The position numbers and the translations under genes were made by a program. Source: a virus (Duplodnaviria > Caudoviricetes). Taken from it: a stretch of 64,000 bases of DNA. Shown in pieces: positions 1 to 64,000 of the stretch; within the stretch, counting starts at the first letter, position 1; each line of letters starts with the position of its first letter. The stretch covers positions 1,331 to 65,330 of the IMG/VR virus record IMGVR_UViG_3300018481_000021; one strand, given 5' to 3'. Under the pieces are notes generated by a model. It was not told where the DNA came from. It made no database searches and was given only the letters and a program-made list of their open reading frames with translations.

Positions 1-2
1 TG

Positions 3-59
3 CGGGATCGACCTATCCCGTTGGCGGCTGAGATCAAACCATTTCGGAGGCATTGGTGA
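3..59 (+). CDS. C-terminal end of DNA polymerase family A (partial, continues from the gene at the window end)
   Basis: Frame reads RDRPIPLAAEIKPFRRHW*, resembling the PLxAE terminal motif of PolA enzymes; TGATG overlap with the next ORF. Confidence 0.6.
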   Translation, partial: RDRPIPLAAEIKPFRRHW

Positions 60-286
60 TGGAATACCAAATCAAAATCGGCGATGAAATGATATTGCCG
101 GGTTGGGTTGCAACGGTAACAGAGATCAAACACACACCGGATAGGTTAGATCCGATGGTGCATGGACTAATTACGCACGACGATGGTACGCGCGTAAGAT
201 ATTTTGCTAGGCATTTAGATGAAACCGTTACGTTGATAACGTTGCACACAGAACTTATCATGCAGATGATACGGGAGCATTGGTGA
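59..286 (+). CDS. hypothetical protein
   Basis: ATG overlaps upstream stop (TGATG) with GGAGG RBS at 46-50. Confidence 0.6.
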   Translation: MEYQIKIGDEMILPGWVATVTEIKHTPDRLDPMVHGLITHDDGTRVRYFARHLDETVTLITLHTELIMQMIREHW

Positions 287-319
287 TGACTAGGAATGAT
301 CCGATGACACTAGCGTCGC

Positions 320-1051
320 ATGGTATATCGCGAACAGGGAGTGGTGTTGATGGTGACGGATGAACAGGGCGAAGTCATGCAGTGGCCGAACGTACCATGG
401 TCGTACTCGGCCATCAGCAAGTTCGAACAGTGTGAGTTGAGCTATGGAGCCGTCAATGTTCAGAAGAAATGGCGAACCGAAGAAACCGAAGCCATGTCGT
501 CTGGCACGCTGGTACACCGACAGATGGAGGACTACGTTGCAGCAAAGAAAGAGCTACCTCTCATGCTTCAGCCATTGGGCCGAGCAGTGGATCGCCTCTG
601 CCAGGGTGCTAAGGCAGTTTATCCAGAGCGATCCGTCAACCTGACCTATCGGCTGGACCCCTGCGGTGTATTCCACGATGACTGTTGCTGGCGTGGGCGG
701 ATCGATCTGACCGTCATGCGCGCCGATGCAACGATCATCGTGGATTACAAGACCGGCCGGGAACCTCGGGATACGTTCGACCAGCTGGAGTTGTGCGCAT
801 TCGCGGCGATGGTGGAGCGGCCTGAGATCGAAGTCGTACACGCCATGTACGCCTATACCAAGCATGGCCTACGGCAGATGCCGACGTTCACCCGTGCCGA
901 CTTGCCGCGCGTGGTGCGTGAGTGGACGCCACGGCTGAAGCGGCTGCAAATAGCGCGTGCTGAAGCGCAATACCGTGCAACACCTGGGCCATGGTGTCGT
1001 TGGTGCCCCGTGTTGGATTGCCAGTTCAATCCGAAGGGGAACGGGCGATGA
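320..1051 (+). CDS. PD-(D/E)XK exonuclease (RecB/Cas4-like); start may be 377
   Basis: WSYSAISKFEQC, GTLVH, GRIDL, IVDYKTG, QLELC motifs and C-terminal CRWCPVLDC cysteine cluster. Confidence 0.85.
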   Translation: MVYREQGVVLMVTDEQGEVMQWPNVPWSYSAISKFEQCELSYGAVNVQKKWRTEETEAMSSGTLVHRQMEDYVAAKKELPLMLQPLGRAVDRLCQGAKAVYPERSVNLTYRLDPCGVFHDDCCWRGRIDLTVMRADATIIVDYKTGREPRDTFDQLELCAFAAMVERPEIEVVHAMYAYTKHGLRQMPTFTRADLPRVVREWTPRLKRLQIARAEAQYRATPGPWCRWCPVLDCQFNPKGNGR

Positions 1052-1374
1052 TCGAGAGGAGCCATTGGGCCATTAACGGGGAGGATGTAAGGGAACCCCT
1101 CCATTACCCCGACTGTGGCCTGGACAACATCTATCTTCTTAGCGGCTATGAGGTCGTTCAGACGGCTTATGGCGATGGTGTTGCCATTAAGAACCTTGAT
1201 GGTCTTAGAAGGGCCATTGGGTTCCAACTGGCGACCAGGAAGAAGCTGCTGCACGGCCAGGAAATCAGATTCCTCCGCAAGTTCTACGAGAACAGCAACC
1301 AATGCGTAGGCGCATGGGTTCCCAATGAATGGGAGCCTGCTGTATATCCAACATTAGATGTTGGATACAACTAA
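1048..1374 (+). CDS. YgiT/MqsA/HigA-like antitoxin or Xre regulator homolog, HTH truncated
   Basis: HYPDCGLDNIYLLSGY...LHGQEIRFLRK resembles the N-terminal part of this family; the HTH helices that normally follow are absent. Confidence 0.55.
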   Translation: MIERSHWAINGEDVREPLHYPDCGLDNIYLLSGYEVVQTAYGDGVAIKNLDGLRRAIGFQLATRKKLLHGQEIRFLRKFYENSNQCVGAWVPNEWEPAVYPTLDVGYN

Positions 1375-1375
1375 A

Positions 1376-1717
1376 ATGATCGAGAAAAACATTACCGATA
1401 AGATCAGCGCGCTGCTGCGCAGCTACAAGCCGGGTGTGCATTATTACCGGCCAGTACCTAGCCGCTACGGCGCGAGGTTCTTGGATTACATAGGTTCTGC
1501 CTATGGTTACGCTTTTGTTATCGAAGCTAAGCGGCCGAATAGAAAGCCGACTGAAGCACAATTTGAAAAGCTACGGGTCATGGAGGAAGCTGGAAGTGCT
1601 GTATTCATCATCAGTAATTTAGGAGATATCGCAGAATTGGGACAATGGTTGACATGGTGTCGCCAAACCTATCTCGGCCGACCGGACTGGTGGCCCAAGG
1701 TGGAGGATGCGAAATGA
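1376..1717 (+). CDS. VRR-NUC domain nuclease
   Basis: MIEKNI...LDYIG...FVIEAKRP...PTEAQ...EAGSAVFII pattern, upstream of SNF2 helicase. Confidence 0.85.
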   Translation: MIEKNITDKISALLRSYKPGVHYYRPVPSRYGARFLDYIGSAYGYAFVIEAKRPNRKPTEAQFEKLRVMEEAGSAVFIISNLGDIAELGQWLTWCRQTYLGRPDWWPKVEDAK

Positions 1718-3339
1718 ACGGCAAAACAATTGACCTGGGCAAGATTGCTGAGCCGTTTCTGGTCGAGCAATTGAATATGATACTTTTGCCGTTTAATTGC
1801 GAAGTAGAATTGCCAGATAACGCTAAGCTGGTAACACTACGCGGGCATGCATTCTATGCTGCGCCGAATACACCGCAACTAAGTTCCTTGCTATATTCTG
1901 CCGGCTATCCATTGTCGTCGCCAATTTATTTCGACGAAGATTATGATTGGTCGGATGTGCAGATATATGAAGCTCAGGCACAGATGGCTGGGCTACTGAC
2001 TTGCCGGCGACGGGCCTACAATCTGAGTGCGATGGGTACAGGCAAGACAATAGGTTCATTACTAGCGATTGATTGGCTGATTGAGCGTGGGCATATCGAG
2101 CAAGCGCTAATCGTTGCGCCGCTGACTATACTATGGACCGTATGGCAAGACGAGATCAGGAAACACTTTCCCAGGTTGCACCCGGTAATCTTGCACGGTG
2201 CCAAGGAAAAGCGGCTGAAGCTGTTGGCGATGAACAGTTGGAACGTGGCAATCATCAACCATGAGGGCGTGCAGGTCGTCCAACAACAATTGATGGATAA
2301 GCATTTCGGTATGGTGCTGATTGATGAAGCTGCGACGTATCGTGATGCGCAGACAGCGAAGTGGAAAGTCATGAAGAAGGTAGTCGAACAGGCTTCGTTC
2401 GTAAGCGCGTTGACCGGCTCACCTACTCCTAACGCACCCAGCGATGCGTATGGACTGGCTCGTTTAATTACACCTGAAAATTGCCCGCGCAGCTTCACGG
2501 CGTTCCGGCATTCTGTCGAGTACGAAATGTATCCAGGTCGTTGGATGCCGCGCAAGGATGCCGCCGAGAAAGTGGCCAAGCTGTTGCAACCTGCGGTACG
2601 TTTTAAACGCTCGGATATCATCGAGCTAAAAGACGTGTTCATGCAGACACAACGTGTCTTGTTGTCATCGGAACAAAGCAAGGCGCTAACAGAATTGAAA
2701 AAGGAAAGTATGGTTCGCTTTCCCGAAGGAATAGTTGATGCTATGAACGCAGCGGTCATGGTCGGTAAGGCGTTGCAAATCTGTGCCGGTGCAGTTTACA
2801 CCAGCGATAAGAACGTGGTCCACCTGCACCCGCAACATCGAATTGAAACCACTGAGACCATCATCGATAGCGCCGAAGGTAAAGTAATCGTGCTTGCTCC
2901 ATTTCTGCACGTCACCGCGATGCTGGCCGAGAGGCTGAGACAAAGTTATAAGATCGCCGTGGTAACGGGTGCAGTAGCAACAAAAGATCGATCATCAATC
3001 TTCCGACGTTTTCAAGATAAGCAAAATCCTTTGCGGGTATTGGTGGCGCACCCACGGGTGTTGGCGCATGGGCTCAACCTCACAACGGCCAACGTTATTG
3101 TTTGGTTTAGTCCATTGTACAGCAGAGAAATATACGAGCAAGCAAATGCACGAATTACGCGTCTCGGACAGTCCCGCGAACAGTTTATTATTCATCTTTC
3201 TGCTGGTGCTGACGAGGATGCCGTGTACAAAGCATTAGAAACAAAAGGAAAAGTGCAGAATGTTATATTGGATATGTTTGGTCTAAAAATGGAGAATACA
3301 AATACTAGGAATATTAACCCCTTGATAGGACTGGAATGA
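1714..3339 (+). CDS. SNF2-family DNA helicase
   Basis: MGTGKT, LIVAP, LIDEA, LTGSP, AHGLNL, QANARITRLGQ motifs; GGAGG RBS upstream of 1714. Confidence 0.93.
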   Translation: MNGKTIDLGKIAEPFLVEQLNMILLPFNCEVELPDNAKLVTLRGHAFYAAPNTPQLSSLLYSAGYPLSSPIYFDEDYDWSDVQIYEAQAQMAGLLTCRRRAYNLSAMGTGKTIGSLLAIDWLIERGHIEQALIVAPLTILWTVWQDEIRKHFPRLHPVILHGAKEKRLKLLAMNSWNVAIINHEGVQVVQQQLMDKHFGMVLIDEAATYRDAQTAKWKVMKKVVEQASFVSALTGSPTPNAPSDAYGLARLITPENCPRSFTAFRHSVEYEMYPGRWMPRKDAAEKVAKLLQPAVRFKRSDIIELKDVFMQTQRVLLSSEQSKALTELKKESMVRFPEGIVDAMNAAVMVGKALQICAGAVYTSDKNVVHLHPQHRIETTETIIDSAEGKVIVLAPFLHVTAMLAERLRQSYKIAVVTGAVATKDRSSIFRRFQDKQNPLRVLVAHPRVLAHGLNLTTANVIVWFSPLYSREIYEQANARITRLGQSREQFIIHLSAGADEDAVYKALETKGKVQNVILDMFGLKMENTNTRNINPLIGLE

Positions 3340-3350
3340 TGTGCTATATT
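3322..3350 (+). promoter_or_regulatory. sigma70-like promoter
   Basis: TTGATA-17-TATATT upstream of ORF 3386. Confidence 0.5.
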
Positions 3351-3385
3351 TGTGACACTACCCTGAACCTAAAAGGACCTAACCA

Positions 3386-3823
3386 ATGACACCCGAACTG
3401 TTCAAGAAATTCAGCAAGCTACCCGCTGGCGAACTGACCAGCATGTATGTCGCGCTACGCGACGAGCGCGACCAGTTGAACCGGCAAAAGAAGTACAAAC
3501 AGAAGCTAATGGATCAGTTGGCGGTGATCCTACAACAAAAGTTGGATGAAGCTCAGGTGCAGTCGTTCCGGGCGTTGAGCAACGGCAAGACGGTGTATCG
3601 CTACGAACTAATTACGGCGCTGGTTGAGGACCGCGACGCATTGATTGCGTTCGTCAAGGAACACGACGCGTTTGATTTGTTAGAGACAAGGGCGAGCAAG
3701 GCAGCTTGCCAGATTTATGCGACCACGCCGACTGGTGAGCTGGACGACGAAGGAAATCCAATCTTGCAAGGTTTACCTCCCGGCGTGCGCTTGGATACGC
3801 ATGTCAAGCTAGGTGTGCAGTGA
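3386..3823 (+). CDS. conserved phage replication-module protein
   Basis: Coiled-coil N-terminus, DAFDLLETR and LPPGV motifs; lies between helicase and SSB-like gene. Confidence 0.65.
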   Translation: MTPELFKKFSKLPAGELTSMYVALRDERDQLNRQKKYKQKLMDQLAVILQQKLDEAQVQSFRALSNGKTVYRYELITALVEDRDALIAFVKEHDAFDLLETRASKAACQIYATTPTGELDDEGNPILQGLPPGVRLDTHVKLGVQ

Positions 3824-3873
3824 ACCATCCAACAATGATTGTTGGATATAGCACAACAACAGGAGAAGCTACA

Positions 3874-5055
3874 ATGACCTCTGAACTGACCACCACCCGC
3901 AGGCAGTTGCCGGATTACCTGCGTCCCTTCAAGGCCAAGACCAGCGAGTACGATGTCGCTGGTGGGGCACCAATCGGCCGGTTGTCATTGGAAGGCAAGG
4001 TGTTCACGGCCTTGTATCGTGATCAGGAGCAAATCCTGAAAACGGCCAAGGGCCATGCCATTCCGATGTTTGATGTGGTAATCGTTGGCGCTAACCCGGC
4101 GACGACTAAGACATATTACGCTAGTACCTATACCAAGGCGGCGAAGTCGGCACGGCCCGACTGTGCTTCGGCCGATGGCGTCGCACCCGATGCTGGTGTG
4201 CCAAATCGACAAGCTTTGAAGTGCAATGAATGTCAGCATAACAAGTGGGGTACGGCTATAGGTGGTACGGGGGGTAAGCGGTGTCAAGATAACAAGCGCA
4301 TGGCTGTCGTACCCGAGGGTAATCTGGACAATCTCGAATGGGGTGGGCCGATGCTCCTACGGATGCCGCCCGCCAGCTTCAAGAACTTCGTGCCATATAA
4401 GCTTAGCCTGGAACGCGATGGCATCGATCCGCACATGGTTGTGACGCGGCTTAGCTTCGTAGCTGAGACGGGTCATCCCGAACTTGATTTCGAGTTTCAA
4501 CGTTTCCTCGAACCGGGTGAAGCACAGCGCATTGCCGAGTGGCGTGAAGCTGACGCCGAGGGCCACATTCAGAACGAGCATCTACTGCGAGTGCTGCGGG
4601 CGAGCCAAGTTGAGTTGTCCGAAGGCGAACATGAAATCGAAGATACTAAGCCAGAACCGGCTGCGGCCATCACGCCGACCGATAAGGTTGCCGCAGCGAA
4701 GATCGTCGCCAGGACTGGTAAGCCCAATGGCGAGGCTGTAACGAAACCCGTTGCAGTATTTCGCAAGCCCGAGCCTCCTGCACCAGCACCAGCACCAGCA
4801 CCAGCACCAGCGCCAGTACCAACACCCGTTGTTGCTAAAAGCCCAACGCCAGAAGAGGCCAAGAGGGCACGGCTCGCAACGCTACTGGCTGAAGCCGAAG
4901 CTTTGGACGCCGAGCTTAATCCAGAAGAAAACGTTGAGCTTCCTGCCATGAGCACCGAAGCTGCTACAGATGATACGCCGACTAACGACGACGAGCTTAG
5001 TTCAATCGATTTGCTGAACGAGCTTACCCAGGAACTGGGTCGCATCCCTGACTAA
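3874..5055 (+). CDS. putative ssDNA-binding/annealing protein with Zn-binding Cys cluster and acidic tail
   Basis: AGGAG RBS; PDC..DG..PD, CNEC, GKRC motifs, LLRMPPASFKN; Pro/Ala linker and acidic C-terminus. Confidence 0.65.
   Translation: MTSELTTTRRQLPDYLRPFKAKTSEYDVAGGAPIGRLSLEGKVFTALYRDQEQILKTAKGHAIPMFDVVIVGANPATTKTYYASTYTKAAKSARPDCASADGVAPDAGVPNRQALKCNECQHNKWGTAIGGTGGKRCQDNKRMAVVPEGNLDNLEWGGPMLLRMPPASFKNFVPYKLSLERDGIDPHMVVTRLSFVAETGHPELDFEFQRFLEPGEAQRIAEWREADAEGHIQNEHLLRVLRASQVELSEGEHEIEDTKPEPAAAITPTDKVAAAKIVARTGKPNGEAVTKPVAVFRKPEPPAPAPAPAPAPAPVPTPVVAKSPTPEEAKRARLATLLAEAEALDAELNPEENVELPAMSTEAATDDTPTNDDELSSIDLLNELTQELGRIPD
4780..4815 (+). repeat. (GCACCA)n microsatellite encoding a PA linker
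   Basis: Tandem GCACCA units. Confidence 0.85.
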
Positions 5056-5086
5056 TCCAACAACTTTTGTTGGATATCCCTGACAA

Positions 5087-5120
5087 ACCACCCAGCCTTG
5101 ATGCGCAGGGGCTGGGTGGT
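5087..5120 (+). terminator. intergenic hairpin after SSB-like gene
   Basis: ACCACCCAGCC...GGCTGGGTGGT inverted repeat; no clear U-tract. Confidence 0.4.
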
Positions 5121-5141
5121 AAATCTCCAAGGACAAGTTGA

Positions 5142-7952
5142 ATGTCCCTCACGGCGCTACTGCACGACGACGGTGAGCCTATCATCGTTTCAGGATCAGA
5201 GAAGCTAAGCAATGGCGATACCAAGTGGTGGAACCAATATGCCCAAGACAGAACTAAAGCCGACCGTTTCGGCATTAATATTCAACGCAATGCCTATTGC
5301 CGCCACGGTATCCACGATGGAACCATCCGGGATGCCGATAATCGTCCAGACTGTCGAGTTAAACATTTCACAGGTTCACGAACTTTCTTTATTGACATCG
5401 ATGCTGGAACCGGACACAAATCCCCGCAATACCAAACCCTGAATGAAGCTGTTGTAGCATTCAAGTCAGCTATTATGGAACTCTGCCAACTCGGCCTGCC
5501 GCGACCCAACCTGATCCAGTTCACTGGCGGTGGGCTGCAAGCTGCATGGGTAACTGACACAGTTTACCCACAGGCCGAGTGGTCGCAATTGATGCGAATA
5601 CTTTTTCTGCTGTTGAAAAAGTTTCGCTTAGAGTTGGATGCCAACTTAACCTCAATTGATCGCGGCATTCGCTATTGCGGTGAAGGCTATGTCAATGTTA
5701 ATTACGGCGATCCTAAGCCAACCAAGATTATCCATATCGACAACCGAATTAATGGTAACGTTTTCCAAAATGTACTCAAGCAGCACGGACAAATTCGCGT
5801 CGTACCAGCAAAGAAACAGAAGTCTGAATACGATATTGAGGGATTTGAATTTCAATTTGATATTACAGCAATCGCAGATGAATGTAAAGTGGTGCAGGAA
5901 GCAGTCAACACAGGGGGTAAGGATCATGATCGACGGCATTGGATCAACTTAGTTTCGCTTGCGGCTAAGAATCACGATGAAACGTTTGGGCGAAGCGCTG
6001 CGCATGCTGTATCGTCGCAACATCCTGACTACGATGCTGACGAGGTTGATGGTAAGTTTGATGAGTTTCGCAACAGTGAAATCAAGGGTTATATTACATG
6101 CGAAAAGCTAGGATTAGAGCATCGGTCATTATGTCAAAGCTGCGCGTACTATCAGAAAATTATCAGCCCCGCTAAGATTCAGGGTTTACTACGCAGTAAG
6201 GCCACAGCCATAGAACCACATCAATTCAACGGAGCTATCATCGATAGCTTGTATTTCAATTCAGAGCAGGGTATTCGCAGGCTACGGCTAGGTACAGAAA
6301 CTGCTGACCCGATGGTATGGACTGGAGTACGGATCGACGCCATCCAACTAGAATTGTTGGACGGAGACAGCAAGCAAGAATACCTTGCCTTTGAATGCGG
6401 AGCCAGTGATAGGGCTAACCATAATCGACGTATTTCGGTAGATATCAAGCGACTGCAATCCGTCACTTCTATGGCGACGGCGCTAGGCGAGAACAGCGTA
6501 ATTATCGGGCACGACCAACAAAAAGGGATGCAGAAGGCTATGGTTAGTTGGGTCGAGAAGCTACGAAAAGATGCAACGCGGACAATCAGATACACCCGTC
6601 TTGGTTGGACTGAAAGCCGTGATGGTTTCGTACTAGGTGAATGGTTGTATCGCCGCGATGGTGAGCGCGAACCAATTCAAGACACCCTCAGTAATCTGCG
6701 CAATCACAATACTCATGGCAGCTCTGGTTATTACGACGAACTAATTAATAACATTATTAGTAATGAGCATCGACCCGACGCACACGCGTTAATAGCCGCA
6801 GCTTTTTCATCTGTACTGCTAGAAATCATCGGTGCGTCGGGCATCGCACTGAATTTCTATTCAATCCGATCAGGTTTCGGCAAAACAACATTGTCAAATT
6901 TAGCGGCATCGATTTGGGGCAATCCGCGTGACTTGATGTTTACTTTGAATGATACCGAGAACAGTGTAATTCGTCGCATTGCGATACTCAATAATATCGC
7001 TGCGTTCTACGATGAACTACAGATTACCCCCGACAACGCACGGGCGGTAATCAACTTGATTTTTCGCCTAAACTCGAACATGGAGAAGTCACGCCTCGAT
7101 GGTAGCAGCCGAGTACAGGAACGCGGTGACTGGCGAACGCCAATGATTTTCACCACCAATTATTCCTTCATTGATCTGATCCGCAAGAACCGTAGTGGGC
7201 GCGGTGGCGATGCAGGATTGGCGCGGGTAATGGACTTCGTGTTGTCACCACTACCAGATAATGCCCGCGACCACATGGCGGAAGTGGCTATGGTATTGCC
7301 AAAGTTGCATGAGAACAATGGCTGGCCCGGTCACAAATTTGTACCTTATGTAGTCGCTAATCAAGACAACATTGAAAAGAGATTAACTCAAACGATAAAT
7401 TTGTTGGTGCGACTAACCCAGCAACAAGACAATAGCGTATTCAGCCGCAATCAAATATTCATCGGCGCAACCATGTTGGTCGCAGCCAGAATCGTCAACG
7501 TCAATAATATTTTTCCCATTGATGAACGCAAAGTATTGACGGCCTTGGTTGCTGCCATTGGTAGCGTGAAAACAACTAAGCAAGAGCTAGTCGTTGCTAA
7601 TGACCCGTTGAATGTAGTCAGAGATTATATGGTAGCTATGGAAAAGCATCGAGTTACTACTATTGCCGCAAACGGCAAGATAGAGATAGACATGCATCGG
7701 ATGCAACCGGTCAAACCTTGGGCCTACGAGGTTAAAATATATGATAAAACAATTATGCTACCAGTGCTTGGCTTTATCGAGTGGTTACGACAACAGGAAT
7801 ACCCTTACGGCAATTCGATACTGGAAGTGCTACGACAGACCTACAAGCCACAGTCGCGACGGCTGTGTGAGAACGTGCCCAGGATGTCGGGACCGTACCA
7901 GGAAATCATCGTGTTGCCCGCAGTTGGCGCTCTGAAAGGATTTTTCGATTGA
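5142..7952 (+). CDS. DNA primase-helicase (prim-pol N-terminus, DUF927-like helicase)
   Basis: FFIDID and TGGGLQAAW prim-pol motifs, ITCE...CQSC Zn site, LGW motif, Walker A SGFGKTT, FYDE Walker B. Confidence 0.85.
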   Translation: MSLTALLHDDGEPIIVSGSEKLSNGDTKWWNQYAQDRTKADRFGINIQRNAYCRHGIHDGTIRDADNRPDCRVKHFTGSRTFFIDIDAGTGHKSPQYQTLNEAVVAFKSAIMELCQLGLPRPNLIQFTGGGLQAAWVTDTVYPQAEWSQLMRILFLLLKKFRLELDANLTSIDRGIRYCGEGYVNVNYGDPKPTKIIHIDNRINGNVFQNVLKQHGQIRVVPAKKQKSEYDIEGFEFQFDITAIADECKVVQEAVNTGGKDHDRRHWINLVSLAAKNHDETFGRSAAHAVSSQHPDYDADEVDGKFDEFRNSEIKGYITCEKLGLEHRSLCQSCAYYQKIISPAKIQGLLRSKATAIEPHQFNGAIIDSLYFNSEQGIRRLRLGTETADPMVWTGVRIDAIQLELLDGDSKQEYLAFECGASDRANHNRRISVDIKRLQSVTSMATALGENSVIIGHDQQKGMQKAMVSWVEKLRKDATRTIRYTRLGWTESRDGFVLGEWLYRRDGEREPIQDTLSNLRNHNTHGSSGYYDELINNIISNEHRPDAHALIAAAFSSVLLEIIGASGIALNFYSIRSGFGKTTLSNLAASIWGNPRDLMFTLNDTENSVIRRIAILNNIAAFYDELQITPDNARAVINLIFRLNSNMEKSRLDGSSRVQERGDWRTPMIFTTNYSFIDLIRKNRSGRGGDAGLARVMDFVLSPLPDNARDHMAEVAMVLPKLHENNGWPGHKFVPYVVANQDNIEKRLTQTINLLVRLTQQQDNSVFSRNQIFIGATMLVAARIVNVNNIFPIDERKVLTALVAAIGSVKTTKQELVVANDPLNVVRDYMVAMEKHRVTTIAANGKIEIDMHRMQPVKPWAYEVKIYDKTIMLPVLGFIEWLRQQEYPYGNSILEVLRQTYKPQSRRLCENVPRMSGPYQEIIVLPAVGALKGFFD

Positions 7953-8506
7953 ACTACTGTCAAGACGTAGGCAAGCCTTGCACCCTCTGCTGTCGCATCA
8001 TGGGTGTAGCTGAAATACGCAAGCCGCGTATGCAGTGGTGCGAGCACTGCAACATAGGTAAGGGTTGCCGCATCTACGACTATCGTCCGTCATCATGCAA
8101 TGAGTTTCAATGCATAGCAAAACAAATGTATGATGACGGTAAGGATGTTCCGCTAGGCTTGAAGCCATCCGCATGCGGAGCTGTGCTACATGGTACGAAA
8201 GATGGTGAGCACTTAGTCGTTGATTTGAACGATGGGGCTGATTGGCGCGTAGGTGAACTAGGTAAAATTATTTATAAAATGAGCCGGAAAAATTCCGTAC
8301 TGATCCGTACTCGTTCGCGCATGATTGTTGTCAAGAATAATACAGTGCTGGCTGACTACGTGGATGAGCGCTTAATGCACGGCAAAGAAGAGATAGAAGT
8401 TGAGTTACCAGAGCCAGACCTTCCAACAACTAATGTTGGATCAGGCTATAGCCCCGCTGCGGGTACGGCGGTACGAGCGGTTCTTCGAGGCCGGCTTAAG
8501 GCGTAA
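7949..8506 (+). CDS. YkgJ-like CxxCC cysteine-cluster protein
   Basis: CTLCC...WCEHC...GCRIYDYRPSSCNEFQC. Confidence 0.75.
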   Translation: MNYCQDVGKPCTLCCRIMGVAEIRKPRMQWCEHCNIGKGCRIYDYRPSSCNEFQCIAKQMYDDGKDVPLGLKPSACGAVLHGTKDGEHLVVDLNDGADWRVGELGKIIYKMSRKNSVLIRTRSRMIVVKNNTVLADYVDERLMHGKEEIEVELPEPDLPTTNVGSGYSPAAGTAVRAVLRGRLKA

Positions 8507-8704
8507 GTTGCTACGGCCAGTGCCCCCACCTTTGGATAGAGGAACAACATGATCAACATCCATACCAGCAGGAATATTATTCTTACCATTTTCCTTTTCG
8601 AGTATGCGGCGAGCTTTATTCCGTTTGGCACGCGCCTTCTTGCGTGCGGGGGTTCCGTCACTTTGCTTATACTCAGCCTTGTAGTCGCGTGGATTGCGAG
8701 GCAT
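8441..8704 (-). CDS. small HNH endonuclease
   Basis: DVDHVVPLSKGG...SNLRL...N motif, basic protein. Confidence 0.85.
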   Translation of the reverse strand: MPRNPRDYKAEYKQSDGTPARKKARAKRNKARRILEKENGKNNIPAGMDVDHVVPLSKGGGTGRSNLRLKPASKNRSYRRTRSGAIA

Positions 8705-8818
8705 CTACATTTCCTTTGGTCATAAGTTTCCTCTTGACTTAGCAAGTTCCCCATGCTATAGTTAAGAGGAAGGCTGGGGTTGGGAACTGTCTCCAATCCC
8801 GGGGTTCAGGGTGAGACT

Positions 8819-8858
8819 AGGGGGCTAGGTGTGTCATTCCGCCTAGCCCCTCTTTTTT
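8819..8858 (+). terminator. rho-independent terminator at convergent junction
   Basis: AGGGGCTAGG...CCTAGCCCCT stem followed by CTTTTTT. Confidence 0.7.
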
Positions 8859-8874
8859 CACCTGAACCAGTATA

Positions 8875-9045
8875 CTACGGATGTTCTTTAGGCTTTTTCT
8901 TTCCCTTAGCGAAGTGACGCAAACTACTTTCAGGCATCTGCGCCATCTTGGCCGAGGGCGTACCCGGTTTGGCCTTCTTCTTACCACGCTTGACAGCCAT
9001 GGCAACACCGGCTGCCTTCTGCTGTTGGTACGATTTCGCTGGCAT
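8875..9045 (-). CDS. small basic DUF3008-like protein
   Basis: MPAKSYQQQKAAGVAMAVKRG...M.ESSLRHFA pattern. Confidence 0.7.
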   Translation of the reverse strand: MPAKSYQQQKAAGVAMAVKRGKKKAKPGTPSAKMAQMPESSLRHFAKGKKKPKEHP

Positions 9046-9101
9046 GATCCCTACTCTCGTTCCCTGATGGGCGAACCCATGAGGTTGGTTGATGGTGTTC
9101 A

Positions 9102-12100
9102 TCAGTACCTCGCCTCGATTTCTCTGAGCATACGTAACTGTGCTTTGTTACGCACTGCTACGCCATACTCGCCTACCAGATACTCTTCTTTGCGGTCGCG
9201 GCGTACTGACGCCTTGACACTTTCCTTAGTAATTTTATAGCCAGGGTATTTCTTGTTGAATGCAGACATAGCCTGTATAGCTACACGACGTGCGTCCTTG
9301 TCACGATTTTCTATAGCATCCTTAAAGTCAGCAATTAGCTTACTCTTTTCGGTCTTAGCATTGTCATCAGCAACAAAGAAAGCCCGGCGCGCAGATTTCT
9401 TAGAGGCAATTTCAGGTGGATCAAAACCAAGTCCACGACGTATGATATCAGCGTAGCCGATTTCTTTTGGCCCCATATACTCATTGCCACGAATATCTAC
9501 TAACCCGCGATTGGCATAATTCAAAGCTCGGATCGTATCGTTGATGCCGAATGCTTTCGGGGTCATTTGCTCGGCTGCTGTAGCGTAATTGCCTTCGCCC
9601 ATGGCCTTTGCTGCCTTGGTCATTTGCTCGATAAGACTACCCGGCGCACCGAGAACAACCTCACCAACCAAAGTATCCAAGGTTGTTCCGACACTGGCTG
9701 GGCCAGTAGCAGTTTTCTTGATAGTCTGCCATGGCACCAATGACGGGAGCGCCATCCGGCTAGCGTCAACTACATTACCCGCATACAGCGGACCCTTCAA
9801 CAATAACTCGGTTAGTGGTTGCCAATCTTCATCAATCCATTCTTGCATCGCTTTACGCAATGCCTGTTCAGGATCATCTTCGTCACTTAACCCCCACGTC
9901 AATGCCATTGCAACCACATAAAATGGATCAAGTGTGGTCCAACCCAGCATACCCGCACCAATGAATGTCGTTGCCAGTATACCAGCAACAAATTTACGCG
10001 CTATCTTACGCTCCTGCGGCGTCTTGGCCTTCATTGATTTAACCAGATTATGCATAATCGAGTAGAGCATGCGCTGCGGATAAGTTTTAAATACCGTGGC
10101 GAAGCGAAGATATTCATGTTGAAAGGCAGCAGGGCGATCTGCAGCAGAGTAATTCCACTGCGATTGATCGATATCACGGGCAGCCAAATCCAACAACTGT
10201 TGTTGGATGGCCTCGGCCTTATTAGTAATGGCTGGATCGGCCATTACACCTTGGGTAACAGTATCTTTATTCAAGCGATAGCTGGACAAGCCCATGACCA
10301 TGCGGTTCATGGTCTCGCTGGCTTGCGGCATGATAAAGGCTGCATCCATCATGTACTGCGTCGCCATCCATTTGGTGGATGACCGATTGGAGATCGACTG
10401 AATGTCGGCGACTAGACCAAAATCAATCTTTTTGCGTAAGGCTAACGCCTTAATGTGATCTTTTTCACCTGGATCAGTCAAGTAGTCGGCAGCCTGCTCG
10501 AACATAGGCAGACTAGGATTGCGAATTTCGGGGGTAAAACCTTTGCGCGACAAACCAACTTTAAGCGTACGTGGTACGCCCAATGCCGCTCGGCCCACTT
10601 CGCGACCAGTCTCAAAAGCAATGGGCTTAAATAGATCAGTGTATGCCTTAGTAATAGTGACGGCGCTACGGGCAAAGCCATGCTTAGAACCCAGCAAAGG
10701 AAAACCAACCTGCCATACCTGCATTGCATTAATCAGCGTCGTACCTGGTCCGGTCAACAGCCAAGCTGCCGTGAGCTGCGGGATAGTCCGCCACATCGAC
10801 AAGAAAGCACCGTCTTGTTGCAGTGCATCCTTGGCAGCAAGACGATCATAGGCAGCGTCAGCGCGTTTCAAATGATTTTGAATTTTCTGCAAATCCTCAG
10901 CCTGATCATACTGACCAGCAGCCTGCATAGCCTTACCAGCAACATCCATGTCGTGGCCGATAGCCGACGCCAGCTTAGCCCCATACATCATCTGACCTGA
11001 GAAGTAGGCAGCGCCATTGACGTAGGTGGCATAGACGTGCATCATGTCGCGCGATGCACCAGCGATTTTTCGAGCCCGCATTTGGCTCTTACGAACTGAG
11101 CCTTCTGGCAACTTGTCAAGATAGTATGTCATAATCCGATCTGAAACGTGCTCCCCGGCTCCAGCGCCGAGCATCTTAGTAACGTCATCCTTAATAGATA
11201 CCCGCAAAGCTTCGACGTTGGCTGACTGCAAAGCCGCTGCTTGGTAAACATCAGCTTGTTTCAAAGCTAATTTTTCTTTGTCGATAGTTAAACCACGCGT
11301 ATTCCAACCCGCTTTGTAATCAGCTAGTAAGTCGTCAGCATCCTGCCGGGTATCAACTGAACCAACTACAACGTTACGCATTTTGAGATAATAAGTCTGC
11401 AACGCCGCATCGTATTTCTCCTCAAGAATTTCGAGATCACCACCTTCATCAAGTTTGTTCTTCGCCATCATGGCGTCGTATTGTTTCTGTGTTACTCCCT
11501 GCATTACGCGTTCCGGGCTAGTCATATAAACGTAATAACTACCAACCCGGCGCAACGGTACATACGGCCCAGTTTCTTTGCCGAATGCTTTCTGTACTTC
11601 TAGTAGATCAGCCCTAACCCGCTTCGTTTTGATTGGGTTAAGCCCGAGAGTGTTGATAAAAGTATCCAACTCCGCAGCGGTAGGCATCCGATGGTATTTG
11701 ATTTCAATACCAGATGGTGCTGGTCCAGTGGCTGCATTACTTTGCACTGGCAAAGTAGTTATCATTCGTTCCAGTAGCTCAGCCGTAGCGTTGTCAAGCC
11801 GAGCGCGCAACCGCCAAATCATGATCTGTTGCATGTCGCGAACACGTTGAGCTGTGGAATTAAATGTTACTAACCGGTAAAAGTCTTGCTGCAATGGGCT
11901 TAGTGCGGCCCATTGCGAAGCTAGCTTATTGTAAAGTTGCGCTCCACCGGGTTGCTTGATACCTGCAAGATTAGCCGGATCATACATCTGCTTATCAGCG
12001 TGCAAACTCCAGTAGCGAGAATTGACCAGTACTTCATCCAACAATTCCGGGTTGGATGCTTGGTGATACGCCTGCTTACCGATACCAATGATACGCGATG

Positions 12101-15100
12101 CCAATGACCGTAAATTGGCGACATGGCCTTCACGCTCATCCAGTAAGCGGGTGTAGTTACCAATAGTCGGGCTAAGTTCACCAAAGCTTTGCTCGATCTG
12201 GCTTGGCCCCCGAAACTGCAAGGACCAAGCATTAACTCGGCCGCGTGCTCCTGCCGTAGCACCTTGCACAACAGTGTTACGTTGCGCGGCCCGATACCAA
12301 CTAGCCAAGCTGGCAACCGGTTGCGACAAACCAAGATTGTCAAGTTGAGTAAGTATTTCCTGCCGATTACCTTCTTGCAAAAATGTTCCATCAGGGATCA
12401 ATTCCAGTAAACTATTAAACAACCGATTGCTATTTGGATCAGACGGCATGCCGAAGGCCGTAGCCAGTCGCGACTTGAACCGCGACCAAATAGACCGGTT
12501 ATTCACAAACTCTGCTAAGCTTTCCGGCAGTGATGCTAACTTATCAGCAAAAGAAGTATTAGTAAGAGCCTCGGAAATAAACTCTTCAACGCTGCCGAAA
12601 CCGCGCATGGTCTGCGCTTCAGGCTGCCAACCCATTTCGGTCCAGGCATTGTTGGCCTTGCGCATCGTGTCTTCGAGTGACTTACGTAAACCAGTATTGC
12701 TACGAATCTTGTAGAGAGTGGCAGCATGCACCGCTTCGTGCAACACAATGTTGACGGTATCCTCGGCTTGCTCTAGGTCAATGAAGATGCGATCTGACTT
12801 AGGGTCATAAAGACCCTGGAAGCCACGGCTCAGCTTGCGATTCTCGACTACTATTTTTAGCGGTTGCTTGGTTGAGTTTGGAAACGCGCTGCGTAGTTTC
12901 TGGATCAGCTTGAACGCCCGGTTATCCTGCGAAGCCGAGAAACTATCCTGCAATCCAGCAAGAATAGTATCAACGCCACGCGGTCCATCCTTAAGCATGA
13001 ATGCCAACCGCTCGCGCGGTGTCATTTTGGGCAGAGCCTTCTTGCGCTTCGGCGTCTTGGCCAATAATGTCTGCTCAATTCCAGGCAATACCGGAGCCAG
13101 CGGGTCCGATCCAACAACAGTTGTTGGATCGGACCCTTGCGCGGCCATGGCGAGCAACTGCTGTCGGTCGGTATCAGTTGCCACCGTGGATGGTGCAGAG
13201 GTAACACCTCCAGATTGCGGTTGTGGTGCTTTAGGGGTGAAAAGTTGCACCGCCACCGAAGGACTAGGTGGCGGTGCAACAATGGCCGGCCCTTGCGTCG
13301 CGGGAGCCGGTTGCGCCGCAGATTGGACGGGAGGCTGTGCAACCTGCGGCATCTCGGGAAGTAAGGCAGCTTGGGCCGTAGTCGGCCCAGCCATAGCTAC
13401 ATTCGGATCAGCTTGCGGAGTTGTCTGCACCTTAGCCGATGTGCGCGCGCGAATAGCCGCGACTTCTGCCGATCCGGCGTTCCTGACCACCTGCGGCTGA
13501 GCTGGAAAACTAGCTGGTTCCGCCGTAGTTATAGTTTGTCCTGGTCCGGTTGTAGCCGCTTGCCGCTTACTCCAACGGGTCAAGGCTGCTGCGCGTGCCT
13601 GTTGACTACGCTTAACTGATTCATTAATTTTCGCTAACAGTGGTGGTTCTTCGGTGTCCGGGCCGAATGCTTCATCCAATTCCTTATCGATTTCTTGTTC
13701 TACAAGCTGCTTGATCACGTTTGGATCAGTGGGTCCAATCTCCTCAAATCCAGGCAATGGTTGCTCCATCATCTTATCAGATGCGCTAGCCCGCTTCTTC
13801 TGATAAGCCTCACGCTGAGCTACAGCAAAATCATAAGCTCGTTTTGCTGTTTTGAACGCCGCGACAGCCTTGGCCTTATTACCGCGAGTACTCTCAATTC
13901 GTTTACGCGCACGGTCTAGTTCTCTTTCGTGTGCAGTAACAGTATTGTCCAATTCACTAGCGTACTCATTGAATGCTTGACCACCAACCGCAAGTTCAGC
14001 TTCACCAGATGGTGATAGGCCACTCTGCATTGATTCAGTCGGCGGCACGTTGATTTGCGTACCACGCCCAACGGCTGCCGGTCCTGGTGGTGTAGGCGCA
14101 GGCAATCCTAGTTGCTGTTGCGGAGCTGGCAAGGCCAACATCGGTTGCGGCGCAGCTTGTTCTGCTGCTAACCGATCACGCTCCGCATTAATCGCTTGCT
14201 GCTCGGCCTGATCCGCGCGTACCTTGTCTTGCTGTCTCTGCTTCAACCGGCGTGCGCCAGGAGCCGACAAAGCTACACCAAGTGGACCACCAATTGCTGC
14301 GCCACCTACCGCAGCTTCAGCGATGTTACCAGCATCGAAGTCGAGCCCGACAGTTTTCTTGCCAACTTCAGTACCGAATGCACCAGAACTTTCTTCGATT
14401 GATTCTGCACCAGCAGAAAGAGCACCGCGCTTGCCTATACTTGACGCACGTCCTTTCAAGCCAGTCCCGGCTGGAACTACACCACCTAATATTTTACTGG
14501 TCAACCGGCCAGTAATTGCGCCACCCACAGCCGCAATGCCTGCTGCTGTTTGCATAGCCTGTAAGCGTTGCTCGTCAGTCAGGCCAGCTTGTTCTGCTGC
14601 TTGACCGGCACCAGCAGCAGCTTCGCCAGCGGTAAATCCAGCACCAGCAGCCGCGTAGCCCGCTTCTCTACCTGTTTTCTTTACAGTTGCACCAAGCGCT
14701 GCACGGGCACCGCGAATACCCAATGCCGCAATCTCACCAACTCCGGCTGTACCTAAAAAATATGGCGCATTACTGGCGATGCCGTGTACCCACGAACGCC
14801 AATCAGCCCCAGCCCCTTCCTTGCTAAAATCAATCCACGAACGGTTAACGGCTTCCTGCCATTCTTTAGTTGTTTTCTTCAACAATTCCTGCGTTGCATT
14901 CGTGCCCGCTTCGCGCCAACCCTTGCCGGTTTCGGGGAATGCCAATTCAGTCAAGGCACCCACCGCCTCGACGCCACTAGTTACGCCCATACCAGCAGAA
15001 ACAAACGTATTCCAGGCGTTGTCCCAAACTGTGTCGGCATCAGTTGGTGCTGCGGGGGCAGTCTTTTCGTGTCGAACAATCTTACCATCAGGTTGTCGAG

Positions 15101-15287
15101 TGGCACGACCTTCCCAAAGATCACCAAGAGTAGTAATCGGCAACCGTGGGATAGTTGCCTGTGCTTGCGGCGGACCACCTTCTTCATCCAACATTGATTG
15201 TTGGATAGGCGTATCCAACGCTTGCTGAGGCGGCGGCCGCCCAGGCCACGTAGCCCGCCCAGCCCAAATGTCGCCAAGAGTGGGCAT
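9102..15287 (-). CDS. giant internal virion / DNA-ejection (polyvalent-type) protein, 2061 aa
   Basis: Last gene of the podovirus structural module; zincin-like VLHEAVH motif, YVPLRRVG (PLxRFG-like) motif, C-terminal hydrophobic segments. Confidence 0.75.
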   Translation of the reverse strand: MPTLGDIWAGRATWPGRPPPQQALDTPIQQSMLDEEGGPPQAQATIPRLPITTLGDLWEGRATRQPDGKIVRHEKTAPAAPTDADTVWDNAWNTFVSAGMGVTSGVEAVGALTELAFPETGKGWREAGTNATQELLKKTTKEWQEAVNRSWIDFSKEGAGADWRSWVHGIASNAPYFLGTAGVGEIAALGIRGARAALGATVKKTGREAGYAAAGAGFTAGEAAAGAGQAAEQAGLTDEQRLQAMQTAAGIAAVGGAITGRLTSKILGGVVPAGTGLKGRASSIGKRGALSAGAESIEESSGAFGTEVGKKTVGLDFDAGNIAEAAVGGAAIGGPLGVALSAPGARRLKQRQQDKVRADQAEQQAINAERDRLAAEQAAPQPMLALPAPQQQLGLPAPTPPGPAAVGRGTQINVPPTESMQSGLSPSGEAELAVGGQAFNEYASELDNTVTAHERELDRARKRIESTRGNKAKAVAAFKTAKRAYDFAVAQREAYQKKRASASDKMMEQPLPGFEEIGPTDPNVIKQLVEQEIDKELDEAFGPDTEEPPLLAKINESVKRSQQARAAALTRWSKRQAATTGPGQTITTAEPASFPAQPQVVRNAGSAEVAAIRARTSAKVQTTPQADPNVAMAGPTTAQAALLPEMPQVAQPPVQSAAQPAPATQGPAIVAPPPSPSVAVQLFTPKAPQPQSGGVTSAPSTVATDTDRQQLLAMAAQGSDPTTVVGSDPLAPVLPGIEQTLLAKTPKRKKALPKMTPRERLAFMLKDGPRGVDTILAGLQDSFSASQDNRAFKLIQKLRSAFPNSTKQPLKIVVENRKLSRGFQGLYDPKSDRIFIDLEQAEDTVNIVLHEAVHAATLYKIRSNTGLRKSLEDTMRKANNAWTEMGWQPEAQTMRGFGSVEEFISEALTNTSFADKLASLPESLAEFVNNRSIWSRFKSRLATAFGMPSDPNSNRLFNSLLELIPDGTFLQEGNRQEILTQLDNLGLSQPVASLASWYRAAQRNTVVQGATAGARGRVNAWSLQFRGPSQIEQSFGELSPTIGNYTRLLDEREGHVANLRSLASRIIGIGKQAYHQASNPELLDEVLVNSRYWSLHADKQMYDPANLAGIKQPGGAQLYNKLASQWAALSPLQQDFYRLVTFNSTAQRVRDMQQIMIWRLRARLDNATAELLERMITTLPVQSNAATGPAPSGIEIKYHRMPTAAELDTFINTLGLNPIKTKRVRADLLEVQKAFGKETGPYVPLRRVGSYYVYMTSPERVMQGVTQKQYDAMMAKNKLDEGGDLEILEEKYDAALQTYYLKMRNVVVGSVDTRQDADDLLADYKAGWNTRGLTIDKEKLALKQADVYQAAALQSANVEALRVSIKDDVTKMLGAGAGEHVSDRIMTYYLDKLPEGSVRKSQMRARKIAGASRDMMHVYATYVNGAAYFSGQMMYGAKLASAIGHDMDVAGKAMQAAGQYDQAEDLQKIQNHLKRADAAYDRLAAKDALQQDGAFLSMWRTIPQLTAAWLLTGPGTTLINAMQVWQVGFPLLGSKHGFARSAVTITKAYTDLFKPIAFETGREVGRAALGVPRTLKVGLSRKGFTPEIRNPSLPMFEQAADYLTDPGEKDHIKALALRKKIDFGLVADIQSISNRSSTKWMATQYMMDAAFIMPQASETMNRMVMGLSSYRLNKDTVTQGVMADPAITNKAEAIQQQLLDLAARDIDQSQWNYSAADRPAAFQHEYLRFATVFKTYPQRMLYSIMHNLVKSMKAKTPQERKIARKFVAGILATTFIGAGMLGWTTLDPFYVVAMALTWGLSDEDDPEQALRKAMQEWIDEDWQPLTELLLKGPLYAGNVVDASRMALPSLVPWQTIKKTATGPASVGTTLDTLVGEVVLGAPGSLIEQMTKAAKAMGEGNYATAAEQMTPKAFGINDTIRALNYANRGLVDIRGNEYMGPKEIGYADIIRRGLGFDPPEIASKKSARRAFFVADDNAKTEKSKLIADFKDAIENRDKDARRVAIQAMSAFNKKYPGYKITKESVKASVRRDRKEEYLVGEYGVAVRNKAQLRMLREIEARY

Positions 15288-16462
15288 TACTCTTCTTCCA
15301 ACGTCGGAGGCTTAAGCATCTGTAAGTAGTTAGCAATTTCGTCGGTAAGCGGTAATTGTGTACCATCGGGAAGTTGTATCAGTGTACCATCTTCATTTGT
15401 CGTAGCCTGCGCCAACTCTTCCGGTTTGGTACGAGCAATACGGTCAGCAAGATAAAACGCGTTCTTACCAAGCCCCGGCACCGCCTGTTGCAACGCCGTG
15501 CTAAAGCCAGCACGTGTAGCTTCATCAGTTATAAAGGGATTAGACGGCAACGGAGTACCAAATTCATCAGTTGGCGCATCGCCGGTCAACCCCATTGCCA
15601 GTTCTTCCATTGTCGGTTCTGGCTTTCGCGGTGCCACGCCGATATTGGCAGTGCGCTTTGCCGTTTCTGCCGCAGTTAATCCCTGTTGTGCCACTTGACC
15701 CGGCAACAATGCTCTACGCTCAGCAGCTAATGCACTAGCCGCTGCGGCCGTGGCTCCAGATGCACCGGCTGATGCTTGCGATGCCTGCGCTTGAGCTGTT
15801 AATTGCTGCTGTTTGAATGGCCTTAATGCCTGCTCGCTCTCAGTTTGTGCTTGATACCGGCGAGCTTGCGCCATGCCCGTAGCTTCTTTAATACCCAATT
15901 CACTACGCGCAATTTCCATTTTACCAGTTGCTTCCGGTCCAAGCGCGTAAGCTTCGACCCCGCTCAAAATATCGTAGCCCAATTCGTCCATGTCCGTATA
16001 ATCTTTGGCCGATGGTTTACCACCGACATTGGTCAATAACCGCACACCTTGCGGCGTGCGCTGTATGTCATACTTCGTACCAGTACCTACCAACGCATGA
16101 TACTTATTGATCAGCGGCACCGCTGCCATAGGATCAGTCTTAGCAACAGCAAAAGCATTCATCAAAGTTCGGTCCCCCTCGAACTTGGTCAGTTGCTGTG
16201 CGTTGCTGTTCCATTTATCATAATTATCAAAATCGCTATTCTTGAGAAATATTTGAGCACCAGCCTTGGTAGCTGCAATCGGGTCAGTTTTGAACTGGCC
16301 AGATTCGACCAACTGCGCAATTTCTTGCTCAGCCCGTTGACGCCGCTGACGCAACTGGCCCTGTTCTTGGACTTGTTGAACTTGGGAATACAGGTCGAGC
16401 CCTTGTTGGCTACCGCCGGTAAACCCTTGACCAAACTGACCGATAGCGTCGAGCACGCCCAC
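15287..16462 (-). CDS. internal virion protein
   Basis: GTG start with GGAGG RBS; Gln/Ala-rich helical protein next to the ejection protein. Confidence 0.65.
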   Translation of the reverse strand: MGVLDAIGQFGQGFTGGSQQGLDLYSQVQQVQEQGQLRQRRQRAEQEIAQLVESGQFKTDPIAATKAGAQIFLKNSDFDNYDKWNSNAQQLTKFEGDRTLMNAFAVAKTDPMAAVPLINKYHALVGTGTKYDIQRTPQGVRLLTNVGGKPSAKDYTDMDELGYDILSGVEAYALGPEATGKMEIARSELGIKEATGMAQARRYQAQTESEQALRPFKQQQLTAQAQASQASAGASGATAAAASALAAERRALLPGQVAQQGLTAAETAKRTANIGVAPRKPEPTMEELAMGLTGDAPTDEFGTPLPSNPFITDEATRAGFSTALQQAVPGLGKNAFYLADRIARTKPEELAQATTNEDGTLIQLPDGTQLPLTDEIANYLQMLKPPTLEEE

Positions 16463-16463
16463 G

Positions 16464-17387
16464 TCACACTCCTCCGAACATACCCGTTTGCGGGTTGTAA
16501 GCACGTCCTGGCCCACCCGCAAATCCACCAGCAGTACCGCCTAGCTGACCACCTAATTGAGCACCTAATTGAGCACCGGCAACGCTACCTGCTGGACCTA
16601 GATAAGCACCTAGCCCAACACCAGCCAACGTGCCAGCCGTAGCCCCAAGCCCGGCCCACGGACTACCCTCACCACCCTGCGCGGCTTTAAATTGAGATTC
16701 TTGCACCTTAGCATTAAACGAAGCATCAATCAAGTCTTTTCTCGCGCCAAGGTTCTGACCCGGCGTGCCAAAAATATTGGCAAAGTTGGTAGCCGTTTGA
16801 TTACCTAGCCCAACAGTCGAAGAACCTAGACCCGAACCGACTTGGGCAGCTTGCAACGCGCCTTGCTGAATATTTGAACCAACTCCAAGCGCATCGCGGG
16901 CATACTGTTGACCGCGTTCCTCGACATCCTGACCGGCTTCCTTACCAGCCCGAACTTGTTCCAGCGCAGTCTGCAAACGCACGTTTTGATCCAAGGCCGC
17001 GCCACGCGTCATGCTCGGATCAATGCCGTAACTTTCCAAACGGGCAATGGCAGATTGCCGCGAAGCCTCGCCAGCCGCACCCACGTCGGCCATGGCCTTT
17101 TGGGTTTCGAGCTGGCGACGCTCCGGGGTATCATATTCACGAGCCTTCTGCATATACTCACGGGCAGCGGGGATGTATTCTTCCTCGGCTAAGTCTTGCA
17201 TACCTTGCGCTTGGCGGAATACTCCGCGCATAGCTGGTACAGTTTCATTAATCAAACTATCCAAAGATGTATTGACAGTATTTTCATAATCCTGCAACAC
17301 AGGCATGCGTTGCCGGTACAAGTCCTGGAACCGCTTACCAAGCCGGTCGTATTTCTTACGCCAGTCTTCGCTGTCAAGAGTAGCCAT
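16464..17387 (-). CDS. internal virion/pilot protein
   Basis: Helical Gln/Ala-rich protein with Gly-rich hydrophobic C-terminus. Confidence 0.65.
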   Translation of the reverse strand: MATLDSEDWRKKYDRLGKRFQDLYRQRMPVLQDYENTVNTSLDSLINETVPAMRGVFRQAQGMQDLAEEEYIPAAREYMQKAREYDTPERRQLETQKAMADVGAAGEASRQSAIARLESYGIDPSMTRGAALDQNVRLQTALEQVRAGKEAGQDVEERGQQYARDALGVGSNIQQGALQAAQVGSGLGSSTVGLGNQTATNFANIFGTPGQNLGARKDLIDASFNAKVQESQFKAAQGGEGSPWAGLGATAGTLAGVGLGAYLGPAGSVAGAQLGAQLGGQLGGTAGGFAGGPGRAYNPQTGMFGGV

Positions 17388-17429
17388 CGTTCTCTTCCTG
17401 CTTATCCAACAACTGTTGTTGGATACGCA

Positions 17430-19694
17430 TCACGGTCCCTCTAAAGCTTTCAAACGACGTTCCAACTCAGCCATCTTTGTGGGACTTGGAACAGCTAGTG
17501 TACCATCCCCACGCTGGTTTGTCAATAGCTCTACTGCTTCCCATAAAGCTCGAACAGTCGGGGCAAGACTACGATCATCAACAATCGCTGGAATACCTGG
17601 ATAACGTGTAGTTTTAACATGCGTCGGAACTATCGTACCAACATTAGGGGGCAACGGCTCAATAAATATAGTTCCGGTTCCACTACCAAGCAATTTATTG
17701 ATAACGCCGGCACCAACACCTGGCTGTATACTAATAACATTGCCAACACCAATTCCAACTAGCGAAGCTCGTATACCAAGCCCGACGCCAATAATAATTT
17801 CATTACCAGTAGCACTACCGATTAATTGCCGTAGCGCACCTGCGCCAGTACCAATAAACACTGGCGCACCAAGTGCAGCCCCAGTAAGAGACCGCATGGT
17901 GCCGATGCCAGCACCGGTATATAATCCACTACCAGTACCTATACCTGTCAATGATGGAATAACAGCAATACTAATACCATTGATTAGTTCGGTACCAATG
18001 GCCGAACCAATTAGTGCATTGTAAATACCAGCACCGGCACCTGTAATAGCTACAGAACCAATGGCGTTACCACCCAATTGATTAATAACGCCGGCGGCAT
18101 TACCTATAAAGGCATGCACACCAACTGCGCTACCGATCAATTGATTGGTAATACCAGTACTATTACCAATTATAATCTCTGAACCGATAGCACTACCGCT
18201 CAATTGGCTAATAACACCAGCACCGCTAGCAATATATAATCCGGCACCCGTTGCAGTGCCAGTTAGTTGACTAACAACGCCAACACCACTACCAGTTATA
18301 ACCTCAGAACCGATGGCGTTACCTGTTAATTGATTAATAATACCTACAAAATCACCAGTAATAGCAACCGCAATTACAGAACCAATTGCCTCACCAACTA
18401 ATTGGTTAATAACAGCATCGCTAGCACCAGAAATTATTTCAACACCAGACGCCTCTCCAACCAAGGCTGGAATATTAGCAATACCAAGACCATTAATTAC
18501 TTGGGAACCAATTCCGGCACCAGTCAATTGGTTAATAGCACCAACACCAATACCAACCGGGCCAGTATCGCCGATTCCAACGCCAGTCAACTGGGCGCAA
18601 TCGCCAGCACCCGCGCCTACAAATATTTCTAAACCAGTAACCGTTCCAATTAATTGTGCTGTTGAGCCGACGCCAATGCCAGAAATTGAGGCAACACCAG
18701 ATTGAATTTCAAGCAGTAAAGGTTCACCGCTTTCAAGTAATAATTGATTACCGTTTTCCAATAAATAATCAGATACTTCTCCAACTTCGGCACCCGCATC
18801 ACCAAATGCAGTACCTACTAAGCTATTAATAGTACCCGCGCCAACACCAATAATAATCTGAGTACCCGCAGCTACGCCGCTTATACTATTTATTAAACCA
18901 GCACCATTGCCAACAAAAACTTCCGTACCGTTAGCAGCGCCAATTATTTTATTTATTGCACCCGCGCTAGTGCCAATCGGATTTTCAATATGGCTACCAG
19001 TTGCAACACCAGTAATCGACGCAATTACACCGCTACCCGATCCAGTATAATCCGCAACCGCTTCAGCCCATTCAATTAATGTTGCAGAACTTTGAGTACA
19101 AGTAGTAGCCCACGTCGCGTTGACTACTGCATCATTGGCATCATAATAAGATGCATAACGATGATTCGATGCAACCGTAGAAGACTGAATTTGAATATAG
19201 TTAGCTGGAACAGGTACACCAGCTCCAGCCGTACCTCGTCCTGCAAAAAAAGCCATCACCGTACTGGTGGCAGCCGGTACATTAGGTAATACTGGTGCTG
19301 GATCACCAGCAGTACTCGTACCGGTTGCAATATTAGTCGGCGCTTCGCCAGCACCAGTAATTTGAAAAACGCTAAGTGAAGCTGAATCAATAACGATACC
19401 AATATTCCACGTCACCGTCATATTTATAGGTGGCGTACTACCAATCTTCCGACGATAAGTTAGCTGGCGTAAGCTAGGACCAGTACCAGAAATAGCATTC
19501 GCAACTAAAGACCACGTACCCCCCGCATTATCGGTTGGCACACTACCGGTAGGCACTGAAATAGTGTTGGATTTACCGACAAGATGTACAACAAGAGAAG
19601 CATTGGCCGTAGGTGTAAACGCCGTAGCATTCGTAATACTGGACGCACCAGTATTATTGCTAGAAGCAAGTAACGCAGGTACACCGACAGCCAT
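17430..19694 (-). CDS. Gly-rich repetitive fibre/virion protein
   Basis: Many ~22-aa repeats of type G.G.G.I.QL.G.A.G; YLLENG..LLLE motif. Confidence 0.65.
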   Translation of the reverse strand: MAVGVPALLASSNNTGASSITNATAFTPTANASLVVHLVGKSNTISVPTGSVPTDNAGGTWSLVANAISGTGPSLRQLTYRRKIGSTPPINMTVTWNIGIVIDSASLSVFQITGAGEAPTNIATGTSTAGDPAPVLPNVPAATSTVMAFFAGRGTAGAGVPVPANYIQIQSSTVASNHRYASYYDANDAVVNATWATTCTQSSATLIEWAEAVADYTGSGSGVIASITGVATGSHIENPIGTSAGAINKIIGAANGTEVFVGNGAGLINSISGVAAGTQIIIGVGAGTINSLVGTAFGDAGAEVGEVSDYLLENGNQLLLESGEPLLLEIQSGVASISGIGVGSTAQLIGTVTGLEIFVGAGAGDCAQLTGVGIGDTGPVGIGVGAINQLTGAGIGSQVINGLGIANIPALVGEASGVEIISGASDAVINQLVGEAIGSVIAVAITGDFVGIINQLTGNAIGSEVITGSGVGVVSQLTGTATGAGLYIASGAGVISQLSGSAIGSEIIIGNSTGITNQLIGSAVGVHAFIGNAAGVINQLGGNAIGSVAITGAGAGIYNALIGSAIGTELINGISIAVIPSLTGIGTGSGLYTGAGIGTMRSLTGAALGAPVFIGTGAGALRQLIGSATGNEIIIGVGLGIRASLVGIGVGNVISIQPGVGAGVINKLLGSGTGTIFIEPLPPNVGTIVPTHVKTTRYPGIPAIVDDRSLAPTVRALWEAVELLTNQRGDGTLAVPSPTKMAELERRLKALEGP

Positions 19695-19719
19695 AGCTTA
19701 TGCCGCGCAGCACTTTTGA

Positions 19720-20139
19720 TTATGCCGCAGGATCAGTAAGCTGAAAACTCGAAATCTGCACTGTGGCACCAACTACGAATGATACAGTTGAAAACATAAT
19801 AGTTCCACCTCCACCAGTGGCTGTAACATCACAATCAAAAACAGTAGCACCAGTCGCATCCTTAATCCGCGCCCATGTAGCTGTACCCGTAACATCCGCA
19901 GAAACATCTGGAGCAATTGGGTTAGTAAATATCAAAATACCAGCGGACGCATTCGGTGCTGATGGCTCAGCAAAAGATAAAATAGCTAACGGCGGTGTAG
20001 CATGAGCTACGTCGGCATTAGCCGGTTGCGCACCAGCGTAAATATTAATTGTGCCTGGTCCAGTGCCGACATCGATGGCGTCCCTGATCGCGTTTAGCCG
20101 CGCATTACGGATCGCAGTCACTACTCGAACGTTAGCCAT
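19720..20139 (-). CDS. virion structural protein
   Basis: AGGAG RBS; NARLNAI...GT.TWARI.D pattern; tail module context. Confidence 0.6.
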   Translation of the reverse strand: MANVRVVTAIRNARLNAIRDAIDVGTGPGTINIYAGAQPANADVAHATPPLAILSFAEPSAPNASAGILIFTNPIAPDVSADVTGTATWARIKDATGATVFDCDVTATGGGGTIMFSTVSFVVGATVQISSFQLTDPAA

Positions 20140-20189
20140 TTCACTCTCCTTGCGTGATCCAACAACAGTTGTTGGATCAGGTTGATTGG

Positions 20190-21398
20190 TCAAGCATTCA
20201 AGGCCACCAGTCCAGCATCGTCAACCGGTGACAACCAACTAATGCCATCCGGGTAGCTGATCAAGTGTCCAAACAGATGGTTTGCATTGAGTCTGTTGTG
20301 ACCGAGCACAAGCCGGTTCAAGCCGGTCGGCATCGCGCACGACGTGTCTCGTGTCCCCAATGTGCTGGCATTGCATAAGTTCATGCTGTTGGCGGCGATG
20401 CTGAAAGATATTTTACGTTCTGTAGATGCCGCAATCGTTCCGGCCGTAATGGTAGCGACTACAGAACTACCACTAGTCACCACCAACGTGGGCACGCCAG
20501 CCGCAAGGTAGCCCTCAACCTTGTTGGCATCTGACCCGTCGTGGAGACAAAAAATAAACTGATTTCCAACTACGCCGAGCGCTGTCTTAATCTCGAACGC
20601 CAACGCGAAACCGCCAGATGGCGGGCTCACAGTCTGCAACGAGATATCCGCTGCGCGCGTAGAATTTGCCCCGGCTGCGATAGGCATCGGTGAGGACGGA
20701 AATGCGCCTTGTTCTTGGACGAAGTTCCACATAGCAACATTGCTGGTTCCATCGCCTGCGTATGATGCAGTCGTTCCAGACAATAAGTTGATCTGCCTGC
20801 TTATTACCCCACCATCCGCGTCTGTGTCTCGGGATTGCCAAATTCGATACCAACCATCGGGCATCGCTATGACACTGTGTACCCCGCTAGGAGCAGTGAC
20901 TACGGTTCCATCGTCTGGATCAACAAACAAATTACCGCTGCCTCCGGCGAACGCAGTGCCAAATGTAACAAGTGAAACATTCCGCGTTCCAGATGTTGCG
21001 CGTTTCACGAATAAAGAATGACACCAAGCTTCCAGCGCACCATGGCCGGATAAATCATGTCGAATACGATGCTCGCCGGAGCCCGTTTCCGTGATCAATC
21101 CGCCACTCGTAGTTCCGTCTGGACCCGTTACTTGACTGGCTAAAGCAGTTACATTCAATTTGCCCCAGTAAGCATTTGCTGGATCATTAGCACGTTGAAT
21201 GAAATTGGTCCGCGCCCCTTCGACCAAGCGCCCCACCTTGCCGCTCGCCAGCCGCTCGTCTCTAGGAACATCGACCGCATGCGACGTATAGACTGCCGCC
21301 GCAAAGTTGGCACCCGTCAGAGCATACGCAGTACTGGCACGAGACCAAGCCATCGGCGCAATGGCAGGTGAGCGGTACTTGACCTTAAACACCATCAT
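20190..21398 (-). CDS. fibre/spike protein with lectin-like beta-sandwich
   Basis: SRASTA...RLVEGARTN, GWYRI, QEQGAFPSSP..TRAAD motifs typical of phage spike/fibre proteins. Confidence 0.7.
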   Translation of the reverse strand: MMVFKVKYRSPAIAPMAWSRASTAYALTGANFAAAVYTSHAVDVPRDERLASGKVGRLVEGARTNFIQRANDPANAYWGKLNVTALASQVTGPDGTTSGGLITETGSGEHRIRHDLSGHGALEAWCHSLFVKRATSGTRNVSLVTFGTAFAGGSGNLFVDPDDGTVVTAPSGVHSVIAMPDGWYRIWQSRDTDADGGVISRQINLLSGTTASYAGDGTSNVAMWNFVQEQGAFPSSPMPIAAGANSTRAADISLQTVSPPSGGFALAFEIKTALGVVGNQFIFCLHDGSDANKVEGYLAAGVPTLVVTSGSSVVATITAGTIAASTERKISFSIAANSMNLCNASTLGTRDTSCAMPTGLNRLVLGHNRLNANHLFGHLISYPDGISWLSPVDDAGLVALNA

Positions 21399-23506
21399 GG
21401 AAAGCGAGCCTCAATTGCAAAGTAAGAGCCCTTGGCCGGGGTGGTATGAACCGCATCAACATCGACAAAGAGAATATCGCCTGTCGCAAGGTCGTCGTTG
21501 CTGGCGTTGATTGTTCCAACGGTGCCGGTGGCGCTGGTCGTTTCGGTGCTGTCGGTAGCCGGCGGCGTTGAAAAAACATCTACATCCACCCCAGCTCGGT
21601 GTCGTCGCAACTGTACGCTCGCAGTGCCACCGATACCCGCCGTTGTGTGGGCAAGCAGGCCGGAAACCACGTTCATCCCGTTCAAGGCGGCCGTCACTAG
21701 AAAACCATCCTGCCCGTCGCCTATAGCCAAGTTGGTAGTGGGCGTTGCGGTAAGCTGGAACGAAATTGGTGCGACCTCACTCTCCCAAGCGGTCGTGCTG
21801 ATCGCCACTCGGGCCGTCGTGCCAGCAATCCCAATCTGGCCAAGAAAATCCGGCGCAGTGGTGAAATCGGCAAGGAGTTTTGTATCTGGCCACCTATGCA
21901 GATAAGTGGCCCCATGCGCGAGCTTCGAGGACATCCGCTCTACGCGGATGAATTTATAATCAACATCGTCCGTTATCGCAACTGCGAGATAAATTACCTC
22001 CGATCTGTTGCAGCTTACGAACATCGAAAATGGGGCGTTAGTTAAAGTAATGTTTTTGAATGAGGTCGTCATAGTCGTCGAGTTATTGAATGAGCTGTCG
22101 TTGCTAGTGCCGATGTATGGCATGTCTCCAGCACTAAGCGCCCCTACGGCAGAAAACGAAGCGTTCAATCCCTGGACCATAAAGGCGGTGCCGCCACCGG
22201 TCTGCGCCCCGGTCCAACTGGCCGTGACCTTCAGAACATCCCCCACATTGACCGGGACCAGTATATAGCCAAACTCGGAGCCGGCGAGTTTGAAGCTCCT
22301 AGTTGCCGAGGTCAGAACCACGTTGGTAAATATCTTACCGGTCGGATTGGTGGACGAGCACAAATCCCGATGGTAGAAATTGGTGCCGATGTTGCTCCAA
22401 CCCGAGTAGTCAATGAGCGCAACTTCCGTCCACTGGACCCCATCGGGACCGCCGACGAAGTTGGGCGCCCAGGATGCATGAATCCAGGTTGGTAGTGATC
22501 CGTCTTGGCAATAACCTGCGTCAACGCGATTACGCGAGACCTTGCCACCAGTGCCGGTGCCGTCACCGAAAACAACTGCCCCGGCCGTTTCCAGCCGAAC
22601 CTGATCGAACCTGTTAAGGAGCGCATGCTCAAAATAGATGGGCCTTGGCAATCCTTCCAAATGAGCCATTGAAAACCTGTTATTATTACTAGCATAGGTG
22701 CCAGTAAAATGTACCCCGGTCTGAGTGCCACCCAAGGTATTTCCAGCACTGCCGATAGTTATGAAATTGAACTTATTTTCATTGATCCACCCATTTGCGG
22801 TTATGAGGCTTGTTTTTAGCCGTAGTCCTACCAAAGTTCCATACGTCCCGATATATTCGAATGTATTAAACGCGACATACTGAAAATCCACCGCATCCGG
22901 GGCAATATCAAAGCCAACTTCGAACCACTGCGCTCGTAAAGAACGGAATCGGCAATGGGCCGCGCCTTTGAGCAGGATGCCTATAGTTCCGGTCAAGCCG
23001 GTGTTGCTGGAATTAGCATGCTGAATGTTTATGTTTATATCGCCGTTGATCATGTCGGTATTGGCATTGCCGACTGTGCCGATGGTCACACCAACCTGAC
23101 CGGCTGATATCAACGATCTTATGGTTCCTTCACTTACAATCCGTCTGACATTGGTAAAATCCAGAGCGCCGCACGGGTAACTACCGCTTGGAATCCATAA
23201 CGTCTTGTTAGTTCCCTTGACAGCATCCGCCGCCGCTTGAACTGCTACCGTATCATTACCACCACCAGTACCGGCTGCACCCCAATCCTTAACACTAATG
23301 ATTTCACCAAATTTAGCCTTCAGCGATCGGTTGATAGCACCAGCAGCTCCATCGGCCATACCAATAAGCGTATCATTGGGATGGAGCTTTTGATTTGTTC
23401 CGCTCGGAGCCATCGATAAATCAGATACATCGACGTAAGTAAACCAATCCGCCGCAGGGTCCATTGCGGTATCTGTGACAAGTTCTGTAATTTTAGACCC
23501 AACCAT
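21395..23506 (-). CDS. tailspike, pectate-lyase-like beta-helix
   Basis: ISVKDWGAAG.G..NDTVAVQAA beta-helix cap; Asn-ladder repeats. Confidence 0.8.
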   Translation of the reverse strand: MVGSKITELVTDTAMDPAADWFTYVDVSDLSMAPSGTNQKLHPNDTLIGMADGAAGAINRSLKAKFGEIISVKDWGAAGTGGGNDTVAVQAAADAVKGTNKTLWIPSGSYPCGALDFTNVRRIVSEGTIRSLISAGQVGVTIGTVGNANTDMINGDININIQHANSSNTGLTGTIGILLKGAAHCRFRSLRAQWFEVGFDIAPDAVDFQYVAFNTFEYIGTYGTLVGLRLKTSLITANGWINENKFNFITIGSAGNTLGGTQTGVHFTGTYASNNNRFSMAHLEGLPRPIYFEHALLNRFDQVRLETAGAVVFGDGTGTGGKVSRNRVDAGYCQDGSLPTWIHASWAPNFVGGPDGVQWTEVALIDYSGWSNIGTNFYHRDLCSSTNPTGKIFTNVVLTSATRSFKLAGSEFGYILVPVNVGDVLKVTASWTGAQTGGGTAFMVQGLNASFSAVGALSAGDMPYIGTSNDSSFNNSTTMTTSFKNITLTNAPFSMFVSCNRSEVIYLAVAITDDVDYKFIRVERMSSKLAHGATYLHRWPDTKLLADFTTAPDFLGQIGIAGTTARVAISTTAWESEVAPISFQLTATPTTNLAIGDGQDGFLVTAALNGMNVVSGLLAHTTAGIGGTASVQLRRHRAGVDVDVFSTPPATDSTETTSATGTVGTINASNDDLATGDILFVDVDAVHTTPAKGSYFAIEARFP

Positions 23507-23546
23507 GCTACTGCCCCGTACCTTTGATCCAACATTTAATGTTGGA

Positions 23547-25388
23547 TCATGCTATCTTGCACTCTCGTCTTGTCTCAGCAACGATAATCCGTTGCACTTC
23601 TGCTGATCCTGATACTTCCAAATAAAATCTTGTCGCCTTGTAACCTTCCGGCAAAGAATGCACTTTTTCATCAGTAATAATTTTAGTATACTTCACTTGG
23701 CCATCAGTCAGCAAAGTAAATTGAATATTATTGAAACTGAATAGCGCTGTAGTGTCATACAACGGTTCACCACCTATTGGCTGGATTGGCGGCAACCCGC
23801 TTAACGCCGGGATAACATCAGGTCGAGAAATCTGCCGATTAAAATCGTACCCATCAAAAACATCCAACGGACCAAAAGCCATTCGACTATCATTATATGC
23901 TTGCATTGCCAACAACAATTGATCCAAATCGTCTTCATTTTCTACTTGTTTAAAAAGTATCTGCACAGCACCAAGATTAAGCGGCTTAGTATGAATAAAC
24001 TCTTTAGATCGAAAAGTAGTCGAAAACCGAGCATCTAAACGAGCATCAAATTTACTAATCAAGTCATCCTGAATAACCATTAAATCACCGCTACGCGGAT
24101 CAGTATCAAGTCCGGTCACACCGAAATAGCGATCCAATGGCATAAAAGAAATTGGCTCAAAAGGTGGTAACGCAATTGCAAAACCACGTGACGGTTCATA
24201 GAACGCAATATAATACGAACCATACGAAGCAGCAAAAATAGCTTCGGGGAAATAAGCGATAAACTCTTCGCGGGTCAGTAAAGCATTAGTCGGGCGAGTC
24301 AACCCATTGGCTGAAATCGAACACAGGCCATTCGTCGAACAAAACATTACTGCATTAGACATGACCACAATGGATCGTTGTGATGTGCATGGCTCAGGAT
24401 CAGGCAGTTTTTGAATAGCCATTTGCGCCGGGTGATTACCAGACAATATAAACGGCACACCTTTAGTCAACACCACTACCGAATTGAGCAGCGGTGCAAT
24501 ACCAACAATTACGTCGCTTACAGTATACGCATAGGCTTGCGGCCAACTATGTGGAAGATAAGGCGTTGAAAAATACACGGTACGATCATGGAATGCAGCA
24601 AAAGCACCAGAACTATGCAAGATCAAACCCTGAACATTCTCTGGAGCTGGATCGTTATCGAAACTATCCAGTATTGGCTGCAACGGTACTTGGTCAGGAG
24701 GCATGCTATCGTTAAATGATCCAACTGTAGATGCAATCTCTCCGACTTTGTAGTAGGCTCCAGAAGTTTGCTCGCCAGTAGCCGAACGATAAATAAAAAT
24801 CTTCACCGCATTAGCGGGTGCTACCGTAAATCCGCTAATAACCCAAGTACCAAGATTACCTTGCGCGATAGTAGTTGGTGACGGTGGACCAATGGCACCA
24901 AAACGATCGACATAAGTATAAACGTAAGCTCGAATATCATCGGTCCCGGCCGGGGGCGAAACATTTGGCGCACTCGCCGGACGAACTATACCAGAAGATG
25001 AAGATGGCACATCCGTCGCCAATTCAGCATAGGTAATTACCCGCAACCCAGTTGATGTGTTATCGGTAAAATAAATGCGATCAAACGCATCCGTGGCAAG
25101 CGGCGATTTTAAAGCCGATGCATTGATATCGGTACTAGTAAAATAGGTAAATTCATCGCTGTTAGTTCGATAAATCTTAATTGCACGACGGTAAACCACT
25201 CCAGTAGGAGTTAGAAAACCTTCAGACACTAATGAGCGAAAACCACGTAAATCACCATTACCAACTTTAATATTGGTCGCAAAGCTTGCTTGACTGTCGT
25301 CGAGTAGACGATCAGCATATCTAGGCGCAAGGCCCTGGAAGTTTGGCACGACAAACGCAGTGATCTCCGTTCTCCTAAGAACCCCCAT
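23547..25388 (-). CDS. tail tubular protein B / nozzle (DNA stabilisation protein)
   Basis: NFQGLAPR, AYVYTYV..G..GPPS, YFSTPYLPHSWP motifs; beta-rich 613 aa. Confidence 0.75.
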   Translation of the reverse strand: MGVLRRTEITAFVVPNFQGLAPRYADRLLDDSQASFATNIKVGNGDLRGFRSLVSEGFLTPTGVVYRRAIKIYRTNSDEFTYFTSTDINASALKSPLATDAFDRIYFTDNTSTGLRVITYAELATDVPSSSSGIVRPASAPNVSPPAGTDDIRAYVYTYVDRFGAIGPPSPTTIAQGNLGTWVISGFTVAPANAVKIFIYRSATGEQTSGAYYKVGEIASTVGSFNDSMPPDQVPLQPILDSFDNDPAPENVQGLILHSSGAFAAFHDRTVYFSTPYLPHSWPQAYAYTVSDVIVGIAPLLNSVVVLTKGVPFILSGNHPAQMAIQKLPDPEPCTSQRSIVVMSNAVMFCSTNGLCSISANGLTRPTNALLTREEFIAYFPEAIFAASYGSYYIAFYEPSRGFAIALPPFEPISFMPLDRYFGVTGLDTDPRSGDLMVIQDDLISKFDARLDARFSTTFRSKEFIHTKPLNLGAVQILFKQVENEDDLDQLLLAMQAYNDSRMAFGPLDVFDGYDFNRQISRPDVIPALSGLPPIQPIGGEPLYDTTALFSFNNIQFTLLTDGQVKYTKIITDEKVHSLPEGYKATRFYLEVSGSAEVQRIIVAETRRECKIA

Positions 25389-25452
25389 CCAACATTTACT
25401 GTTGGATGGGGGTCGTCAGCCTACCGATGCGCCAGTCAGCCGACCACTTCAA

Positions 25453-25719
25453 TCAACGCTTCATCGGGTCCGACCACCCGCGCGGACTACCTTTCCAGTT
25501 TCCAGTCATGGTTCCGGGATGGCCACCTCCGAAACTCTTGATCCGCCCACTACCAGGCCCATTGGTCGTACCACTAGGACCAAGTTGATGCCCACCACCA
25601 GAACCAGATGGCCCTTGGCCGTACTGGTAAGTTGGGCCGCAAGTAGCCGTACGCGGCTTACCAATTCCGCTGCCATTACTCGGTGGCGAAGTCGGGTCTT
25701 TCGGGATTGAAAACTTCAT
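25453..25719 (-). CDS. small Gly/Pro-rich basic protein
   Basis: GGAAGGAG RBS; low-complexity ORF in operon orientation. Confidence 0.55.
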   Translation of the reverse strand: MKFSIPKDPTSPPSNGSGIGKPRTATCGPTYQYGQGPSGSGGGHQLGPSGTTNGPGSGRIKSFGGGHPGTMTGNWKGSPRGWSDPMKR

Positions 25720-25735
25720 AGCTCAGCTCCTTCCG

Positions 25736-26725
25736 TTACACGTCGAACATGACACGCGCGAGGACAAAAAACGGTGGCACAGTTACGACATGTTGATGAT
25801 CACCAAGTGGCTCAATTCCATGTGTATGTCCTGCTACACCATTGTAACCACCAAAAGTTACTGATTCCACACGCGCCGCTCCAATACCTTCACCAGTAGC
25901 TGCAAGTACCCTATTAATAATCACAGATGGCAAATTAGTATTACCAAGTTGCGCATTCGTAACAATATGACCATGACCTCCAGCAGCAGAAGTAAGACTT
26001 TGCGATGGATTTATCTCTGGCACTCCACCTTCTCCACCAACTCCAAACGTTGCTGTCCATCCCTTGATATACTTACCTCGTAAATCAGGCGTACCATTTG
26101 TACCGTCGCATAACTTCAAATGAGATGGCAAATTATTAATATTCCCAAACCAATCAAACACGATGCCATCAAACATTTGCGAATTAGTAATTACTCGGCC
26201 CATATACCCCGGCCGCCGTGCATCAAAATTAGCATTGGTATCTGGTGGAATATAAATTGCATTCTCGCTAGCAGCATACGGTTGATCGAGCGGTGTACTT
26301 GCTGCGCGCCAAAAATTCGCATGATATGTATCAAAACGAACCGCCGTCTCAGAAAGATCGGCATCCAATAATTTGTGTCCATCCAAATCAAGATCACCAA
26401 GCATAGTATCGCCAGAACGCTGTAGAAAACTATCTGCTATGCCGGCAGTCATACGAACTTCAAACCGCGAACCAGAAGCAAACGTTCTCGCTGCCGTACC
26501 CTCTTGGCCACGAATCACAGTTACTACATCTGCAACTACAGCCGTTGCTGTAACAATTTCCGAAGCACCAGCACCGTCAATCATAGTGGCGCGAAAAACG
26601 TCACCGAATGCCAATACCGGCATCCGCAAACCACCACCAGTTTCCAACTGCACAGCAGTGGCGTTAGAAACAACTGTTGCCGTAATCAACGAAGATGCAC
26701 GATTAGAAAACTTAAACTTAGTCAT
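25736..26725 (-). CDS. tail fibre / collar-domain protein
   Basis: N-terminal RGQEGT.A motif, LCDGTNGTPDLRGK collar motif, His-rich tip (HGH, HTH, HQH). Confidence 0.8.
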   Translation of the reverse strand: MTKFKFSNRASSLITATVVSNATAVQLETGGGLRMPVLAFGDVFRATMIDGAGASEIVTATAVVADVVTVIRGQEGTAARTFASGSRFEVRMTAGIADSFLQRSGDTMLGDLDLDGHKLLDADLSETAVRFDTYHANFWRAASTPLDQPYAASENAIYIPPDTNANFDARRPGYMGRVITNSQMFDGIVFDWFGNINNLPSHLKLCDGTNGTPDLRGKYIKGWTATFGVGGEGGVPEINPSQSLTSAAGGHGHIVTNAQLGNTNLPSVIINRVLAATGEGIGAARVESVTFGGYNGVAGHTHGIEPLGDHQHVVTVPPFFVLARVMFDV

Positions 26726-27294
26726 ACTACCGCTCCAGATGGCAAGGCACTACGACTTTTGCGTATTCCAATCCAAAATGAATTTTGTTTATTATTAACA
26801 TTAGTAATTGTAAAACTAATTCTAGCTGGTAAAGTCAATGCCGCCAATTCCCCAATCAAAAATAGCTCAGTCGATACATTGCCGGGATACAACTCCAGTC
26901 CGCAACCATCCGATTGCGCTGGTTCAATCTTAGTAGTTACACTCTTAATAGCAGACTGGTCGCAACCAACTAATATAATCTTAATAGAAATAAACGGAGC
27001 CGCGAGTATTACTTGTCCAATTTGCGGATCAGCCCGAGTATCCGCCATATTGTATTGCAATGCAGTTCGACAATACGGATAACTAATGTTGTATGCTCCA
27101 ATTGGATGTTCGACAGAACGTGACGTATCCAAAAAATTAGCCGTGAAACAGCCCGGTTGGAACAACTCTTGACCTTCAACAATGACTACACTAAACGATA
27201 AATCATCAAATACATATTGCAAAGCATTAACCCCGAGTGCAACCAAATTGCCACCCGACGTTTCCAAGTAAGCATACGGCGGAGTACCACTCAT
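26722..27294 (-). CDS. hypothetical virion protein
   Basis: Overlapping start/stop in structural operon. Confidence 0.55.
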   Translation of the reverse strand: MSGTPPYAYLETSGGNLVALGVNALQYVFDDLSFSVVIVEGQELFQPGCFTANFLDTSRSVEHPIGAYNISYPYCRTALQYNMADTRADPQIGQVILAAPFISIKIILVGCDQSAIKSVTTKIEPAQSDGCGLELYPGNVSTELFLIGELAALTLPARISFTITNVNNKQNSFWIGIRKSRSALPSGAVV

Positions 27295-27674
27295 AACCGG
27301 CATAACCCTGGACGACTTAACCCTTGACGAATAACAATTGATTTACCATTACTAGATTTAATCGCAGCAAAATTAATATGAAAAAGAAGCATTCCATCGT
27401 TATTTCGATATATTACAACTTGATTAATATCTTCATTGGGTGGTGTCACTGGAAAAGTAATTGGATTACATCCCAACCATCCTTGAGAACTAACTGTCTT
27501 ATTGGTAAGAATAACTGGTGGAGAACGTAGTGGACCAGCAGCCACCACATTACTATCATTACCAGTAAACGGATAATCGAGTCGTGTAATAACACATGAA
27601 AATTCATCGTTCAGCCAATGCACCAGCGATGTGGCAAAACGCACTCGTGCAATACTGTAAATTGATAATGTCAC
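27291..27674 (-). CDS. hypothetical virion protein
   Basis: Coupled ORF in tail module. Confidence 0.55.
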   Translation of the reverse strand: MTLSIYSIARVRFATSLVHWLNDEFSCVITRLDYPFTGNDSNVVAAGPLRSPPVILTNKTVSSQGWLGCNPITFPVTPPNEDINQVVIYRNNDGMLLFHINFAAIKSSNGKSIVIRQGLSRPGLCRL

Positions 27675-28396
27675 CAGTACCTCCCGCTGCCACCGCGTGA
27701 GCTACCGTGTGAAAACCTCCCTTGCAAATTAACACCCAAAAAGCGAAACGGCGTAATCACCTGTTCACGAATATTAGTGTGCGAAGCTATCGCATCACGA
27801 GCTGCATTCGACATCATCGAACGATAACGTTTCTCCATCCGCACGCCCAAGTCAGGCTTGTAGTTAACACCGGGACTAAGATAGATATCACCAAGAACAC
27901 CACATTTAATCGCATCAAAAAATCGTTCCTTGATCCAATCTGGATGACAAAGATCAATAGGCATCATATTGCAAAAGAACTTAACTTGGTTAGTACTACC
28001 TTCGGGTATAGTCGGAAATATTTGAAGCTGTGTTGATGGCGTTTGGAAAAAATACAACGGGTCGCCGATTTCATCTTCGTTTATCATCTGATCAGCAGCC
28101 GGATCAGAACTAGATACAGCAGTCAAAGGAAAACCATCGCTGAGACGATAACCGGCCAACGTTGAAATCAATTCGGCTTTGAAGTCAGTCAGCTCTACTG
28201 AATATCCCGATATAGTCGGATGGAGCGTAATCGGGCCAACCCATTCCCGCCAGCATTGACTGCGTTGGAAAAAGTAACGCAATTTCGTCAATATCAAATA
28301 CTTGATATGATCCAATGGAACATTGGGTGCAGCGGGGGCAATCGCGTTGATCCAATCCAACGGTGCCGTAATGCCGCCAGGAAATGCTTCGCTCAT
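27671..28396 (-). CDS. tail tubular protein A / adaptor
   Basis: FFQRSQCWRE motif; size and position typical of podovirus adaptors. Confidence 0.65.
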   Translation of the reverse strand: MSEAFPGGITAPLDWINAIAPAAPNVPLDHIKYLILTKLRYFFQRSQCWREWVGPITLHPTISGYSVELTDFKAELISTLAGYRLSDGFPLTAVSSSDPAADQMINEDEIGDPLYFFQTPSTQLQIFPTIPEGSTNQVKFFCNMMPIDLCHPDWIKERFFDAIKCGVLGDIYLSPGVNYKPDLGVRMEKRYRSMMSNAARDAIASHTNIREQVITPFRFLGVNLQGRFSHGSSRGGSGRYW

Positions 28397-28719
28397 GTCC
28401 GCAAGTCCCCTTCAAACATCTTGAGCATCGCGGCAGCACGGCCATCTGTAGCATACTCGTCATCAGCCAGTTCTACCCAACCAACAGCAAATCGAATCAA
28501 TGACGGAATGAGTGTTTCCGGTAAATCAAATTCCTCCGTAGCTGCGACGATCTGGTAAGCAGGTTGAGCAAAACGACCAATGAAATAATCTGGTCGTATC
28601 CGTCTCGTATCCAAAATACCGAGATTTAACGCCGCAATAATGCGAGCGTCAGTATACCGATCCAAGTCCATATCCTGGAGCGTTTCGCGTACGCGCGAAA
28701 CCAGGACGGAAACTTTCAT
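28393..28719 (-). CDS. head-tail adaptor
   Basis: RVRETLQD...RYTD..I...LN.G......RPD pattern. Confidence 0.7.
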   Translation of the reverse strand: MKVSVLVSRVRETLQDMDLDRYTDARIIAALNLGILDTRRIRPDYFIGRFAQPAYQIVAATEEFDLPETLIPSLIRFAVGWVELADDEYATDGRAAAMLKMFEGDLRT

Positions 28720-29201
28720 TTTTTGCTACTTTTCTTCGGCGGCTTAGGTTCTACGTATAGCTCTAGTTGTGGCGTACCGTCCTTTTCATAGGTCAATTCG
28801 CCATCGGCATCGAGTACATAGACTAGCGGCTGACCATCTTCATCATAAAGCCGGTTTCCTCCCGTATCCACGGCCCATGGCGGTTCGCCATCAACCAATA
28901 CTGGAACGTCGCTAATCTGCACCTCCTCTTCGTCCAATCCAACAACAGTTGTTGGATCATCAGTCAAGGCCGCTTGACCCTCCGCAAATGCATTTCCGAG
29001 TTGTAGCACAGTATCTTGATCAACAACTACTTCCTCAGCAACGAACAAATCACCAGTCGTCGGATCAACGTAAGTCGGGTCCGGTTTATCCGGCACAAAA
29101 TCATCGCTCTCGTCATCAACCTCCTTCATATAAGGTATCTTCGCCATTTCGTGGTTCCAGCCAAACAACCGACCAGTTCGACGATCCTGTAGACGGCGCA
29201 T
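28716..29201 (-). CDS. acidic hypothetical protein downstream of capsid
   Basis: ORF in operon; contains palindrome-encoded DPTTVVG. Confidence 0.6.
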   Translation of the reverse strand: MRRLQDRRTGRLFGWNHEMAKIPYMKEVDDESDDFVPDKPDPTYVDPTTGDLFVAEEVVVDQDTVLQLGNAFAEGQAALTDDPTTVVGLDEEEVQISDVPVLVDGEPPWAVDTGGNRLYDEDGQPLVYVLDADGELTYEKDGTPQLELYVEPKPPKKSSKK

Positions 29202-29220
29202 GTCCAACATCCCTAGTTGG

Positions 29221-29255
29221 TGGGTGAGGTAGAGTTGCCCGCTCTACCTCACCCA
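29221..29255 (-). terminator. hairpin downstream of major capsid gene
   Basis: TGGGTGAGGTAGAG...CTCTACCTCACCCA 14-bp stem; weak U-tract on the coding strand. Confidence 0.55.
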
Positions 29256-29260
29256 AAAGG

Positions 29261-30226
29261 TTACGGTGCCCGCGAAACGTAAGCAGCCGCAATTGATTCC
29301 GGTTTCAGCACCTTGAACCCATACACCTGCAACCCGCGCAGGATCGTGCCGAAAGTTGTTTCGGAACGAATTGTCTCCATTTCGCTAAGCTGACTAGCAA
29401 ACGACAAGCCAGTATTGTGACCGGCCAAAACCCAATACTTCGTACCAGTATCTGATGCCGTAGGCAACAGATTGGTCTGGTACACCGTAAACCGGGATAG
29501 CTGGCCGACCCGGCCATTGCGTAGAGCTGACGTGGCGTCGCCCATGATGTTGGCAGCACGCACATCCGACTTGAGCAGCATACCCACGGCCCAAGCCGGG
29601 AGAAGTACCCAACGTCCCGGCTCCGGTACGTTCTGCTCGTCGAGCACCACACCAAGATCAATCAGCAGAGAAATAATCCCAACCACGCCAGAAGCGTCAG
29701 CCGGCCCCACAACGACCGCCGCGCCCGTCTTGCCGAGATTGATGTTGTTGCTGATCTTCCCGGCCGTGTCGCCTGTATTGTCAGCGCTGACCTGGGTAGG
29801 GATTGCCGCCAACACCTGCGTATCGATGGCGATCTTCAACTGTTCTGACGCGTCGTCAGACCAGATGTCCATCAAGTCCATGTCCGCCTGCACACGGAAC
29901 ACGTCGTCGAGAATGGCAGCGAAGTACTTACCTTTATCGATCAGCAACGTAGTCACGTTGCTAGCCGGCCGCTCAATAGAGAGTGCCTGAGTAGCCGTGT
30001 AATCGTTGATGGTCAAGGTTGGGATCGTACGGATGATAACCTTATCACCCTGGTTCTTGATCTCACCCTCGTAGTCTGTGTTGCTGATCGCAGCCAGCAC
30101 ACATGCCGCGTAGAACTTCTCCAGCAACCGTCCACTCCAGATTTCTGGAATGAACGTACCCGACAAGGCCGGGTTGTGCGCTGTCGTACCCGCCGGTGAC
30201 GGCGTGCCAGAAATTGGATAGGCCAT
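29261..30226 (-). CDS. major capsid protein
   Basis: FIPEIWSG, NTDYEGEI...GDKVII, RGLQVYGFKV motifs; follows scaffold gene. Confidence 0.92.
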   Translation of the reverse strand: MAYPISGTPSPAGTTAHNPALSGTFIPEIWSGRLLEKFYAACVLAAISNTDYEGEIKNQGDKVIIRTIPTLTINDYTATQALSIERPASNVTTLLIDKGKYFAAILDDVFRVQADMDLMDIWSDDASEQLKIAIDTQVLAAIPTQVSADNTGDTAGKISNNINLGKTGAAVVVGPADASGVVGIISLLIDLGVVLDEQNVPEPGRWVLLPAWAVGMLLKSDVRAANIMGDATSALRNGRVGQLSRFTVYQTNLLPTASDTGTKYWVLAGHNTGLSFASQLSEMETIRSETTFGTILRGLQVYGFKVLKPESIAAAYVSRAP

Positions 30227-30272
30227 AGCCTGAGCCCCTTGCTAGAGACACTATCCAACAATTGTTGTTGGA

Positions 30273-31367
30273 TTAGTACCTCGATTGACCACCACGGATA
30301 TTACCCGACGCAAGCGAACGCTTGATACGGGCTTCCATCTGAGTGATCTCGGCTTCTGTGAGTGATTTCGGATTCCGCACCTTACGGTCATAATACCGCC
30401 TGATGTCCGATGTACTCAGCGGAGCCTCGGGGGCGTCAGTCGTGATGATGGGGTCGGTACGCCCGCGCCCACCATTCGGAGAGGCTAGGTTGCCGATACG
30501 GGTCTGCCCGGTCGCAGTTTTCGACCGTGCGCGGGGTATCGGGGCCGTAGCTTCCTGTTCCGTGACAAAACCCTCAAAGATCATCTTGACCCTAGAGTAC
30601 TGCTCTTTATCCATGGCGTCTTTGAGGATGTTAAACCTCGCCACGCCAGAAAATGGGTCTACCTGCTTAAGCCAGTCCAAGAACAGGGGGTCATCGTCCT
30701 GTTCACGCCAACTTTGCAAGTTAGTATCAAGCCACGCGTGCAAGCGTGTAATTTTTTGTTCCTCAGAGCTTCGACCAAGAGTGTCAACGTGGGAAGTAAG
30801 GTTATCAACCTTGGGCTTGATCTCACTAAGCTGCGAGGCAACTGCCCTAGACGATACCTCCTCTGCCACCCTGGCAATCATGTCGAAGAACTGTGGACCA
30901 TAATCCTTCAATTCTTCAGGAGTAATATTACCATAGTCTGGACCCCCTGTCAAGGACTTTTTTTCGGGGGTTATTTCTGGTTTTTTTACAAGTTGCGCAG
31001 TAAGTTCTGTCAATTGCCTTTGTAAATTTTGAGTAACCCTAGCCTGTTCTTCCGCCTCGCTGCGTAGCCGACGAACTTCAGAATTATACCTACCTCGTAT
31101 AGTGTGCAACTGCTTGCGCAACTGCTCAGCGTCGTCGCCATCGTCATGCTGTTCCGCTTGCGGTTCCGCTTGCGGTTCCGGCTGCGGTTCCGGTTGCGGT
31201 TCCGGTTGCGGTTCCGGTTGCGGTTCCGGTTGCGGCTGCAGTTCTGGTTGCGGTTCCGGCTGTTGCTCGCCATTCATCATTGCTTTATACGCAGCCTGCC
31301 CGCGTTCAATCTTATCCCGAACTTCCTGCGGGATAAACACATGCTGATCTTCGCCGACCTCAGCCAT
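30273..31367 (-). CDS. capsid scaffolding protein
   Basis: Coiled coil, GRYNSEV motif, EPQP repeats; upstream of MCP. Confidence 0.75.
   Translation of the reverse strand: MAEVGEDQHVFIPQEVRDKIERGQAAYKAMMNGEQQPEPQPELQPQPEPQPEPQPEPQPEPQPEPQAEPQAEQHDDGDDAEQLRKQLHTIRGRYNSEVRRLRSEAEEQARVTQNLQRQLTELTAQLVKKPEITPEKKSLTGGPDYGNITPEELKDYGPQFFDMIARVAEEVSSRAVASQLSEIKPKVDNLTSHVDTLGRSSEEQKITRLHAWLDTNLQSWREQDDDPLFLDWLKQVDPFSGVARFNILKDAMDKEQYSRVKMIFEGFVTEQEATAPIPRARSKTATGQTRIGNLASPNGGRGRTDPIITTDAPEAPLSTSDIRRYYDRKVRNPKSLTEAEITQMEARIKRSLASGNIRGGQSRY
31150..31262 (-). repeat. 12-bp tandem repeat encoding (EPQP)n
   Basis: Repeated CAACCGGAACCG-type units. Confidence 0.85.
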
Positions 31368-31491
31368 CTTACTTACCTACCCACACCAGCAAAAGGATTA
31401 CGTCTAGGACAAAGCGGATTTTGACATGTCTGTTCAGATGTCGGAGGACAAATACAACCCATCGGTTTCGAAACTTCCTCAGCCATCTTTT

Positions 31492-31731
31492 CTACCTTCG
31501 CAACTGCTGCGTAGCCTTATCGCTTTCATCCAACAATTGTTGTAGGATGAAAGCACAACCCGCGTGCCAGTCTCTTTTTTCCGACCCAGGCCCGCATGCC
31601 ATACGATACATCGCCGGTAACACGTTCTGTCGCCAATGATTGAGTACAACTGAAAAAGCTTCCTCGCGTAACAACATGCGAATAGCTTGATCCAACCGTT
31701 CGTCAATGCCAAGCTCTAATAGCTTACTCAT
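31492..31731 (-). CDS. small hypothetical protein upstream of scaffold
   Basis: TAATG overlap with upstream gene; helical 79 aa. Confidence 0.55.
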   Translation of the reverse strand: MSKLLELGIDERLDQAIRMLLREEAFSVVLNHWRQNVLPAMYRMACGPGSEKRDWHAGCAFILQQLLDESDKATQQLRR

Positions 31732-32582
31732 TACCCACCGCTCACACAGGCAGCCGAGCCGGTATCGCCAGCAGATCCAGATATCGGCAGGAACTGCCAA
31801 GAGTAGCTGGCCGCACCCAGTTGCAGCCTAAGGACGCCATGCCTGGCGGCGCGCGATTGGCTGTTGGTGCCCACCCGAGTGGTCGCACGGAGTGTGGTGC
31901 CGCCGGTGCCGACGACAAACTGCCTGACCCCGCGCGTGTCGCTACGGCTCCCGCTGGGCGTCTGTGGCGCGAACCGCTCATAGTGGTGGTCGTGCCCGGC
32001 TAGCACCACGCTCACCCGGCCGTCGTAGAGCGCCTGAAACGCCCGCGCCGTGGCGCTGTTACCATTACCATGCGCGCCGCTAGACCATCTAGGATGATGC
32101 ATGTACGCCAATTTGCAGCGCTGTGGGCTCGCGGCTAAATCGGCCCTCAACCACGTCAATTGAGCGGAGCCAAAACACGCACCTCCAATGCTGCAGCCCG
32201 TGTTGAGGGCGTAAACCCTCCACTCGCCCACATTGTAGGCGTAGTAGCCTCGAGGGCCATTCGCGACTGCCCCGAAATAGCCGAAATAGCCGGCCGCGCC
32301 CGGGGTATTGTAGTCGTGATTGCCGGGCACCGGCTTGGTGCGAGGCTTTAACCCCGCATAGGGCTGATCGTAGCAGGTGTTGAACTGCGCCGCCGTGCCG
32401 TCGTTATAGGCCAAGTCTCCTAAAGCCAGAAATGTCCCGGCCTGAGACCGGATCAAGTTACCGACCTGGGTGTCAGTGGTGACAGAGCAGTTGCCGATAT
32501 CACCAGCAGCGAGCAAGGTCTGGCCATAAACCGGAGCGGATAGGACCATCATGGTGACGACAGCAGCGACAGTGCGACGCAT
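31731..32582 (-). CDS. secreted calcineurin-like metallophosphoesterase (acid/alkaline phosphatase type)
   Basis: Signal peptide; AAGDIG, LGDLAY, PGNHDY, YMHHP, LAGHDHHYER motifs. Confidence 0.88.
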   Translation of the reverse strand: MRRTVAAVVTMMVLSAPVYGQTLLAAGDIGNCSVTTDTQVGNLIRSQAGTFLALGDLAYNDGTAAQFNTCYDQPYAGLKPRTKPVPGNHDYNTPGAAGYFGYFGAVANGPRGYYAYNVGEWRVYALNTGCSIGGACFGSAQLTWLRADLAASPQRCKLAYMHHPRWSSGAHGNGNSATARAFQALYDGRVSVVLAGHDHHYERFAPQTPSGSRSDTRGVRQFVVGTGGTTLRATTRVGTNSQSRAARHGVLRLQLGAASYSWQFLPISGSAGDTGSAACVSGG

Positions 32583-32583
32583 G

Positions 32584-33261
32584 TTACTGGACGCCACCAA
32601 CAATACTGATGCGGTTCGACGTGGGCTCGCCAGCAACCGAAGCACTTAACTCACCGCGGCCGTCGAAAACCTTAGTCTCGATCTCCGTCAGATCACCATC
32701 CTCGAAATGACTGATCTGAAGCGTGACTTGTGTAGCCGTTAGGGCAGTGACCTTCGCCACTTCACGCAGGCTGCCACCATCAATGGACTCGATAGTCCAC
32801 GTCTGACCGACAGTCGGGTTAGCTACCATGTAGGTCCCGGCGCGCTCGCCCTGGAAGCCATGCACGAAAGAGCCTTCATCTGAGAGATCGTTCAGATTGG
32901 GGGAGGAGCTATACTCGAACGCGGTGGTTATCTCACCGCCGTAGCACACGTCTCCCGACTTGTTCTCGGCGTAGAGGTCGATGGTGCTCTCGCCAAGCAA
33001 GCCCGTTGAAATCTCGCCGCCGATGTCGCTGATGGCCCGCCACCAGATGCCCCCAGCGCGCACGTAATGCGGCAGCACCGAAACGATGCTCTGCTCGCTA
33101 CCGTCGCTGTAAACAGCGACCTGCCCGGAGGGGAATTTGGCAAACTTGGTGTCGATCACCGCCCTGGGGGTGAAGTTTCCGGGGTCGGTGCATGACCCAG
33201 CATACGCAGTTGTGGATGAAACAAAAATTACGCTCAAAACAGTAACCCATAACCTAGTCAT
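32584..33261 (-). CDS. secreted hypothetical protein
   Basis: Signal peptide (…TAYA|G); DLYAENKSGDVCYGGE motif. Confidence 0.65.
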   Translation of the reverse strand: MTRLWVTVLSVIFVSSTTAYAGSCTDPGNFTPRAVIDTKFAKFPSGQVAVYSDGSEQSIVSVLPHYVRAGGIWWRAISDIGGEISTGLLGESTIDLYAENKSGDVCYGGEITTAFEYSSSPNLNDLSDEGSFVHGFQGERAGTYMVANPTVGQTWTIESIDGGSLREVAKVTALTATQVTLQISHFEDGDLTEIETKVFDGRGELSASVAGEPTSNRISIVGGVQ

Positions 33262-35330
33262 GCTGCTTGCCTCGCTGTTCGTGCTATAGCCCCTTTAGAC
33301 CGTGTACGCATTGCGTTGTCAGAACCTTGCGCCGTTTGATTACGTTCATCCTTTTGCTCACGCGGAGCTGGTTGGTTAGGCTGTCCTTGCGGCTGCGCCG
33401 CACCTGCCGCTTGCTGCATCTGCGCAGCTTGTTTCTGCGCCTCTTCCATTTGCATCATAGTATCTTCGGACGGAACTACCGTCTGATTACCTTTCAAGAA
33501 TGCCTCACTAACCGAACGCAGCAAAGTCGCACGACCATTCATGCCGAGTATCTGCATATCAAACGGATTAGCAGTCGCTTGCAGAAATTCAATCATTCGC
33601 ATCCGATCCGTTTCTCTTTCCTCCGCGTAAGTTGCGCCGCGCGCCACAATACTTTCATCACCGCGCAATACATCTGTACCAGTGGTAAGTAAAACCAAAT
33701 CATAAGTTTTTCGTAGAATCGGCTCAATAACATTCTGATCGATACCTCCAGCCACGCTAGTCATTGTCCGATTAGCATTACTCATCAACTGCGACAAACC
33801 AGATGCCGTACGACCGGCCCCGCCCAATTTATCCGAACCAGTAAGATAACGCGGAATACCCGAAATTTCATCAGCCATATTCTGCAAATACGAAAGAACC
33901 CCCATCAACTCCTGTGCATTGATTTGAGGCTGATAAAACTCAATAGGTTTCTCACCGGCTGGAGCCGATGGATCACTATCAAACTCCCAAATCTGCCAAG
34001 GCGTAATATGAACAGTTTGGTCATTTGGGGCTTGCCATCGATCACGATTAATTCCCACTTGGGGTCCGCTGGAAATACCCACGTTATTGACCAGGGCGCG
34101 TAACGTAGCGTTGTAGGTTTCTTGAACGTCACCAATCAACTCCGGTAGAGCCGTACCGGGAATGCTGCCGCTGACAGGTTCATAAGCAGCCGAATAGTAC
34201 GGCGGGCGATTACTCGGATCGGGGTCAACTTGGACTTTAAGCGTGTACTCACCGCATATCCAGGCTTGCACCTGATAATCGTAATCACGTCGTAAGGTCT
34301 CGCCTTCCGGTACTGGAATACCAAAATCTTGTAATTGCCATCCAGGCATAGTTCCAGTGTAAAGCAAAACCTCAATCATCATCTGGTAAAACCGACTGCC
34401 CTGGTTCTGAGCGTCTTCGTGAATTTGTTCAAAGAACTGCCAATACGAATAACCGCTCTCACCATAATCGCGCAATACGCTACGAATGGCTTGCTCGTCA
34501 AACCCATCCAACCCAATCAAAGCGTTGACGTCTGCTCGCGTCATCCGCATGCGCTCAATAATCTCTGCATTAGCAAAATCCATCGCGCCTGGACCCCACA
34601 TAATATCGTAAGGATCGACGCGACGAAACATCAATACCGGCTTGCGTGTACGCGTTGGTTTACCTTCAACATAATCAACCATTGTTTTCATAACAGCAGT
34701 TGGACCAGCCATCACAGCAAAAGGATAAGTACAAAAATCAAGAATGAACGCATTCAATGATTCGTAGAAATTACCTTCAACCAAAATATCATCGATGTAA
34801 CGGGCACTCTCTATGGCTTCCATACGAGCTTGCTTGCGAGCAGCTTCGCCCGCAGCGCGAGTAAGCTGTTCAATCCGCCCACGAAGTTGCTCTGGCTGAA
34901 TCGGTTGACCAGACTGTTGCAATGTTTGAGCTTCAACCGTAACCAACTGCTCAACGTTTTGCGCAATATCCTCTGGCAGAGAAGGAACTGGGGTAGCATC
35001 GATATCCCATGGCCGCTCGCCTTGAATAAAAATAGATCGCAACATCGCGGCCCCACCGCGTATTTTGTTAGTAGTCAATCGAGCAAATACACTCGATCCG
35101 CCAAACTCAGCAATCATGCGCAATTGCAACTCGTCGTACTGACCTTCACGCAACCGCAAACAATTATTCAAACGCTCGGTCAAATGAATATGTTTCCGAA
35201 ATCGCTCCATCTGCTCAAGAACACGTTGAACTTCCCAACGCAGCATGTGCGCAGGTTCAGTAGGCTGACCACCGATATCAGCACCTTCCTGAAAATCTGT
35301 TATAGTCTTAAGCATAGCATCATCCAACAT
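33258..35330 (-). CDS. portal protein
   Basis: 690 aa; ADEISGIPRY, GAGRTASGLSQLM motifs; Gln-rich tail; upstream of scaffold/capsid. Confidence 0.9.
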   Translation of the reverse strand: MLDDAMLKTITDFQEGADIGGQPTEPAHMLRWEVQRVLEQMERFRKHIHLTERLNNCLRLREGQYDELQLRMIAEFGGSSVFARLTTNKIRGGAAMLRSIFIQGERPWDIDATPVPSLPEDIAQNVEQLVTVEAQTLQQSGQPIQPEQLRGRIEQLTRAAGEAARKQARMEAIESARYIDDILVEGNFYESLNAFILDFCTYPFAVMAGPTAVMKTMVDYVEGKPTRTRKPVLMFRRVDPYDIMWGPGAMDFANAEIIERMRMTRADVNALIGLDGFDEQAIRSVLRDYGESGYSYWQFFEQIHEDAQNQGSRFYQMMIEVLLYTGTMPGWQLQDFGIPVPEGETLRRDYDYQVQAWICGEYTLKVQVDPDPSNRPPYYSAAYEPVSGSIPGTALPELIGDVQETYNATLRALVNNVGISSGPQVGINRDRWQAPNDQTVHITPWQIWEFDSDPSAPAGEKPIEFYQPQINAQELMGVLSYLQNMADEISGIPRYLTGSDKLGGAGRTASGLSQLMSNANRTMTSVAGGIDQNVIEPILRKTYDLVLLTTGTDVLRGDESIVARGATYAEERETDRMRMIEFLQATANPFDMQILGMNGRATLLRSVSEAFLKGNQTVVPSEDTMMQMEEAQKQAAQMQQAAGAAQPQGQPNQPAPREQKDERNQTAQGSDNAMRTRSKGAIARTARQAA

Positions 35331-35520
35331 CTATTGTTGGACGGCTAGAAAGCTGCGCTCTAACCGCGCAATCCTTAGCCTCCAAGAGCTTCCGTAACGC
35401 AACCGTGCGTTCTGGATTACGCGGCAGCACATCCACAATCCACTGCGCCATTTCGGCGAATGGTTTTGAAAATTCCTGCAAGTGGGCAGGAAGATGCGTA
35501 TAACCGAAAAAGATCAACAT
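35320..35520 (-). CDS. small helical-hairpin protein, Acb2/Tad1-like candidate
   Basis: FFGYTHLPAHLQEFSKPF...LPRNPERTVALRKLLEAKDCAVRA; ATG 4 nt after upstream stop. Confidence 0.6.
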   Translation of the reverse strand: MLIFFGYTHLPAHLQEFSKPFAEMAQWIVDVLPRNPERTVALRKLLEAKDCAVRAQLSSRPTIDVG

Positions 35521-35524
35521 CGGC

Positions 35525-35890
35525 TCACGACTTTCTTTTACCGGCTCGATACTGCTGTCGGGCAAGTTGCTGGCCTCCGTTTTTCCCGGCGGGTTTACCA
35601 ACTCGGGCAACACTTCGCTGGCCGAGGGCGCTGTTGATTTTACCGATATCTGGTTGCCCGGTTCTGGCCCTACTTTGTGTAGCGGCTTGCTTGGGTTTTG
35701 CATTTACGGGTCCTGTCTTTCTACTCTTAATATCTTTCAACGCAGCGCCATAAGCCGCATCCTCTGCGGCTTGTTTTTTCTGTGCTTCAGCTACGTTGGC
35801 ACCCAGTCCGGCCTTCGCCCCAAGACGCAACGCCGCTGTCCCCAAGGACAATGGATTAAGTTGACCAACAGGCGTTTTGTAGTTAGCCAT
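35525..35890 (-). CDS. basic Lys/Arg/Ala-rich protein
   Basis: GGAGG RBS; low complexity, basic. Confidence 0.6.
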   Translation of the reverse strand: MANYKTPVGQLNPLSLGTAALRLGAKAGLGANVAEAQKKQAAEDAAYGAALKDIKSRKTGPVNAKPKQAATQSRARTGQPDIGKINSALGQRSVARVGKPAGKNGGQQLARQQYRAGKRKS

Positions 35891-35893
35891 AGG

Positions 35894-36568
35894 TCACTTC
35901 CTCCGATCGCGCTGCAACTCGGCGGTAGTCTTGTTTCGACCAGTGCGCGGTGTGTAACCACGACCCGCATAATGTTCATGGGTTGGCGTTGACGTTTTAA
36001 CTGGATTGGCGCGGTTAGCGCGCCCTTCGTCACCAATTTTTGTTTGACGACGCGCACGCGCTTCCGCTTGAAGCTGGGCAGCAGGAAGTTCTACTACTGG
36101 TTTTGACCGAGCTTTCGCCGCCGATTTAGTTGCTGATTTAGCGGGGGCCGCGTTCATTTTAGCGGGTGGCGGCAACTCAGCCACATTAATTTTTGGAGTA
36201 GCATCTTTACGTGGGAGACTAGACTGTGATTTTGGCATTGTAGATTCAGATGCAGCCGCAACTTTCGGTCCCGATGTAGACATAGCCGTAACGGGTCGTG
36301 CTGCGGCTGCCTTAGCAGCCATTGACGACCCGCGCCGTTGGATCGATCCGCGTGTCGTCGGTGCAGCCAAATCAGGCTTAGCTTCGGCTACAACATCAAG
36401 GGGTCGAGCTACAGCAGCCTTAGCAGCCATTTCTGACCCGCGCCGTTGGATCGATCCGCGTGTACTTACTTTGTTATCTCTCTGCTTTTTTTTCTTAGCT
36501 AGGTAAGATTTTCCAGCCGCGCGAAATCTTGACTGTCCAGGTTGCGGATGGTACAACTCTACTGCCAT
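35894..36568 (-). CDS. basic histone-like Ala/Lys/Arg-rich protein with internal duplication
   Basis: TRGSIQRRGS.MAAKA twice (47-bp DNA repeat at 36309-36355 and 36417-36463). Confidence 0.6.
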   Translation of the reverse strand: MAVELYHPQPGQSRFRAAGKSYLAKKKKQRDNKVSTRGSIQRRGSEMAAKAAVARPLDVVAEAKPDLAAPTTRGSIQRRGSSMAAKAAAARPVTAMSTSGPKVAAASESTMPKSQSSLPRKDATPKINVAELPPPAKMNAAPAKSATKSAAKARSKPVVELPAAQLQAEARARRQTKIGDEGRANRANPVKTSTPTHEHYAGRGYTPRTGRNKTTAELQRDRRK

Positions 36569-36619
36569 TGAAGGTACTCCAGCTCAGGATGTACAGTGTA
36601 ACACAGTCAATACCCACCG

Positions 36620-36865
36620 TCAAGAACTATTTTCGTAGCCATCCAACAACGATTGTTGGATGGAAGCAAGTTCAGCAGTTATGCCAGAACTCACAACGAG
36701 CTTCCATAGCAAGACCAGTAATACAATCACTATAACCGCAATCACGCCAATCCTTACGATGTTAGCCATTTCAGGATCAGGTATTTTACCGACAAACATC
36801 AGCACCAGCAAACCGCCAACAGCGATTGCAACCATTATTAGAATGGTGGACAAGATAGGTTCCAT
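36620..36865 (-). CDS. putative holin (two TM helices)
   Basis: Two hydrophobic segments; adjacent to endolysin. Confidence 0.6.
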   Translation of the reverse strand: MEPILSTILIMVAIAVGGLLVLMFVGKIPDPEMANIVRIGVIAVIVIVLLVLLWKLVVSSGITAELASIQQSLLDGYENSS

Positions 36866-36876
36866 CTGCTACACTC

Positions 36877-37275
36877 CTACGCTGTTTCTACTGGATAGTT
36901 GTACCAAGCTAGTTCCCAATGAGGACCATCTTTGAACGAAGTCCAATCTCCACCCCAAGTAACGTTGATATCTAGTGCTGCCGCCATTGCTTTGATATGC
37001 GGTTCCAAAGCATAGTAGTAATCCCAATTCCAACTCACCTCATTAGTACTCGGATCAAGCGGAGCCAAATCAACCGCATGTCCAGTCAAATGACGCGAGT
37101 TCATTGTCTGCGATGCACCAGAAGCAACATACTCCGCTTGCTTCTCTTCAGTACGCACTCCCTCCAACACCATAAAATTTATTGGTGGCGACACCGCGCA
37201 AGCACGCACCAAATGCATCAAATCAGGATGCACTCCCTCAAGTCGCTCCATGTCACGCTCAGTAAGCTGCATCAC
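36877..37275 (-). CDS. endolysin, M15 (L-Ala-D-Glu) peptidase
   Basis: EGVRT, SRHLTGHAVD, WGGDW..FKDGPHWEL. Confidence 0.9.
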   Translation of the reverse strand: MMQLTERDMERLEGVHPDLMHLVRACAVSPPINFMVLEGVRTEEKQAEYVASGASQTMNSRHLTGHAVDLAPLDPSTNEVSWNWDYYYALEPHIKAMAAALDINVTWGGDWTSFKDGPHWELAWYNYPVETA

Positions 37276-37277
37276 TG

Positions 37278-37658
37278 CTACTCCAACACGTCCATGACAT
37301 ATCGTGCGAGCCCTTCCATAGTACCATTGACAAAAATCCGTCTACCGGTCAGTCCATGCAGAGCCACGCATGGATCAGGTGACGTTGGAGGATTACCGAT
37401 AGCAATAACAAACTCGGGTTTAATATAAGCCCATTCAGTAAAACGATGATCTAATTTTCCAGTCACGCTGCATACTCGAACCAATACCCAACCCTGCACT
37501 TCTGGCGGCTTGGGTATTGGCTTGCGGTCCGAAAAATCAAAGTCCGGCTCATTAGCACTCTCTACTGGCCATACCTGTGTCAATACTAAACTTGCAAAAG
37601 CAAGCCCAAAACACAACAACAGTCTTATCCACACCGCATTATCCACCCACACCAACAT
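37278..37658 (-). CDS. membrane-anchored hypothetical protein in lysis region
   Basis: N-terminal TM/signal segment. Confidence 0.5.
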   Translation of the reverse strand: MLVWVDNAVWIRLLLCFGLAFASLVLTQVWPVESANEPDFDFSDRKPIPKPPEVQGWVLVRVCSVTGKLDHRFTEWAYIKPEFVIAIGNPPTSPDPCVALHGLTGRRIFVNGTMEGLARYVMDVLE

Positions 37659-39006
37659 CGGCAGGCGTCAACAATTTACGCGGCAAATAAGAAACACCTT
37701 GCTTTGCCTTGTCGTGATAAATATATGTAGCGACATCTACGTTACCCGGCACCAACTTAATATTACCATCGTGCTTCCAAATCGTAACGTGATCAACTTT
37801 GCCACCTTGACCGTTATCCAAGTTGTGTTTGCTACTGACGAACCCAACATTGAGTGGTCCCTCGTTCATATCAAATTCTGCATAATCAGCCGCCTGATAA
37901 AAAGGACCTCCACCATTGTGGCTCGCACCTGCGTAGGCATCACAACTTTCCCAACTATTATTATAAAGTTTATGCCCAGCCCCATTCAGTACTAATTTGG
38001 CACCCTTAAAAATATTGGATTCAATGCGAGCCTTACCACCATGACGGATACCCCCATTGTGCTTACATCCAAGCAAACTACATTGAGATATGATAAGACC
38101 ACGCTTACAATAGACACCGCGCACCCGATTATTGTCAGCGCGAATGAGGCAGTGGGTAATTTCCACATCCTCCATGCATACAACATCATTGCCTTTAGGT
38201 TTACTATCGCCGAAATAAATTACGTGATCTTCCATAGCCCCACCGGGTCGTGAGCCATTATCATTAAAATCGCAATAGTAGATATAAATCCGTTGCGGGC
38301 CATCGCTCGGCCTTGGATAGTCGTTACCATCTGGCATTTTGAACACGATGTTACTAACAGAATTAGTGCCTGGATTCTTACCGTTGAACGTACACCAACC
38401 AATTTTGATATCCGCACGTCTCTTCTGATGACTACTGATACCCTGCGGAGACTGTATCTCCATTCTGGTTAACCAAACAAAATCAGCGTCGAGCACGATT
38501 GCAGCCGAACCAGTATCATTTACTCTGAAAGTTTCTTTGAAACCGTGCAACCAATGACCCTTGCCGGTAATACGTACACGTTGATCAAGAAAAGCACCGA
38601 GCAAATCACGACTACGAATAATCACTGGTCTCGTAGGGTCCATATTACGAGCCAGCGCCAATGACCCGCATTCAACCCCAGCCTTGACACTAATAGTGGT
38701 TCCAGGAGGCGCATCTTGATACGCCGCCATTACCGTAGGATAATTCTCAGGGACCATTCGCGTATTCTGCGGTGTAGCTGCAGGTGGGTTTTTTGGCCGC
38801 TTGTCATCCTCTTCAGGCGGCTTAACGACAGGCGGTACAACAGGAGGCTCAACAGGAGGCTCAACAGGAGGCTCAACAGGAGGCTCAACAGGAGGCTCAA
38901 CAGGAGGCTCAACAGGTACAGCAGCGTTCAACTCAGCCTGTAACACGTTGACCTCGGATAGCTTCCCATCCAACTCGGTCCAGATTTCAGCCGGTGTACG
39001 CGTCAT
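37639..39006 (-). CDS. right-handed beta-helix protein (polysaccharide lyase/chondroitinase-B-like)
   Basis: PGTTISVKAG, PVIIRS, beta-helix Asn ladders; (PVEP)n linker. Confidence 0.65.
   Translation of the reverse strand: MTRTPAEIWTELDGKLSEVNVLQAELNAAVPVEPPVEPPVEPPVEPPVEPPVEPPVVPPVVKPPEEDDKRPKNPPAATPQNTRMVPENYPTVMAAYQDAPPGTTISVKAGVECGSLALARNMDPTRPVIIRSRDLLGAFLDQRVRITGKGHWLHGFKETFRVNDTGSAAIVLDADFVWLTRMEIQSPQGISSHQKRRADIKIGWCTFNGKNPGTNSVSNIVFKMPDGNDYPRPSDGPQRIYIYYCDFNDNGSRPGGAMEDHVIYFGDSKPKGNDVVCMEDVEITHCLIRADNNRVRGVYCKRGLIISQCSLLGCKHNGGIRHGGKARIESNIFKGAKLVLNGAGHKLYNNSWESCDAYAGASHNGGGPFYQAADYAEFDMNEGPLNVGFVSSKHNLDNGQGGKVDHVTIWKHDGNIKLVPGNVDVATYIYHDKAKQGVSYLPRKLLTPADVGVGG
38838..38916 (-). repeat. 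12-bp tandem repeat (CAACAGGAGGCT)x6 encoding PVEP
   Basis: Direct observation. Confidence 0.9.
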
Positions 39007-39039
39007 AGCTTACTCCTTCATCCAACAACGATTGTTGGA

Positions 39040-41454
39040 TCATGCTGGATCGCAACCTGCGCCTGCGCGCAACACTGATTCAACAATTGTATTGATCGCA
39101 GGATATCCACCTAAACCACCAGTATTAACAACTACTGCACTAGGCGGCGTAGTGTGTCCATTACTGGTAAAATCCAAATTTGGATTCCACCCACGGTTTC
39201 CTTTATAAATACGCACGTTATTAGGATTGCCACCTTTACTTGCAACTACCGTGTGATTATCGGCACTCTGAACATCACCAATTATAATATCAAATCCTGG
39301 ATTATCTACTAACGTACAATAATCAGCGGCTTCATGCTCACCCCCGTTAGCGCTCTTTGGAACTTGTCCACAATTCAATGCAGCGACCATAGTCCCACTA
39401 TCGCATCGATTACCAATAATCGTTATTCCAGAGCCATTAAGCTCTATATTTCCACCATTACCAAATCGATTACCGCGAATAATTCCACCCGTATCATAAT
39501 TATTATTTTCAATTTGTCCATCGCGAAAAACAATAGGCCCCGTAAGAGTACTATCGATAAAATTATATTCGTAAGTCATATTCCGTTTGGTATACAACCG
39601 CCCATCACCTTCAACAATATTATAAGCAAATCGAAAAGATTGTTGCACTGCAACAGAATTTGACGATGGTTTACTTTTTTGCGCGTAAAGAAAATTATGT
39701 ACACCCCCGCTTGGACGATTAAATGTACACCACGCAATATTACTATTTGAAGGTAAATTAGACCCCGAACCCATCGGAACTAGAGCAATACTGGCAGTTA
39801 TTACGGCGCCTTCATCTGGATTAGCACCAATTGAGTTATAGCAAAAGTTAAAATTACTATACGGAGTGCCACCAGGATATGCAATTGTCACAAACAAACC
39901 ATTTGGAATAGAAGAATTAGTTACCCACAAACCTGATCTAGTGCATACTATTGCAGTTGATGAAGATTCATAACCACCGCTAGCGCGAAATGTAAATCGA
40001 ATCCCCGACATCCACCAATTTACTCCATTAATACGAACCTGCAATGAAATAGTTGCCCCAAGATGCGTACGCGACCGCATCATGATACGTTGCGAACCAC
40101 TCGCTGTATGCGTACCAGCTCTACTGGTTGATATCGCACTACCAGAATACGTACCATTGTCCAGAACAATCAAATCACCAGGTGCGAGATTGGAGCTATT
40201 CATGGCGGCATCTAAACCAGCCCTGCCTGCAGCATAAGTTGCTTTAGAACCAGTCTGATTAAATCCAACACAATGCCATTTGCTAACCGATACAGTCGGT
40301 AAGTGTTTCGGAAATTCTGTTGTTGGTGGTGGATCGGGGTCTTCTGCTACATCAATTAATGTAGCATTTGCCGTAGCCTGATTAATATTACCAATACTAG
40401 GGCTATTAATCGTAATTGTAATCGTTCTGTTGCCTTGCAAACCAGTACGGTTATTTGTCCCGCTCGTAAGACCTACAGTAGTAGCGCTAGCCGGCAACGT
40501 TAGAGTACCAGTAGTTGGAGCGACCAAATCCGAAGAAGTACTAAGGTTACTAATAACCGAATAATTAACCGTTACGGCCTGTGTACCCGAACCAACAAGG
40601 CGCCTTAACGTCCACCCAATATTGTTTCCTTCAACTATATCACTACCACTATTTGCAAAAATACCAACAGTCGGAGTTAGTGTTACGACAAAATCATCCA
40701 ACTGAAACGCGGCTGACGAATTAGTCGGTGAAATCACCCCATTGGTAATTCCTGTCAATGTCAAAAAAAGTCCACGCGAACCCTGCGTACCGCTACGCGC
40801 AGCAGTCGCTACTGAAATATTCACTTGACTAATCGAAGCATTAAGTGTTGCAACACCAGTAAGAACCGCGCCAACAGCAAAATCAGTAGCGTCAAGACTA
40901 CTAGTCCAAGCCCAATTAATGTTGACTGTAGCCGTAGGATCACCGCTTACGCGTCGAATCTGTGCTGTTACTGACGAAGCTTCTACTATTGTTGTTGGTG
41001 ATTGGGCAAAAGCGCCGATGACGGCCGGCGGCACAAATACATCCTGAAGAACTGTAATAGCAAAAGAACGGGTAGGATCAATCAAAGTCTCTTCATCACC
41101 ACCAGAAGGTACTGTAAGAGTAGCACGAAGATCGCGATTACCTTGCGTTCCAGACCGATTGACAGTAACAACAGAAACGATTTCTTCTACATCGCCTGAA
41201 TTGAGTACTATTGTTTCGACAGTCGGGGCTACCAGATCAGCAACACCAGCAGTGCTAGTGAAAGTAACAATTACAGTCGCACTAATATTAATTAGCCCAC
41301 TGACTTGGAAAATTCTGAAAAAAACTTCATCACCTTCAACCGCCGTATTTTCAATCGACTCGATGCCAATGGTCGGGGGATCATCAGGCGGCACAAAAGT
41401 CCCGTCGCCTTCCGCGCGCATACGCTGATGCAGTAGTGCAGCCGTGGCTTTCAT
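39040..41454 (-). CDS. Calx-beta/Ig-like repeats plus beta-helix lyase-like domain
   Basis: Three repeats ending R.G.QG.R...T; PGDLIVLDNGTY lyase-type cap. Confidence 0.65.
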   Translation of the reverse strand: MKATAALLHQRMRAEGDGTFVPPDDPPTIGIESIENTAVEGDEVFFRIFQVSGLINISATVIVTFTSTAGVADLVAPTVETIVLNSGDVEEIVSVVTVNRSGTQGNRDLRATLTVPSGGDEETLIDPTRSFAITVLQDVFVPPAVIGAFAQSPTTIVEASSVTAQIRRVSGDPTATVNINWAWTSSLDATDFAVGAVLTGVATLNASISQVNISVATAARSGTQGSRGLFLTLTGITNGVISPTNSSAAFQLDDFVVTLTPTVGIFANSGSDIVEGNNIGWTLRRLVGSGTQAVTVNYSVISNLSTSSDLVAPTTGTLTLPASATTVGLTSGTNNRTGLQGNRTITITINSPSIGNINQATANATLIDVAEDPDPPPTTEFPKHLPTVSVSKWHCVGFNQTGSKATYAAGRAGLDAAMNSSNLAPGDLIVLDNGTYSGSAISTSRAGTHTASGSQRIMMRSRTHLGATISLQVRINGVNWWMSGIRFTFRASGGYESSSTAIVCTRSGLWVTNSSIPNGLFVTIAYPGGTPYSNFNFCYNSIGANPDEGAVITASIALVPMGSGSNLPSNSNIAWCTFNRPSGGVHNFLYAQKSKPSSNSVAVQQSFRFAYNIVEGDGRLYTKRNMTYEYNFIDSTLTGPIVFRDGQIENNNYDTGGIIRGNRFGNGGNIELNGSGITIIGNRCDSGTMVAALNCGQVPKSANGGEHEAADYCTLVDNPGFDIIIGDVQSADNHTVVASKGGNPNNVRIYKGNRGWNPNLDFTSNGHTTPPSAVVVNTGGLGGYPAINTIVESVLRAGAGCDPA

Positions 41455-41472
41455 CCAACAACTCCTGTTGGA

Positions 41473-43089
41473 TCAAGGTATGGGGGTAGGAGTACGTACA
41501 TCAACTGTCACGCCATCATTCTGGAACCACAACTCAGCAACGCCATAGGGCACGCTCAACACATCGCGTCCACCTTCCAAATTTAGTACCACAGCACCAC
41601 CACCGATTACCGCTTTTGGTTGATAACCGATCAACGCTATATTAGTTTTCAATGCGGCAGATGAAAAATTACCTGTAACAGTAAAATCTGCAGTAACAGT
41701 AGATACACCAGAAAAAATACCGTAAGCCTGATTTCTATTGTTACTGGTGTCAGAAGCAAGAACATCAGGTAGACCAGCAGTATTACCAAAAGCATCCCGC
41801 GTAACATTGGTAGTGAACGACACAAATGTGCTATTTACTGGTGCCGCACCTGAGCCAGCCATACCCATGACCAATGATTGCGCCGGCAATCCAGGTATGG
41901 TTGCCGTAGCTGTGGAGCGAACCAATGTGGCTTGCCTCGGGTCAAATGCAAAGAATGGGAGAGCCCCTTCGGTCTTATCAAGAATAAAGTAATCAGCGGC
42001 TAAGAAATCCGTATTTACACCTTCATCCATACGAATATTAATGGTTTGTCCAGCTCGGGCTCCCAACATAGCGCGCGCGAGGAAAAATTGAGGCCGTGAA
42101 CTTGCCGGTGGAAAAGCTTCGTATGGGCTTATAGTATCCCAGGTTAAACCACCAGTAAGATCAAAAGTAACAGTACTGGGAAAACTTGGGCCAAAATGCA
42201 TCGCGTTAAAAACAAGTAGCACTTCGCCGTCAACGACCCCAACCGGCGGAATGACAATTGGCACATCCAGTAATCGTCGAGCAGTCGTGCTAGTATTTTC
42301 TACACGGAAAACACTTCGTCCGCGAGCGACCAAGGTCGGAGTAACAAGATTAGTACCTCCTGCTTGTGGCACGAATTTAACTGAGCCAGTAGCCGAACGC
42401 AGCTTGTATGCACCCCAGCGAGCTTTCTTTTCAGCAGATGTAAAAATTCCAGGAGGAATGGTGACAACAACCTCGGCACCACCAACCGGCTGCACTTGTC
42501 GTTCTGTAAATAGAAAACCTGACGCAAACGTCTCGTCACCCGTCAATGGCCCTGCCGTATCCAAATCACGACTTTCTTGCGCAATACCCGCCGCCTTTTG
42601 TGCGCTAATCACAGCGCTATCGCCACCGCCAGGAAGCGATGTACCTTCGGGGGCCAAGGCAAATTGTTGCGACAACGTAGCCGATCCTGCCGCTGCGTTA
42701 GATGCTGTAGCGGCAGAATTAGCTGAATTGGTCGCCTGTGTAGCCGATCCCGCCGCTGCACTTTGCGACGACGCCGCCTGTGAAGCGGCTTGCTGCGCAG
42801 CCGTTACGGCTTGTTGAATTTCTGGAATATCAGCAATCGAGCCGCCGTTGAGCAAAAGTTGACCAGTAGATGACAACGTTAATGTGGCTTGCTGTAGTGG
42901 TGCCGCCCCCGGTGGCTTATACACCGATTGTATCTGAACCCGATGCGCCACCGCGTCCCAAGTTATGACGGTGTAGTTCTGCGCCGCTTGGTCGCCCAAG
43001 ATCAACGGTTGCGTCGGATCGTGGATCACGCCGGGCACGGGCTCAATCTCCTCGCAGATCAGGTGCGCGAGAGCGCTAGCTAAGGTCAT
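41473..43089 (-). CDS. tail fibre-like protein
   Basis: Ala/Ser/Gln coiled-coil stalk (AAAGSATQA) plus beta-rich C-terminus. Confidence 0.6.
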   Translation of the reverse strand: MTLASALAHLICEEIEPVPGVIHDPTQPLILGDQAAQNYTVITWDAVAHRVQIQSVYKPPGAAPLQQATLTLSSTGQLLLNGGSIADIPEIQQAVTAAQQAASQAASSQSAAAGSATQATNSANSAATASNAAAGSATLSQQFALAPEGTSLPGGGDSAVISAQKAAGIAQESRDLDTAGPLTGDETFASGFLFTERQVQPVGGAEVVVTIPPGIFTSAEKKARWGAYKLRSATGSVKFVPQAGGTNLVTPTLVARGRSVFRVENTSTTARRLLDVPIVIPPVGVVDGEVLLVFNAMHFGPSFPSTVTFDLTGGLTWDTISPYEAFPPASSRPQFFLARAMLGARAGQTINIRMDEGVNTDFLAADYFILDKTEGALPFFAFDPRQATLVRSTATATIPGLPAQSLVMGMAGSGAAPVNSTFVSFTTNVTRDAFGNTAGLPDVLASDTSNNRNQAYGIFSGVSTVTADFTVTGNFSSAALKTNIALIGYQPKAVIGGGAVVLNLEGGRDVLSVPYGVAELWFQNDGVTVDVRTPTPIP

Positions 43090-43129
43090 GGATGTATCCA
43101 ACAATAGTTGTTGGACGGGTTTTTGTGCA

Positions 43130-46100
43130 TCATGTCACATCCGTCAACGTAACTACCTGCACATATATGCGCGCATTCGCTACAGCAATAATAGCACACG
43201 AATTAGTAGGCACTGTCGGATTGGACCCGGCCGGCCCATCGATGGTAACAGTTCCGCCCGTCGCCACTATAGTGCATTCAAAGTCGTATCCGATAATATC
43301 TACTACCGGCACTGTTACGGTTATCGCCGCTGTGCAAACAATTCGCTGAGCATGGTTGATATTGGCCAAAGTAAAATTAGCTGATCTAGTAGCTGGAGCA
43401 CGCCCACCATTTAGGGTCGAACGCAACTTCAATGACCCTGAAGGTAGCCGACTATTTGTTCCAAACTCGGCAAATCCACCAGAGGGGTTCTGCGGGGCTC
43501 TATCGGCGTCGCCTTCTATTACAAAAGCATCTGCATTTGCTGGTGATGCCGGATCGTCGTTATCACTTACCCAAGATTGCCAGTCATAATCACCAGCGAT
43601 AATCTGCATCTTGGAACGCGAACCGCAATTAGGTCCAGTGAATGTCATTAAGCGCGGATTGATGGTAGCGGTCATTCCCGAGAAATCGTAAATCAATATA
43701 CCATTACCCGTAGTATTCACTTCCGCCGCTGCTCTAAGGAAAATAGCTCGCGGCCTATCTTGGCTACCTTTTTGGATTACTCGAACTGCACCCTCGACTT
43801 GCAGCACACCATCTTCGACATCAAGAGCCCTATCACCAGTAACAACCGCATCAAAATTTCTTACGCGGTTAGTTTGTCGCGCCTCTGCTGGAGTAAGTAC
43901 ATCCTCGCGACCAAATTTAACCCCGATGCCGCTACCTTCATATGAACATCCATCAAGAAAATGCTCACCAAAATCATTAGCAAATTGCTTATAGAACACA
44001 AACCCAACCGGAACTCGCCGAACATGACAATTGGTTGCACGGCACCGCACACCACGAAATTGAAATCCAGAACCGGTAGAAGATTCGCTGAAGTATCCAC
44101 CGTCAACATCCAAATTCATGAACCGGGCTTCATAGGCATCTGAGTGCGTGTCGTATGCCGAAGATGAACATGACCCGGAAGCACCACCATTAACTGTCGG
44201 TCGAAACGCGCGGCCCCACTGTACTCTAGGATTACTGGAATTTGGAGCGATGGTAGTATATACATGACGACAATCGTCACCGCCGAGATCGGTATGCACA
44301 GTCATATACGAACCGCCATCAACCACGCCGTAACCAACAATCGCCGGTGTCTCGCTGGCTGTTGCATTACGCAAATGATGCGCTCGAATACTATACGTAG
44401 CCGCAAGATAAGTTCCAATTAGAGCCAAACCTTGCAGCCAATCCCTGAACCACAACCCGAATACGCGTGGTTCGACTGCGGACACGACCCTGACGCCAAT
44501 CCCGCGCCAATCTTCCGCAACTAAACGCGCCCAATTACCACGTACTCCAAAATCCGTTATCAAAACACGCTGCGTCTTATCCAACATATGTAGTTGGATA
44601 GACGTAGTGTAGCTGTCAACCAGCATGGCTGGAATGTAGAGCAACCATTGACCTGGAGTTGCATGCGCTGCCATTGCAGCGATGTAGACGTGTTGACCGA
44701 CAAAATCACCAAGATCACTCTCAACGATCTGGTCGGTGGCAGTTATCTTCCCTACATCGCCAACGACTGGAGGTAGTTGACCAGCCGTCAAGGCAATGGT
44801 AATCACCGTGACTGGGGTATCTGAGCTGAATGTTCCAGAAAAATCAAATATGCCGGTCGTTACCGAAACGACGTTATAAATCTCCGGCACTTCGACACGA
44901 CAATCCAAAACCGCAAACCCTTCCGGGTCGTAATCAACATAAATCTCACCCGTGCCGCCACCATCAATAATAGGTTTGTTCAGAATAGGCAGCGCTGCCG
45001 TAACACGCCATGTCCCTCGGGCAAGATCGAGCACACCTCCAGCCTGATTGACCTGAGTTATCGCCTGCGACAAGGCCAAGGTATCATCAGCTATTCCGTC
45101 GCCAACGGCTCCATAGGTGAACGGAGATACCCTATTGACCGCGACCCCTTGCGAGCCTTGCGTCGGCAGACCTACAACAACCCATATTGAAGAACCAAAC
45201 TCAGGTGGAGTAGTAAACTGAATCACGTCGCCATTGATCAGAAAATCCACAGCCGGTTGCAAAATGATGTTGTTTTGTGAGACCAGCACATTGGTTGGCG
45301 TGCCGGGAAATACATTGACCCCTGACATATTGAAAAGTTCAAAATCGGTCTGAATATCATCGAACAGCCACGCCGAGGTATCAATAGCTACTGCGTTGGG
45401 CGAAAACTGCACGTCGCCGACAGTAAACAGTTGCACGACCACCGCAGTATTGACGCACATAGGGGTGGCAAGAGCAATGAAATCACCACCGGCCCCACCC
45501 TCATTGACAGTGTAATCCGCCCCGTTGACCTGCAACACACCATTGAGATAGACATTGATACCGTTGACCGAAACCTGCCCGGTGGATACGTCGAACTCCA
45601 GAATATTACCGTAACTGTCGGCTGTGCCGGGTCCGTTGGGTGGAATGACGCTGGTTTCTATGCTAATGCTATAGTAGTAGGCCCGGATCGACGCCGGCAA
45701 CGCCGCTGCGGCAACAACGAAACGACCAGCAGAAGAAAAAATGTAGAAAGTATCATTGCTGATGTTGTAGTAAGTGTGCCCGACTTCGAGCGGATTACCG
45801 AAGTTATCGGCGACTGGGGGGGATGACTTGGGTCCAAGGTACATCCCCCCGCCGCCGCTGGCGAGGGCTGCAATCGGGTAGTTGGCAGATCGTAGTGGTT
45901 GATTCAATCCACCGGAGACTACTGGTACTCGCGGATTTTCCAGACCGGAAACGTCGTCCACGCCTGGTAGTAGGCCGCGTAGTCCGAAATCGACAGTAAT
46001 TGGAACTGAAGCATTGCCCGGTCCAGAGGTAAGGCCGTCGAGTGTGATGCGATGATCAGAGGCTAGTTGTTGCAATTCGTCGGTTTCGAACCCACGAACC

Positions 46101-46132
46101 TTCAGCTCGGTGCCGACGATCGGGCTGGCCAT
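43130..46132 (-). CDS. tailspike with pectate-lyase-like beta-helix, 1000 aa
   Basis: VYLNGVLQ...DY domains, YGAVGDGIADDTLAL motif. Confidence 0.8.
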   Translation of the reverse strand: MASPIVGTELKVRGFETDELQQLASDHRITLDGLTSGPGNASVPITVDFGLRGLLPGVDDVSGLENPRVPVVSGGLNQPLRSANYPIAALASGGGGMYLGPKSSPPVADNFGNPLEVGHTYYNISNDTFYIFSSAGRFVVAAAALPASIRAYYYSISIETSVIPPNGPGTADSYGNILEFDVSTGQVSVNGINVYLNGVLQVNGADYTVNEGGAGGDFIALATPMCVNTAVVVQLFTVGDVQFSPNAVAIDTSAWLFDDIQTDFELFNMSGVNVFPGTPTNVLVSQNNIILQPAVDFLINGDVIQFTTPPEFGSSIWVVVGLPTQGSQGVAVNRVSPFTYGAVGDGIADDTLALSQAITQVNQAGGVLDLARGTWRVTAALPILNKPIIDGGGTGEIYVDYDPEGFAVLDCRVEVPEIYNVVSVTTGIFDFSGTFSSDTPVTVITIALTAGQLPPVVGDVGKITATDQIVESDLGDFVGQHVYIAAMAAHATPGQWLLYIPAMLVDSYTTSIQLHMLDKTQRVLITDFGVRGNWARLVAEDWRGIGVRVVSAVEPRVFGLWFRDWLQGLALIGTYLAATYSIRAHHLRNATASETPAIVGYGVVDGGSYMTVHTDLGGDDCRHVYTTIAPNSSNPRVQWGRAFRPTVNGGASGSCSSSAYDTHSDAYEARFMNLDVDGGYFSESSTGSGFQFRGVRCRATNCHVRRVPVGFVFYKQFANDFGEHFLDGCSYEGSGIGVKFGREDVLTPAEARQTNRVRNFDAVVTGDRALDVEDGVLQVEGAVRVIQKGSQDRPRAIFLRAAAEVNTTGNGILIYDFSGMTATINPRLMTFTGPNCGSRSKMQIIAGDYDWQSWVSDNDDPASPANADAFVIEGDADRAPQNPSGGFAEFGTNSRLPSGSLKLRSTLNGGRAPATRSANFTLANINHAQRIVCTAAITVTVPVVDIIGYDFECTIVATGGTVTIDGPAGSNPTVPTNSCAIIAVANARIYVQVVTLTDVT

Positions 46133-46465
46133 CAGTGCATTATCCTAACTGCTTCCGGGTAACGACTGTACGGATAATTACATTGTGCAGCTACGAAACG
46201 ACAAGCGTCCTCACGCTGCCCGTATCGCCGCCATGAAAAAGTTTCGATGTAATCGTACAAATGCCAATAATGCAAAACCACCGGGTTCGTCCGATCCAAC
46301 AACTGTTGTTGGATGGGATCGGGATAGTGATTTTTTCTCCTAGCCAGCATACGCGTATCTCCGCTCGCGTACATGCGCCGAACAGTACGCGCTTTAGTTG
46401 AATAAGTCAAGCACCAAATAGGGGGTGCGACAATATGTCCATCCAACGATAATTGTTGGATAATT

Positions 46466-47935
46466 TCAGGTCCAGGCCAGTGGCGAAACTTGCTGTTGCT
46501 TCGGGCGATGTGCGAACCCGCGTGGGAGCGCGGCCTTGCGACGGTAACGCGCCGAGCCCGTGACGCCGAACGCGAGATAACCGCAAGCATCGACTACGTC
46601 GGAAATGGGATGCTTTTTCTCGGGCTTATCTTCCAGTTCCTGCGTAATCTTTTTACGTTTATACCGATACCTGCCCCCGAGGGCGGAAATAAGGGTCGTA
46701 CAAGACGGATCAATGATAAGAGCCGGTGTTGGCCCCTCCGATTGAAGTTCCGATAAAGTTCGATATGGCGTATCAGTCTCCAGTCCCCGCGTCTCAGTAA
46801 GAAATAGCTCAAGCGCCTTGAGACGTGGATCAAGGTCGTTTGTCGAAGCAAGCGTGACATCCAACTTTTTCGCTTCGAGGAGACCTTTGGCGGATAACCC
46901 CGAATTTGCATCCCGCGTTACTCCTGCTGGGTCCATGATGAAAAAGTGGGAGCGGGTAGTAAAACCTGGTCTCTGCATTTGTGGTATTAGGTAGTTGTCC
47001 ACAAAGACGCCGAAAAGGGTGTTGGAGGCAAATACCTCACGTAGGATTCGGAGTTGACCACGTGAGCTGAGTTGTCCAAAGACAGCAGCCGGGTTGAGAC
47101 CTGGATCGATACCGACAATGACGGGAAGGTTAGCGATGACATTCAACGGCTCCTTGGCAACATGAAAGTTCTCATTAAAAATAGCAGCAAAGATAGGTTC
47201 GCCAGAAAGGTCAGCGGACCATTGAGAATGAATGAAGCTGTCGATCCAGGCACGAGTAGCTCCGATCATCTGATCTTCGTAGTAGTTCTCGGGCAGGTAT
47301 TGCAGCCAATCGGCTTTTTCGGATAAGGCAGATGGTTGGTGAATATACATCACGGCGGGATGTTTCTTCTTTTCGAGAAATTCGTGCAAGGGCGATCCTT
47401 CCACACCCATATTGCCATCGGCAAGCAGAAAGCGATGAGTGCAAGGAACCTTCCCGTGTTTGTTGGAAGGGAAACGACCAGCTCGGCTGAATGCGGCAAA
47501 AATAGTATTAAACTCGATTTCACGTATTTCGTTTATGTAGACGCCAGATAATTGCAGCGAGAGCAAGCGGCGAAGGTCTTCGGGCTTATCGAGGCCCAAT
47601 AACATCCATTCACTTTCGATGTCGGCATGGCGAAACCAAATGGTATTTTCTGACACACGGAGTTGCACCATTTCGTGGAACAGAGAGAGGATGTCCTTGA
47701 CAATGGTTTGTCGAAGATTGACCAGGGTATTGCGGACAATACCGAAGCGGGTGCGGCGAATGCCGTCCGGGCTTGGTTGCTGGCGGGCTGCGGTCATCAG
47801 CAGCCAATGCAGGCAAGAGGTGGTTTTGGACGAGCCGACAGGGCCAAGAATGAAGATCATCTTGGTATCCGGTGTCACCAAGAACATCCGGGCCAGGGAT
47901 GGCACTGGCGTAAATTCAAAGTTAATGTCAGCCAC
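46466..47935 (-). CDS. terL: terminase large subunit
   Basis: Walker A GPVGSSKT, Walker B YINEIRE, nuclease GIDPG and HPISDVVDA. Confidence 0.93.
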   Translation of the reverse strand: MADINFEFTPVPSLARMFLVTPDTKMIFILGPVGSSKTTSCLHWLLMTAARQQPSPDGIRRTRFGIVRNTLVNLRQTIVKDILSLFHEMVQLRVSENTIWFRHADIESEWMLLGLDKPEDLRRLLSLQLSGVYINEIREIEFNTIFAAFSRAGRFPSNKHGKVPCTHRFLLADGNMGVEGSPLHEFLEKKKHPAVMYIHQPSALSEKADWLQYLPENYYEDQMIGATRAWIDSFIHSQWSADLSGEPIFAAIFNENFHVAKEPLNVIANLPVIVGIDPGLNPAAVFGQLSSRGQLRILREVFASNTLFGVFVDNYLIPQMQRPGFTTRSHFFIMDPAGVTRDANSGLSAKGLLEAKKLDVTLASTNDLDPRLKALELFLTETRGLETDTPYRTLSELQSEGPTPALIIDPSCTTLISALGGRYRYKRKKITQELEDKPEKKHPISDVVDACGYLAFGVTGSARYRRKAALPRGFAHRPKQQQVSPLAWT

Positions 47936-48213
47936 TAGTGATTATCCATATCTCCTGTTTTGGTATTGCGAAAGCCGGCATGGATGTTGTTCTCGGATTG
48001 GTACACGGCCGCGTCGCGATGCAGCTTTGCGATGTCCCGGCGTTCCAGGGCAGTGGGCAGACAACGACGGAGGAGGTTGAGCACAGCAGGCATGTAGGGG
48101 TCGTTAGCCGTCATGACCAAAGTGGGCACGGATTGCGGCTTCGGTGGCTCACTGGCGGTATTGATACCACCGACCAGACCGATATAGGGCTTTGGAAAGC
48201 GGGTGATACGCAT
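47935..48213 (-). CDS. hypothetical protein between terminase genes
   Basis: Coupled ORF. Confidence 0.5.
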   Translation of the reverse strand: MRITRFPKPYIGLVGGINTASEPPKPQSVPTLVMTANDPYMPAVLNLLRRCLPTALERRDIAKLHRDAAVYQSENNIHAGFRNTKTGDMDNH

Positions 48214-48215
48214 GG

Positions 48216-48761
48216 TCAGTCGCTCTCGAAGGGGTTGCTCTGATCCAACAATTGTTGTTGGACGGGTGGTGGCGGTGATGGTACAGCAAAAGAATTATCG
48301 ACGTGGACGGATTTGTGGTCGAGATTGATAGTCAGCGCGAAGCGTTGTGGCGGCTCGGCCTGTTCCGGGCGTTCCATGCCGGTCAGTGATTTGATTTGTG
48401 CGAACGCAGCCACGCGGGCCGCAGCGGGGTTATTGGGGAATTTGGCGATGTCGTACATCTGGTCGAGAAGCATTTCGGTAATGATTTGTGATTTGATGCG
48501 GACACGTTCCGACGTGGCCGTGTAGCTGTTGAAGTGACGGCGTTGTTCGACGACGGCTTTGAGGAAGATGGGGTCTTTGGATAGGTTGGCGAATTGAGAT
48601 TTACTGATGCGGTGGCGTTGTAGAATATCAGCAAGTGGTTCGAGATTGGCGGCAATCTCGACGACGAGGATGCCGAAACGGTTGTCGAGCTTAGAACCCG
48701 CTGGATGGAAGGGGACTTCGGGTTTACGCGGTGGTAGGATTAAAGCGGCGGGGGCGTTCAT
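48216..48761 (-). CDS. putative terminase small subunit
   Basis: HTH-like N-terminus, helical core, FALTINL strand; upstream of terL. Confidence 0.7.
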   Translation of the reverse strand: MNAPAALILPPRKPEVPFHPAGSKLDNRFGILVVEIAANLEPLADILQRHRISKSQFANLSKDPIFLKAVVEQRRHFNSYTATSERVRIKSQIITEMLLDQMYDIAKFPNNPAAARVAAFAQIKSLTGMERPEQAEPPQRFALTINLDHKSVHVDNSFAVPSPPPPVQQQLLDQSNPFESD

Positions 48762-49147
48762 GAAATATCACTTGTAGCTATTTGTGGTGTAAAATGGGAT
48801 TGCGGCGACGCAGTGACGCGGGCTGAAGTTACGACGGCTCGCTTAGCAAAGTAAATTTCAAGAACTTGAAGGATTAAATCGTTGGGGTCGTAATGACGAG
48901 TGAAGGCGGTTTGCTTGAGATCGTCGAGCATAGATTCCGGCAAAAAGAAAACGAAAGAGGTTTCGTGGTCGTAAGATTTGCGAGGTAGCTTGGGCGGTGG
49001 CAGACCGAAGATGATGGATAGGTCGGCGGCGCGACGTAGCAGCTCGGCGGCGGGGGTTTGTTCCGCGTGGGCCACGGCGTGCAGCGTCGCGAGCATACTG
49101 GTGGGCAGATGCAAACGGAGCTTTATCTGACTGGTGGTGCGTGGCAT
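48758..49147 (-). CDS. tandem ribbon-helix-helix DNA-binding protein
   Basis: Two strand-helix-helix units: IKLRLHLPTSMLATLHAVA...AAELLRRA and TSFVFFLPESMLDDLKQTA...PNDLILQVL. Confidence 0.6.
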   Translation of the reverse strand: MPRTTSQIKLRLHLPTSMLATLHAVAHAEQTPAAELLRRAADLSIIFGLPPPKLPRKSYDHETSFVFFLPESMLDDLKQTAFTRHYDPNDLILQVLEIYFAKRAVVTSARVTASPQSHFTPQIATSDIS

Positions 49148-49173
49148 ATTCAGTTCCGAAAGGGGCAGGGTGG

Positions 49174-49202
49174 AGTATATTATAGTATGGGAAGAGTGTC
49201 AA
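49174..49202 (-). promoter_or_regulatory. sigma70-like leftward promoter
   Basis: TTGACA-17-TATACT on - strand, upstream of the RHH/terminase operon. Confidence 0.75.
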
Positions 49203-49432
49203 GAAGTTTTTTTAGTGTGAATTTTTTTATTTTTTGCGGGTTGACGCGTCGCGCGCGGGCGCGTAGGGTGGGGTATGTTTTGCATACGGGAGTGGAACGG
49301 AAGTATGTTTTATTTTTTGGGAAGTGAAGTTGCTTGGCCGTGACGCGATAACAGACTGCCGCCCCGCCCCCGGCCGTTGTCCATACCGCCATGCCCCGTC
49401 CAACAATGATTGTTGGATGGCCAAGGGCCGAG

Positions 49433-49461
49433 TTGACACGCGAGCGCACCTATGGGATACT
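49433..49461 (+). promoter_or_regulatory. sigma70-like rightward early promoter
   Basis: TTGACA-17-GATACT. Confidence 0.65.
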
Positions 49462-49496
49462 AAGCATGGTTAGAACAAACAAACGGACACACCCTG

Positions 49497-49703
49497 ATGC
49501 GCACCCTTCGCGACGAAATCGCTTATCACGTCATGATTGACGATAACCCCTCTCGCGACTACGTCACCAATTCGTTGGTCTCTGCGGTCAACTACGTGCA
49601 AGAATGCTGTGGCCATCGGCTTGCCAAAGCCGAGCAGCGTCATGGAGGCCGCTACATCGTGAAGTACGCTGGCAAGCCGATAGCTACCATCGTGAAGCAC
49701 TAG
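49497..49703 (+). CDS. hypothetical early protein
   Basis: First ORF after the rightward promoter. Confidence 0.55.
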   Translation: MRTLRDEIAYHVMIDDNPSRDYVTNSLVSAVNYVQECCGHRLAKAEQRHGGRYIVKYAGKPIATIVKH

Positions 49704-49791
49704 GACCATCCTCCAGCCCGTCCAACAATCATTGTTGGACGGGCTCAGGGATCGCCCTTTGTGATCCGCAACCGTCCTGAAAGGACACACA

Positions 49792-51093
49792 ATGCCAAAT
49801 CCAATTCCGGGCCTAAGCGCGGCAATCGACGACGCACGCGCATCCGACGCACCGGCAGCCGGTCACAACTTACCGCCGGCTGATCAACTCCAGGCTGAGT
49901 TGTACCTTGCTCAGGTTCGTGCCGATAGCGCGCTCAACTCGACGATGCGGCAACTCGACGATGCACTACGCGGCGAGAGCGGCTTTCAGCGAGCACTAGA
50001 GGCAAGCTCTTTGTTTCCCACAATCGACTTTATGGTTGTGTGGGAAGCGTCTAAGAATAACGCCGCAGAGAAGGCTATCATCCAAACGCACAACAGTTGC
50101 GGCGTGACTGTCACTCCCGCGTATGAGCGCGAGCTTAAGATCGCCCGATCGGTCGCGGTTCACGCGAGCACGAGCGACATCGTGACCACGGCGCGGATTG
50201 GCGATCCAGGTAGCCGTGGAACCGCTGACAAGCCGCTCTTCAAGTACGTAGTCCAGCAGGACTTCAAGGGCGACGCGGCGCCGGGCGACGAACCGTGGCG
50301 CAAGGACATGTCCACAGCGAAGGCTGAACTCGACAAGCGCGTCGCGGCCGCGAGCGGTCCCGCTGCGAGCGAGGTATGGGGATGGGCAAAGAACGCCCAT
50401 AACAACGTCAACGGGCTGCGCTTTCTCGCGGCCAAGGTCGCGAGCGTTGGCGTCAACTCTGGCAGGTGGCGTAACCTCCTATTCATGGGCATCGGTCAGG
50501 ACTTGTTCAAAGCATACAAGGGAATTAAGCCCCTTGGACAAATCTGGCTGCCGGCGCTTGCGGCCGCACGCGAAGCACAAGTCAAGTATGTGAAGGCTGT
50601 ACCTCTCGACAAGCGCAACCCGACCGAGTTGAGCGAGCTGATGCGCGCCGGCATCAATTCGGTTCTTGATTTGCATCGCACGGCTAAGGCGCGCGACGTG
50701 GATAGCGATGCGGCGAAGCTGGTGGAAAGTTTCGAGAGGATCGCGGGCCTTGTCGAGAAGGAATTTTCGGCACCCGGTCTCTGGATCGATATCCGCAAGC
50801 TGGCCGTCATGACCAACGTCCCGCTAACTAAGCGCGAGAACGCGGCCCTTGCCGCTCAGGCCGAGGAAGCGGCAGCCAAGGCGAAGCGCGATGCAGACGC
50901 CGCTGACCTAAAGGCGCAGCAGGATCGCGAAGAGGAAGATGCGAGGATTGCTAAGAAGGCCGAGCGCGACGCGAAGGCCGCTGCCGCTGCAAAGGCGAAG
51001 GCCGATGGTGACGCAAGCGCGCCGGTCGCGAGCGAGCCGAAGTTGAGCAGACTTCTGCTGAAGAACAAGCCAGCGCCCACACCAGCGGCCTAA
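49792..51093 (+). CDS. orphan early protein, 433 aa, Ala/Lys/Glu helical C-terminal tail
   Basis: AAGGA RBS, GC3-biased codons, own terminator. Confidence 0.8.
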   Translation: MPNPIPGLSAAIDDARASDAPAAGHNLPPADQLQAELYLAQVRADSALNSTMRQLDDALRGESGFQRALEASSLFPTIDFMVVWEASKNNAAEKAIIQTHNSCGVTVTPAYERELKIARSVAVHASTSDIVTTARIGDPGSRGTADKPLFKYVVQQDFKGDAAPGDEPWRKDMSTAKAELDKRVAAASGPAASEVWGWAKNAHNNVNGLRFLAAKVASVGVNSGRWRNLLFMGIGQDLFKAYKGIKPLGQIWLPALAAAREAQVKYVKAVPLDKRNPTELSELMRAGINSVLDLHRTAKARDVDSDAAKLVESFERIAGLVEKEFSAPGLWIDIRKLAVMTNVPLTKRENAALAAQAEEAAAKAKRDADAADLKAQQDREEEDARIAKKAERDAKAAAAAKAKADGDASAPVASEPKLSRLLLKNKPAPTPAA

Positions 51094-51109
51094 TACAATC
51101 TCGCCGCTT

Positions 51110-51143
51110 GGCCCGGAGGGTTTACCCTCCGGGCCTTTTCTTT
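51110..51143 (+). terminator. rho-independent terminator
   Basis: GGCCCGGAGGG-TTTA-CCCTCCGGGCC then TTTTCTTT. Confidence 0.88.
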
Positions 51144-51239
51144 GTCCTGCCGCTAGGCCATCCAACAATGGTTGTTGGATGGGGAAGGTACGGTCATCAC
51201 GCCTACTGCGCGCGTACGCCTACGCGGGCTCGCGTAGAA

Positions 51240-51565
51240 AATCAGCAAAGAAAAAGGGCTCTATATTATTATATTATATATAAAGTATATATAGTATATT
51301 GTACAGTGTATTCGTTCACCTACCTCGCATGCTCGCACCCCCGCAAGGTATACAATATCACCGAATCGTTATATACTATTAAACGTATATACGTTTAATA
51401 GTATATAATTATTATAGTATATAGTATACCTCGCGTGCATGCATGTGACTGGGATAGAATATAGTATTGTACAATATACTATATAGATAATATAAATACA
51501 GCTATAATTTAAGAATATATTCCGTATTGACAACTATATACTATTAACCTACTATATATAGTTCA
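51240..51565. other. very AT-rich non-coding region, putative replication origin
   Basis: TATA-rich tracts and a perfect 40-bp palindrome at 51369-51408. Confidence 0.55.
51527..51555 (+). promoter_or_regulatory. sigma70-like promoter
   Basis: TTGACA-17-TACTAT. Confidence 0.65.
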
Positions 51566-51583
51566 CCCTCTAACCTTTGGAGC

Positions 51584-52699
51584 ATGATCATGACTTCATC
51601 CAACAATGATTGTTGGACGGCTGAGCTGAAAGCTGATTTGATATTTGCCATGGGCATTTACAAGAATGCCATGGAACAAACTTCAACCGATGATAAAAGT
51701 ATATTCGACGCGAAGCTGGCCGAGCATTGCACGGCGACGGGCTTACTGGCGAAGATCGAAAACATGGATGGCCGCGCCGTAACCCAGCTACGTAGTTACA
51801 TGGCATTACAAGTTCAGATATATAATAATAGACGGGCTAAGGGCGAAGTTTTTTCACCTGTCAATAAAGCCTTTCTTTTGCTGAATCCATGCGCCATACG
51901 TGGTGCCGATCTCGCCCAATTATTAGGTATGACCAGGCAATTACAAGCAACTAAGCGATGGATACTTCGTAGCAATTTAAATCCGCAAGAAATACCTGTA
52001 TTGCCGCGTAAACCGTCCTCGCGTTCATCTAAATATCCTAGACCTATTTGTCCAGAAACAGGTTTAGAATATTATGAGCATCCTACCTGTCCAAAATACA
52101 AACGCGAAAGCCCATTATATCGTTTTCATGCCGAGGTGTGGGCGCGTCAGCAATATGCCGATATCCTGCGCATGCACGGCTACACGGCATGCCCGATCAG
52201 TTTACGCCATCATCTCGACATGACTTGCGAAAACTTACTTGCGAACAGCGAAGTAGACTACCTGATCCGAGCGTATCGCGTATTAGCCCGCCATCGGACC
52301 AACATCGCCTACCGTTCTCAAAACTGTGGTATTTCTTTGCCGTATTATATCGACGCACCAGATGTTCAAGGTGCTCTATTGCTGCAGTATGCGCAATACG
52401 ATTACAAGGATTATAAAAAACTGAGTAAACCAGCCAGCATGTCTACTGGTGAAATGGTTCACTTGTTGACTGAAGAGGCTTATCAGCAATTCGACTTCCT
52501 GGAATTGAATGCTTTTGCCGATAAGTATAATTTACCACCATTTGGCATGACGGGCGACGAGGGCATGGGCCGAGGTGCGCGAGGCTTATCGGGTAGGGTG
52601 CGCAACATGGATGGCTCATGGTCTCACAAACCGGCAAAAGAAAAAACCGAATCGCCGATCGAACCAGAAGACGAAGAACCACGTAAACCATGGGAATAA
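51584..52699 (+). CDS. hypothetical protein with possible HTH
   Basis: GGAG RBS; RGADLAQLLGMTRQ HTH-like segment. Confidence 0.65.
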   Translation: MIMTSSNNDCWTAELKADLIFAMGIYKNAMEQTSTDDKSIFDAKLAEHCTATGLLAKIENMDGRAVTQLRSYMALQVQIYNNRRAKGEVFSPVNKAFLLLNPCAIRGADLAQLLGMTRQLQATKRWILRSNLNPQEIPVLPRKPSSRSSKYPRPICPETGLEYYEHPTCPKYKRESPLYRFHAEVWARQQYADILRMHGYTACPISLRHHLDMTCENLLANSEVDYLIRAYRVLARHRTNIAYRSQNCGISLPYYIDAPDVQGALLLQYAQYDYKDYKKLSKPASMSTGEMVHLLTEEAYQQFDFLELNAFADKYNLPPFGMTGDEGMGRGARGLSGRVRNMDGSWSHKPAKEKTESPIEPEDEEPRKPWE

Positions 52700-52724
52700 A
52701 CCTTATCATAGGAAAACGTACCTC

Positions 52725-52752
52725 TTGTGTGGAATTTATTCTGCTGTATAAT
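52725..52752 (+). promoter_or_regulatory. promoter with TGGAATTTATTCT core
   Basis: TTGTGT-16-TATAAT; same core at 59798. Confidence 0.6.
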
Positions 52753-52946
52753 AGGCACACTACTCGAATGGTTTATCGGGTAGGTTCTACCAAAGAAAAT
52801 CCAACAATGATTGTTGGATCGAACAAATACCCGATGATGGTCATCGGGTATAACCCTAAGAGGCGAGATAGCGAAGTGGACCGGGGCAAGGGCGTCGATA
52901 CTACCCCCACATGGCGCCCTTGCAACGCACCCTGAGCAAAAAGGAA

Positions 52947-53354
52947 ATGAACATGCAACGCAAGTTCTCCCTCGCTGGCAACGACTGGCCGCGCACGATG
53001 GCCTGGGCGGCGATGCATGAAGTGGACCGTCTCTGGTCTGTATCTGTGACCGACGTTCACGTCATGCCCACTCTGCGAACGATGCTCTTCCGCACGCTCG
53101 ACGACGCGCTCAAGGCTGCGTTCGATCTTTCCGGCTGTGACCGCGCTTGGTTCCGGCGCGAAGCGGACACGGAGCACGACGAGCCGTTCATTGTGCTACG
53201 CGGTGGTAAGCCGACGTGTCCTATCGTTGCGTTCCTCTATCCTGCAATGCTAGGCTTCACGATGCCGGCCGTGTCGCTGGCGCGTTCGTTCGATGTCGCC
53301 CGCACTATGGCCGAAGCCCGTGAAGCGATGCATGCCGTAAGTGATCTGATCTAG
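52947..53354 (+). CDS. hypothetical protein
   Basis: AAGGA RBS, long ORF. Confidence 0.55.
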   Translation: MNMQRKFSLAGNDWPRTMAWAAMHEVDRLWSVSVTDVHVMPTLRTMLFRTLDDALKAAFDLSGCDRAWFRREADTEHDEPFIVLRGGKPTCPIVAFLYPAMLGFTMPAVSLARSFDVARTMAEAREAMHAVSDLI

Positions 53355-53435
53355 TTCTCTTTTGCCGTAACTACCCAATCCAACAACTAATGTTGGATGA
53401 CAGCTACTACCCTGAACCAAAAAGGTACGATCATC

Positions 53436-53681
53436 ATGCAACTGCCCGCCACCTACGCCAGCATCAAACGGATCGCTGAAGAATACACGGCTCAGAAGCT
53501 ATATTGGGCGTGCTCCACGGCACGGCCTAGGCCGCGTGTTTATTGCGACGCGACTACTGCATGCGCTATTGTTGCCGTGTACGACGCGGTGAACGAAGAA
53601 AACAAACTCAAGTTAGAGGCGATGATCCGCAAAGGCCCGCACATGTTGCCGCGCATCGCAGCTATTGCGTGGGGGAAGTAA
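53436..53681 (+). CDS. hypothetical protein
   Basis: AAAGG RBS. Confidence 0.55.
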   Translation: MQLPATYASIKRIAEEYTAQKLYWACSTARPRPRVYCDATTACAIVAVYDAVNEENKLKLEAMIRKGPHMLPRIAAIAWGK

Positions 53682-53683
53682 CC

Positions 53684-55024
53684 ATGACCTCCTACTCCAT
53701 GCCTATCTCGGAAGCTGTCGAGCTTATCATGACGGTCTACGCGGGCAAGGCCGTGCTGGTCAGGGGCGCGCCGGGCGCGACTAAGACCGCGCAGCTTCTT
53801 TCTGCCGCGATCAAACGGCAAAAGGAAGACCCTGAGTTTGGCGCGTGTTGCTTCAACGCGAGCAATGCACAAGCGCCAGACTTCTTTGGTGTGTGGCAGT
53901 CCAATACTGGCCCGCTTACTGCCAATGCCGTGCCACAGTTGTTTCAGCCGGTGCCCGAGGAAGGGCTGCGTGGCGCGTTCCCTGCGCTGTGCCCACGTGA
54001 GCTTGTGCATCCTGACGCGAGTATACAGCCAATCGATCCTGATCTGCTGTATACTGCGGGCTTGCAGCGTTCTGTGCTGAGCACGTATCCGCGTGGACTT
54101 GTAATCGTGGACGAGGCGAGCAAGGTCCAGGGTGAAGACACCATGGCCAGTTTGTCGATGCTGGCCTATGAGGGGCGCACGGGTCAGTGGGGCGTGCCGA
54201 CTTCACGCTCAAATTCCACGGCCAGCCCCTCGAACAGACAAGCGTTGTCCGATCCAACAACAGTTGTTGGATGGACCCGAGTTTTCATCGCCAATCGGGC
54301 CGAGGATAACTCACGCGATCTGGATTTTCCCTCGACGTTCGACAATCGCGTGGCGATCCTGGACGTGCATTGCACGTTCGACGACGTAGCGCCCTACTGG
54401 CGCAGCCAAGGGATGCACCCTTCGTTTGTTTCTTTTGCTGGTGCTTACTCCGGGCTGATCCTGTCCAATCAGGTTCCGGCGGTGCGCCAGCAATTCGGCA
54501 CGGCGCGGTCATGGTTCGAGGCGCATTCCGAATGCATGGCCTACTGCAAGAGCTTGGGAATTGAGAGTTCTGAGCCGGATCGCTACATGCCCGAGTTGCT
54601 TCCCGTGTTTGGCCCTAATGTCGAGGATCGCAGCGCGCAGCGTTGGCACCGCACCTTCATTGGCCTGATCGCAGCGCGATGTGGCGAAGCGATTGCATCG
54701 CAATTCAGCGAGTATCTTCTTGCCAGTACCGATCTGCCTACTTACGACGAGATCGTGTCTAACCCGGAGACCTGCATCATCCCCGAGCATCCTGGCGTAA
54801 TCCATGCCGTTGTCGAGACCCTACTGACCAATACCGATCTGTGCGAGATCGACGAGATCGGAAAATATCTCAAGCGACCGGAGTTTCCCAAGGCGATGGC
54901 CTGCGTCTACTTGAATAGGATGATGGATCGTCATCCTATTGCGGCCGCGAGCAGCAATAAATTCTTTGCCTTGGTGAGGCACTTCGGGATTGCCGCGTCC
55001 ATGACGCTGCATCACAGCCGGTAA
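53684..55024 (+). CDS. MoxR-like AAA+ ATPase
   Basis: GAPGATKT Walker A variant, VIVDE Walker B, ANRAED, FDNR, TARSW motifs. Confidence 0.8.
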   Translation: MTSYSMPISEAVELIMTVYAGKAVLVRGAPGATKTAQLLSAAIKRQKEDPEFGACCFNASNAQAPDFFGVWQSNTGPLTANAVPQLFQPVPEEGLRGAFPALCPRELVHPDASIQPIDPDLLYTAGLQRSVLSTYPRGLVIVDEASKVQGEDTMASLSMLAYEGRTGQWGVPTSRSNSTASPSNRQALSDPTTVVGWTRVFIANRAEDNSRDLDFPSTFDNRVAILDVHCTFDDVAPYWRSQGMHPSFVSFAGAYSGLILSNQVPAVRQQFGTARSWFEAHSECMAYCKSLGIESSEPDRYMPELLPVFGPNVEDRSAQRWHRTFIGLIAARCGEAIASQFSEYLLASTDLPTYDEIVSNPETCIIPEHPGVIHAVVETLLTNTDLCEIDEIGKYLKRPEFPKAMACVYLNRMMDRHPIAAASSNKFFALVRHFGIAASMTLHHSR

Positions 55025-55035
55025 GGGGTACGATC

Positions 55036-55233
55036 ATGTCTTACATCCTTGTTCTTGCGATCACGATGCTGAGCGGCCGAGGGGAATGGCTCGTGCTCGA
55101 CAGTCAAATGACTTCCAGCGAATGCACCCTGGCGCTGATGCGAACAAATCATGAGCTAGCTACGCGCTCACTCACTATCAACGGAACGACAATCGAGTTG
55201 TTCTGCGCTCTGGAGCAAGGTGAGCAGTCATGA
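55036..55233 (+). CDS. hypothetical small protein
   Basis: RBS AAGGGG; hydrophobic N-terminus. Confidence 0.5.
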   Translation: MSYILVLAITMLSGRGEWLVLDSQMTSSECTLALMRTNHELATRSLTINGTTIELFCALEQGEQS

Positions 55234-55442
55234 CTGACCACATGAAGCGCCGGCTTTACGCTCTTGGCTTCTACTCCATGCGGGTGCCTGATGTCACCAC
55301 GGGGCGATGGGACGAGGCCGCATGGATCAAGTGGATCGATGCGAGTGGCAAGTGGCGCGAGCCGCCCTATCCTTGCTGCCACAAGCCCGAGCAATGCGTC
55401 CCGAAGGGCCGCTGCGTTACCGATCCAGTTTGTTTCAACTGA
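55230..55442 (+). CDS. small Cys-rich protein
   Basis: ATGA overlap; CC..EQC..KGRC..DPVC. Confidence 0.5.
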   Translation: MTDHMKRRLYALGFYSMRVPDVTTGRWDEAAWIKWIDASGKWREPPYPCCHKPEQCVPKGRCVTDPVCFN

Positions 55443-55454
55443 GGTTTATCTGCC

Positions 55455-56861
55455 ATGTCTTACATAATCCCCGACGAACTGCTGCAACCCTTCAGCTTCC
55501 TGCACACGGCGCACCGCAGCATGGCCGTGTATCTGATGCACATACCGATTACCCTAAAAGTAATCGACGTGGACCCTAACGGACCAAACTCGTTCAAGGC
55601 GCAGACCTATGGGCGCGTAATCGAGTTCGCCAAGTGGTTCCTGCCCACTATACCCGACTATGAGGAGCAAGCGCTCGTGCTGACGCACGAGATACTGCAC
55701 CAGATGTGTCAACACTGTACCTTGATGCACAAGTGGTCACGGGCTGGGTCAATAACTGGCCGCTGGTCAGACAAACACGAGCCTGTGACGCGGCCGTTCG
55801 ACATGGGCGTGGCGCAATGGGCCTTGGACTACATCGTCAACGACGCCGGCTATCGCATGGGCTTGCCGCTACCCAAGGACGCGCTGCACCGTCCAGCAAT
55901 CGGTACGTGGCTAGACCTTGAAGCCGATGTGTACGTGCGACTGTACGACATGATGTTTCAACAATCCACTCCTGAGCCAGACCCGCGCACGCAAACGCAG
56001 AAGGACCACGATAATCAGCAGAAAGATAATTCTTCTGCCGGTGGGTCTGATCCAACAACTAATGTTGGATCGCTGCAACGGTTCAACTCTTCTGCCGATC
56101 CGGGCAATTCATGCCCCGACACGAGCAAGCCCGGCGCAGGTGCGTATGACGTGATCCCTTCCGATCCCACCGATGAACGTGGCGACAACGATGTGCGGCA
56201 ACGGGCTGCGATCCGCAAGGCGATGGCTGAACTGAATCCAGACAAGACCCGAGGCATCTGGCCCGGTGAAATCGAGAAGCTGATTGATAAACTTCTACCA
56301 CAAAAGATGGACTGGCGTGATGTGCTGCGTCCACGCTATCGCCACTACATGCCCGGCCCGAAGCCTACCTGGAGCAGCTTCGACCGTCGTGCGTTCCCTC
56401 ACTCTATTCTTTTGCCGGGCCGAGTGGCGAAGCGGGCTGGTACTGTGGCCCTAGTCCTCGACACATCAGGTTCAATCGGTCGCCGCGAATACGAGCATTT
56501 CATCAACCACCAGATAGGACTGTTCGAACAGACTATGCCGCGTACGCTGTATGTGCTGGAAACAGATACGCAGGTGCGGCGTGACACGTTAATCAAGTAT
56601 CCTTCACAACTGAAGGAGTACACCAAGCCAATCATGTCCAGCAAGAAAGGACTAATCGGCGGTGGTGGCACGAACATGCCTGCTGCGCATGCATGGATGC
56701 GGTCGAATAACATCCAACCCGACATCACTGTGTTCTTCACCGATGGCTACACTCCCTTTCCTGCCGATCTAGGCACGTCACGCGAGGTGATTTGGGTCAT
56801 GACCACGGATAAGGTCGCGCCTACTGAAGCTGGCCGCACTGTACGGATGTGGATGGACTGA
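55455..56861 (+). CDS. DUF2201-like metallopeptidase + VWA domain protein
   Basis: LTHEILH, MIDAS DTSGS, GGGTN, FFTDG. Confidence 0.85.
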   Translation: MSYIIPDELLQPFSFLHTAHRSMAVYLMHIPITLKVIDVDPNGPNSFKAQTYGRVIEFAKWFLPTIPDYEEQALVLTHEILHQMCQHCTLMHKWSRAGSITGRWSDKHEPVTRPFDMGVAQWALDYIVNDAGYRMGLPLPKDALHRPAIGTWLDLEADVYVRLYDMMFQQSTPEPDPRTQTQKDHDNQQKDNSSAGGSDPTTNVGSLQRFNSSADPGNSCPDTSKPGAGAYDVIPSDPTDERGDNDVRQRAAIRKAMAELNPDKTRGIWPGEIEKLIDKLLPQKMDWRDVLRPRYRHYMPGPKPTWSSFDRRAFPHSILLPGRVAKRAGTVALVLDTSGSIGRREYEHFINHQIGLFEQTMPRTLYVLETDTQVRRDTLIKYPSQLKEYTKPIMSSKKGLIGGGGTNMPAAHAWMRSNNIQPDITVFFTDGYTPFPADLGTSREVIWVMTTDKVAPTEAGRTVRMWMD

Positions 56862-56862
56862 C

Positions 56863-57096
56863 ATGAACGAACTAGGCCGACTTGGAGTTTCTGAGTATGG
56901 CTGGTTGGTCATACCCGACGATGTTACGGCCTTAGAGGCTGCGCGGCTGGCCGAGTTACTGGCCAAGATTGTGGCCGCCGAGACAACTAGAACCGAGCAC
57001 GATCCAATAACAGAAATCAAGAAACTAAACCTCGAACGATTTTTCCAACCGTTCGATCCAACAATTAGTGTTGGATCAGACCCTGAACAGGAGTAG
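56863..57096 (+). CDS. hypothetical protein
   Basis: Coupled ORF. Confidence 0.5.
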   Translation: MNELGRLGVSEYGWLVIPDDVTALEAARLAELLAKIVAAETTRTEHDPITEIKKLNLERFFQPFDPTISVGSDPEQE

Positions 57097-57101
57097 CAAT
57101 C

Positions 57102-57491
57102 ATGACCACCCGTGAATACCACTTCCGCCTTCTGGTCATCGATGATGACCGTATCCTTTTGCTGTATCCTAAGAGCAGCGAAGAACTTCATGGCCGGCGG
57201 GCTAAGGCCGCACTGGAGTTTCTACGAAGTGATCTTGTGCCTAAGCCAAGTGAACCAGCCAACAGAAATTACAATATGACTGAAACAATGAAAATGCTAC
57301 TAGCTGAGGTAGTTACTAATAACGGTCCCGTTACGGCAAAAATGATTGCCGAGAATTTACAAATAAAACTAGGGACTGCAAGCTCGCGCCTATCTATGCT
57401 TAAAAGCATGGGTTACTTGGATTTTGTTACACGGGGTAAGTATCTCGCTACCATCAATGGGCGTCTATGGCTGAAGGAACAGGAAATATGA
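57102..57491 (+). CDS. winged-HTH DNA-binding protein
   Basis: PVTAKMIAENLQIKLGTASSRLSMLKSMGYL..RGKY. Confidence 0.75.
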   Translation: MTTREYHFRLLVIDDDRILLLYPKSSEELHGRRAKAALEFLRSDLVPKPSEPANRNYNMTETMKMLLAEVVTNNGPVTAKMIAENLQIKLGTASSRLSMLKSMGYLDFVTRGKYLATINGRLWLKEQEI

Positions 57492-57633
57492 ACATGACCG
57501 ACGCGGAGCGCGCCCGATTTGTGATGTGGCTGCGCATATGCGCGGCGCGATGCGGATCATCTGCCGACTGGACAAGCATCTATCTACGGGCCGCAGAGAA
57601 TATCGAACGAGCCCAGCACGGGAGCCGGACACG

Positions 57634-57834
57634 ATGAAATACCGCAAACTGTATACTGAACTATGGACTTGTATTGGTCTGCTTTTCTTCGCTATTTTAT
57701 ATGGACTGCCGTTCGGTTTGGTAAGTTATGCCATCTCATGGTGGCTCGGCGTACCCAATCCAGGTATAGCGGGACTAGTAACCACTGGCCTGGCATTTCT
57801 TTTCATCATCTTCGTGAATATGGATGAAAATTGA
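57634..57834 (+). CDS. small membrane protein
   Basis: Two hydrophobic segments. Confidence 0.5.
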   Translation: MKYRKLYTELWTCIGLLFFAILYGLPFGLVSYAISWWLGVPNPGIAGLVTTGLAFLFIIFVNMDEN

Positions 57835-57932
57835 ATGTGTGAATTTTATCACATACTTGTAATCCTTTTTGCTGTAATCTACCCGTAACCCGTCCAACAA
57901 TCATTGTTGGATACAACTCTAGGAGAACTTCG

Positions 57933-58658
57933 ATGTTCACGTACATCTTGACCGACGCCATCGACATCCACTACGATACTGGAGAAGTCCAGGATACTAC
58001 TTGGTATGCCTTGAGAGGCGAAGACCAGTTATGGCTGGGCATGGGTTTGGATACTGCTTATGGTGGAGGAGGTGACGACTTCATCAATGGTGGCTGGGGC
58101 AACGACACCTTGTTCGGCGAACGGGGTCATGACCAATTGCAGGGTGATTTCGGCAACGACACTCTGATTGGAGGGCGTGGCAATGACCTGCTGTTCGACG
58201 AATGGGACGAGTTTTCCGACAACATCTATGGTGGGCCGGGTAACGACTGGATACAGAGCGACGGCGGCGTGGTCGTCGCCGGAGCTGGTGATGACCGTAT
58301 CCACCTCATGAACACCTACACCGAGACCACGGTGCAGCTCGGCACGGGTCGCGATACTCTGATTTGGGACGCTGATTTTTACGATTACCGCATGAACCGG
58401 GTCGATGTCTTCGATTTCAAGGCGGAAGACACGCTCGAACTGGCTGCAAACGAGTATGACTACAGGGACAACGCGGAAATACTCGACATTTTGGACCGCA
58501 ACAACGACGGCTGGCTGGGTCGCAAGGACGTGGAGACCGTGGACAACGGCGACGGCTACGGGGTCAGCGTCGGCACCAACACACTCACGTTGGAGATTTT
58601 CCACATCGATCTGGTGTTTCACGGCCTGAAGAACGCCAGCTTCGATTTTCTGAGTTGA
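57933..58658 (+). CDS. RTX/haemolysin-type Ca2+-binding repeat protein
   Basis: AGGAG RBS; about 8 GGxGxDxL nonapeptides; EF-hand-like DRNNDG; C-terminal DFLS. Confidence 0.85.
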   Translation: MFTYILTDAIDIHYDTGEVQDTTWYALRGEDQLWLGMGLDTAYGGGGDDFINGGWGNDTLFGERGHDQLQGDFGNDTLIGGRGNDLLFDEWDEFSDNIYGGPGNDWIQSDGGVVVAGAGDDRIHLMNTYTETTVQLGTGRDTLIWDADFYDYRMNRVDVFDFKAEDTLELAANEYDYRDNAEILDILDRNNDGWLGRKDVETVDNGDGYGVSVGTNTLTLEIFHIDLVFHGLKNASFDFLS

Positions 58659-58837
58659 GCGGCTACACTTTCCTCGATTTGTGCTTCGGCCTTGGGGCGG
58701 GACTAATCTCGTTCTTCGGCCGAAGCCGGCTCGGGCTGGTGCTCGCCTTGTCCTTGTTGCTGACAGTCGGCGACTTCGCGACATGGGCGGGCATGATACT
58801 TTTTTGCGGTAGTCTGCTCGTAGCTACGGCAAAATGA
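58655..58837 (+). CDS. small membrane protein
   Basis: Hydrophobic ORF overlapping the RTX stop. Confidence 0.45.
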   Translation: MSGYTFLDLCFGLGAGLISFFGRSRLGLVLALSLLLTVGDFATWAGMILFCGSLLVATAK

Positions 58838-59234
58838 AGAGAACCTATCCAACAATCATTGTTGGATGAACTTACGGAGAAGTTGTCATGAGCTTAGTTT
58901 GGACTGCGTTGGCTACTTTGGTGGTGCTTGTCGCGGTGTACCTACTCGCCGCGAGTCAATTCCAGGGGCCGGATGCGAATGACTAGCGAAATGACCTACC
59001 CGATCTATTGCCGTACCGTTGGCAATCGTACCACATCGGCGGTGGTGGGCTACACGCCTTTACAGCCTAAGCGGATCGGTCTGTACGACACCGACACGCC
59101 TCAAGTAGTCGCGAGACGGGCTAAGCTCGACTTTAACACGGTAGCCGATGTCGGTCCTAATCTGGCTAACACTACGTGGATCATAACTTTGTTCGATGAT
59201 CCAACAACAGTTGTTGGACAAGAGGGAAAGTAAG

Positions 59235-59549
59235 ATGGACAAGACGGTAAACATCTTGATCTGCAAAGGAAAGCTTGCTGCCGGGATAAACGCCGGCATG
59301 CGACATCAGGTCATGCTAGACGGTAATCCATTGGGCATGCCAAAACGTGAACCATTCTATGGGAGTGCTCGCCATCTACTGGGTTTAGGCTACGACCCAA
59401 CCTGGACGTTAGAAGCGTCATGGTGGGATAAACCAGAAGTTGTGGCTATGTCCATGCCGTTGGGCGAAGCGGCGAAGTGGACTATCAAAGAAAGGGCGCA
59501 TGGCGGACTTAAGCGCGAGCTATGGCAACCCTGGCCGGGTCAGAAATAG
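59235..59549 (+). CDS. hypothetical protein
   Basis: EPFYGSARHLL..GYDP motif; RBS. Confidence 0.55.
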   Translation: MDKTVNILICKGKLAAGINAGMRHQVMLDGNPLGMPKREPFYGSARHLLGLGYDPTWTLEASWWDKPEVVAMSMPLGEAAKWTIKERAHGGLKRELWQPWPGQK

Positions 59550-59792
59550 CCTGTTCCCCGGCCCTGGTGCGCGGTGCTACCGAGCGGTACAGTGATAAGA
59601 GGTAGTTCCATGCCACTTGATACCTGCGCCCGTTCTTACTGCCACCGGGGCCGACGGAGCTAGGGGGCCAACCCTAGCTCCGTCGTTGAACCGAGGCCGC
59701 TGCAACACACCCTCAGTCCAGCAAGAATCGAAAACCCAACAAAATCAGTATATTACATCCCGATACCCGTGTCAACTATGAACATAAACCTA

Positions 59793-59820
59793 TTGCATGG
59801 AATTTATTCTCTGGTATAAT
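59793..59820 (+). promoter_or_regulatory. promoter with TGGAATTTATTCT core
   Basis: TTGCAT-16-TATAAT with extended TGn. Confidence 0.6.
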
Positions 59821-59830
59821 GGTATAGGAA

Positions 59831-60766
59831 ATGAAGAGTATGCGCTACCCCCTGAACCTTATCCAACAATCAATGTTGGATCACATGAAAGAAACTCCAA
59901 TGCCGATCACTTTCAGCCAACTTCACGCATCGACCAGATGGAAAACTGAAACTGAGTTGTTGAGCGTGTTCAATCCGTTGTTGTTGAGCATGGGCCGTCC
60001 ACCAAATTTGGATGAGCACTATGCAAATGTACTCGAAGAGTACTGGGGCGATAAGTTGAACATGATGATTGAGCATGCAACTGCAATTGCCGAGCTGCAG
60101 CATGATACCGAGGAATGCTGGAGCAGTAGAAATACTAACGCGGTTTTGTATGGAGGCTATTTGGATACACATCGAACAACCAATCTTTATTGGATCGCGA
60201 TGTCGTTGAGCACTGGCAGCGACCTACGCAAAATTGCCGACTGGTTAGGGCTCAGTAACACCGCAGCGTTGCTGCTGCGACCGTCATGCATGAACATGAG
60301 CGGGACCACCAAACGGGCTTTAGTCCACGCTGATTGGTTCTATAATAGGCGCTATGTAGATTGTCCTTCTAATCAGGCACATGATCCAGAATTATGCGAC
60401 TGGATCGATATGACTTTTTCTGCTATCGAGGAATGGTTGGAACTGACTAAGTATATCGAACAAATGCAAAGTTGTACGACATTATTTAGTATGGGTTCGC
60501 GAAATATTAACGTAAATAAACATGAGGCTGCAATCAAGACTCAAGCCATGGAGCTGATACTCAATCATGTTTGCGGTGGTTATCCCGTAAGCGGCTGGGC
60601 CATCTTGACGTTGAACAAAGATACCTGGGCACGACGCCATGACAAAAATAAAACTGATCTATTACGGCGATGGCTGGAGAAGCTGGTGCTGATCAATCGT
60701 AGTTCGTACGAAGAAAAAGAAGCTTTGGGCATGCATCTTACGCATGCTCAACAGTATGCAGCATGA
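59831..60766 (+). CDS. hypothetical protein (true start may be 59885 or 59900)
   Basis: Long ORF after promoter. Confidence 0.6.
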   Translation: MKSMRYPLNLIQQSMLDHMKETPMPITFSQLHASTRWKTETELLSVFNPLLLSMGRPPNLDEHYANVLEEYWGDKLNMMIEHATAIAELQHDTEECWSSRNTNAVLYGGYLDTHRTTNLYWIAMSLSTGSDLRKIADWLGLSNTAALLLRPSCMNMSGTTKRALVHADWFYNRRYVDCPSNQAHDPELCDWIDMTFSAIEEWLELTKYIEQMQSCTTLFSMGSRNINVNKHEAAIKTQAMELILNHVCGGYPVSGWAILTLNKDTWARRHDKNKTDLLRRWLEKLVLINRSSYEEKEALGMHLTHAQQYAA

Positions 60767-61107
60767 GGAGTAAACCAATGTCGATCAGCTCGGAGTACTT
60801 ATTGCGGATACTTGATCGCGCTCGAAAAGAAATCGAAACCCGCAAATACCAAACCAAGTTCATCGCCATGAACCAGCACGGTGAATCATGCTCACCAAAA
60901 CAACGTGGTGCCGCGTTGTCGTTTCACGGTGCAATTATTTGTGCTTGTCGATCGATCCCGGATCGAACCGCCGTATTTGCGTGGCTGAGCGACCATGGCC
61001 TAATCCCGCGTAGTCAGCCGCGCAGCAAGGAAAGTTGTCTGGCGCTATTCAGTGAGGCAATTGCTATTGCTAAGCGCGAGCATGCACAATTGGAGTTGAT
61101 ATTGTGA
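60763..61107 (+). CDS. hypothetical protein
   Basis: Coupled ORF. Confidence 0.55.
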   Translation: MRSKPMSISSEYLLRILDRARKEIETRKYQTKFIAMNQHGESCSPKQRGAALSFHGAIICACRSIPDRTAVFAWLSDHGLIPRSQPRSKESCLALFSEAIAIAKREHAQLELIL

Positions 61108-61742
61108 TGTGGTGGTACTTCGATAATTGGTTCTATAAGCATGGCGAGATGGCGTCGATCCAACAACAGTTGTTGGATAAGAAAGCTCGCATTCCACCAA
61201 TGCTGACGGATAATCATATCTGCGACATTTCCACACGAGGCGTCAACTGGATGATGGCGGCGACACATACTTATCATCGGCAAACAGTATTGTTGCCGTA
61301 TGCCGGGCATCGCTCGGTACGGATGGGGCTACGTAATTTTTGCCATCTGAACTATTGGTTGATTGAGCCGCGTGGTGACAGGTTCGCTGACCTATGTCAA
61401 GACGATACGCAGGAAGAAGATGAAGATATCTACAATATTAATACCATGTGGCATTTAGACCCATTGGATTGGGCGGGCAAGTTCGATCCAGATGGAATGC
61501 AAGTGGACAGCTTATTGATCAATCCGCCACATGGCCGCGCGGCCGAGACCTTGATGGCCTTGCACCCATTCACCAAGGAACGCGGTTGCACTGCCGCTGT
61601 GATCGATGCCAGCGAGCTGCTTTCACCAGAACGTGAAGTGTTTCGCCGCTGGGCTGGCAAAGAAGGGTTCACCTGGGGCCTACTAAAAGACCTTTTCTTT
61701 GCCGCTTATGGCGACGAGCATCCTGTAATCCTGTTCAAGTAG
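61104..61742 (+). CDS. hypothetical protein with methyltransferase-like INPPH motif
   Basis: LLPYAG (motif I-like) and LLINPPHG (motif IV-like). Confidence 0.45.
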   Translation: MMWWYFDNWFYKHGEMASIQQQLLDKKARIPPMLTDNHICDISTRGVNWMMAATHTYHRQTVLLPYAGHRSVRMGLRNFCHLNYWLIEPRGDRFADLCQDDTQEEDEDIYNINTMWHLDPLDWAGKFDPDGMQVDSLLINPPHGRAAETLMALHPFTKERGCTAAVIDASELLSPEREVFRRWAGKEGFTWGLLKDLFFAAYGDEHPVILFK

Positions 61743-61751
61743 GAGAGTGAT

Positions 61752-62108
61752 ATGCGTAAGATCGTTCTTGTGATGCTGCTAGTTACCACAACTCCCGCCC
61801 ATGCGGGCAACTTCGAAGGCGGTTGGGGCGCTAAGGCCAATGCCGACCGCGCGATGCGGCCCGGTGGTGACTGGAACAGTTGGTGCTGCGCCAGCGCCCC
61901 GGAAACAACCTATAGCAGCCCCGATGGCAACTTCGCCGTCGCGGCGAAGCGGGCTTGGGGCAATGTGACTGGTTGGTTCGGCAAGGGCAGAACTAATCTC
62001 GGTGAACCGGACTATTCCGCGCCGTCATATGGGATCGGCTACGGTAGTGGTGGAGGCTCCGGCGGCACTGCCACTGATGGCGGTTCCGGCGGCACGGCGG
62101 GGAGCTGA
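61752..62108 (+). CDS. secreted Gly-rich small protein
   Basis: AGGAG RBS; signal peptide ending PAHA. Confidence 0.6.
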   Translation: MRKIVLVMLLVTTTPAHAGNFEGGWGAKANADRAMRPGGDWNSWCCASAPETTYSSPDGNFAVAAKRAWGNVTGWFGKGRTNLGEPDYSAPSYGIGYGSGGGSGGTATDGGSGGTAGS

Positions 62109-62350
62109 TGATGGTGAATCTAGTTGCACGTCACGTTGCGGCGGCTTTCATCGTAGCGTGGGGCGTGGCGATAGCGGCAATGATAGTCTCACTAGGGCTT
62201 GGCACTACCGAGTTTGGATGGACACCGGAAATGCGGGCGCGTGTCCAAGTCATCGCCGAAATGCTGATGTGGATCGGCGTAGCGATTTCAGTCATACACA
62301 CGACGTTGGATATCCTTATCTGGCTCGCCGACAAGGGAAAAGACCAATGA
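62108..62350 (+). CDS. two-TM membrane protein
   Basis: Hydrophobic helices; coupled. Confidence 0.55.
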   Translation: MMVNLVARHVAAAFIVAWGVAIAAMIVSLGLGTTEFGWTPEMRARVQVIAEMLMWIGVAISVIHTTLDILIWLADKGKDQ

Positions 62351-62721
62351 CGGTTGAACGTATGGCTGAAGCTATCTTGGAACTAACCGGAAACATGGCT
62401 GGGCCTCTCGGCTTGGAATTGGAATTGCCACCTAGAGAAGAACTACGACCAAAAATCATCCGTGATCTGCAAGCCAACGACGAAGATGCTTTGTCACTGG
62501 CCGATTTGGTCGAACGTGTCGTCAACGCCTACATGGGCGGGGGCGTCGAGCGTCATGGCCGCGCGTTGATTGAAGCCATAGCCGAGACCAACAAGGCTAA
62601 GCGGCTGTGCATGAACGTGCTGACTGGACCGGGTGCAGGATCATGGGAGTGCATCATTCGCCGTGATCGTACCCAACAAATGCCGGCGATTATCCTGCCG
62701 GGTAGCAAGGAGTGGAATTGA
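62347..62721 (+). CDS. hypothetical protein
   Basis: ATGA overlap, RBS. Confidence 0.55.
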   Translation: MTVERMAEAILELTGNMAGPLGLELELPPREELRPKIIRDLQANDEDALSLADLVERVVNAYMGGGVERHGRALIEAIAETNKAKRLCMNVLTGPGAGSWECIIRRDRTQQMPAIILPGSKEWN

Positions 62722-63047
62722 TGCGTAACTCCTATATACCGGATCATGCTTCAATATGTTACCCCGACCAACCAACAGAACAATTGGGTGAGCCTTATCT
62801 GCTGTATGAGTGGAAGTTTATTTATCAAGTAGCTCAAGGTCGCTGGTGGCTGAGTCAAAGAGTTAGTGTCAGTTTTGCTATTTACGGAGATAATTTACCT
62901 CTATTGTTTGCCGGTTCATGTGTATCCAGTGATGCTGATTTATGTTTTTTACACGTCGATACAATAGGCGAATTGGTGCGGATTTGTCGCCGACAATTCG
63001 TTAAGATCATCCAACAACAATTGTTGGATGCAACCCAGGAGAGTTGA
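62721..63047 (+). CDS. hypothetical protein
   Basis: TGATG overlap, AAGGAG RBS. Confidence 0.5.
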   Translation: MRNSYIPDHASICYPDQPTEQLGEPYLLYEWKFIYQVAQGRWWLSQRVSVSFAIYGDNLPLLFAGSCVSSDADLCFLHVDTIGELVRICRRQFVKIIQQQLLDATQES

Positions 63048-63049
63048 CG

Positions 63050-63310
63050 ATGCCTATTAGCTTCATTCACACACCGAGTGGCGAAACTTTCTACGATGCC
63101 GACCAACTGTACGAATATATCGGGGAGAAGCTGGAGGATGTTGACCAGGAAGCTGCTGAGAAAAGCGTGGAGGATGTCATTAAGTTCCTACAAGCCGTCG
63201 AAGTTCATAAAGTAGAGGAAGAGGAAGAGGAAGAGGAAGAGGAAGAGGAAGAGGAAGAGGAAGAGGAAGAGGAAGAGGAAGAGGAAAAGGAAGACAAGGT
63301 CCCGTTTTAA
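63050..63310 (+). CDS. extremely acidic poly-Glu protein
   Basis: AGGAG RBS; 24 consecutive Glu. Confidence 0.65.
   Translation: MPISFIHTPSGETFYDADQLYEYIGEKLEDVDQEAAEKSVEDVIKFLQAVEVHKVEEEEEEEEEEEEEEEEEEEEEEEEKEDKVPF
63215..63286 (+). repeat. (GAGGAA)x12 microsatellite
   Basis: Direct observation. Confidence 0.95.
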
Positions 63311-63362
63311 GGTTTAACCGGGTGGGGGCCATGGCCCCCACCCAACAACTGGAGTTGAATGA

Positions 63363-63554
63363 ATGCAAATGATCAAAATAGACCCTTGGATAGTAGACAG
63401 ATTTAATCATGTCATTACGCTTTGGTTGGAAATGCGTCGTGACAAAGAAATGGGTAGCCTACTGACTAATGAGGAGCAGCTTACTTACGAGCTTGACCAC
63501 TTACTGACTGTTTACTGGCGTGGCATGCGCGAAGAGTTGAAAAGGAAAACTTAA
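63363..63554 (+). CDS. hypothetical protein
   Basis: GGAG RBS; directly precedes the polymerase gene. Confidence 0.5.
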   Translation: MQMIKIDPWIVDRFNHVITLWLEMRRDKEMGSLLTNEEQLTYELDHLLTVYWRGMREELKRKT

Positions 63555-63556
63555 AG

Positions 63557-64000
63557 ATGACCTTCCTCGCCTTGGACTTTGAAACCTTCTATGACGGCCA
63601 GCGTAGCACGTCGAAGGAAGATAAGTATTCATTGCGTACAATGAATACTGAGGAGTATATCCTGCATCCAAAATTTCAAGCCCATGGCGCAGCCGTAATG
63701 CTCGACGGGGGTGATTGCCAATTCCTGACCCATCGTGAACTAGTTCGTTTTTTTGCTGGTTTAGATTGGTCACGCGTCATTATGGTTGCCCACAACGCTA
63801 TGTTCGACGGCGCAATCCTGGGGTGGAAGTACGGTCATCAAGCTAAGATGTATGCTGACACGCAAGGTATCGCCAATCGTTTCATCCGTCCATACACGGG
63901 CAAGTCAGGGTTGGATGCTTGCGCGGCCTATCTCGGCCTGCCGCTAAAATCCGGTGCGCTCAATGAAGTCAACGGCAAAAGAACTGAAGAGATACTACAA
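63557..64000 (+). CDS. DNA polymerase family A, N-terminal 3'-5' exonuclease domain (partial)
   Basis: Own translation MTFLALDFETFY... (ExoI) and VAHNAMFDG (ExoII); runs off the window end. Confidence 0.88.
   Translation, partial: MTFLALDFETFYDGQRSTSKEDKYSLRTMNTEEYILHPKFQAHGAAVMLDGGDCQFLTHRELVRFFAGLDWSRVIMVAHNAMFDGAILGWKYGHQAKMYADTQGIANRFIRPYTGKSGLDACAAYLGLPLKSGALNEVNGKRTEEILQ

Follow-up and report, generated by a model that had tools for sequence, protein, structure and literature searches.

REP/BIME elements, which are accompanied by RAYT transposases, are short, species-specific intergenic palindromes. Repeated sites dispersed over the genome are also known from phages. Cluster O mycobacteriophages carry more than 30 invariant 17-bp dyads, among them the Corndog repeat TGTTCGG-N3-CCGAACA with 34 copies, reported to be of unexplained function, and for which the authors predict a dimeric protein binder (PMC4351075). 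The stoperators of Cluster A and CA actinobacteriophages, 13–14 bp long and present at ~25–30 sites, serve as binding sites for a phage-encoded protein, which blocks transcription (PMC13313380, PMC4351075), and Cluster K mycobacteriophages contain start-associated sequences (SAS) and extended SAS (ESAS) (PMC3203893).

Here, we describe an array of 21-bp palindromes in a virus record of 65,330 bases. The analysed window, a stretch of 64,000 nucleotides to which all positions refer unless stated otherwise, corresponds to bases 1331–65330 of the record, and the remaining 1.3 kb was also checked. The record is the complete 65.3-kb genome of a podovirus-like tailed phage with a GC content of 50.6%, in which neither a phage RNA polymerase, an integrase, a repressor/integrase module nor a RAYT-like gene was found; the 73 ORFs scanned include no HUH/Y1 transposase, integrase or other transposase. 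Early promoters of sigma-70 type (canonical TTGACA-17-TATACT) and a GC-rich terminator with a T-run are present, separate from the palindrome sites.

The initial annotation had listed 35 copies with a perfect core, and TCCAACA-N5-TGTTGGA was recovered with 0 mismatches at each of the 35 starts; one further perfect copy outside the window, at record bases 361–381, brings the whole-genome total to 36. The outer A/T is also present in 26 of the 35, yielding the full ATCCAACA-N5-TGTTGGAT. As claimed, this is far beyond chance: in 100 dinucleotide-preserving shuffles, perfect matches numbered 0 and those with ≤2 mismatches averaged 0.28. About eight degenerate copies had been proposed, and seven were found. 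Those with 1 mismatch lie within the SNF2 helicase ORF 1645–3339 (2278..2298), the primase-helicase ORF 5142–7952 (6342..6362) and the tail ORF 43130–46132(−) (44579..44599), 5 nt past the stop of the terminase large subunit gene (46441..46461), and at 31528..31548, where flanks (gctttc/gaaagc) extend the pairing; those with 2 mismatches lie after the major capsid gene (29202..29222) and within ORF 3386–3823 (3527..3547), the latter possibly a chance match, with 0.28 expected overall.

The spacer is 5 nt long in 36/36 perfect copies, the pattern reported for most of them, A-Y-N-R-T, fits 24/36, and the spacer is itself symmetric (A..T in 25/36, Y..R in 34/36). The arms are identical in all 36 perfect copies, and the genome holds no palindrome in which a change in one arm is matched by a compensating change in the other. 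Because the arms are invariant and compensatory variants are absent, the palindromes are under sequence-specific selection, and the joint constraint on arms and spacer is more information than a stem requires. Pairing nevertheless continues past the motif in 16/36 and 15/36 copies at the two positions that follow (9 expected); three sites have 5–7 extra pairs in non-conserved sequence, and no simulation out of 2000 gave a summed extension as large. The outer pair in sense orientation is G-T in 5 cases and A-C in 3, about equal, and the predicted RNA folding energy of the sites with 4-nt flanks is −11.4 kcal/mol, versus −3.3 for random windows. The array is not an assembly artefact, given the same arms in an independently assembled relative (L015) and an analogous array in a cultured, isolate-sequenced relative, and the earlier judgement that the copies are not CRISPR is supported. 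The array is a real, fast-evolving recognition-site system.

Copies occur in the replication, structural and early modules, and the reported maximum gap of about 3.8 kb corresponds to 3,794 bases when copies with ≤2 mismatches are included. The regular intervals noted earlier were borne out by a spacing check (gap CV 0.57 versus 0.96 for random placement; minimum gap 322), with spacing as even in 1/5000 simulations. Gene interiors are avoided, 8/36 sites lying deep in ORFs versus 79% expected (P 3e-13). Sites typically hug stop codons and lie 14–27 nt before start codons, many with a Shine–Dalgarno (SD) sequence between site and next ATG. At most sites a U-tract or T-run 3′ of the stem in the sense direction is absent; two copies, 52799 and 58847, carry a terminator-like flag on the antisense strand. 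The array probably does not act as a promoter set. There is no fixed distance between sites and sigma-70-like promoters. In-ORF sites align gap-free to relatives that have no motif there (alignments of polA and of ORF 28716–29210), and we therefore infer that they arose by substitution, not insertion. Selection keeps about one site per 0.3–3.8 kb across the whole chromosome and uses the cheapest positions, downstream of a stop codon but ahead of the ribosome-binding site that follows; within long genes, substitutions have built the sites into the coding sequence.

New here is the clade-wide occurrence of such arrays, each relative having its own version of the dyad (GTTACC, AGTTAC, TTACC in 69 copies, TTTCTG and others), the cultured Rhizobium phage RHph_TM3_14A included. 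The dyad array is a trait of the clade, with motif turnover often at orthologous places, down to identical codons of one ORF. L208, with a portal 61% identical to that of our phage, has AGTTAC arms with N6 (8) and N7 (3) spacers, and 6/11 of its sites lie at our phage's gene junctions or codons. L015 (spacers N6 in 2, N7 in 2) and L315 do not differ in their closeness to our phage; of the two, L015 alone has the same arms. The GTTACC family is common to phages of 56% and 63.5% GC, a TTAC...GTAA core is common to many lineages at spacings of N6 to N9 with differing upper stems, and the relatives' loops are free in sequence. The 69 copies in G002 have 5-nt arms, TTACC-N5/6-GGTAA (N5 in 19, N6 in 49, N7 in 1), and 138/189 TTACC/GGTAA pentamers are located in dyads. 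Pairing does not extend past these arms (Watson–Crick 10/61 and 12/61 at the next positions), and sense G-T and A-C pairs are about equal (12 vs 13 and 12 vs 9). About 47/69 lie inside ORFs, and 13/69 end 0–8 nt upstream of a called start, their loops containing the ribosome-binding site. The G002 gaps have a CV of 0.59, a minimum of 205 (~15 expected) and a maximum of 2510 (~4533 expected), and 0/5000 simulations were as evenly spaced. In the Rhizobium phage, spacers of two lengths (N5 and N6) occur, sense G-T and A-C pairs are about equal (4 vs 6 and 5 vs 5), and the array is unevenly spaced (CV 0.93, largest gap 8.7 kb). Predicted RNA folding energies, with 4-nt flanks, are −7.1 kcal/mol for this phage and −6.1 for G002. 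No genome-wide dyad was found in G005 or G006; in G005, an oriented ACGGGAGT motif with TTAM...GTAA flanks occurs 22 times, 12 of these copies having an ATG no more than 12 nt away.

At the left of the window, perfect copies overlap the last codons of ORF 991–1374, 9 nt before an ATG (1346..1366), lie 3 nt past the stop of ORF 3386–3823, upstream of the next gene's SD/ATG (3827..3847), and begin on the last base of the TAA stop of ORF 3820–5055 (5055..5075). Site 8421..8441, perfect in the 14-nt core, is 65 nt before the stop of ORF 7949–8506; it marks the convergent junction of the + and − gene blocks. The giant ORF 9102–15287(−) holds three perfect copies, encoding IQQQLLD (10188..10208), PTTVVG (13109..13129, stem extended by 7 bp) and, at codons 28–34, IQQSMLD (15186..15206). 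Perfect intergenic copies then lie between the stop of ORF 17430–19694(−) and the SD of ORF 16464–17387(−) (17404..17424), between the stop of 20190–21398(−) and the next gene's SD, AAGGAGAG (20157..20177), and adjoining the stop of the internal virion protein ORF 23547–25388(−) (23527..23547). The perfect copy preceding the internal virion protein gene (25387..25407, stem +5 bp) shares its junction with L208 site 18389, and that within ORF 28716–29210(−), encoding DPTTVVG (28937..28957), aligns gap-free to the L208 dyad at 14861 (GVTPEVTP).

Sites after the capsid and terminase genes recur even in distant relatives. The junction at 29202 corresponds to L015 4663, L209 8990 and Rhizobium phage 5844, and a Rhizobium phage dyad lies 0 nt past the TerL stop, comparable to our site 46441. 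The scaffold/capsid junction has a perfect copy (30253..30273), as in L015 3617 and L208 13468, and the core-perfect site just upstream of the portal gene (35322..35342) has counterparts at L015 66, L208 9967 and Rhizobium phage 10659. Farther on, perfect copies lie close to the 3′ end of the small ORF 36620–36865(−) (36641..36661), in intergenic DNA at the TGA stop of ORF 39040–41454(−) (39020..39040, its last base in the stop; junction shared with L208 6431), and at 41453..41473, where the palindrome, with GGAG within its spacer, fills the entire intergenic gap and overlaps the stop of 41473–43104(−) and the ATG of 39040–41454(−). Core-perfect copies lie past the stop of the tail ORF 43130–46132(−) (43096..43116, intergenic; junction shared with L208 2312) and 27 nt before the stop of ORF 48216–48761(−) (48243..48263); between the terminase and tail genes, a perfect copy falls in a doubtful 152-aa ORF (46294..46314).

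In the early region, the core-perfect site 49398..49418 ends 15 nt upstream of the −35 of a promoter-like site at 49433–49461(+), and another, with 6 extra stem bp, occupies the divergent early control region (49720..49740). A perfect copy (51160..51180) starts 25 nt after a terminator-like hairpin at 51110–51135(+), and the core-perfect site 51598..51618, 14 nt into ORF 51584–52699, lies downstream of a promoter-like site at 51527–51555(+). Perfect copies follow at 52799..52819 (intergenic or in a doubtful 81-aa ORF), 53378..53398 (intergenic), 54252..54272 (within the ATPase ORF 53543–55024, encoding PTTVVG), 56050..56070 (within the DUF2201/VWA ORF 55455–56861, encoding PTTNVG in a variable stretch), 57056..57076 (25 nt before the ATG of the winged-helix-like ORF 57102–57491), 58847..58867 (intergenic), 59861..59881 (ATG 3 nt downstream), 61158..61178 (close to a gene start) and 63009..63029 (18 nt before the stop of ORF 62712–63047); core-perfect copies lie at 57892..57912 (intergenic) and 59199..59219 (a gene junction).

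Four ORFs had been put forward as binders. Two have weak DNA-binding signatures, and 49792–51093 and 51584–52699 match nothing. The putative reader at 48758..49147 (− strand, 129 aa), the first gene after a promoter-like site at 49202–49174(−), resembles ribbon-helix-helix proteins (CopG E 0.0022, Arc E 0.0081, both below the Pfam cut-offs), and that at 57102..57491 (+ strand, 129 aa) resembles winged-helix proteins (Fe_dep_repress E 4.7e-5, below cut-off; MarR-like chains at E 0.17–0.5). Searches with these two ORFs returned no homologues except themselves, and no ORF is shared exclusively by array-bearing genomes.

The best explanation, tentative and at a probability somewhat short of even, is that the palindromes act in cis as sites for a symmetric binding factor, specific to the lineage and probably encoded by the phage, with which the genome is tiled. 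One sequence-specific factor co-evolving with the phage lineage would recognise the 21-bp palindromes, probably as a small, fast-evolving, phage-encoded symmetric dimer reading two 10-base half-sites (ATCCAACAAY) on duplex DNA; when bound, it may form genome-wide marks, as roadblocks or insulators against host RNA polymerase, or alternatively provide points where coating or organisation of phage DNA nucleates. Consistent with a duplex factor are the selection on sequence rather than on structure alone, the precedent of Corndog and its 34 invariant dyad repeats (PMC4351075), the lack of a strand-specific, RNA-like signature (G-T and A-C about equal), the short G002 arms without pairing beyond them, the even coverage, the avoidance of ORFs, the origin of in-ORF sites by substitution and the conservation of position despite motif turnover. 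Weighing against it, no binder of the palindrome was identified, the ORFs with weak matches lack homologues and no array-specific ORF is shared, the Rhizobium phage array is uneven, and G005 and G006 lack a genome-wide dyad. The proposal of a dimeric protein stands as regards the symmetry of the sites and is less secure as regards a dimer on duplex DNA, because the relatives' dyads have free loops and two spacer lengths per genome, which suits a stem-loop no less well; this would not be tolerable to a rigid duplex dimer and would be tolerable to a stem-loop reader. The varying spacer length of the relatives makes the stem-loop a serious rival, possible rather than likely: the element would work in single-stranded nucleic acid, where a factor reads the stem pairs and ignores the loop, either in mRNA, marking gene ends and starts for stability, processing, attenuation or translation control, or in ssDNA exposed at the replication fork. 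The TTAC...GTAA core is simpler as a conserved stem base beneath differing upper stems, and the extended, non-conserved pairing, the folding energies, the positions at stops and before starts, the G002 ribosome-binding sites in loops, the oriented G005 motif and the recurrence past capsid and terminase genes all suit such a reading. Set against it are the missing excess of G-U over A-C on the sense strand, the absence of compensatory variants and of a U-tract after the stem, a symmetric loop constraint in our sites that would be useless in RNA, G002 stems of just 5 bp, and the 8 own and ~47/69 G002 sites in ORFs, inside which any processing or termination would do harm. Template-switch correction of quasi-palindromes can yield extended pairing, which may here reflect mutational bias, not selection.

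It is unlikely that a host protein (a regulator, a nucleoid protein or one reading a nuclease-control sequence) reads the sites or that they copy a host repeat, motif differences then reflecting different hosts. The motif changes with phage lineage, which also tracks host, and no conserved phage-encoded reader was found; yet the GTTACC family spans phages of 56% and 63.5% GC, and of the equally close L015 and L315 only the former shares the arms. Among the 120 matches listed from 185,579 species genomes, no candidate host carries the array. In one Acidimicrobiales MAG the 14-nt core occurs 7 times, spread over 7 contigs (among the matches listed, three, on 3 of its contigs; one other MAG appears twice, the remainder being isolated), but these form the centre of a larger palindromic repeat of ~50 nt that the phage lacks, in a MAG of 70–73% GC versus 50.6%, and we read them as coincidence. 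Selfish miniature mobile elements (REP- or MITE-like), spread by insertion without benefit to the phage, are very improbable: short, mostly intergenic palindromes of lineage-specific sequence recall REP elements, but the gap-free in-ORF copies are not insertions, orthologous positions are occupied in phages with a different motif, the ORFs scanned encode no transposase or integrase, and the spacing is over-dispersed, not clustered. There is equally little to recommend ordinary intrinsic terminators or phage promoters sharing sequence by happenstance, a reading that gene-junction positions and the antisense flags at 52799 and 58847 favour; most sites miss the sense-direction T-run, a perfect palindrome would work in both directions, sites 14–27 nt from an ATG with an SD between leave no promoter room, eight copies lie within ORFs, and canonical promoters and a T-run terminator exist elsewhere.

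The array shares with REP/BIME elements its short, lineage-specific palindromes in intergenic DNA and differs in having no RAYT-like gene, no conserved flanking tetranucleotide and in-ORF copies made by substitution rather than insertion. SAS/ESAS, as described, are likewise lineage-specific inverted repeats of variable spacer and unexplained function, kept before the same gene families close to ribosome-binding sites, and the G005 motif and part of the G002 array resemble them; SAS, however, are asymmetric 13-mers of non-structural genes only, in 11–19 copies, and ESAS arms are imperfect, whereas our copies are exact, occur in all modules and also lie within ORFs (PMC3203893). Stoperators likewise have many genome-wide copies, intergenic or overlapping gene termini, in temperate phages with a known immunity repressor, whereas a repressor/integrase module was not found here (PMC13313380, PMC4351075); the contrast drawn initially is upheld, stoperators being described as asymmetric and oriented with transcription and our sites being perfect palindromes. 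To call the system undescribed was too strong as to kind, given the Cluster O dyads: these, too, number >30 copies with invariant inverted arms, dispersed over the entire genome of a phage that lacks an integrase; about 1/3 fall within coding sequence and the others between genes or close to gene ends, independent of promoters (PMC4351075). The Cluster O account, as described, compares five near-identical genomes of an unrelated siphovirus of Actinobacteria, with 7-bp arms and a 3-bp spacer (PMC4351075), whereas here the arms are 8–10 bp and the centre 1–5 nt, and motif turnover at orthologous positions in a deep clade is shown here alone. Because there is no sequence homology, the likeness is one of kind, not shared descent. 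The closest parallels would be the Cluster O dyads and, functionally, stoperators in a symmetric form.

The array of 21-bp palindromes dispersed through this phage genome is real, selected, and clade-wide. A pattern scan of the window with a shuffle control recovered 35 mismatch-free copies of the core TCCAACA-N5-TGTTGGA, start for start those reported in the initial annotation (from 1346 to 63009), and a 36th perfect copy lies at bases 361-381 of the 65,330-base record. Seven further copies of the core carry one or two mismatches (shuffle mean, 0.28), and the pattern ATCCAACA-N5-TGTTGGAT has 26 occurrences in the window, compared with none in 100 shuffles. The arms do not vary among the 36 perfect copies, and the spacer, always 5 nt, reads A-Y-N-R-T in 24, with an outer A..T pair in 25 and a Y..R pair next to it in 34. 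Given these constraints on arms and spacer, the conserved unit is a 21-bp palindrome consisting of half-sites ATCCAACAAY around one free base. G-C pairs account for three of the eight pairs of the stem. The two positions flanking the motif pair in 16 and 15 of the 36 copies (9 expected), the copies at 13109, 25387, and 49720 have 5-7 extra pairs of unrelated sequence, and the summed flank pairing was never equalled in 2000 simulations. The predicted RNA fold of a site with 4-nt flanks has a mean energy of -11.4 kcal/mol, compared with -3.3 for random windows.

The record is rated complete by CheckV. A family-A DNA polymerase ORF of 615 codons spans its ends (window 63557-64000 joined to genome bases 1-1389), which makes the ‘linear’ record a circular permutation. 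Family searches covering 73 distinct ORFs indicate a podovirus-like phage. The plus strand of the first segment (1-8.5 kb) encodes a PD-(D/E)XK nuclease, an SNF2 helicase, and a PriCT-2/DUF927 primase-helicase (ORF 5142-7952); a minus-strand block of ~40 kb (8.4-49.8 kb) encodes a 2061-aa virion protein, tail proteins, an internal virion protein, the scaffold, capsid, large terminase, and portal (PF23899); and small early genes, including those for an ATPase and a DUF2201/VWA protein, occupy the plus strand at 49.8-64 kb. No RNA polymerase, integrase, or transposase was found among the 73 ORFs, and a tRNA scan found no tRNA genes in the window. Promoter-like TTGACA-17-TATACT sites are located in the early region at 49202-49174 (minus strand), 49433-49461 (plus), and 51527-51555 (plus), and a strong, GC-rich, terminator-like hairpin (51110-51135) follows ORF 49792-51093. 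Given these canonical promoter-like sites, the phage is probably transcribed by the host RNA polymerase. Segments 49174-49461 and 51110-51555, where sigma-70-like promoters (TTGACA-17-TATACT/GATACT) stand back-to-back, are probably the early control region; the first leftward gene from these promoters is the ribbon-helix-helix-like ORF 48758-49147. Elsewhere in the early region, the plus-strand ORF 57933-58658 encodes RTX calcium-binding nonapeptide repeats (HemolysinCabind, E 4.6e-17) and matches a Novosphingobium contig (L126) through these repeats only, and a 6-base tandem unit, AGAGGA, is repeated ~11 times at 63214-63282, inside ORF 63044-63310.

Among cultured phages, the closest relatives belong to the RHph_TM3_14A type of Rhizobium phages, with a portal 41% identical; a nucleotide search with 7 kb of the window against 50,697 phage records produced no match. 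Among sequencing runs, no RNA run was listed as containing the phage, and one DNA run, a freshwater-sediment metagenome (X1), contained 7% of its words. Compared with window 23001-43000, this run yielded 33 contigs of 150-250 bases that were 80-100% alike; in 6 the likeness reached at least 99%, and none was informative on the sites. It may be the source or a sister sample.

The sites favor gene junctions. Only 8 of the 36 copies are deeper than 65 nt within an ORF of our own map, compared with 79% of all positions (P 3e-13). The typical copy fits between a stop codon and the ribosome-binding site that follows it, and several share bases with the stop (TGA-TCC..., TAA-TCC...) or with the start (..TTGG-ATG), whereas the copies deep in ORFs use two of the three frames, encoding IQQxLLD or PTTVVG. 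Copies are present in all modules, with no fixed relation to the promoter-like sites. The regular intervals suggested by the initial annotation held up against random placement, with a coefficient of variation (CV) of the gaps of 0.57 vs 0.96, a minimum gap of 322 bases, and, once degenerate copies are included, a largest gap of 3,794. This evenness follows in part from the preference for gene junctions, an explanation limited by the giant 6.2-kb ORF, which itself holds three copies.

Relatives were collected by portal-based searches with an alignment of 21 portal homologues as the query, which yielded 149 distinct loci (a single portal protein searched against viral contigs gave no match), and complete genomes were compared for five related viruses (G002-G006) and the Rhizobium phage. 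The clade bearing the trait consists of ~60-65-kb podophages from soil, freshwater, and marine metagenomes and has a cultured member, RHph_TM3_14A, which infects Rhizobium etli. An exact-motif scan of IMG/VR viral contigs (83 loci) gave isolated matches except in L015, a 5.2-kb contig 66-72% identical at the DNA level. This contig has four copies of the same arms; their loops are free, and spacers of 6 or 7 separate the 7-nt arms. Other lineages have dyads of their own: (G)TTACC(T)-N4-6-(A)GGTAA(C) in the Rhizobium phage (34 copies counted by the 5-nt arm), TTACC-N5/6-GGTAA in G002 (69 copies; shuffle maximum, 11), AGTTAC-N6/7-GTAACT in contig L208 (11 copies in 19 kb), TTTCTG-N3-CAGAAA in contig L252 (10 copies in 14 kb), CCTTGACC-N4 in contig L209, and (GT)CACAC-N3 in G004 and contig L215. 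A 6-nt arm recurs at least three times in 46 of the 149 loci; around half of the arms consist of G and C alone and may be chance matches. No genome-wide dyad was found in G005 or G006, and none of the more distant cultured phages HMO-2011, CHOED, and phiM6 has an array in its first 50 kb. L015 and L315 are equally near this phage (portal 65%), and the arms described here are found in L015 alone of the two. As judged from these comparisons, motif turnover between lineages is fast.

Several other repeats were encountered in the same searches. G002 (L295-L298) contains, beside its 69 dyads, 6-7 copies of a second palindrome, ATTGTACAAT. G003 (L299) has seven copies of the 14-bp palindrome TTACACCGGTGTAA at bases 1274-13640, within the first 14 kb of its 64-kb genome only, a local, operator-like set rather than a genome-wide one. 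G005 (L307-L310) carries 22 copies of an oriented element, ACGGGAGT, bracketed by TTAM...GTAA, with flanks TTTAAT/GTTACT and AAAA; 12 of these lie 4-12 nt upstream of an ATG, and the element appears to be a start-associated sequence containing the ribosome-binding site, like that of Cluster K. In a scan of 185,579 species genomes, exact matches were isolated among the at least 120 matches listed, with the exception of one Acidimicrobiales MAG (G001, ~2.2 Mb), in which TCCAACA-N5-TGTTGGA is present on seven contigs (L088, L098, L150, L288-L294), forming the center of a longer, ~50-nt palindromic repeat (GTTCTTTMMGCG...). The loci being 70-73% GC, this repeat looks REP- or MITE-like, and the identity of its core to that of the phage is probably a coincidence.

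The positions of the sites are retained across lineages in which the motif differs. Gene order is collinear between this phage and L208, and 6 of the 11 L208 sites are at the same place as a site here: two follow a gene (the tail-protein gene and the 804-aa gene), two precede one (those for the portal and the internal virion protein), one is at the scaffold/capsid junction, and one lies inside the orthologue of ORF 28716-29210. In this ORF, the dyad centers fall in identical columns of a gapless alignment (DPTTVVG here, GVTPEVTP in L208). The site before the portal gene is also found in L015, L209, and the Rhizobium phage, the site after the capsid gene in these three and G002, and the site after the terminase gene in the Rhizobium phage. 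Likewise, the polymerase-gene copy (VQQLLLD) aligns gaplessly to FLDLLEH of the Rhizobium phage. These gapless alignments imply that the in-gene copies arose by substitution, which excludes insertion of a mobile element, including REP or MITE insertions, and indicates selection for having a site there. Fast motif turnover at positions fixed down to the codon argues for a co-evolving reader, and against chance and mobile DNA.

What form of nucleic acid is read is a question on which the evidence is split. For this genome, recognition of duplex DNA by a symmetric dimer appears slightly ahead of a stem-loop in single-stranded RNA or DNA. The observation behind the initial annotation is confirmed, and its interpretation, a dimeric protein marking the whole genome, is supported in part. 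Arms and spacing are invariant, the center is symmetric, and no palindrome variants with compensating changes in both arms are present in this genome; G-T and A-C pairs are equally frequent in the sense strand of three genomes; and the G002 arms are just 5 nt, with pairing past the arms in 10 and 12 of 61 cases. Generic signs of structured RNA are missing, with no compensatory changes and no excess of G-U over A-C in the transcribed strand. No Rfam family matched the window at gathering score. A stem-loop is supported by the relatives, in which two spacer lengths coexist within a genome (19/49/1 in G002, 8/3 in L208, 2/2 in L015), loops are free, and a TTAC...GTAA core is common to several lineages at spacings from N6 to N9. 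The ribosome-binding site lies in the loop of 13 of the 69 G002 dyads, with the start codon 0-8 nt behind. The additional, non-conserved pairing in this genome also favors a stem-loop; quasi-palindrome correction is a mutational process able to yield such pairing, which may be its by-product.

In the account tentatively favored here, a lineage-specific factor would occupy every copy, and the bound factors would either form nucleation points on the phage DNA or serve as roadblocks or insulators for the host polymerase. Neither a promoter nor a plain terminator role fits, because the palindrome is directionless, lacks a T-run, and leaves no room before the start codon, and because some copies lie within genes. 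Intrinsic terminators in particular are ruled out by the three of eight G-C pairs and the lack of a sense-direction T-run; only two copies were flagged as terminator-like, in each case on the antisense strand. Also rejected are T7-type RNase III sites and N4-type hairpin promoters, given the directionless palindrome and the copies within ORFs; single words of a Chi-like or uptake-like kind, given that 138 of 189 G002 pentamers are paired; and restriction sites, because phages avoid rather than enrich them. In G002, ~47 of the 69 dyads lie within called ORFs, and the gaps are at least 205 bases and at most 2.5 kb (none of 5000 simulations was as even), which, together with the recoded giant gene here, points to a need to cover the chromosome and not to the control of individual genes. 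In the Rhizobium phage, the array is uneven (CV 0.93); of its 34 copies, 16 are deep in ORFs and 18 at gene boundaries, compared with 9% non-coding DNA. An improbable alternative is that the dyads form a private replication code, that is, hairpins on unwound DNA that would act as priming or loading signals for the AEP-type primase-helicase of the clade (PriCT-2 + DUF927, ORF 5142-7952). A palindrome yields an identical hairpin on either strand, one site per 0.9-1.8 kb approximates the length of an Okazaki fragment, and such a code would explain why sites are retained by recoding even inside a 6-kb gene and why the signal drifts alongside the enzyme; moreover, HMO-2011, CHOED, and phiM6, annotated with DnaG- or T7-type primases, are without the array. 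However, the Rhizobium phage array contains an 8.7-kb gap, and G005 and G006 share the primase yet lack a genome-wide dyad.

In the search for the reader, DNA-binding signatures were detected in two ORFs only, both weak and below the Pfam cut-offs: the ribbon-helix-helix-like ORF 48758-49147 (minus strand) and the winged-helix-like ORF 57102-57491 (plus strand). A search of 5.8 billion proteins for homologues of these two returned only themselves; this orphan status fits a fast-evolving reader and proves nothing. A PDB sequence search gave non-significant MarR/DtxR/CodY-like matches for ORF 57102-57491 and none for ORF 48758-49147, and complex predictions with two copies of the former scored 0.05 and 0.02 under the mark, which speaks neither for nor against binding. 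No ORF of this phage or the Rhizobium phage was exclusive to the array-bearing genomes. Among 47 small ORFs of G002, Pfam matches were to HTH_3, MerR, and zinc-finger families, which differ from those of the candidates here and thus identify no common reader family. For the core gene beside the primase (ORF 3853-5055), the ESM Atlas returned viral clusters without names and one weak lead, Pam3_Gp34, and nothing else.

Exact, genome-wide arrays of short palindromes are a recurring puzzle in phage genomes, made testable here by a clade-wide trait, motif turnover that keeps positions, and a cultured member. Because RHph_TM3_14A carries at least 34 dyads, binding, transcript ends, and replication starts can be mapped at the bench. 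A reader, if found, would provide a new example of a lytic phage marking or punctuating its whole chromosome, and a set of orthogonal site/protein pairs.

Among known systems, a CRISPR array, with clustered head-to-tail repeats and 25-40-base spacers, is ruled out by gaps of 322-5069 bases filled with genes, and no HUH Y1 transposase gene of the REP/RAYT type was found among the 73 ORFs. The literature searched yielded nothing relevant on dispersed palindromes or conserved stem-loops of phage genomes, and a search by the name RHph_TM3_14A found no paper. Stoperators are alike in distribution but, in the accessible portions of their descriptions, are asymmetric, oriented with transcription, and tied to the repressors of temperate phages (PMC13313380, PMC4351075), in contrast to the perfect palindrome here, in which one-sided spacer deviations relative to the direction of transcription number 7 vs 1 by hand count (P ~0.07, not significant); no integrase, ParAB, or Cro/CI-type repressor was found among the 73 ORFs, the two weak DNA-binding matches aside. 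The Cluster K extended start-associated sequences, as described in the part of PMC3203893 available, resemble the sites of this clade in their variable spacer, lineage-specific consensus, and positional conservation. The closest described counterpart is the 17-bp dyad repeat of Cluster O, present in Corndog, according to the accessible text, as 34 invariant copies, one third of them in coding sequence, with a dimeric binder predicted, and unexplained since 2015 (PMC4351075). As in that class, more than 30 copies have invariant arms (36 perfect ones in 65,330 bases) and occur in intergenic and coding sequence independently of promoters (in all modules, 8 of 36 deep in ORFs), whereas the repeat sequence is different and the phages are unrelated. 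What appears to be new here is the occurrence of such an array in an unrelated podophage clade, with a palindrome longer and more exact than the others compared and with comparative support for turnover of the motif in place.
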